Assembly (NCBI GenBank): GCA_002269645.1
Contig: NIVC01001125.1
Span: forward strand, 1 to 26,701
Direction of reading: 5' to 3'
Length of the DNA: 26,701 nt
Source of the DNA: Macrostomum lignano
Taxonomy: Eukaryota
The notes below the pieces were generated by a model. That model was not told the DNA's origin. It worked only from the letters and a program-made list of their open reading frames with translations, and ran no database searches. The position numbers and the translations under genes are program-made. Positions within the stretch are counted from its first letter, which is position 1; every line of letters starts with the position of its first letter. Shown piece after piece: positions 1 to 26,701 of this stretch.

Positions 1-3000
1 GAGGTGAGGAGAGGGAGTGGAGAGCGAGAGGAGAGGAGAGGTGAGGAGAGGTGAGGAGAGGAGTGGAGAGGAGAGGAGAGTGAGGAGAGGATAGTGAGAG
101 GAGAGGAGAGGAGAGGAGAGGAGAGGAGAGGAGAGGTGAGGAGAGGAGTGGAGAGGAGTGGAGAGGAGAGGAGTGGAGAGGAGAGAGAGGAGAGGTGAGG
201 AGGAGGAGTGGAGAGGAGAGGAGAGGAGTGGAGAGGAGAGGAGTGGAGAGGAGAGGAGTGGAGAGGAGAGGAGAGGTGAGAGAGGAGTGGAGAGAGAGAG
301 TGAGAGGAGAGGAGAGAGAGAGGAGTGGAGAGGAGAGGTGAGGAGAGGAGAGGAGAGGAGAGGTGAGGAGAGGTGAGGAGAGGAGTGGAGAGGAGAGGTG
401 AGAGAGGAGAGGAAGGAGAGGTGAGGAGAGGTGAGGAGTGGAGAGGGAGAGGAGAGGAGAGGAGAGGTGAGGAGAGGAGTGGAGAGGAGAGGAGAGGTGA
501 GGAGAGGAGAGGAGAGGAGAGGTGAGGAGAGGAGTGGAGAGGAGAGGAGAGGAGTGGAGAGGTGAGGAGAGGATAGGAGTGGAGAGGAGAGGAGAGGAGA
601 GGAGAGGAGAGTGAGGAGAGGAGAGGTGAGGAGAGGAGAGGAGAGGAGAGGAGAGGAGAGGAGAGGTGAGGAGAGAGTAGAGGAGAGGAGTGGAGAGGAG
701 AGGAGTGGAGAGAGAGGAGTGGAGAGGAGAGGAGAGGTGAGGAGAGGAGTGGAGAGGAGAGGAGAGGAGAGGTGAGGAGAGGTGAGGGAGGAGTGGAGAG
801 GAGAGGAGATGAGGAGAGGATAGGAGAGGAGAGGAGAGGAGAGGAGAGGAGAGGAGAGGAGAGGTGAGGAGAGGAGTGGAGAGGAGAGGAGTGGAGAGGA
901 GAGGAGTGGAGAGGAGAGGTGAGGAGAGGAGAGGAGAGGAGAGGTGAGGAGAGGAGAGAGAGGTGAGGAGAGAATAGGAGTGGAGAGGAGAGGAGAGGAG
1001 AGGTGAGGAGAGGAGAGGAGAGGAGAGGAGAGAGTGGAGAGGTGAGGAGAGGATAGGAGTGGAGAGGAGAGGAGAGGAGAGGAGAGGAGAGGTGAGGAGA
1101 GGAGAGGAGAGGTGAGGAGAGGAGTGGAGAGGAGAGGAGTGGAGAGGAGAGGAGTGGAGAGGAGAGGAGTGGAGAGGAGAGGAGAGGTGAGGAGAGGAGT
1201 GGAGAGGAGAGGAGTGGAGAGGAGAGGAGTGGAGAGGAGAGGTGAGGAGAGGAGAGGAGAGGAGAGGTGAGGAGAGGTGAGGAGAGGAGTGGAGAGGAGA
1301 GGTGAGGAGAGGAGAGGAGAGGAGAGGTGAGGAGAGGTGAGGAGTGGAGAGGAGAGGAGAGGAGAGGTGAGGAGAGGAGTGGAGAGGAGAGGAGAGGTGA
1401 GGAGAGGAGAGGAGAGGAGAGGTGAGGAGAGGAGTGGAGAGGAGAGGAGAGGAGTGGAGAGGTGAGGAGAGGATAGGAGTGGAGAGGAGAGGAGAGGAGA
1501 GGAGAGGAGAGGTGAGGAGAGGAGAGGTGAGGAGAGGAGAGGAGAGGAGAGGAGAGGAGAGGAGAGGTGAGGAGAGGAGTGGGAGAGGAGAGGAGTGGAG
1601 AGGAGAGGAGTGGAGAGGAGAGGAGTGGAGAGGAGAGGAGAGGTGAGGAGAGGAGTGGAGAGGAGAGGAGAGGAGAGGTGAGGAGAGGTGAGGAGAGGAG
1701 TGGAGAGGAGAGGAGAGGTGAGGAGAGGATAGGAGAGGAGAGGAGAGGAGAGGAGAGGAGAGGAGAGGAGAGGTGAGGAGAGGAGTGGAGAGGAGTGGAG
1801 AGGAGAGGAGTGGAGAGGAGAGGGAGGAGAGGGAGGAGAGGAGTGGAGAGGAGAGGAGAGGAGTGGAGAGGAGAGGAGTGGAGAGAGAGGAGTGGAGAGG
1901 AGAGGAGAGGTGAGGAGAGGAGTGGAGAGGAGAGGAGTGGAGAGGAGAGGAGTGGAGAGGAGAGGTGAGGAGAGGAGAGGAGAGGAGAGGTGAGGAGAGG
2001 TGAGGAGAGGAGTGGAGAGGAGAGGTGAGGAGAGGAGAGGAGAGGAGAGGTGAGGAGAGGTGAGGAGTGGAGAGGAGAGGAGAGGAGAGGTGAGGAGAGG
2101 AGTGGAGAGGAGAGGAGAGGTGAGGAGAGGAGTGGAGAGGAGAGGAGAGGAGAGGAGAGGAGAGGAGAGGAGAGGTGAGGAGAGGAGTGGAGAGGAGTGG
2201 AGAGGAGAGGAGTGGAGAGGAGAGGAGAGGAGAGGTGAGGAGAGGAGTGGAGAGGAGAGGAGTGGAGAGGAGAGGAGTGAGAGGAGAGGAGTGGAGAGGA
2301 GAGGAGAGGTGAGGAGAGGAGTGGAGAGGAGAGGAGTGGAGAGGAGAGGAGTGGAGAGGAGAGGAGAGGAGAGGAGAGGAGAGGAGAGGAGAGGTGAGGA
2401 GAGGAGAGGTGAGGAGAGGAGAGGAGAGGAGAGGTGAGGAGAGGTGAGGAGAGGAGTGGAGAGGAGAGGAGTGGAGAGGAGAGGAGAGGAGAGGAGAGGA
2501 GAGGTGAGGAGAGGAGAGGAGAGAGTGGAGAGGAGAGGAGAGGAGAGGAGAGGAGAGGAGTGGAGAGGAGAGGAGTGGAGAGGAGAGGAGTGGAGAGGAG
2601 AGGAGAGGAGTGGAGAGGAGAGGTGAGAGAGGAGAGGAGAGGAGAGGAGAGGTGAGGAGAGGAGAGGTGAGGAGAGGAGAGGAGAGGAGAGAGTGGAGAG
2701 GAGAGGAGTGGAGAGGAGAGGAGTGGAGAGGAGTGGAGAGGAGTGAGGAGAGGAGAGGAGAGGAGAGGTGAGGAGAGGAGAGGAGAGGAGAGGAGAGGAG
2801 AGGAGAGGTGAGGAGAGGAGTGGAGAGGAGAGGAGTGGAGAGGAGAGGAGTGGAGAGGAGAGGAGAGGAGAGGAGAGGAGAGGAGAGGAGAGGAGTGGAG
2901 AGGAGAGGAGAGGAGAGGTGAGGAGAGGAGAGGAGAGGAGTGGAGAGGAGAGGAGAGGAGAGGAGAGGAGAGGAGAGGAGTGGAGAGGAGAGGAGTGGAG

Positions 3001-3163
3001 AGGAGAGGAGAGGAGAGGAGAGGAGTGGAGAGGAGAGGAGTGGAGAGGGAGGAGAGGTGAGGAGAGGAGAGGAGAGGAGAGGTGAGAGAGAGGAGAGGAG
3101 AGGAGAGGAGAGGGAGAGTGAGGAGAGGAGAGGAGAGGAGAGGAGAGGAGAGGAGAGGAGAGG
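1..3163. repeat. (GGAGA)n pentanucleotide polypurine tract with GGTGA/GAGTG/GGATA variants, truncated by the window start
   Basis: Only G, A and sparse T on the + strand until about 3164; 5-bp periodicity throughout. Confidence 0.98.
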
Positions 3164-3701
3164 GCAGCGGTGAGAGAATCTGGAGCCTACCTTACATGTC
3201 AATAAGGTGTAACGCTGTTCTTCATTTCTATTCTTCGCTCGCAGAACCAGCTTTAAGGTGCGTGAGGCTTCTGAAGCGATTTGACAGGCCTGACAATATC
3301 AATAAGCGTCAATCGCAATGTTTTAGAGCGCATGCACATTTGCTGTGTAAAAAACTGTTTACCAGCTTCAAATTGTACATGCAGTTTGCTGCCTCTGAGT
3401 AATTAAATACAGCTTTTGTCATACAGGTTAAGTCAACTAAGTTGACAATTCCCATTTATGGCAGCAAGTAGATAATTCTGACCTCTACGGGCATGGAAGT
3501 CGGTGTTTAATCATCAGATTTTAATGTGCTCAAAAATGCAATTTTACAGTTTTTTAAACTGGAAGACAGGATAAAGAGATAGAATTACAAACTTGCTTGC
3601 TGTTTTTACTCTGGTCTTTGTCTATAGACAAGACCAAGACCAAACAATTGAATTAGATGTACGCTCTGATCTCTAGACTATAAGCTGACAGAAAGAATCT
3701 C

Positions 3702-4262
3702 GATAGCTCGGTTGCTGGGGTGGATACATGTAGCTTTGTTGCTAGGGTTACTAGCTCGGTTGCTATGACTATATAGCTCGGTTGCTGGGGTGGATAGCTT
3801 GGTTGCTAGGGTTACTAGCTCGGTTGCTAGGAGTAGATAGCTCGGTTGCTGAGGTGGATAGCTTGGTTGCTAGGGTTACTAGCTCGGTTGCTAGGAGTAG
3901 ATAGCTCGGTTGCTAGGGATAGATAGCTCGGTTGCTAGGGCTGGATAGCTCGGTTGCTGGGGTGGATAGCTTGGTTGCTAGGGTTACTAGCTCGGTTGCT
4001 AGGAGTAGATAGCTCGGTTGCTAGGAGTAGATGATATCTCGGTTGCTAGTAGATAGCTCGGTTGCTAGTAGATAGCTCGGTTGCTAGGGATAGATAGTCC
4101 CGGTTGCTAGGGATAGATAGCTTGGTTGCTAGGGCTAGCACGGTTGCTAGGGATGGAAGCACCCTAACGAGCTAGCTTAGTTAGGGTGCTTGGTTGCTAA
4201 GGCTAGAGATAGCTGGGTTGATAGGGGAAGATGGCTCGGTTGCTAAGGATAGATAGCTTAGA
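3702..4262. repeat. Degenerate ~18-22-bp minisatellite with core GATAGCTCGGTTGCTAGG (family copy 1)
   Basis: More than 20 recurrences of (c/t)(t/c)GGTTGCT(a/g)GG. Confidence 0.93.
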
Positions 4263-4933
4263 TCGCTGGGTTGGCTGCAACATGATAGATATCAATTAAT
4301 TTGAGTTTAAGAATCTGTAAAAAAATTAATTGTGTAGAAAATGTTGAATACGTCAGTAGCTTAAAGTAAGCTTTTTCCCAAGAAACAGGGTGCCGTCTAC
4401 ATAAGTGGTCATTATATTGGTGCACATTTTTACAGCTAATAGAAGTGGCTGCTTTTAGTCAAGGCAGAAATAGCCTTTTTGTGATCTGACCATGGAACAG
4501 CATTTTGTTTTTAACTTTCTCGCCTTTCAGAATTCCCTTTGAAATGCTTTCTGCACAATCAGACTAGAAGTACAATCGATGAGAACAGGAGGCTTGGGGT
4601 TAAATATCTCAACAGAATGGCGAAGCAACTTGACAGTTCTCAACCCAGCCAATTTTATATTTGGGAACGTGCTAATTCACCTGCGTGCACCGCCAACTTT
4701 AATAATTCCAACACAAAAAGACTCCACAAGCCACAGCCAATTGCAAAGATTGGGCTTAGGCAATTATCTCGACCAGCCTAGCCAGGTAATTGCTGTTTTC
4801 TGAGTCAACAAAGCTTTATTGCGAAGCAGGTGCAGTGGCGGCTAGTCTGTCTGCCCTGGGTTGGCTATTCAATGAAGCTCGTATATATACCTCTAAAGAC
4901 GTCGAATTAGCAGAGCTTATAATATCGCATTGA

Positions 4934-5278
4934 AAAATCCCAAATCCCAAATCCCATCTGATCCTAGAGCTCAATATCCCAAATCCTATCTATCATAGGG
5001 ATAAATAATCCCATATCACATCTGATCCTACAGCTCAATAATCCCAAATCCCATCTGATCATAGGAATCAATAATCCAAAATCCCATATGATCATAGGGA
5101 TTAATAATCCCAAATCCCATATGATCCTAGAGCTCAATAATCCTAAATCCCATGATCCTAGAGCTCAATAATCCCAAATCACATGATCATAGGGATAGAT
5201 AATCCCAAATTGCATCTGATCATAGGGATCAATAATCCCAAATCCCATCCGATCCTATAGCTCAAAATCCAAAATTCA
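4934..5278. repeat. 33-bp minisatellite AATAATCCCAAATCCCATCTGATCATAGGGATC
   Basis: Unit starts at 5037 and 5070 (period 33); about 10 copies. Confidence 0.92.
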
Positions 5279-5687
5279 ATTAAAGCTGAAAAATGGAAGC
5301 AAAAATGGAAGCTGAACTCTAGCCAAGTAGCCATTGTCAACAAGAACCAGAAACAGACGGTTTTACTGAACTAAAACAGACACACCAGCACAAAACTCTT
5401 TATTTTTTGCGATTGCCCTCTGCTAAATAACTCACTCCTGTAAGATAATCAGTAGAACTATTTTACACGACAAAGGAAAATTAGACAATGAACAGGACAA
5501 ACAGCCAAGGTTATGGTTAGGGTTAAACAAGATTAAAGCTGTGTTCAAACAAAATAACAATTAAATGATACAGAAATAATGTATTAATACTCGTAACATC
5601 GAAAAATTATTAATTAAGGCTAAATATCAGACTTGAAGCAAGCAGATTTTATTAAGCCTATTTCGAATGAAGTATTAGTTTGTGAGA

Positions 5688-5927
5688 TGGATAGCTCGCT
5701 TGCTACGACTAGCTTGGTTGCTAGGGCCAGCTTGGTTGCTAAGGGTTCCTTGGTTGCTAAGGATATCTTGGTTGCTGGGGCCAGCTTGGTTGCTAAGGTT
5801 AGCTCGGTTGTTAAGGCTAGCTTGGTTGCTAGGGCCAGATAGGTTGCTAAAGCTAGCTTGGTTGCTAGGGCTATCTTGGTTGCTAGGGCCAGCTTGGTTG
5901 CTATGGCAGATAGCTCAGTTGCTAAGG
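5688..5927. repeat. ~18-bp GGTTGCTAGG-family minisatellite (copy 2)
   Basis: Repeated GCCAGCTTGGTTGCTA(A/G)G; same core as 3702-4262. Confidence 0.9.
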
Positions 5928-6342
5928 TGTCAGCATTAGCTTTGAATTTTTTATTGACAGAAAAATTATCCAATAGTTTCCATTACATGTAGATAGAGTT
6001 CCACTGTTACGCAAACACTAAATGTAGTTAATAATTAAAACAAAACTAAATTGCCTTTTGGCACTTTAAAGCAATAAAAAGTACTAATTAAAAGCACATA
6101 TTTTGTACGGTACATTAATAATCTATATTTAATCAAGCGGGAATTAGGATTCAAGAAATACGCAAAACTCTCAAGATAATATTTAAACAAAAAATGCCAA
6201 TATTAAAAGCAGACAATAACACTTTCCCAGTCCATTTTCCCATTTAAACATACTAATGAGAAAAAAACTACTAACAGTAGGCAAAATGAACAAGGCACCA
6301 CAAATTCGACAATAGATGACATTATACAGTACATCATATATT

Positions 6343-6348
6343 TTTATT
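6343..6348 (-). terminator. Probable polyadenylation signal of SLC33A1
   Basis: AATAAA on the minus strand about 95 nt after the TGA, followed by T/G-rich sequence. Confidence 0.6.
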
Positions 6349-6441
6349 AATTAAAACAAAACACAACAATCTCTTATTGGTTATCATGTGTCTTTGGAAT
6401 TCACATAGGAATGTCACAAACATACGAAGAAAAGTGAATTT

Positions 6442-6668
6442 TCACGTAACTTTCCAATGCTCCAACGGCAGAGACTCCAGACGCCTGAACGTGGCGCGAA
6501 TTCGCAGCAGAACCACAATGCCCAGGATGAAGCACAGGCCAGACTGGATGTAGTACCCATCCACTAGGGTGATGCAGGACGACTCAGACTCCAGGCTTGG
6601 GGTGCTGCACGACTTGATTGATATGTAGTCAACCACGAATAGCAGGAAAGTGACTGGAGCGCTGCCGG
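6442..6668 (-). CDS. SLC33A1: Acetyl-CoA transporter 1 (AT-1), last exon
   Basis: Acceptor tttcccctcag|CC; the phase-1 join gives TNL-A-GSAPVTFLLFVVDY...DGYYIQSGLCFILG, matching AT-1 NLGGNWP...DGYY; TGA at 6444-6442. Confidence 0.9.
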
Positions 6669-6819
6669 CTGAGGGGAAATATTTATTAACAATAGTTATG
6701 TATCTGCATAAAGCTTAAGCATTATTGTTCAAGAAATGTCTTATAAGGAAAAATAAGAAATAGAAAAGACTTCTGCTTGGATGAATTTTTGCTAAGGGAG
6801 GGATAATCAGTAGGTGGAC

Positions 6820-7395
6820 AACTCGGTTGCTAGGGATAGATTGATCGGTTACTGGGGCAAATAGTTGGATTGCTATGGATAGATATCTCGGTTGCTAGGG
6901 GGAGATACCACGGTTGCTAAGGGTAGATAACTTAATTGCTAGGCTTAGATAGTTCGGTAATTCGGTTGCTATGGGGTAGATACGAGCGTAAGCTTGGTTG
7001 CTAGGGCAAACAGTTGGGTTGGGTTGCTATAAAATTGGTATATCTATGGCTAGACAGCTCGGTTGGTAGGGGTAGATAGCTCGGTTGCTATCGATATATA
7101 GCTCGGTTGCTATGGATATATAGCTCGGTTGCTATGGATATATAGCTCGGTTGCTATGGATATATAGCTCGGTTGCTATGGATATATATAGCTCGGTTGC
7201 TATGGATATATAGCTCGGTTGCTATGGATATATAGCTCGGTTGCTATGGATATATAACTCGGTTGCTAGGGCGTAGTTAACTCAGTTGCTTGGGATTGAT
7301 AGCTCGGTTGCTAGGGTAGATAGCTATAGGTTGCTAGGAGTGGATAGCTCGGTTGCTAGGGCTAGACAGCTCGGTTGCTAAGGCTAGATAGCTTA
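6820..7395. repeat. ~20-bp GGTTGCT-family minisatellite (copy 3) in the last SLC33A1 intron
   Basis: Near-perfect TATATAGCTCGGTTGCTATGGA units at about 7080-7265 with degenerate flanks. Confidence 0.93.
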
Positions 7396-7486
7396 GGTAA
7401 GTGGGTTGGCTAAAATTGGTATATCTATAAATTTAGAACTCAAGAAGATTCCAATAAAATCAGAATCCAACATTCGACAGTCTCAC

Positions 7487-8117
7487 CTAGATTAGTAACG
7501 GTATTAAGCAGAGTCATATAAGTGCCGCCAACATTCGGATCGGACACTTTAGCGTGGAAAGCCATCTGAGACACGAACATGGCGTACATGAACACCTGAT
7601 GGGCCAGATAGGCAACGGTCACTAGCAGGAAATAGTGCCAAGGATAGCTGGCATCGTGGGCAGATTTAAACCGAGGCGTTATCCAAACTAAGCCGGCAAA
7701 CAGCAGGCCCAACAGCAGCCTGGGCAGGGCACTCTTTGTGTACAAAGACAATGGCCGATTGCCAACGTGTCTACTTAGCAGCACAGGCAGAACCAGTTGA
7801 AACGGCGTGACAACAACGCCTAAAAGTGCCAGACGTTCTTTCGGCACACCGGCTTCGATGAGTTTCAATCCGGTCATGCCGTCGGCGGCAGCGAAAGCCG
7901 ATTTCAACAGGCACAGGCAGAACAGGTACAGCAGGACTGGCCGCAGGCGCATGACCTTGGCTAGGATGGCATAGGTCTCCCTAACACCGAGATTGTCGTT
8001 ATCAACTTCCGAGCTGCTGTTACTGCTGCTAGTTGATTCTTCCCGACGGAATAGCAGGCAAAATGTGGTGCCAAGGAACACTAGGCCCCAGAAACGGAGG
8101 AAACCCGACAGGCTCAC
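7487..8117 (-). CDS. SLC33A1: Acetyl-CoA transporter 1, internal exon
   Basis: Acceptor cacacgcag|GTG; donor G|GTGAGA; encodes GLKLIEAGVPKERLALL and SQMAFHAKVSDPNVGGTYMTLLNTVTNL, both diagnostic AT-1 motifs. Confidence 0.95.
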
Positions 8118-8179
8118 CTGCGTGTGTGCAGTTTGGAGTCATACCGATATTTTATAGTTGGTATAAGCCGCTTTTAGCT

Positions 8180-8665
8180 ACGAGACTCTTAGAATGACTG
8201 TTTTGTATGAGCATCCTACAATGACCATTTTGTATGAGTCTTTTACAATGAGCGTCATGCATGATCCTCTTACAATGACCGTTTTGCATGAGCTCCTTGC
8301 AATGACCATTTCATATGAGTCTCTTAGAATGACGGTTTTACATGAGCTTTTGACAATGACCGTTTTATATGAGTCTTTTACAATGACCGACATGCACGAT
8401 CCTCTTAGCTCATACAATGATTTTTTTCTATGAGCTTCCTTAAATGACAGTTTTAATATGAGCCTCTTACAATAACCGTTTTGCATGAGCTCCTGGCAAT
8501 GACCCTTTTACATGAGCCTTTTACAATGACTGTCATGCATGATCCTCTTAGCTCGTAAGTCGTAAATGACATTTTTATATGATTCTCTGACAATGACGCT
8601 TGTTATGAAGATATGAGCCTTTTTTAGAAATGACTGTTTTGTGTGAGCCAGTTGCAATGAGAATT
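8180..8665. repeat. Degenerate ~30-bp minisatellite (TTGCATGAGCTCCTTACAATGACCGTT-like) in an SLC33A1 intron
   Basis: Repeated ATGAG...TTACAATGAC with a period of about 30. Confidence 0.88.
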
Positions 8666-8708
8666 TTGCACCTTTCCAATGAGTCTATTAAAAAAAGCGA
8701 TGACTCAC

Positions 8709-9161
8709 CAGACCAACAGGCTCAGGCCTGCTCCGCAGCCAGGTGTTGCAAAAGTCGGCCGACTCCAACGCCAGGAACAGCACGTAGGCAATGAAATAGC
8801 CGGCAGTCTGACCAACCGAGTTGCAACCGGATGCCCAAGCAACATTGCGCCTGCTCAGCATAGTCAGAGCCCAGCCGTCAACAGCAATGTCCTGCGTTGC
8901 GGCCAGGAATGTTAGGGAGAAAAATCCCGCCGCCAGAGGCAGAACTCGAACCGGCCCGGGCGGGTTCTCGCCCAACAGCCAGTCCGTGTAGCTGGCCAAT
9001 GTGGTCATAGCGGCCGCTAGGCCGAACTGCACCGGTATTAACCAGGACTTCCGGCGACCAAATCGAGCCGAGTAGATCGAATCCACCAGCGGTGCCCACA
9101 GTAGTTTGAGCGAGAATGGCCAGAATACGAAGGAAAATGTACCCTGAGCTGTGTAGCTCAC
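8709..9161 (-). CDS. SLC33A1: Acetyl-CoA transporter 1, internal exon
   Basis: Acceptor ccgcccag|GTG; donor CTG|GTGAGT; 453 nt, phase 0/0; encodes FSFVFWPFSLKLLWAPLVDS...GRRKSW...ATQDIAVDGWALTMLS. Confidence 0.96.
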
Positions 9162-9351
9162 CTGGGCGGCGTGCGGTTATGGGGGTTATTTGGCAAGAAA
9201 GTGTCATTGGATGTTAAAATGCTAAACATACCTGGCCAAAACCTTATCACGCTCAAAGCAATGGGGTCTAGTGGAGAGATTGAACAAACAAATAAAGTCT
9301 ATAATCACGCGTTTAGTAGACAAATGATCACATTCATTGGGATCTTATTAT

Positions 9352-9923
9352 TCCGGACAGAAAGTGTGAAGTCGTGAAGACTCTCTGGGCAGAAAGTGTG
9401 AAGTCGTGAAGACTCTGGGCAGAAAGTGTGAAGTCGTGAAGACTCTGGGCAGAAAGTGTGAAGTCGTGAAGACTCTGGGCAGAAAGTGTGAAGTCGTGAA
9501 GACTCTGGGCAGAAAGTGTGAAGTCGTGAAGACTCTGGGCAGAAAGTGTGAAGTCGTGAAGACTCTGGGCAGAAAGTGTGAAGTCGTGAAGACTCTGGGC
9601 AGAAAGTGTGAAGTCGTGAAGACTCTGGGCAGAAAGTGTGAAGTCGTGAAGACTCTGGGCAGAAAGTGTGAAGTCGTGAAGACTCTGGGCAGAAAGTGTG
9701 AAGTCGTGAAGACTGGGCAGAAAGTGTGAAGTCGTGAAGACTCGGGCAGAAAGTGTGAAGTCGTGAAGACTCTGGGCAGAAAGTGTGAAGTCGTGAAGAC
9801 TCTGGGCAGAAAGTGTGAAGTCGTGAAGACTCTGGGCAGAAAGTGTGAAGTCGTGAAGACTCCGGGCACAAAGTGTGAAGTCGTGAAGGCTCCGGACAGA
9901 AAGTGTGAAGTCGTGAAGACTCA
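9352..9923. repeat. Near-perfect 30-bp minisatellite GACTCTGGGCAGAAAGTGTGAAGTCGTGAA, about 19 copies
   Basis: Identical consecutive lines at 9421-9700 (two units per 60 nt). Confidence 0.98.

Positions 9924-9924
<1 letters not shown>

Positions 9925-9960
<36 letters not shown>
9925..9960. repeat. (GA)n microsatellite
   Basis: About 18 GA units abutting the 30-bp array. Confidence 0.95.
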
Positions 9961-10049
9961 TTGTGAAGGTGCAGTGTAGGGCTGATCACTGGGGCAACTT
10001 AGATCGCGAGAACCAGGATGATCTTGGTGAGAATCCGCAACTGCCTCAC

Positions 10050-10172
10050 CTTCCTAGCCGTGAGAATGTAGGGCACAGAGCCGGCCAGACCCAGCGGTAT
10101 GCCCTGCAGCACGTACAGAAATGTGAGCAACAGGACAGATCGCCGATCCTGCGAGCTCATCTCGCCTAGCGA
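10050..10172 (-). CDS. SLC33A1: Acetyl-CoA transporter 1, exon with the first TM helix (5' boundary uncertain)
   Basis: Encodes SVLLLTFLYVLQGIPLGLAGSVPYIL, matching AT-1 ILLLLFLYVLQGIPLGLAGSIP; donor AAG|GTGAGG is in phase with the next exon. Confidence 0.9.
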
Positions 10173-10243
10173 CTGAGCAGACAAGTCCCCATGCCAGCGG
10201 GGCCGCCTTCCACGCTCGGCTGATGAGGATTCGAGTTTTTCAC

Positions 10244-10516
10244 CGGCGAACGAGCCTGCCGTGCCTTCTTGAGCAGTTGAGCAGTTGACGAAGCGGCTTC
10301 GGCTTCTTCAGCTTCTGGCGATGTAGAAGTAGTGGATCCGCTGGAGTTGTCGGCCTCTTCAATATCGTTATCGTCTGTGAGATCTCCGCTAGTGTTGAGA
10401 GGCACTTGTGAGGGAATTTCTATGTCCAAGCTGAGTCCTTCCACTCGCTGTTGCTGCCTGCTGCTTGACCGGCTGTTGCCGGCGACACGACGCTGGCGGG
10501 TGGCTGGGGATGGCAT
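10244..10516 (-). CDS. SLC33A1: Probable N-terminal cytosolic tail of SLC33A1 (ATG at 10516)
   Basis: MPSPATRQRR resembles the AT-1 N-terminus (MSPT...RQRR). Joining to the TM1 frame needs a 71-nt intron (10243-10173) or an indel. The resulting ~568 aa fits the family size. Confidence 0.6.
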
Positions 10517-10529
10517 GCAAGGGAGTCAG

Positions 10530-11213
10530 GGGGGGGGCGGAATTGAGTTTAGGCGGGCGAAATCGAGTGTAAGGGGGGGGGCGGAATCGAGTCTAAGGGG
10601 GCGGAATCGAGTGTAGGGGGAGGGGCGGAATCGAGTGTAAGGGGGGCGGAATCGAGTGTAAGGGGGGCGGAATCGAGTGTAAGGGGGGGGCGGAATCGAG
10701 TGTAAGGGGGGCGGAATCGAGTGTAAGGGGGGAGGAATCGAGTGTAAGGGGGGAGGAATCGAGTGTTAGGGGGCGGAATCGAGTGTAAGGGGGGCGGAAT
10801 CGAGTGTTAGGGGCGGAATCGAGTGTAAGGGGGCGGAATCGAGTGTAAGGGGCGAGGAATCGAGTGTAAGGGGGGAGGAATCGAGTGTAAGGGGGGAGGA
10901 ATCGAGTGTTAGGGGGCGGAATCGAGTGTTAGGGGGCGGAATCGAGTGTAAGGGGGCGGAATCGAGTGTTAGGGGGCGGAATCGAGTGTAAGGGGGGCGG
11001 AATCGAGTGTAAGGGGGGGCGGAATCGAGTGTAAGGGGGCGGAATCGAGTGTAAGGGGGGCGGAATCGAGTGTAAGGGGGCGTAATTGAGTGTAAGGGGG
11101 GCGGAATCGAGTGTTAGGGGGCGGAATCGAGTATAAGGGGGGCGGAATCGAGTGTAAGGGGGGCGTAATTGAGTGTAAGGGGGGCGGAATCGAGTGTTAG
11201 GGGGCGGAATCAG
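10530..11213. repeat. ~21-bp G-rich minisatellite GGGGGCGGAATCGAGTGTAAG, about 32 copies
   Basis: Direct tandem periodicity with variable G-run length. Confidence 0.97.
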
Positions 11214-11749
11214 GTGTGCGACACAGTCAATACTAATAGATAGTGACATTTTACTATGATAAAATTTCTTTTAAAACCAAAAGTAGCATAAAAAGCAAGT
11301 CTAACAACAAAGTATACAAACACGCCATAATCACTGACAAAATACAACTTTTATTTTTACTTACTCTTCACAAGCAAATCGAGTTTACATTTTGGCATTT
11401 GGAACACACCTTGATAAGATATTTATTGAGATAAGAATTTAAACATTTCTGAGCGGGATTAACACAATAATTTTAGTTCATTAAGCTAAAAACTCTTTCT
11501 TTGTAAGCCAGATTACGTAAGTAAAATAAATTTAAGCAGTAAAGAATCATTTTTTTCAGAGCGATCAAAACGCTTGCATTAGCTATATATAATAGTACAT
11601 CACAACAGGAATGATTGGCTTTAGACAAAGTACAAGAATGTTGGCGCAAAAGCGCAGCCAACATGAGTGAAATTTATATTACGCGATCTTAAGTGCGCAT
11701 AAGCCTAAAATTAATTGCGAAAATTTATGTAACTCGCGAGCGAACCGGA

Positions 11750-12150
11750 GAACGAACAAACTTTGCAAGTTCCTGCGAACTGAAGTACTAGCAAACTTTT
11801 CAAGCTCTCGCGAACTGAAGTACAAGCGAACTTTTCAAGTTCTCGCAAACTGAAGTACAAGCGAACTTTTCAAGTTCTCGCAAACTGAAGTACTATCAAA
11901 CTTTTCAAGTTCTCGCGAACTGAAGTACTAGCAAACTTTTCAAGTGCTCGCGAACTGAAGTACTAGCAAAATTTTCTACTTCTCGCGAACTCAAGTACTA
12001 GCGAACTTTTCAAGTTCTCGCGAACTGAAGTACTAGCAAACTTTTACTTTTCTAGTTCTCGCGAACTGAAGTACTAGCGAACTTTTCAAGTGCTCGCGAA
12101 CTGAAGTATTTTAGAACTTTAAAAAGTACGCACGAACTTAACAAGTGCGA
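11750..12150. repeat. 35-bp minisatellite AACTTTTCAAGTTCTCGCGAACTGAAGTACTAGCA
   Basis: Units start at 11899 and 11934; about 11 copies; internal palindromes TCGCGA and AGTACT. Confidence 0.93.
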
Positions 12151-12204
12151 ATGAAGTAGCCAAAAAGTTAAACAGTACATTAGAACCGAAGTACCGGCGT
12201 ACTA

Positions 12205-13262
12205 TTAAGGCATCTGGGTAACGCTGATACACTCGCGCAACAGTCGCGGTACGGATGCTTCGGTCAAGTCTCTGGGCTGTTTATAAAGTACGCGCCGACG
12301 AACGTCTTCGTAGGCGAAGGGCAGCCGCAGCACCCAAAGGTCGCCGGGGCCAAGCGGAATCGGCTCTGGATTGCCGGGCAAGAACACCGGAGCAGCCGAG
12401 ACGGACGTCGCGGCCGATTCGCCGCCGGTTTCGGCTACAGCTGGCGCCGATGAGTCGGGCGACGGGGCAGCGAATCGAACTCGCGGATTGAGCCGAATCC
12501 GGACTGGAGCTTGAGGCGCAGCCACCCAGACTCGCATTAGCTGAGCAAATGCGCCTTTGGATTTGTGACAATGACACGGTATAAATAGCGGCAGATCTTC
12601 GCTAAGCAGCCGTTGAACTCCCTCCTTAACCTGGGTAGCTTGCATCGCGCCGCGCATCATCTGGCCGGGACTCGATACAAAAAATCGGTGCCCAAACGGG
12701 CACTCGTGCTCGAAGCCGAACCAAGCTTTGGCTGTTGGCTCGCGTCGAGTGCTTCGATATTGAGATGATTGCTGTTGTTGCTGCTGTTGCTGTTGCCACA
12801 GTTTACTGGCTACAGGTACATTCCAGGGCAGCAGGTGATTAGAGCCGCTAGAGAAGCCCGGCTGTCCAATACCGTTAGCGTGGCTGTAGCTGTTGTAGCG
12901 GCCAACAGACAGCAGGCACCAGCTTTGGACCAACGGCAGATAGCGGCCGATCAGGTCCTCGGTCATCATTCCTTTTAATTGCCGGATTGACACCTCAGTG
13001 TTATTCGATGCTGATAGCCCAGTCTCTTTAGGCGATTCAAGCTTCAAGCATTGCCGTTGTTTCCGCTTTAGATCTGCTTCTTCTTCTAATAATAATTGCT
13101 CATCTTCATCGTAGTTGCTGTGCTCGACGGCTAATGCTAGGGGAGTCCTGCTAGGCAATGTGGCTGACGGCTGGTCCAGCTCGACATCGTCCAACTCTGG
13201 ACTGCGCAGCGGCGGCAGCAGGTCGCCACTGTTCGACAGCTCCTCCGTGTACTGTGGCTGGG
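12205..13262 (-). CDS. SMG8: SMG8 nonsense-mediated decay factor, last exon (acceptor position inferred)
   Basis: WFGFEHECPFGHRFF...SEDLPLF...AQLMRVWVAAP...LWVLRLPFAY matches the SMG8 C-terminal domain; TAA at 12207-12205; phase-1 acceptor aacccgcag|CC. Confidence 0.9.
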
Positions 13263-13800
13263 CTGCGGGTTTATGGTGGGCGTGGCTGGGGGTTTATGGT
13301 GGGCGTGGCTGGGGGTTTATGGTGGATGTGGCTGGGGGTTTATGGTGGGTGTGGCTGGGGGCTTATGGTGGGTGTGGCTGGGAGTTTATGGTGGGTGTGG
13401 CTGGGGGTTTATGGTGGGTGTGGCTGGGGGTTTATGGTGGGTGTGGCTGCGGGTTTATGGTGGGTGTGGCTGCAGGTTTATGGTGGGTGTGGCTGCGGGT
13501 TTATGGTGGGTGTGGCTGCGGGTTTATGGTGGGTGTGGCTGGGGGTTTATGGTGGGTGTGGCTGGTTTATGGTGGGTGTGGCTGGGGGCTTATGGTGGGT
13601 GTGGCTGGGGGTTTATGGTGGGTGTGGCTGGGGGTTTATGGTGGATGTGGCTGCGGGTTTATGGTGGGTGTGGCTGGGGGTTTATGGTGGGTGTGGCTGG
13701 TTTATGGTGGGTGTGGCTGCAGTTTTATGGTGGGTGTGGCTGCGGGTTTATGGTGGGTGTGGCTGCGGGTTTATGGTGGGTGTGGCTGAGGGTTTGTGGG
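13256..13800. repeat. 23-bp minisatellite GTGGCTGGGGGTTTATGGTGGGT (with 20-bp deletion variants)
   Basis: About 24 tandem units; the source of the MVGVAGG-type ORFs. Confidence 0.97.
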
Positions 13801-13811
13801 TAAGATTAGCT

Positions 13812-14052
13812 GTCTGATGATTTAATATTTGGTGTCTGATGGGGTGAGAATAGATTTCTGATGGGTGAGATTAGATTTTCCATGGGGTGAGATTAGATGT
13901 CTGATGGGATGATATTAGATTTCTAATGGGGTGAGATTAGACGTCTGATGGGGTGAGATTAGACGTCTGATGGGGTGAGATTAGGTGTCTAGTAAGGTGA
14001 GATTTAATGCCTAAATAACGAGGGAGATTAAGCATCTAGTGGGTGAGATTCA
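13812..14052. repeat. Degenerate 22-bp minisatellite GATGGGGTGAGATTAGACGTCT
   Basis: Units start at 13926 and 13948. Confidence 0.88.
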
Positions 14053-14123
14053 TGCTTTAGACAAAGCTAACAGTGATTACAATTAGAGCTTTAATGTGAG
14101 CTAGGTCGATACAATATACACAC

Positions 14124-14641
14124 TTTTATCCTCGGAGCCTCTCCGCTGATAGACTGGCAGAGGCACAGGCTGGTGCTGGCCGCAGCAGCTGTCAATCAGA
14201 CGGCTATAAAAGTGCACATTGGCCTCCTCCCAGTTGAAAGGATCTGGTCGGCTTTCCAACAGTCGGCCGCACGAGCAGGCGGCCCGCATCGATGTGTAAG
14301 CTGACGAATGCGGCATCGCCGGCAGCTGCTGCTGCTGATCAGCCGAGGTGCCGGGCAGGCTGTGCCGCTCGTTAACGCACGGATGCGAGGTGACGCTCAG
14401 GGCTTCGCACATCTGCCGGCCGGACAGCCAGACGCTGTTGCAGCGAGCCTCCAATTCAGCCAGGTATTTATCGGCTGCCGGGCCTCGGGCATTGTCTAGG
14501 AACACCTGCTGGGCCTTGCGAATGCGCTCGGTGTGCACCCGATGGCTGTAGTGGGCTGGCAGGCCCTCGCGATAGACGGACTCGGCCAGTGGCAGGGCGC
14601 TGGCGCACCGGGTCTCCGAGAATTTGCGCACAATGTCGCAC
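14124..14641 (-). CDS. SMG8: SMG8 exon 4
   Basis: Acceptor cacttccag|G; encodes KFSETRCASALPLA...ARGPA...W.SGRQMCE..S.T.H.C...CSCGR...RPDPF...AN, conserved in SMG8; donor A|GTGTGT inferred. Confidence 0.9.
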
Positions 14642-14687
14642 CTGGAAGTGAAGGGGAGATTAAGGGTGATTAAGCGTTCTTCAGACG

Positions 14688-15048
14688 CCCCAGCAACTGA
14701 GGATCTAAGAGGTTAAAGCTGACCAAGCAACTGAGGATCTGGGAGGCTGACCCAGCTACTGACACTCTGGGAGGCTGGCCCAGCAACTGAGGATCTGGGA
14801 GGCTGGCCCAGCTACTGAGGATCTGGGAGGCTGACCCAGCAACTGAGGATCTGGGAGGCTGACCCAGCAACTGAGGATCTGGGAGGCTGGCCCAGCAACT
14901 GAGGATCTGGGAGGCTGACCCAGCAACTGAGGATCTGGGAGGCTGGCCCAGCAACTGAGGATCTGGGAGGCTGACCCAGCAACTGAGGATCTGGGAGGCT
15001 GGTCCAGCAACTGAGGATCTGGGAGGCTGACCCAGCAACTGAGGATCG
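14688..15048. repeat. 28-bp minisatellite GGGAGGCTGACCCAGCAACTGAGGATCT
   Basis: Units start at 14881, 14909 and 14937. Confidence 0.96.
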
Positions 15049-15111
15049 GTAGTGACACAAGCAACTCCAGAGGGTGAATAAACACATACTCATGACCATT
15101 ATCCAACTCAC

Positions 15112-15509
15112 CTAGCCTTGAACTCGTTCATAACCCTCTGCACGCCTGGGTCTAGATCCGTAAGCAGCAGTTTGTGCAGCTTGTGGCAGACTTTAAACCA
15201 GCTCTTGGCCGAGACCAGATCCAGCGGGCCGCCGCCAACGCCGCCCTCAGCCTCCGCCTGGTTCATGTGCCGTTCGAGGAATCTGGCGAATTCCCGATTG
15301 TACGAACCGCCCGTCAGCGACTGCATGAATTCATTATCCAACAGTTGATCGTCTGTTAAGTCTACGGGGTCGTCCAGCTCTAGCAGAGACTGAAAGACGC
15401 CAGACGGCGAGGCTGGTGCAGGCGGGCTGACGCAGCAGAATCCGCCGTCTGGTAGACGGCACAAGTTGCCGGCCTCGGGGCCCGTGATGAGTTTTGCGCG
15501 GCGGAATAT
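15112..15509 (-). CDS. SMG8: SMG8 exon 3
   Basis: Acceptor cgcccgcag|ATA; the join CQIYQ|IFRRAKLIT matches SMG8 EDQIYRIFRKSRVLT; donor AG|GTGAGT is phase 2 and matches the next exon. Confidence 0.9.
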
Positions 15510-15559
15510 CTGCGGGCGTGGAGGCAGTGCAGGGGCGGGTTATGGGTACCTGCTGGGGC

Positions 15560-16365
15560 GGGTTCTAATTGGGGTGGATTCTAATTGGGGTGGGTTCTAA
15601 TTAGGGCGGATTCTAATTGGGGTGGATTCTAATTGGGGTGGGTTCTAATTGGGGTGGGTTCTAATTGGGGTGGATTCTAATTGGGGTGGGTTCTAATTGG
15701 GGTGGGTTCTAATTGGGGTGGGTTCTAATTGGGGTGGATTCTAATTGGGGTGGGTTCTAATTGGAGTGGATTCTAATTGGGGTGGGTTCTAATTAGGGCG
15801 GATTCTAATTGGGGTGGATTCTAATTGGGGTGGGTTCTAATTGGGGTGGGTTCTAATTGGGTAGGTTTTAACTGGGGTGGGTTCTAATTGGGGTGGGTTC
15901 TAATTAGGGCGGATTCTAATTGGGGTGGGTTCTAATTGGGGTGGATTCTAATTGGGGTGGGTTCTAATTAGGGCGGATTCTAATTGGGGTGGATTCTAAT
16001 TGGGGTGGGTTCTAATTGGGGTGGGTTCTAATTGGGTAGGTTTTAACTGGGGTGGGTTCTAATTGGGGTGGGTTCTAATTAGGGCGGATTCTAATTGGGG
16101 TGGGTTCTAATTGGAGTGGATTCTAATTGGGGTGGATTCTAATTGGGGTAGGTTCTAACTGGGGTGGGTTCTAATTGGGGTGGGTTCTAATTGGGTAGGT
16201 TTTAACTGGGGTGGGTTCTTATTGGGGTGGGTTCTAATTGGGGTGGGTTCTAATTGGGGTGAATTCTAATTAGGGCGGATTCTAATTGGGGTGGGTTCTA
16301 ATTGTGGTGTGTTTTAAATTGGGGTGAAATTGGGGTGGATTCTAACTGGGTAGGCTCTAAATAGG
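15560..16365. repeat. 16-bp G-rich minisatellite TTCTAATTGGGGTGGG, about 48 copies
   Basis: Direct 16-bp periodicity with recurring TTAGGGCGGA and GGGTAGGTTTTAAC variant units. Confidence 0.97.
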
Positions 16366-16420
16366 ACTAAATCAGCTAGCGACTGAATCAGAGTGTCGCT
16401 TTAAATAAAAAATGCTCCAC

Positions 16421-16663
16421 CTGATAAATCTGGCACTGCAAGCTATCAGCCAGAGCTCGTTGGTGACCGCCGTCAATTAGCTGCTTAGTAAGATTGCCCG
16501 GACTCAGTTGGAAATGGAATAGCACAGCCGGGCATGAGGTCCGACCATTCAGAGTCCAATCTCGGGGCACAGGGAACGAGCGATAGGCCTGGCACAGTTG
16601 GCCCAGCAACTGCTGACGCAGCTGAGACACCAGCTGTAGGGTTCGAGTTACTGCCGGATTCAC
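16421..16663 (-). CDS. SMG8: SMG8 exon 2
   Basis: Acceptor cttcgcag|GTG; donor CAG|GTGGAG; 243 nt; PVPRDWTLNGRTSCPAVLFHFQL matches SMG8 PVGKDWKLNCRPCPPRLLFLFQL. Confidence 0.9.
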
Positions 16664-16715
16664 CTGCGAAGTTGCAAAGGGATAATTGAGTAATTAATAC
16701 GAGCTAATTAACTGG

Positions 16716-17342
16716 ACTTCCGGAGTTAAAAAAGATCCCATCGATCCCACTGAACCGGAAATATCGAATTTTCCTGGACTTTGAAGATCCCATCGATCCC
16801 ACTGAACCGGAAGTATCGAATTTTCCATAACTTTGAAAATCCCAACGATCCCACTGAACCGGAAGCATCGAATTTCCCTGAACTTTGAAGATCCCATCGA
16901 TCCCACTGAACCGGAAGTATCGAATTTTCCATAACTTTGAAAATCCCATCGATCCCACTGAACCGGAAGTATTGAATTTCAATAAACTTTGAAGATCCCA
17001 TCGATCCCACTGAACCGGAAGTATCGAATTTTCCATAACTTTGAAAATCCCATCGATCCCACTGAACCGGAAGTATTGAATTTCCCTGAACTTTGAAGAT
17101 CCCATCGATCCCACTGAACCGGAAGCATCGAATTTCCCTGAACTTTGAAGATCCCATCGATCCCACTGAACCGGAAGTATCGAATTTTCCATAACTTTGA
17201 AAATCCCATCGATCCCACTGAACCGGAAGTATTGAATTTCCCTGAACTTTGAAGATCCCATCGATCCCACTGAACCGGAAGTATCGAATTTTCCATAACT
17301 TTGAAAATCCCATCGATCCCACCGAACCGGAAGTTGGAAAAT
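16716..17342. repeat. 52-bp minisatellite TCCCACTGAACCGGAAGTATCGAATTTTCCATAACTTTGAAAATCCCATCGA, about 12 copies
   Basis: Units start at 16901 and 16953; two roughly alternating variants (CATAAC..AAAAT and CTGAAC..AAGAT). Confidence 0.96.
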
Positions 17343-17351
17343 CCAACCAAC

Positions 17352-17906
17352 CTGAGTCCCAATACAGTTGAACACAACAACATGCGACACGGAGAACAGG
17401 TATAGCAAAGCTCTGATGTTATCAAAATCGGCCGCAGTCAGCATAGCGGCAACATTAGGCGTGTCCGGATTAAGATCTCGGACAAAAGCGGCGTACAGGT
17501 GAGCTAAATGAGCCGGGTCATTCGGTCCGGTTAAGCTTAGAAACACGGCCCGCTTTTCTGGGCTGTAGAATCCGTGCAGCCTGACCAGCTGCTGCTGATC
17601 AGATGCCGACTTATCGGCGGTACTATCGACATCGTCCGCCACTGTAGCACCGTCGCTTTCAAAACCATAGCCTAGCAACGGCGGTTGAAACGCCGGCCTA
17701 TCTAATAACTGCAGTTCCAATTGTAGAGTTTTGCTGGGACACAACCTGGGATCGGACCGGCCAACAAAAGCCACTACGCGAATTCGCGTATCGCGTCGGG
17801 ATAAACGATTGAAGTCGAAGTTCGGGGGCAAGGGGAACCAGCCGGGTTGGCAGGCTGGTTGAGACCTCTGCTGATGCTGCTCATGGTGATGATGCTGATA
17901 GTGCCT
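17352..17906 (-). CDS. SMG8: SMG8 first recognisable exon (5' end uncertain, no in-frame ATG)
   Basis: IRVVAFVGRS...LLYLFSVSHVVV matches the SMG8 N-terminal G-fold; donor CAG|GTTGGT; frame open back to a TGA at 17924-17922. Confidence 0.8.
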
Positions 17907-17984
17907 CTGAGTATCCAGAAATCAATGCATCAGCGATTTAAAAAAAGCATATGAAAAGACTTAAGACATTAAGGAATTGAAAGG

Positions 17985-18510
17985 AGTGGCCTAGGAGTGT
18001 CTTAGGAGTGACCCACCAGAGAAACAGGTGTCTTAGGAGTGATCCACTTGAGGAATCAGTGGCTTAGGAGTGACCCTCTTGAGGAATCAGTGGCTTGGGA
18101 GTGACTCACTTGAGGAATCAGTGGCTTAGGAGTGACCCACTTGAGGAATCAGTGGCTTAGGAGTGACTCATTTGAGGAATCAGTGGCTTAGGAGTGACCC
18201 GCTTGAGGAATCAGTGGCTTAGGAGTGACCCGCTTGAGGAATCAGTGGCTTAGGAGTGACCCGCTTGAGGAATCAGTGGCTTGGGAGTGACCCGCTTGAG
18301 GAATCAGTGGCTTAGGAGTGACCCGCTTGAGGAATCAGTGGCTTGGGAGTGACTCACTTGAGGAATCAGTGGCTTGGGAGTGACTCACTTGAGGAATCAG
18401 TGGCTTGGGAGTGACTCACTTGAGGAATCAGTGGCTTAGGAGTGACACACTTGAGGAATCAGTGGCTTAGGAGTGACCCACTAGATACTGATGTGTTAGC
18501 TAATCGTAGG
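17985..18510. repeat. 31-bp minisatellite GGCTTAGGAGTGACCCACTTGAGGAATCAGT
   Basis: Units start at 18061 and 18092; about 15 copies. Confidence 0.96.
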
Positions 18511-19004
18511 AGTGACCTGTATGCATACGTATAAACTGATTATCTAAGTAGCAAGACATAACTAAAAATAAGCGAGAACTAGCAAAAAATAAATTGTGTG
18601 CCTTTATTTCAAACATTATCAGTTTTAGTAGTTTATACAGGTAAGCAATTAAAAAATAAGGACATGATAACTACGCAGCATATTATTTAATACAAAATTA
18701 TAGTTAGCTACTATGCACAATAAGCAATAACCTGAAAATTTAACCGAGATTAAAACAGGCATAACAGATAAAATGTATAGATGTACAAATATGCACACAT
18801 GTCACGCTTTTAAACAATAAAGACATTTTATAGTGCACGCAGGCAATAAAATGCACTGTAACAAAGGACAAATACAACAAAACTGTGTTAACTGTCTTTG
18901 TTAAACCTGTTTTATGAATGGATAGCACTTTTAAGTAAATATCAAGTACATTTGAATGACGGTAAAGGAATGAGGGCTGTATAACGGTAGATAAGAGTAG
19001 ATTA

Positions 19005-19378
19005 TTAGGGTAGCTTAAGGGTAGATGATTAGGGTAGCTTAAGGGTAGATGATTTGGGTAGCTTAAAGGTAGATTATTTGGGTAGCTTAAGGGTAGATGA
19101 TTTGGGTAGCTTAAGGGTAGATGATTTGGGTAGCTTAACGGTAGATGATTAGGGTAGGTTAAGGGTAGATGATTTGGGTAGCTTAAGGGTAGATGATTAG
19201 GGTAGCTTAAGGGTAGATGATTTGGGTAGCTTAAGGGTAGATGATTTGGGTAGCTTAACGGTAGATGATTAGGGTAGGTTAAGGGTAGATGATTAGGGTA
19301 GCTTAAGGGTAGATGATTTGGGTAGCTTAACGGTAGATTATTAGGGTAGATTAACGGTAGAGGGTAGCTTAACCTCAA
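19005..19378. repeat. 24-bp minisatellite GGGTAGCTTAAGGGTAGATGATT(A/T)
   Basis: About 15 tandem units; the source of the LSYPNHLP ORF. Confidence 0.96.
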
Positions 19379-19902
19379 CGTTAGAGGATTAAGGCAGCTT
19401 AAAAGACAGAACTATTGCATCTGATCGATAGGTTAGAAAGGTAGATCGATAGGTTAGCATGAAAATTTATTAAAAAAACGGTAACTGCAAAGGTAGATAG
19501 GTAAATAGTGAATAAATTTTAGTGCATGCAGGTTTATTCTTACTCATATTTTCGTTTTATAGCATGAGTAAATGTTAAACTGACTGCTCAAAACTTGTCG
19601 TGCAAAGTACTCACATCTCGTGCCAAATACATAACTTCGTATATACATATAGCGACGGAATAGCAACATACTTAAAACACAAGTATTAAAGTATGCAGCA
19701 CTTTTTTGAACGCAACAACCTACAAGAGCATCGAATAATGTAGCATGATATGAAAAATGAAAATAACATATGAAAATAGACGAATTAAAATAGCTGCCAA
19801 TGCAGTGCTGATTGCTAGGACCAGATTAAAGTTACTTGAAAATTGACATCTTTTTACTTTATTTATTATTTGATTATTAGACAGACAGGGTTGATGGGCC
19901 AT

Positions 19903-20240
19903 TCTAGAGTGAGGTTGGAGGGCGGTTCCAGAGTGGGGTTGGAGGGCGGTTCTAGAGTGGGGTTGGAGGGCGGTTCTAGAGTGGGGTTGGAGGGCGGTTC
20001 TAGAGTGGGGTGGGATGGCGGTTCTAGAGTGGGGTTGGAGGGCGGTTCTAGAGTGGGGTTGGAGGGCGGTTCTAGAGTGGGGTGGGATGGCGGTTCCAGA
20101 GTGGGGTTGGAGGGCGGTTCTAGAGTGGGGTTGGAGGGCGGTTCTAGAGTGGGGTTGGAGGGCGGTTCTAGAGTGGGGTTGGAGGGCGGTTCTAGAGTGG
20201 GGTTAGAGGGGATTCTAGAGTGAAGTTGGAGGGCGACTCT
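19903..20240. repeat. 24-bp minisatellite TCTAGAGTGGGGTTGGAGGGCGGT
   Basis: About 13 tandem units; the source of the GSRVGLEG ORFs. Confidence 0.96.
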
Positions 20241-20344
20241 AAAACAATTTTGATAGTTTAACATTAGTTTGAGATTAGTAAACAACATGAGTACATCTCT
20301 GCTTAGCTTAAATGGACAAATGACTAGCGTTAATTACATAAGAA

Positions 20345-20888
20345 CTAAGAATCGGAGTCTGCACAGTCTTTAGCCTCATCATCAGCCGGGGATGCTGCAT
20401 TCCCAGTGGCCTGATCTTCAGCACCGGCTTTGGCACTGGGTGTATCCGCAACCAGGCCAGTCCCAGCCGTGGGATAAGGATAAGGCTTGCCAGTCACCTT
20501 GCACAGATGTTCAATGGCTAATTGATAGGCCTTTTTAATGCTAGTTCGAAGGCGGCTTCTTTTGGCGTCAACTAGGCGTTCTTTGTCAATCTCGGTGCAA
20601 ACTCCCAGCAGCTCGAGTTTATCGGCCATTAACCATTGCCAGGTGCGTTTCTGATCGAAGAACAGTACAAGATAGTCTTCGCCGCGACAGGACTGCAGTA
20701 CAGAATCTGGCGGAGCGGGTATTGGCACCCCGTTCTGAGAGTAGCCACTCTTGGGCATGTCGGGATCAATCACTAGGCCTGGATAGGATGGATAACCGCG
20801 ACATTTGGCCCACACTAAGTCCAAGGGTTTTACTGGGCCTTCGCCGCTGCTGGTTGATCGAGACGGATTGCGCGTTCGACTGGGATTC
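20345..20888 (-). CDS. BRPF1: BRPF/peregrin (Br140) family protein, terminal PWWP exon
   Basis: [22 protein letters not shown]...GVPIP.PP..VL...YLVLFFD.KRTWQWL is close to the BRPF1 PWWP domain; acceptor aattctag|G (phase 2). The symbol denotes the family; the exact orthologue is not resolved. Confidence 0.93.
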
Positions 20889-22237
20889 CTAGAATTGTTT
20901 GTTTAAAGGAAACTTCGACTAAGTAGGGATTTAACTGGTTTTGAACATCAATGAGAAAATTTTTAGCATCAGCTATAGGAAATTCAAATTAAATAAAATA
21001 CTTTTCGTGCTACTTTTAGTAGGCCATTTTCATAGGCTGCAAAGCAATTAGCATGACATCCCGATGTAAACGGTACCTCTGCCAACAAGCGTCCCAGAGT
21101 CACTTGCGTCGCCCAAAGTCGTTGCCGGTGACAAGTAAAATATAAAATAAGCGACTTCAGAGTCTATACGACTCTAAAAAGACGAGATGTCACAGTAAAA
21201 GTCCATTAGAGGAGTATTATTGTCTGCGATTCAGGGACGACGCAAGTGAATATGACGCTCTACAGTGACTCTGGGGCAGTTGTGTTGCATCTGAGGCTTT
21301 TAAGAGTCGCTGTACAATCACCACCTAAAGAGCATTGCTTTGAAGTATAATAGTATTTCGCATCAATAACAACTCTATTCAATTGTCTACTTCAGTAAGT
21401 AGAAACTTAAGTGATAACACGACTCCTGGACGACTTTTTCACGACTCTTACAATTCTGCAACTAACGTGATGCCCTCGTGACTCAAAAGTAGCCTCTCCG
21501 TCGTATAGAGTCGTTTGAGTTGTAAAGAAGTCACAACAGTCGCCCTAGAGTTGCTACAGTCATTAGTGAGTTGTTTGCAATGCCACTTTAGCAATACTTG
21601 TCACGGTGCCGTGTCCAACTGGACCTATAACCGGCTCTTCGCGCACATGATACGAGTATATATCGGCACTGACTACGCAGTTTCAGAGAGTGCTTTGAAT
21701 AATCAATCTTTTTTTTTAATTCTTGTCACTGTTGATATATTTATTATATCTGTGACTGCGACTGGTTCAAGCAACTGCTGCAGCAGTGAAGCTATAATAT
21801 AGTGTTAATCGGTGAAATTCGCAGCTCCTTATTTCTATTAAATAATAAAATGCTTGTCGAAATTGCCACTAATGTATTGGACAGTGTTCCCTAAACGGCT
21901 CTCCTATGATTGATCCTAAAGCTTAAAGCTTAAAGTTTACAAATTTAGATATCTAGAAATACGTCAACAGAAGCGCAACATTTCAATCGATTGGGATTAA
22001 CGCAAAAATAAAGCGAAAGAAAGTTTTCTCAAACATCTGCAACGCTACGTAGTCCATATACTAGTAAAACTGGATAAACTCAAAAACTCATCAATTAGAA
22101 TGTTAGCGAACTACAAAATTGCTCCTCGATCAATTTGAATATCAACTAGAATGAAGATTACTATAATTATCTGCTTAAAAAGCAGTTGCGGTTATATTAA
22201 TTCAAGTATTTGAGGACCAATACCGGATGTAAACTGC

Positions 22238-22276
22238 TATAAATTCTATTGCATTTTATAACAAGCAACATCAGTT
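22238..22276 (+). promoter_or_regulatory. Possible TATA box plus initiator of the DEG/ENaC gene
   Basis: TATAAA at 22238 and TCAGTT at 22271, about 100 nt before the ATG; spacing slightly longer than canonical. Confidence 0.35.
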
Positions 22277-22374
22277 GTCAGAAACAGCTGCATCCAGTAT
22301 CTGCAGCTATTTTAACCATCAAGAATCTATTTTATAGCGTTATTTTTACGTTTTCGAAAAAACACTAAGGCAAA

Positions 22375-22864
22375 ATGCTCTGGAAGCAGCAGCCGCAGCA
22401 GCAGCAGCAGTCTGGAATTGCCGAGATAATACAAGAAAGTCTACGCAAATCGTCTATACGCGGCCTGCCAAGAATACTAGGCGCCAAGTCTCGCCTCATG
22501 CGCGGCTTTTGGACAGCTACAGTGTTAATATTGTTCGCCTGTCTGGCGCAGAACATACACAACTTAGTTGACTCTTACAGACGAGCCGACACAATAATTA
22601 ATACAAAACAGTGGACGTCGCAGGATAGACAGTTTCCAACTGTGACCATTTGCAATTTAAACCCATTTTCAGCATCGAATCGATTGGTAAAACAGAGAGG
22701 CAGCCTGACTCCATCAGAGTATAGAGACAGAGTCATTCACATGACAAAAGAGGCCAATAGACGAGGACTTATTGACAAGGAAGAGATGGACTTATACCAG
22801 GACGAGCTGCTCAATCTTAAAGCGTACTACGACAACATCGATGTCTACTTGAAGAAGTACATGG
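22375..22864 (+). CDS. DEG/ENaC (ASIC/FaNaC-like) channel subunit, exon 1
   Basis: SSIRGLPRI...FW.....L (pre-TM1/TM1) and FPTVTICNLNPF signature; donor G|GTAAGC. Confidence 0.92.
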
Positions 22865-22958
22865 GTAAGCAATTGATGTTATTTCAACCTACATGCAAAG
22901 TTAGTTTGCTATGGACGCTCTTAGTGAAGACAATATTGTACAATCGCACTTCACACAG

Positions 22959-23333
22959 AAAGCTATCCGCTGATCCTGTCAAAGAGTTGCAAAATCTATT
23001 ATCGCAAGGGCAACGTACGCAAAAGTCGAAAATGTGACAGCATCGAGAGAAGCTACGTATTTGACTATACCAACTGCTACTCTGTAAATGTCTACAGCAC
23101 AAAAGACGAACTAGTTGAGAAAGTTGTTATTAGCACTCTGACACACTCTGAGGACGAAGGCGTCAAGTGCAGTCGCTGCATAGTGGATAATCCGCAGTCT
23201 CTGAGACAAGGAGTTATAATGCATCTGCATCCGCACAATCAATACCCGCTGTACATTAAAGAGGGTCTGTACATAGCGCCTGGCACGCAAAATATTATTC
23301 AGGTGAAGCAACGAAAGTACAATCTTATCAAAG
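22959..23333 (+). CDS. DEG/ENaC channel subunit, exon 2
   Basis: Acceptor ttcacacag|AA (phase 1); open frame with TNCYS and GVIMHLHPHNQYP..KEGLYIAPG; donor G|GTAAGT. Confidence 0.9.
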
Positions 23334-23487
23334 GTAAGTTTGCAAGCTGCACCGATAATTTTAATGCTACTATGTATTGCCACAACATTGCTCTATCGCA
23401 TCAGTATAAAAAAAGTAAATTTGAAGAGACTCGTTGAATCCCTGCTATTTTTGTGATTTTACAATAACAAAATCTTCACTCTTACAG

Positions 23488-23926
23488 ACTGCAGCACGGA
23501 CCACCCAACCTGGGTGCATTTCTACGTTAACGACGCTAAAAAAAGTAGTCACCATACTAGAGAACTGTGCAGCACTATAGCTAAACACGCGGCGGTGAAA
23601 CGAGCTTGTAATTGTTCAATCGAAGCGTTTCCACATTTATCAGCTCGTAAAAATCAATACGATTCCTGCTACCAACAGAATCTTAGCTCTCCAGTTATCA
23701 ATACTAAACTATTAGACTGCGTAGCGGATATAGAAGGTCGGCATCATCAAACATGTGGATCAACAGCAGCTACGGAGGCCGACACAATTTCTGGGAAAAA
23801 CTGTGCGCGACCTTGTAACACCGAGGATTTCAGCGTTGCGCACACTTCAACACTAGGCGCAACAAAAGGCAGCGCGTTGGATATCTATCGGCACTATATT
23901 AGAGGTGTGGTTAATATACCTAGCAA
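23488..23926 (+). CDS. DEG/ENaC channel subunit, exon 3 (Cys-rich thumb)
   Basis: Acceptor ctcttacag|AC; encodes C...ACNC...C...C...C...CARPCNTEDF; donor AA|GTGAGT. Confidence 0.9.
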
Positions 23927-24029
23927 GTGAGTATTCAAGTGAAACTTGTTTTTTTAGTAATTATATAGACCTTCATAAGTGCAATGCAGAAATTTACAAA
24001 TTTGTAGACAGAATTTGTCTTTCATTCAC

Positions 24030-24570
24030 ACAGCAGTCTCTCGATCTCTGCCTTCATTCAAACTGTAGACTCTGGACCTCTGCCTTCATTCAGACTAGTC
24101 TCAGGATCTCTGCCTTAATTCAGACTGTAGTCTTAAGATCTATGCCTTCATTCAGACTGTAGTCTCAGGATCTCTGCCTTCATTCAGACTGTAGTCTCAG
24201 GATCTCTGCCTTCATTCAGACTGTAGTCTCAGGATCTCTGCCTTCATTCAGATTGTAGTCTCAGGATCTCTGCCTTCATTCAGACTGTAGTCTCAGGATC
24301 TCTACCTTCATTCAGACTGTAGTCTCAGGATCTCTGCCTTCATTCAGACTGTAGTCTCAGGATCTCTGCCTTCATTCAGACTGTAGTCTCAGGATCTCTG
24401 CCTTCATTCAGACTGTAGTCTTAAGATCTATGCCTTCATTCAGACTGTATTCTCTGGACTATGCCTTCAATAAGACTGTAGTCTCTGGATCTGTGCCTTC
24501 ATTCAGACTGTAGTCTCTGGATCTCTGCCTTCATTCAGACTGTAGTCTCTAGAGCTCTGCCTTCACTCAG
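24030..24570. repeat. 32-bp minisatellite TCTCTGCCTTCATTCAGACTGTAGTCTCAGGA in channel intron 3
   Basis: About 16 units, each containing the small inverted repeat AGACT-GT-AGTCT. Confidence 0.96.
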
Positions 24571-24699
24571 ATAGCATAAAAAATCAGTAGATTAGGGACT
24601 AGGTTAACTGTTAACACGATTTCCTAAAATATTTCCTGAAGACAGATTTTTTCAATGCCACTACATTTAGCGTCTTCATGACACGCATCTCTATACCAG

Positions 24700-25180
24700 A
24701 TTCCGAAGCATCTACGACGCAGCGCTGCTCGCCCGCGAGGCAAACAACGACACATTAGCCATGCAGCTCGTATCGAAGACGGATTATCTCGAGCGCAATT
24801 TTGCCACAATGGTACTGATGTACATACCAAATCATGCCAAAGTGTACACAGAAAGCTATTTATTAGATTCGGCTTCGTTTGTTAGTCAAGTCGGCGGAGC
24901 GATGGCGCTATTCAGCGGCATAACACTAATTTGCATTGCCGAAGTGTTCGAAGTTATTTACGATTTAATAGCTTACGCCTATTGGCGACATAAACTTGGT
25001 AGGCAAGGTGGAGTTCAAACTTCAATTACTACTAACGCGAGTAGTGCAACAACAGCAAGATCAGCAACTGGTAATAATGTTAGAATCATTCACGCCAATT
25101 TTAACTGTCACAATTCTACTAGCAATAATAACAGATTGTTGCGAGTGCCAGTTCAATTTAACAGATTGGACGAATTATAG
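24700..25180 (+). CDS. DEG/ENaC channel subunit, exon 4 (TM2 and C-terminus)
   Basis: Acceptor ctctataccag|A (phase 2); encodes FVSQVGGAMALFSGITLICIAEVFE (TM2); TAG at 25178-25180. The four exons total 1785 nt = 594 aa plus stop. Confidence 0.92.
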
Positions 25181-25305
25181 TTATTGTTTTTCTTTTCGCC
25201 GCGAAACGTCTCAAGCACCTGAGTCTGCATCGAATCTTGATGAATTAAAGCACACTTCACCTCTCTACACTATTATTGATTAGTTCCACATTGTTCAACC
25301 GTTTT

Positions 25306-25311
25306 AATAAA
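25306..25311 (+). terminator. Probable polyadenylation signal of the channel gene
   Basis: AATAAA 125 nt after the stop, followed by T-rich sequence. Confidence 0.6.
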
Positions 25312-25682
25312 ACTTCTTTAAAACATTACTTTATGTACTAACTTTTTGAATTTGTTAAACTGATGCATTCGAATTTGATACTCGTATTGTTTAAGACACT
25401 GTAGCTGTTTTCATCAAAAAATAATAAAATTTGTGTCCTATTGAACGTTACTATTTGCAGTTGTATACCGCGTTTCCTTGAAACTACGTTTTTTTACTCA
25501 CGATATATTATTATAATACTATAAATGCCTTACATGCCTAACTACGAGCTATTTAACACGAAACGAATGCAAATACTTGATTCTGATTTCATGCTAGTAC
25601 ATCATAGCTAATCTAAGTTTTCACACTTTTTCTGATAGTGCTTACCATAATCCATAACAACGGTGCACGAGTGTAGTGTAGT

Positions 25683-25835
25683 GGGAAAGAAGAGAGGGGG
25701 GAGGGAGGAAGAGGGGAAGAGGAGAGGAAAGCGGAGAGGGAAGGTGGAGAGGGGACGAAGATGGGGAGAGGGAAGAAGATGAGAGGGGAGGAAGAAGGGG
25801 AGACGGGGGGAAGGCGGAGAGGAAAGAATGGTGGA
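25683..25835. repeat. GA-rich polypurine low-complexity tract (pyrimidine-rich in the BRPF pre-mRNA)
   Basis: Mostly G/A on the + strand, starting about 20 nt into the intron after the donor at 25856. Confidence 0.85.
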
Positions 25836-25856
25836 GACAGAAGGCCAAACACTCAC

Positions 25857-26497
25857 CCGATAAACTCGGTGAAAACGGTGTCACCAACTCCGCCGGCAGA
25901 GTCGCGCGCCTTCAGCATCGCTGTGACTTTCCTCCTCTTTGAATAGTCGGTTATTAGTCGCGTCAGCGGATGAAATGGGCGAGGTTGCGGCCAGCGGCGG
26001 CGGCGGCAGAGCAACTGCTGCCAAGTCGGCCAGTACGCCTCGGCTGATGACGTTGCGCCGTAGTCGGAGTTGACGTTGTCGACGCAGAATCCTGAGATAT
26101 CGATCGGCGAGTCAACGGCCTTGTCGGAGACGCAGTCGGCGAGGATTGTCGAATTATTGGTCGGCGCCAATTGCCACCGATGCAGGCCAGTCTCCGAATC
26201 GTAATCGGCCGCTGATTCGGCTGCCAGAGCGTCGCTAAACAGAGACTGCGATCTGGATTGCAGCCGATTAGCGGCCCGACAATAGATACTGTCTTTGCGA
26301 TTGAATGCGTGGCAGTTAGCCAGCATTAAATCAAAGTCTGAGCGATATTCGGCCACGCTGGCGTACTGATTGCACTCGATTTTTGATAGCATAGTTGAAA
26401 AATCCATTGGCGTTTGATGGCCTCGCGATAGGCCGGCAAATCGACTGGTTCGGCACAATATGCGCTGAGTGTCCAGCTCGGTTAGGGCCGAGTGAAG
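25857..26497 (-). CDS. BRPF1: BRPF/peregrin family protein, bromodomain exon (contains apparent indels; upstream exons lie outside the window)
   Basis: PMDFSTM..KIE...Y......DFDLM..NC..FN.KDSIY.RAA.RL...DSETGLH matches the BRPF bromodomain and the following DFETGMH motif. Donor GG|GTGAGT is in phase with the PWWP exon. Acceptor ccgccgcag|CTT is inferred. Confidence 0.85.
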
Positions 26498-26701
26498 CTG
26501 CGGCGGCGGATGAGGGAGGGTTGGGAGACGGTTGGTTATTGACATTGGGGCTGCTGCTCTGATGCGATTATAGAATGGGTATAGGGAGATTATCACTAGG
26601 TCAGGTCGCCATTTTTACAGGTTGGGATTATAAACCGAGATTATCTATAGGGTGAGACTATCTATTACAGGGTAAGGCTATCTATTGCAAAGGCGAGATA
26701 A

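Follow-up and report, generated by a model that had tools for sequence, protein, structure and literature searches.

Do three genes lying head to tail on a contig of the flatworm Macrostomum lignano, BRPF, SMG8 and SLC33A1, derive their mRNAs from a common precursor resolved by spliced-leader (SL) trans-splicing, as an earlier note on this DNA had proposed? The window analysed is the entire contig NIVC01001125.1 of the Mlig_3_7 assembly (GCA_002269645.1; 26,701 bp). Acceptors, reading frames, the missing genomic start codon and the spacer geometry were read directly from the sequence and the public annotation. Together, they suggest that the SMG8 and SLC33A1 mRNAs are made by SL trans-splicing within a gene cluster (probability of this reading, roughly 0.6) whose co-transcription is likely but unproven.

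M. lignano has a single SL of 35 nt that ends in ATG (…TTGCATG); 30% of its genes are trans-spliced and about 15% are assigned to operons (PMC8629364), so that the earlier appeal to SL-resolved operons in flatworms holds for this very species. Some M. lignano precursor transcripts contain several trans-splice sites (PMC5730564), and an SL-supplied AUG is an established feature of flatworms (Cheng 2006, as cited in PMC9851317; also PMC10468722).

Genes on the contig

Pfam matches and the NCBI gene list place the 3′ part of BRPF, SMG8 and SLC33A1 in this order, head to tail, on the minus strand. The coding models of all three were reconstructed until identical to the NCBI products (PAA71949 for BRPF, PAA71948 for SMG8 and PAA71947 for SLC33A1).

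25857..26497, minus strand: bromodomain exon of BRPF (peregrin-like); Pfam bromodomain 25853-26596, rebuilt model
22375..25180, plus strand: DEG/ENaC (amiloride-sensitive channel) gene nested in a BRPF intron; Pfam PF00858
20345..20888, minus strand: last exon of BRPF, with PWWP domain (Pfam PWWP 20345-20824) and stop codon 20347-20345; exon model
12205..17894, minus strand: SMG8, BOX15_Mlig033894g1, 919 aa; exact spliced mapping of P0127, Pfam PF10220
6442..10513, minus strand: SLC33A1 (acetyl-CoA transporter), BOX15_Mlig017016g1; Pfam Acatn PF13000, rebuilt models

The minus-strand, head-to-tail order given in the earlier note is thus borne out by Pfam and by the exact models, as are the gene identities; BRPF, counted there as one of three genes, is present only as its 3′ third. 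The gaps, put at ~2.4 kb and ~1.7 kb, measure 2,450 and 1,691 nt. No opposite-strand gene was found in either spacer, the sole plus-strand gene found being the one within the BRPF intron. Since same-strand placement of three genes has a chance probability of p = 0.25, the arrangement by itself is not significant.

Indel errors of the contig fall in SLC33A1, within the G run 10190-10187, and at two places in BRPF, about 26455 and 26410. The best matches of BRPF outside Macrostomum are BRPF1/3/peregrin, and NCBI annotates the fragment as 26410-25857 + 20888-20345 (365 aa, BOX15_Mlig027344g1). This "partial" CDS begins at 26410 because the two 1-nt indels compensate each other; the true start of the bromodomain exon is 26497, behind the acceptor ccgcag/CTT (AG at 26499-26498), and the ML2 model P0141 has ..TQRIFAEPVDLPAYREAIKRPMDF.. 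where the frame of the contig is shifted. The last exon is 99.8% identical to its copy in the homeologous contig L002.

The 5-kb intron between the two BRPF exons (25856-20889) hosts the DEG/ENaC gene, which the earlier description of the locus omitted and which does not appear in the NCBI gene list for NIVC01001125.1. Its ORF pieces (22375-23037, 23514-23930 and 24761-25180) match positions 3-109, 290-376 and 399-454 of the PF00858 profile.

The 5′ ends of SMG8 and SLC33A1

SMG8 is made up of exons 17894-17352, 16663-16421, 15509-15112, 14641-14124 and 13262-12205, with a minisatellite called by TRF in all four introns; the Smg8_Smg9 domain (PF10220) is matched at 12205-13194, 14101-14631 and 16704-17831. 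Two short motifs mark the putative 5′ ends of the downstream genes:

17895..17896, minus strand: AG of the candidate SMG8 trans-splice acceptor, ctatcag/CATCAT; the "partial" NCBI CDS starts at the next base
10514..10520, minus strand: TTGCATG heptamer ending exactly where the SLC33A1 ORF begins, the same 7 nt as at the end of the M. lignano SL

The SMG8 CDS is annotated as "partial" in all three assembly copies and in each begins one base past the AG, which pins the acceptor suspected in the earlier note to 17896-17895; as that note had seen, no upstream exon is evident, none being called in the annotation of any copy. The frame is open only from 17921, and an SL-derived AUG placed at the mRNA body start, 17894, is in frame (M-HHHHEQHQQ...). 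No in-frame genomic ATG precedes MLTAADF, about 170 residues in, and none lies ahead of the conserved N-terminal domain; the ML2 gene models start at this internal MLTAADF, a genomic ATG being absent. The surroundings of the acceptor have the same sequence in three contigs, indicating that an out-of-frame ATG at 17884 is real. These features strongly suggest that the SMG8 mRNA is SL-trans-spliced and that the SL supplies its start codon.

SLC33A1 consists of exons 10513-10050, 9161-8709, 8117-7487 and 6668-6442, with minisatellites in every intron, Acatn (PF13000) matches at 7440-8117 and 8688-9161, and an AATAAA at 6348, 94 nt past the stop. In the NCBI model the first exon is 10160-10050, while the open frame extends to 10513: a 1-nt deletion in the G run breaks the frame, hence the 473-aa product starting from ATG 10160. 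The other copies have "partial" products of 586-590 aa. The N-terminal extension, roughly 125 codons, has no stop and would be read in frame from an AUG at the junction, between 10514 and 10513. All long copies are annotated as "partial" and start 3-15 nt beyond this junction; those that carry the ATG also start past it.

The sequence at the junction is TTGCATG in four of the five Mlig_3_7 copies and TTCGCTG in L002. For both homeologs, the ML2-derived models have L-P-S-Q and no ATG at this place; the Ser-Gln pair implies that the acceptor is CAG. Because RNA-seq was used to polish Mlig_3_7 (PMC5730564), the ATG is probably an imprint of SL-bearing reads. Turning TTCGCAG into TTGCATG takes one deletion and one insertion, a type of edit typical of Pilon; given the ATG, the chance that all 7 nt match the SL 3′ end is 1 in 256. 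Upstream of the heptamer, the resemblance to the SL is not significant. Presumably, then, Pilon polishing wrote TTGCATG over a genomic ..TTCGCAG acceptor, and the genome itself probably lacks the ATG at 10516. We infer the junction itself from the SL-like heptamer, the protein models of the older assembly and the frame. In all likelihood, if somewhat less surely than for SMG8, the SLC33A1 mRNA is likewise SL-trans-spliced and receives its start codon from the SL. The earlier note had given this 5′ end a candidate acceptor; the acceptor is masked in the contig, and the abutting ATG had been misread as genomic.

TTGCATG could instead be genuine DNA, a piece of the SL that entered the SLC33A1 acceptor in a single subgenome, perhaps through conversion by the 5′ end of a reverse-transcribed mRNA. 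Dinoflagellate genomes are known to contain SL relics, and the heptamer is found in four contigs. Against this, the ML2 models, from the same line and from an assembly reportedly built on the same PacBio data as Mlig_3_7, have Ser-Gln and not Cys-Met in both homeologs. The RNA-seq polishing (PMC5730564), the single deletion and insertion needed and the end of the match at 7 nt, with no significant SL similarity upstream, also make this origin very unlikely. If it were correct, SLC33A1 would have gained its own genomic ATG and been freed from dependence on the SL, its L002 homeolog staying dependent, and the locus would offer a snapshot of a trans-spliced gene turning conventional.

A slightly less probable reading, likewise very unlikely, dispenses with trans-splicing: ATG 10516 would be genomic, with a transcription start in or near the adjacent 21-bp array, and SMG8 would take its ATG from an unannotated 5′ exon. 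The ATG in four of five Mlig_3_7 copies speaks for it, as do the fuzzy ends of the annotated SLC33A1 transcripts, whose starts vary among identical copies (+3 and +6) and hence do not reflect a called trans-splice peak. This reading leaves unexplained why the ATG is absent from L002 and from the ML2-derived models of both homeologs, why ATG-bearing copies are still "partial" and begin after it, and why the 7 nt are those of the SL 3′ end (1 in 256); nor does it fit an SMG8 CDS that is "partial" exactly past the AG in three copies, with no upstream exon called. A point against the trans-splicing reading is that neither of the two acceptors exactly matches the enriched [T/C]TNCAG motif.

Spacers and proposed co-transcription

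Operon spacers in M. lignano are inflated by repeats. Their repeat-adjusted mode lies near 100 bp, a threshold of 1 kb is applied, and the distribution of spacings is bimodal, with a short "operon" mode and a long mode (PMC8629364). The two spacers were measured after subtraction of TRF repeats only.

17895..20344, minus strand: BRPF-SMG8 spacer, 2,450 nt, from the BRPF stop to the SMG8 acceptor
10514..12204, minus strand: SMG8-SLC33A1 spacer, 1,691 nt, from the SMG8 stop to the SLC33A1 junction

The SMG8-SLC33A1 spacer contains 1,032 nt of arrays and 659 nt of unique DNA, laid out as a 35-bp array (12108-11757), 545 nt of unique sequence and a 21-bp array (11211-10532). Pyrimidines make up 75% of the latter on the transcribed strand; it contains a single AG and stops 18 nt short of the junction. 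AATAAA occurs twice in the 545-nt stretch (11427-11422 and 11355-11350). Between the second and the 21-bp array lie ~120-140 nt of unique DNA, against the ~100 nt of the earlier estimate. The distance between the genes is thus below 1 kb whether counted from the stop (659 nt) or from the AATAAA signals (~140-210 nt).

In the BRPF-SMG8 spacer, three arrays (20235-19888, 24 bp; 19361-18992, 24 bp; 18482-17996, 31 bp) account for 1,205 nt; the remaining 1,245 nt, counted from the stop codon and including the BRPF 3′UTR, are unique DNA. Candidate polyA signals lie at 19867-19858, 19538, 19471, 18691 and 18608-18603, and the unique distance depends on the site assumed: ~1,090 nt (near 19850), ~700 nt (near 19460) or ~200 nt (near 18590). 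Its standing against the 1-kb criterion is borderline, the value falling below 1 kb only with a distal polyA signal. The AATAAA signals that the earlier note had placed at ~11351-11427 and ~18604 were found, each followed by GT/T-rich sequence; of its description of the gaps as mostly minisatellite or upstream 3′ region, the repeats account for about half of each gap. In L002 the corresponding spacers have 1,244 nt of unique DNA with 2,134 nt of arrays (BRPF-SMG8) and 668 nt with much shorter arrays of 354 nt (SMG8-SLC33A1). Unique length is thus conserved between homeologs, and the arrays vary up to about threefold.

We propose that SMG8 and SLC33A1 at least, and possibly BRPF too, would be transcribed as a single precursor from a promoter upstream of BRPF, off contig NIVC01001125.1. 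Individual mRNAs would be released from it as 3′ ends are cleaved at the AATAAA signals and the 35-nt SL is added at the AG, 17896-17895 for SMG8 and what is now 10515-10514 for SLC33A1, and both proteins would start at the AUG that ends the SL. On this view, hypervariable minisatellites would have swollen short intercistronic regions into the long gaps.

Alternatively, the genes could be three independent transcription units with their own promoters in the gaps, outrons and monocistronic SL trans-splicing, their order being coincidental in a gene-dense patch. The published annotation assigns them to three transcriptional-unit clusters, Mlig027344 (BRPF), Mlig033894 (SMG8) and Mlig017016 (SLC33A1); under the naming rule of PMC5730564, the different names mean that the RNA-seq assembly did not join the genes. 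However, transcriptional units tend to split in repeat-rich operon spacers (PMC8629364). About 60% of M. lignano trans-spliced genes lie outside operons (PMC8629364), and regulatory elements are proximal, working promoter fragments being shorter than 2 kb (PMC5730564). The gaps offer 545-1,245 nt of unique DNA, room enough for a proximal promoter (545 nt between SMG8 and SLC33A1, roughly 500 + 500 nt between BRPF and SMG8), and the shared strand is expected by chance at p = 0.25. What argues against independent units is the repeat-adjusted distance of ~140-210 nt between the SMG8 polyA signals and the SLC33A1 junction, which falls in the short "operon" mode and not in the long one. We give independence an appreciable probability, well short of even.

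Co-transcription of SMG8 and SLC33A1 appears more likely than not. That of BRPF and SMG8 can be proposed only tentatively, and a single operon holding all three genes is somewhat more doubtful. The SL-resolved operon of the earlier note thus kept its SL signatures, strong but indirect, and the SMG8-SLC33A1 distance; the annotated split into three units and the borderline BRPF-SMG8 spacing count against it.

Comparison with known systems

The locus resembles the predicted operons of M. lignano (Ustyantsev & Berezikov 2021, PMC8629364; Wudarski et al. 2017, PMC5730564) in species and single 35-nt SL, in adjoining same-strand conserved housekeeping genes whose downstream starts lie at an AG acceptor, and in spacers dominated by tandem repeats that shrink to a few hundred nt after repeat subtraction. 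It differs from them in that the transcriptional-unit names do not link the genes and in a BRPF-SMG8 spacer that falls below the 1-kb limit only with a distal polyA site.

With the SL2-type operons of C. elegans it would share upstream 3′ end formation, a short intercistronic region and downstream SL addition, a resemblance in way of working and not one of membership: M. lignano has one SL and no specialised SL2, and the raw spacers are 1.7-2.4 kb here versus about 100 nt. Intercistronic distances in Schistosoma mansoni have a median of 99 bp and a mean of 233 bp (PMC12582326). Parasitic flatworm operon candidates are similar in having an SL that ends in AUG, in being mostly two-gene operons and in their "with spacer" type; unlike theirs, the raw spacers here exceed the threshold of ≤300 bp, and the locus passes only after repeat subtraction (PMC12582326).

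A further parallel is provided by the "slORFs", whose AUG is donated by the SL (Cheng et al. 2006 JBC, as cited in PMC9851317). As there, nothing interrupts the ORF up to the acceptor, its frame agrees with that of the terminal AUG of the SL, and SMG8 has no genomic in-frame AUG before the conserved sequence. SLC33A1 shows the same features in L002 and in the ML2 models, TTGCATG apparently masking them in this contig. According to the same citing source, "slORFs" were demonstrated experimentally in Schistosoma, whereas the case made here is drawn from sequence and annotation alone. The kind of system is already known and its novelty is low; the locus is a credible but ordinary example of the published M. 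lignano pattern of SL-resolved, repeat-inflated operons.

Gene content and sequence quality of the locus

Three CDSs are annotated on contig NIVC01001125.1 of the M. lignano assembly GCA_002269645.1 (Mlig_3_7), and the models of all three were reconstructed exactly:

26410-20345, minus strand: BRPF fragment, 365 aa (BOX15_Mlig027344g1)
17894-12205, minus strand: SMG8, 919 aa, flagged "partial" (PAA71948.1, BOX15_Mlig033894g1)
10160-6442, minus strand: SLC33A1/Acatn, 473 aa (BOX15_Mlig017016g1)

Pfam analysis confirmed the gene identities and, together with the annotated CDSs, bore out the head-to-tail, minus-strand arrangement that the earlier note had read from the sequence. The top matches of the BRPF gene outside Macrostomum were BRPF/peregrin proteins; full-length M. 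lignano BRPF proteins were not among the matches of this search. A point absent from the earlier note is that just the 3′ third of BRPF is present on the contig. Gene order and strand are the same in the homeologous contigs L002 and L004. Taken by itself, the shared orientation is no proof, since three genes will share a strand by chance with p = 0.25. Contig P0001 was rejected as having no relation to the locus.

The 5-kb BRPF intron harbors an unannotated antisense gene of the DEG/ENaC type (amiloride-sensitive channel, PF00858; 22375-25180, plus strand), likewise overlooked in the earlier note. It consists of three ORF pieces; no piece was found for the middle of the profile (positions 110-290).

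The earlier note also missed indel errors of the contig in BRPF and SLC33A1. In the BRPF bromodomain exon, two compensating single-base indels (26410 and ~26455), relative to other copies and models, account for the start of the NCBI "partial" CDS at 26410. The SLC33A1 frame opening at the "ATG" at 10516 runs for 116 codons and then shifts, the window having GGGG (10190-10187) where the other SLC33A1 copies have GGGGG and read straight through. Since the frame is broken in the window alone, the annotated 473-aa product reflects either an indel artefact or a lesion specific to this copy. The single-base indels at 10187-10190, 26410 and ~26455 are likely residual long-read errors. The next accession (L005, NIVC01001126.1:1-15553) begins with a near-identical 21-bp array and an SLC33A1 gene devoid of the frameshift, and probably represents a haplotig or a duplicate located beside the window in a scaffold.

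A metagenome contig of 14 kb (L001, ENA ERZ25070786 ctg113905l) encodes an acetyl-CoA-transporter homolog of 365 aa at positions 816-1913; the gene has no introns, and its product shares 60% identity with the flatworm protein. Among the genes nearby are integrase-like (rve) and phospholipase A2 genes and faint Pox_A32-like ones; the contig may represent a virus or mobile element with a host-type transporter.

Tandem repeats make up 42% of the window, and almost all introns and spacers contain a minisatellite. A (GAGGA)n satellite of 3.1 kb (1-3163; GC skew ~+1) occupies the contig end and is probably the reason for the assembly break there. Related 18-22-bp repeats (..TAGCTCGGTTGCTAGGG..) form arrays at 3731-4253, 5692-5907, 6822-6958 and 7044-7393, downstream of SLC33A1 and within its last intron, and constitute a dispersed minisatellite family.

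The 5′ ends of SMG8 and SLC33A1

M. lignano has a single spliced leader (SL) of 35 nt, CGGTCTCTTACTGCGAAGACTCAATTTATTGCATG, which is added to transcripts of ~30% of its genes; ~15% of genes are assigned to operons (PMC8629364). SL-dependent start codons are well documented among flatworms (Cheng 2006, cited by PMC9851317; see also PMC10468722). An Rfam scan of the window was negative for RNA families, SL RNA genes included, and SL fragments of at least 8 nt were found neither in the window nor in L002 or L005. The locus tags and gene names of this locus did not appear in the searched supplements of published papers, and none of the clusters inspected contained M. lignano transcript contigs (Logan).

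The SMG8 frame is open from 17921 only. An ATG at 17884 lies in another frame, and the first in-frame ATG ("MLTAADF") lies ~170 residues in, well beyond the conserved N-terminal part of the Smg8_Smg9 domain. Assembly error as the source of this mismatch was ruled out: three independent contigs are identical around the 5′ end, hence the frame is real. In all three NCBI CDSs, each flagged "partial", the first base directly follows an AG (ctatcag/CATCAT; AG at 17896-17895, first base at 17894). The gene models from the older ML2 assembly are without a genomic ATG and start at the internal Met (MLTAADF). Joining the SL between 17895 and 17894 places its AUG in frame (M-HHHHEQHQQ). Judged from sequence, this pattern is the signature expected of an SL-dependent start codon.

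At SLC33A1, the "ATG" at 10516 closes a heptamer, TTGCATG (10520-10514, minus strand), that is identical to the final 7 nt of the SL. Four copies in the newer assembly, Mlig_3_7, carry it, and a fifth differs, the flanks being identical:

10514-10520, minus strand, window: TTGCATG
16910-16916, L004: TTGCATG
1447-1453, L005: TTGCATG
4417-4423, L006 (a further SLC33A1 copy): TTGCATG
16143-16149, L002: TTCGCTG

In the other copies, the long SLC33A1 products (586-590 aa) each carry the "partial" flag and begin 3-15 nt after the ATG position. UniProt models derived from ML2 have Leu-Pro-Ser-Gln at the site in both homeologs, corresponding to TCN-CAR; the underlying DNA would most simply read ..TTCGCAG/CCATCC, with an AG acceptor. 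One deletion and one insertion convert TTCGCAG to TTGCATG. ML2 was reportedly built from the same PacBio data and not RNA-polished. Mlig_3_7 was polished using Pilon with Illumina DNA and RNA-seq reads (PMC5730564). The SLC33A1 acceptor was probably overwritten by SL-bearing RNA-seq reads at this step, generating a false genomic ATG and erasing the AG. The ATG at the junction would then be the SL's own AUG, and the true N-terminus would consist of the SL-AUG followed by CCA TCC CCA… (MPSPATRQRR…). The SLC33A1 ATG abutting the 21-bp array, previously taken as genomic, is suspect: it coincides with the SL 3′ end, and L002 and the ML2 models differ there. A search for a longer SL relic upstream of the junction gave a GACTC match that was not significant.

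The 21-bp array itself (10532-11211, 680 nt, minus strand) stops 18 nt short of the SLC33A1 reading frame. On the transcribed strand, pyrimidines make up 75% of it and AG occurs only once; in effect, the acceptor is preceded by a very long pyrimidine tract that is poor in AG.

Spacers and putative co-transcription

The gap between the BRPF stop and SMG8 measures 2,450 nt, 1,205 nt of which are TRF arrays; that between the SMG8 stop and SLC33A1 measures 1,691 nt, with 1,032 nt of arrays. These values match the ~2.4 kb and 1.7 kb of the earlier note, whose AATAAA sites with U/GU-rich sequence were also recovered: AATAAA followed by GT/T-rich sequence occurs at 11427-11422, 11355-11350 and 18608-18603. 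Further AATAAA signals lie at 19867-19858. Unique DNA is constant in length between homeologs in each spacer (659/668 nt for SMG8-SLC33A1, 1,245/1,244 nt for BRPF-SMG8). A different minisatellite (unit 16-52 bp) is found in each SMG8 and SLC33A1 intron and in both spacers; across these introns and spacers, arrays vary up to ~threefold in length, while unique DNA keeps its length and is ~98-99% identical (window 6442-20345 versus L002).

Among adjacent trans-spliced genes of M. lignano, the repeat-subtracted intergenic distance is bimodal with a main peak near 100 bp, and 1 kb of such distance is the operon threshold; according to the same study, repeats lengthen the operon spacers, where transcriptional units built from RNA-seq are prone to break (PMC8629364). 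Precursor transcripts with several trans-splice sites exist, and genes were cut at SL and polyA peaks in the genome annotation (PMC5730564). Constant unique spacers with variable arrays fit this picture of short, repeat-inflated intercistronic regions. Just ~140-210 nt of unique DNA separate the SMG8 polyA signals from the SLC33A1 junction, within the operon mode.

In favor of an operon, three conserved genes lie side by side on one strand, and both SMG8 and SLC33A1 appear to be trans-spliced. Against it, the locus tags represent three different transcriptional-unit clusters (Mlig027344, Mlig033894, Mlig017016), BRPF and SMG8 fall within the 1-kb limit only if a distal polyA site is used, each gap could accommodate a proximal promoter, and most trans-spliced M. 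lignano genes lie outside operons (PMC8629364). Also on this side, the homeologs gave no hint of constrained promoter-like spacer DNA, a comparison with no resolving power as divergence is ~1-2% in exons, introns and spacers alike. On balance, we put the probability that SMG8 and SLC33A1 are co-transcribed at roughly 0.6. Co-transcription of BRPF with SMG8 is somewhat doubtful, and a single operon comprising all three genes slightly more so.

Significance and relation to known systems

The locus is a plausible further instance of a known system and adds little new biology, because SL trans-splicing, start codons donated by the SL and operons inflated by repeats have already been published genome-wide for M. 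lignano. Its practical value lies in annotation: the "partial" flags on SMG8 and on the long forms of SLC33A1 would stem only from the SL supplying their start codon. What reaches beyond this locus is the apparent imprint of the SL in a publicly available assembly. If this reading is true, polishing wrote SL bases over trans-splice acceptors in Mlig_3_7, creating false genomic ATGs at the expense of AG acceptors.

As a putative operon, the locus works like those published for M. lignano. Its likeness to the SL2-type operons of C. elegans is looser, and it lacks a specialised SL2. Looser too is its likeness to the operon candidates of parasitic flatworms, whose raw-distance threshold (300 bp or less) its spacers exceed; the median intercistronic distance in S. 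mansoni is 99 bp (PMC12582326). On account of these two differences, the locus is classed solely with the putative operons of M. lignano.

What the first reader, a model, noticed from the sequence alone, without database searches (positions are those of the whole stretch)
17774..17960. SMG8 has no usable in-frame ATG; a spliced-leader AUG would fit exactly
The first in-frame ATG (17444) lies downstream of the conserved VVAFVGRS motif. Upstream, the only in-frame ATG (17930) is closed at once (ATG CAT TGA). A T-rich tract leads to ...ggatactcag|AGG CAC TAT, a phase-0 acceptor at 17907. Flatworm spliced leaders characteristically end in AUG, which can act as initiator (established for Schistosoma), so trans-splicing here would give M-RHYQHHHHEQ... 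in frame. Alternatives are a distant cis exon, or a missing C in the CCCC at 17835-17832 that would place ACCATGA (17884) in frame. As assembled, that ATG opens a 36-aa out-of-frame ORF ending at 17774.
Basis: partly seen in the sequence, partly recalled or inferred. Interest (0 to 1): 0.7.

Follow-up and report, generated by a model that had tools for sequence, protein, structure and literature searches.

The report
SMG8 start codon supplied by spliced leader
This flatworm (Macrostomum lignano) SMG8 gene has no start codon of its own ahead of its conserved domain and most likely borrows the AUG that ends the trans-spliced leader RNA, a mechanism already known in flatworms, so the case is tidy but ordinary.

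Summary
On the minus strand the SMG8 frame opens after TGA (17924-17922). It has no in-frame ATG until 17444, which is codon 151 and lies past the conserved VVAFVGRS motif.

The window is the whole GenBank scaffold NIVC01001125.1 of Macrostomum lignano. That species has a 35-nt spliced leader (SL) ending in ATG.

GenBank annotates this gene (PAA71948.1, 919 aa, "partial") from 17894, the base right after ctatCAG. The two other genomic copies start at the same base. The annotation pipeline cut genes at peaks of SL-containing reads and trimmed the SL. A 5'-partial CDS starting exactly after a CAG is what an SL-AUG-initiated mRNA would look like there.

The main acceptor is probably 17895|17894, giving M-HHHHEQ..., not 17907|17906, giving M-RHYQ.... 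Both are in frame.

The indel alternative is disfavoured. All three copies share the same C-runs, and the assembly was Illumina- and RNA-seq-polished.

One new detail: codon 17918-17916 is CTG here but an in-frame ATG in the other two copies. It lies upstream of either acceptor.

I could not see any SL-junction read. The mechanism is known from Schistosoma (Cheng et al. 2006), so interest is modest.

The parts
17940..17946 (-). Run of seven T upstream of the acceptors (pyrimidine tract of the outron)
   Evidence: Read directly from the sequence. Identical in the three copies.
17922..17930 (-). In-frame ATG CAT TGA. The TGA (17924-17922) is the last in-frame stop upstream of the SMG8 reading frame.
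17916..17918 (-). In-frame CTG in this copy. The two other genomic copies have ATG here (L001 9977-9979). It lies in the outron if either acceptor is used.
   Evidence: Three-copy alignment; flanks printed
17907..17909 (-). It is the first AG after the T-run. The annotation does not use it.
17895..17897 (-). CAG acceptor immediately before the annotated CDS start. Most likely the SL trans-splice site (17895|17894), phase 0.
   Evidence: GenBank CDS of PAA71948.1 starts at 17894 (L003 position 8808 maps to window 17894). The context ctatcag|CATCAT is the same in all three copies.
17352..17894 (-). SMG8 exon 1, 181 codons, HHHHEQ...CIGTQ, donor CAG|gttggt
   Evidence: Pfam PF10220 model positions 2-114. 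Codon-usage log-likelihood of codons 1-150: +19 in frame 0 against -43 and -62 in the other frames.
17774..17884 (-). Out-of-frame (+1) ORF of 36 codons plus stop, starting at accATGa. It would be the second AUG of the trans-spliced mRNA, at nt 46.
17832..17835 (-). Same length in all three copies.
17754..17777 (-). Conserved VVAFVGRS motif at the start of the Smg8_Smg9 domain
17442..17444 (-). First in-frame genomic ATG (codon 151 of the annotated CDS). Older UniProt models begin here (MLTAADF...).
16421..16663 (-). SMG8 exon 2
   Evidence: the exon set translates exactly to P0004
15112..15509 (-). SMG8 exon 3
14124..14641 (-). SMG8 exon 4
   Evidence: Pfam
12205..13262 (-). SMG8 exon 5, ending in TAA at 12207-12205
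   Evidence: Pfam
17898..20344 (-). Region between the stop of the upstream same-strand BRPF-like gene (20345) and the acceptor. It holds the presumed outron and/or promoter, three minisatellites and several AATAAA signals.

Best explanation
The SMG8 pre-mRNA of Macrostomum lignano is SL trans-spliced at the CAG acceptor 17897-17895. The 35-nt spliced leader ends in AUG and is joined directly to CAU CAU CAC CAU at 17894. The SL's terminal AUG is then the only in-frame start codon ahead of the conserved N-terminal domain.

It initiates a 920-aa protein, M-HHHHEQHQQRSQPAC..., from a 32-nt 5' UTR. The genomic locus needs no ATG of its own.

**Shown here**
- The frame and the ATG map.
- The identity of the organism and the scaffold.
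- The annotated CDS boundary, identical in three copies.
- The match of the exon model to the GenBank protein.

**Taken from the literature**
- The SL sequence.
- How the annotation boundaries were made.
- The SL AUG acting as initiator in Schistosoma.

**Inferred**
- That this boundary is an SL-read peak.
- That ribosomes start at the SL AUG on this mRNA.
For: 1. No genomic in-frame ATG lies between TGA 17924-17922 and 17444. Starting at 17444 would remove 150 codons, including Pfam PF10220 model positions 2 to about 95.
2. The window is scaffold NIVC01001125.1 of M. lignano assembly GCA_002269645.1. Its protein PAA71948.1 is flagged 'partial' and starts with HHHH at 17894, directly after ctatCAG with no partial codon before it. 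My five-exon model reproduces that protein exactly.
3. The copies on NIVC01002461.1 and NIVC01000699.1 are annotated from the same base. This holds even though both carry an in-frame ATG 24 nt upstream, which any longer transcript would have captured as a complete ORF.
4. The annotation was built by mapping SL-containing reads after trimming the SL. Transcriptional units were cut at those peaks (the TBONE pipeline), and ORFs were then called with TransDecoder (PMC5730564).
5. The M. lignano SL ends in ATG, and 30-39% of genes are trans-spliced (PMC8629364 and PMC5730564). Authors of Macrostomum genome papers treat the final ATG as a translation start codon (PMC10468722).
6. Joining the SL to 17894 or to 17906 puts the SL ATG in frame 0 with no stop before the conserved domain.
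7. [quoted passage not shown] 2006, as cited in PMC9851317). All reported flatworm SLs end in ATG (PMC12582326).
8. The gene is intact and constrained. Window against L001 shows 17 synonymous and 9 non-synonymous changes, dN/dS about 0.17, and no indels.
Against: - No SL-junction read, cDNA or peptide was seen. The junction scan of the one nucleotide collection I could search found nothing, and no supplement lists this gene.
- A 'partial' flag alone is not proof. The neighbouring Acatn gene in L001 is also 5'-partial, yet does not start right after an AG.
- The SL AUG has a weak context (ugcAUGc). An out-of-frame AUG in a better context (accAUGa) follows 13 nt later, so initiation at the SL AUG may be inefficient.
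- Neither acceptor matches the enriched [T/C]TNCAG motif perfectly.
- Changes among the copies upstream of codon 151 are mostly non-synonymous: 5 non-synonymous to 2 synonymous, against 5 to 16 downstream. Fisher p = 0.063, not significant.
- No orthologous N-terminus outside M. lignano could be retrieved for comparison.
Confidence: 0.8

Rival explanations
1. A cis-spliced upstream exon supplies the ATG. The same acceptor (17895 or 17907) would be joined to a short 5' exon in the 2.4-kb upstream region. The best candidate is ATG TAT TTG GCA CGA GAT|gtgagt at 19632-19615, phase 0. This could be the main isoform or an alternative one.
For: Of 23 ATG-to-GT phase-0 candidates, one has a consensus GTGAGT donor. 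It is intact in all three copies. Parasitic flatworms share many acceptors between cis- and trans-splicing (PMC12582326).
Against: The transcript-based annotation has no such exon in any of the three copies and leaves the CDS 5'-partial. Conservation around the candidate is no higher than the intergenic background of about 1-4 differences per 100 nt. About six GTRAG sites occur in this region anyway, so one falling in phase is unremarkable.
Confidence: 0.07
2. Non-trans-spliced transcripts are translated from the genomic codon at 17918. In the other two copies it is ATG, giving M-DTQRHYQHHHH.... In this copy it is CTG, so this copy would rely on near-cognate initiation or be poorly translated.
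For: There is an in-frame ATG at the homologous position in L001 and L002, two codons after the TGA. CTG is the most efficient near-cognate start codon (general knowledge).
Against: All three copies are annotated from HHHH. A transcript reaching that ATG would have given a complete ORF in L001 and L002. Upstream ATGs at 17950 and 17930 would act as short upstream ORFs (uORFs). The CTG context is poor, tttCTGg. The ATG/CTG difference itself suggests the codon is not constrained.
Confidence: 0.05
3. The real start is the internal ATG at 17444. Exon 1 upstream of it would be a 5' UTR, or a decaying remnant, giving an N-terminally truncated SMG8. Older gene models assumed this.
For: UniProt models A0A1I8IP95 and A0A1I8JJ99 start at MLTAADF. 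There is a slight excess of non-synonymous differences upstream of codon 151 (p = 0.063).
Against: The 150 upstream codons are open in all three copies. They carry Pfam Smg8_Smg9 homology from model position 2 (E = 6e-10). They show coding-type codon usage only in this frame. Six out-of-frame ATGs (17884, 17668, 17632, 17521, 17455 and the SL's own) would precede 17444 on the mRNA.
Confidence: 0.05
4. There is an assembly indel. A base is missing in a C-run (17835-17832), which would put ATG 17884 in frame.
For: Single-base run-length differences between copies do exist in this assembly. One example is GGGG against GGGGG in the neighbouring Acatn gene.
Against: Both C-runs are identical in three separately assembled copies that differ by nearby SNPs. 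The assembly was Pilon-polished with Illumina DNA and RNA-seq reads. The GenBank CDS keeps the as-assembled frame.
Confidence: 0.02

Closest known systems
Flatworm SL 3'-terminal AUG used as initiator methionine (Schistosoma mansoni; Cheng, Cohen, Ndegwa & Davis, J Biol Chem 2006; called 'slORFs' in PMC9851317)
   Same: The SL ends in AUG. The acceptor is in phase 0, so the SL AUG reads straight into the ORF. The mature mRNA has no other usable in-frame AUG. The gene looks 'start-less' in genomic DNA.
   Different: This is a different flatworm lineage: free-living Macrostomorpha with its own 35-nt SL. Use of the SL AUG has not been shown experimentally in this species or for this gene. Here it is inferred from the annotation boundaries.
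SL trans-splicing in Macrostomum lignano (Wasik 2015; Grudniewska 2016, 2018; Wudarski 2017; Ustyantsev & Berezikov 2021)
   Same: Same organism, same assembly and same SL. The gene is a conserved housekeeping-type gene, the class reported as enriched among trans-spliced genes. The upstream same-strand neighbour lies at a repeat-adjusted distance of about 1.1-1.2 kb, close to the 1-kb operon threshold used there.
   Different: The papers I read do not analyse genes that depend on the SL ATG for initiation. In GenBank, SL trimming leaves such genes labelled 'partial'.
SMG8 (Pfam PF10220; human SMG1-SMG8-SMG9 complex, PDB 6L54, 6SYT)
   Same: Homology runs along the whole protein, including the N-terminal VVxxxG motif region.
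   Different: The N-terminus is His/Gln-rich (MHHHHEQHQQ) with no counterpart in the Pfam model. Exon 1 is the least conserved part.

Membership tests
SL-AUG-initiated ORF (flatworm slORF, sensu Cheng et al. 2006) | The organism has a spliced leader whose last three bases are AUG | tested here: met
   The organism was identified as M. lignano. The SL sequence ending in ATG comes from PMC8629364 and PMC10468722. The SL RNA gene itself is not in the window.
SL-AUG-initiated ORF (flatworm slORF, sensu Cheng et al. 2006) | The mRNA is actually trans-spliced at the proposed acceptor | tested here: inconclusive
   Support is indirect. The GenBank 5'-partial CDS starts at the first base after CAG in all three copies, and the annotation pipeline cuts genes at SL-read peaks. 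No SL-junction read was seen.
SL-AUG-initiated ORF (flatworm slORF, sensu Cheng et al. 2006) | The SL AUG is in frame with the conserved ORF, with no stop in between | tested here: met
   In-silico junctions at 17894 and 17906 both give frame 0 and an open frame.
SL-AUG-initiated ORF (flatworm slORF, sensu Cheng et al. 2006) | No other in-frame AUG on the mature mRNA upstream of essential conserved sequence (the SL AUG is required) | tested here: met
   The next in-frame ATG is 17444, codon 151, downstream of Pfam model positions 2 to about 95.
SL-AUG-initiated ORF (flatworm slORF, sensu Cheng et al. 2006) | Translation starts at the SL AUG | not testable with these tools
   This needs ribosome profiling, N-terminal proteomics or a reporter assay.
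SMG8 (PF10220 Smg8_Smg9) | Significant match to the family profile along the protein | tested here: met
   Exons 1, 2, 4 and 5 hit PF10220 at E = 6e-10, 1e-6, 2e-47 and 6e-54, collinear over model positions 2-872. Human SMG8 (6L54_B) matches at E = 6e-47.
Operon-internal (downstream) gene resolved by SL trans-splicing | Same-strand upstream gene at a repeat-adjusted distance below 1 kb (criterion of PMC8629364) | tested here: inconclusive
   From stop 20345 to acceptor 17895 is 2450 nt. About 1205 nt of that is tandem repeat, leaving about 1.2 kb before subtracting the unknown 3' UTR. This is borderline.

The most novel reading that the evidence does not exclude
The three genomic copies may capture a hand-over of the start codon from the gene to the spliced leader. 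An in-frame genomic ATG sits just upstream of the trans-splice acceptor in two copies. In this copy it has become CTG without harm, because the SL AUG now initiates.

In addition, the weak-context SL AUG is followed 13 nt later by a strong-context out-of-frame AUG opening a 36-codon overlapping ORF. That arrangement could make output of this NMD factor depend on leaky scanning, and possibly on NMD itself.
Probability: 0.15. Interest if true: 0.55.

Novelty: new member of a known kind. Interest (0 to 1): 0.3.

Why it matters
**Biology.** If confirmed, production of full-length SMG8, a regulator of the NMD kinase SMG1, would depend strictly on SL trans-splicing in this stem-cell model flatworm.

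**Annotation.**
- Pipelines that trim the whole SL, including its ATG, leave such genes flagged 'partial' in GenBank. Here all three SMG8 copies are flagged that way.
- Ab initio predictors fall back on an internal ATG. The UniProt models of about 600-650 aa lack 150 N-terminal residues.
- Restoring the SL ATG in frame would complete this protein. The same may apply to other 'partial' M. lignano genes, but I did not survey them.

The mechanism itself has been known since 2006, so a specialist would not be surprised.

Tried and rejected
- **Orthologous N-termini.**
  - A word-index protein search with exon 1 found nothing.
  - The full HMMER scan of 1.84 billion representatives found only the truncated M. 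lignano model plus low-complexity noise.
  - The full-length search returned only M. lignano proteins.
  - No cross-species comparison of the N-terminus was therefore possible.
- **Direct junction evidence.** A scan of metagenome contigs for SL 3' end + 0-12 nt + CATCATCACCATGAGCAG gave 0 hits. The protein cluster holds no member that starts with M followed by HHHH.
- **Gene lists.** Supplements of PMC8629364, PMC5816591 and PMC5730564 hold no entry for Mlig033894, Mlig002965 or SMG8.
- **PDB search with exon 1.** It hit only a His-tagged unrelated protein, which is uninformative.
- **Conservation as a test of the candidate upstream mini-exon.** The copies are too similar, and the background is 1-4 differences per 100 nt everywhere.
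- **SL RNA gene in the window.** Absent, as expected.
- **Homopolymer-indel idea.** Rejected.
- **Window copy as a pseudogene.** Rejected. The CDS is intact, with dN/dS about 0.17.

Full report
**What is in the sequence**

The gene lies on the minus strand. Read downward from 17960, the SMG8 frame gives ATG CAT TGA (17930-17922), then TTT CTG GAT ACT CAG | AGG CAC TAT CAG | CAT CAT CAC CAT GAG .... It continues open through RIRVVAFVGRS (VVAFVGRS = 17777-17754) to a donor CAG|gttggt at 17352.

I listed every minus-strand ATG between the stop of the upstream gene (20345) and the end of exon 1. All in-frame ATGs upstream of the exon are closed by a stop. The last is 17930, closed at 17924-17922. 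The next in-frame ATG is 17444.

The ATG at 17884 is in frame +1 and opens a 36-codon ORF ending with TAG at 17776-17774.

**What the gene is and where the window comes from**

Exon 1 and three downstream open stretches hit Pfam PF10220 (Smg8_Smg9) collinearly over model positions 2-872, with E-values from 6e-10 to 6e-54. Human SMG8 from the SMG1-8-9 structures matches at 6e-47.

A search with my provisional full-length model found three Macrostomum lignano clusters at 91-99% identity. The best cluster holds three 919-aa GenBank proteins, all flagged "partial". One of them, PAA71948.1 (BOX15_Mlig033894g1), sits on a contig of exactly 26,701 bp. Looking it up returned the window itself: NIVC01001125.1 of assembly GCA_002269645.1 (Mlig_3_7).

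The five minus-strand exons are:

| Exon | Window coordinates |
|---|---|
| 1 | 17894-17352 |
| 2 | 16663-16421 |
| 3 | 15509-15112 |
| 4 | 14641-14124 |
| 5 | 13262-12205 |

These exons translate exactly to that GenBank protein.

The neighbours on the same strand are a BRPF-like bromodomain/PWWP gene upstream, with its stop at 20345, and an acetyl-CoA transporter gene downstream.

**The key new fact**

It begins 12 nt further on, at 17894 (CAT CAT CAC CAT = HHHH). That is the base immediately after a second phase-0 CAG (ctatCAG, 17897-17895), with no partial codon before it.

The other two genomic copies are L001 on NIVC01002461.1 and L002 on NIVC01000699.1. Both are annotated from exactly the same base.

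The annotation was built as follows, according to the genome paper. [quoted passage not shown] Transcriptional units were cut at those peaks by the TBONE pipeline to define mature mRNA 5' ends. ORFs were then called with TransDecoder (PMC5730564).

A TransDecoder 5'-partial ORF starts at the first codon of the transcript. The frame stays open upstream as far as 17921. A transcript beginning at 17906 or beyond would therefore have been annotated from RHYQ or earlier. In L001 and L002 it would have been annotated from a complete ATG (see below). The simplest reading is that the mature, SL-trimmed mRNA starts at 17894.

**Why the SL supplies the start codon**

- The single M. lignano SL is CGGTCTCTTACTGCGAAGACTCAATTTATTGCATG, 35 nt, ending in ATG. 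It is found on 30-39% of genes (PMC8629364; PMC5730564).
- Authors of other Macrostomum genome papers state that the final ATG is likely a translation start codon (PMC10468722).
- All reported flatworm SLs end in ATG (PMC12582326).
[quoted passage not shown] 2006, as summarised in PMC9851317).

Joining the SL in silico to 17894 gives AUG CAU CAU CAC CAU GAG = M-HHHHEQHQQRSQPAC..., 920 aa, with a 32-nt 5' UTR. Joining it to 17906 gives M-RHYQHHHHEQ.... Both are in frame.

**The alternatives**

*Homopolymer indel.* Both C-runs (CCCC 17835-17832 and CCCCC 17828-17824) are identical in the three copies. The copies are distinguishable by nearby SNPs, so they were assembled separately. The assembly was polished with Pilon using Illumina DNA and RNA-seq reads. 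Run-length differences between copies do occur elsewhere: GGGG against GGGGG in the neighbouring gene. The agreement here is therefore informative.

*Internal ATG 17444.*
- Starting there would remove 150 codons that carry Pfam homology from model position 2.
- Those codons are open in all copies.
- They show coding-like codon usage only in this frame, +19 against -43 and -62 log2 units.
- The excess of non-synonymous differences among the copies upstream of codon 151 (5 to 2, against 5 to 16 downstream) is not significant (p = 0.063). It fits the lower conservation of this part of SMG8.
- Older UniProt models that start at MLTAADF show what gene predictors do when they find no ATG.

*Upstream cis exon.* Of 23 ATG-to-GT phase-0 candidates in the 2.4-kb upstream region, only one has a consensus donor: ATG 19632 ... 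GAT|gtgagt 19615. It is intact in all three copies. Conservation there is no better than background, and the transcript-based annotation has no such exon. Flatworm acceptors are often shared between cis- and trans-splicing, so a minor cis isoform cannot be excluded.

*Genomic codon 17918.* This copy has CTG. L001 and L002 have an in-frame ATG at the same position, two codons after the TGA and 24 nt upstream of the annotated start. If that ATG were on the mature mRNA, L001 and L002 would have been annotated as complete ORFs, and they are not. It lies in the outron for either acceptor. The ATG/CTG difference between otherwise constrained copies (dN/dS about 0.17, no indels) suggests the codon is dispensable.

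**What remains uncertain**

- I could not see an SL-junction read, a cDNA or a peptide. The searchable collections do not hold M. lignano transcript data, and the supplements I could read do not list the gene.
- A "partial" flag alone is not diagnostic. The Acatn gene in L001 is also 5'-partial but does not begin after an AG.
- The SL AUG is in a weak context (ugcAUGc). It is followed at mRNA nt 46 by an out-of-frame AUG in a better context (accAUGa) that opens the 36-codon ORF. Leaky scanning could lower SMG8 output. Whether that is regulatory is speculation.
- Whether SMG8 is the downstream gene of an operon is borderline. The repeat-adjusted distance is about 1.1-1.2 kb against the 1-kb criterion.

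**Comparison with the known, and verdict**

This works like the Schistosoma SL-AUG initiator genes. It meets the sequence-level criteria I could test: an SL ending in AUG, an in-frame junction, and no other usable AUG. Trans-splicing at this site is supported only through the annotation. Translation from the SL AUG is untested.

It is a new instance of a known mechanism, in a species where the papers I read have not analysed SL-AUG-dependent genes. The interest is modest. The practical value is for annotation: restoring the SL ATG would turn this 'partial' protein into a complete one, and possibly others that I did not survey.

Noticed in passing
window 17916-17918 (minus); L001 9977-9979; L002 same column: Start-codon polymorphism between genomic copies. 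There is an in-frame CTG here and an ATG in the two other copies, just upstream of the trans-splice acceptors and two codons after the in-frame TGA.
   Followed up: partly
window 10160-10516 (minus); L001 16146-16600: The downstream acetyl-CoA transporter (Acatn/SLC33A1) gene differs between copies. The window has ATG 10516 but a G-run of 4 (10189-10186) against 5 in L001. That closes the N-terminal extension at 10166, so the annotated CDS starts at ATG 10160 (473 aa). L001 has CTG in place of that ATG, stays in frame, and is annotated as 5'-partial with 586 aa. This could be a real frameshift or an assembly error.
   Followed up: partly
window 22375-25180 (+): Exons of a DEG/ENaC (Pfam PF00858, amiloride-sensitive sodium channel) gene lie on the opposite strand, nested inside an intron of the BRPF-like bromodomain/PWWP gene (exons at 26596-25853 and 20824-20345, minus).
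   Followed up: partly
window 1-3163: A (GAGGA)n microsatellite of about 634 units forms the first 3.2 kb of the scaffold, with GC skew about 1.0. It probably explains why the scaffold ends there.
   Followed up: no
window 3731-20235, many sites (e.g. 16732-17334, 15554-16326, 13254-13799, 17996-18482): Almost every intron and intergenic stretch holds a 16-52-bp minisatellite of 10-50 copies. The 52-bp array in SMG8 intron 1 stays open in frame with exon 1, so mechanical ORF lists run through it (375-aa ORF 16704-17831). Array lengths differ between the three genomic copies.
   Followed up: partly
L002 10001-15228 compared with window and L001: The SMG8 copy on NIVC01000699.1 is a mosaic. Exons 1-2 share variants with L001, while exons 3-5 are identical to the window copy. 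This could be recombination or gene conversion between copies, or a chimeric haplotype assembly.
   Followed up: no
window 19615-19632 (minus): ATG TAT TTG GCA CGA GAT|gtgagt is the only ATG-bearing phase-0 mini-exon candidate with a consensus donor in the upstream region. A TATA-like TATATGTATATA lies just upstream of it. It could equally mark the promoter or outron start.
   Followed up: partly
proteins P0002, P0003, P0006, P0007 (UniProt A0A1I8IP95, A0A1I8JJ99 and others): Older M. lignano SMG8 models in UniProt start at the internal Met (MLTAADF, window 17444). Some carry mis-spliced segments. They are 596-646 aa against the 920 aa expected.
   Followed up: yes
proteins P0008, P0009 in the cluster of P0001: Two unrelated-looking 50-aa metagenome proteins (MLWYFGRGESKL...) are filed in the same 90% cluster as the SMG8 proteins. 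This looks like a clustering artefact.
   Followed up: no
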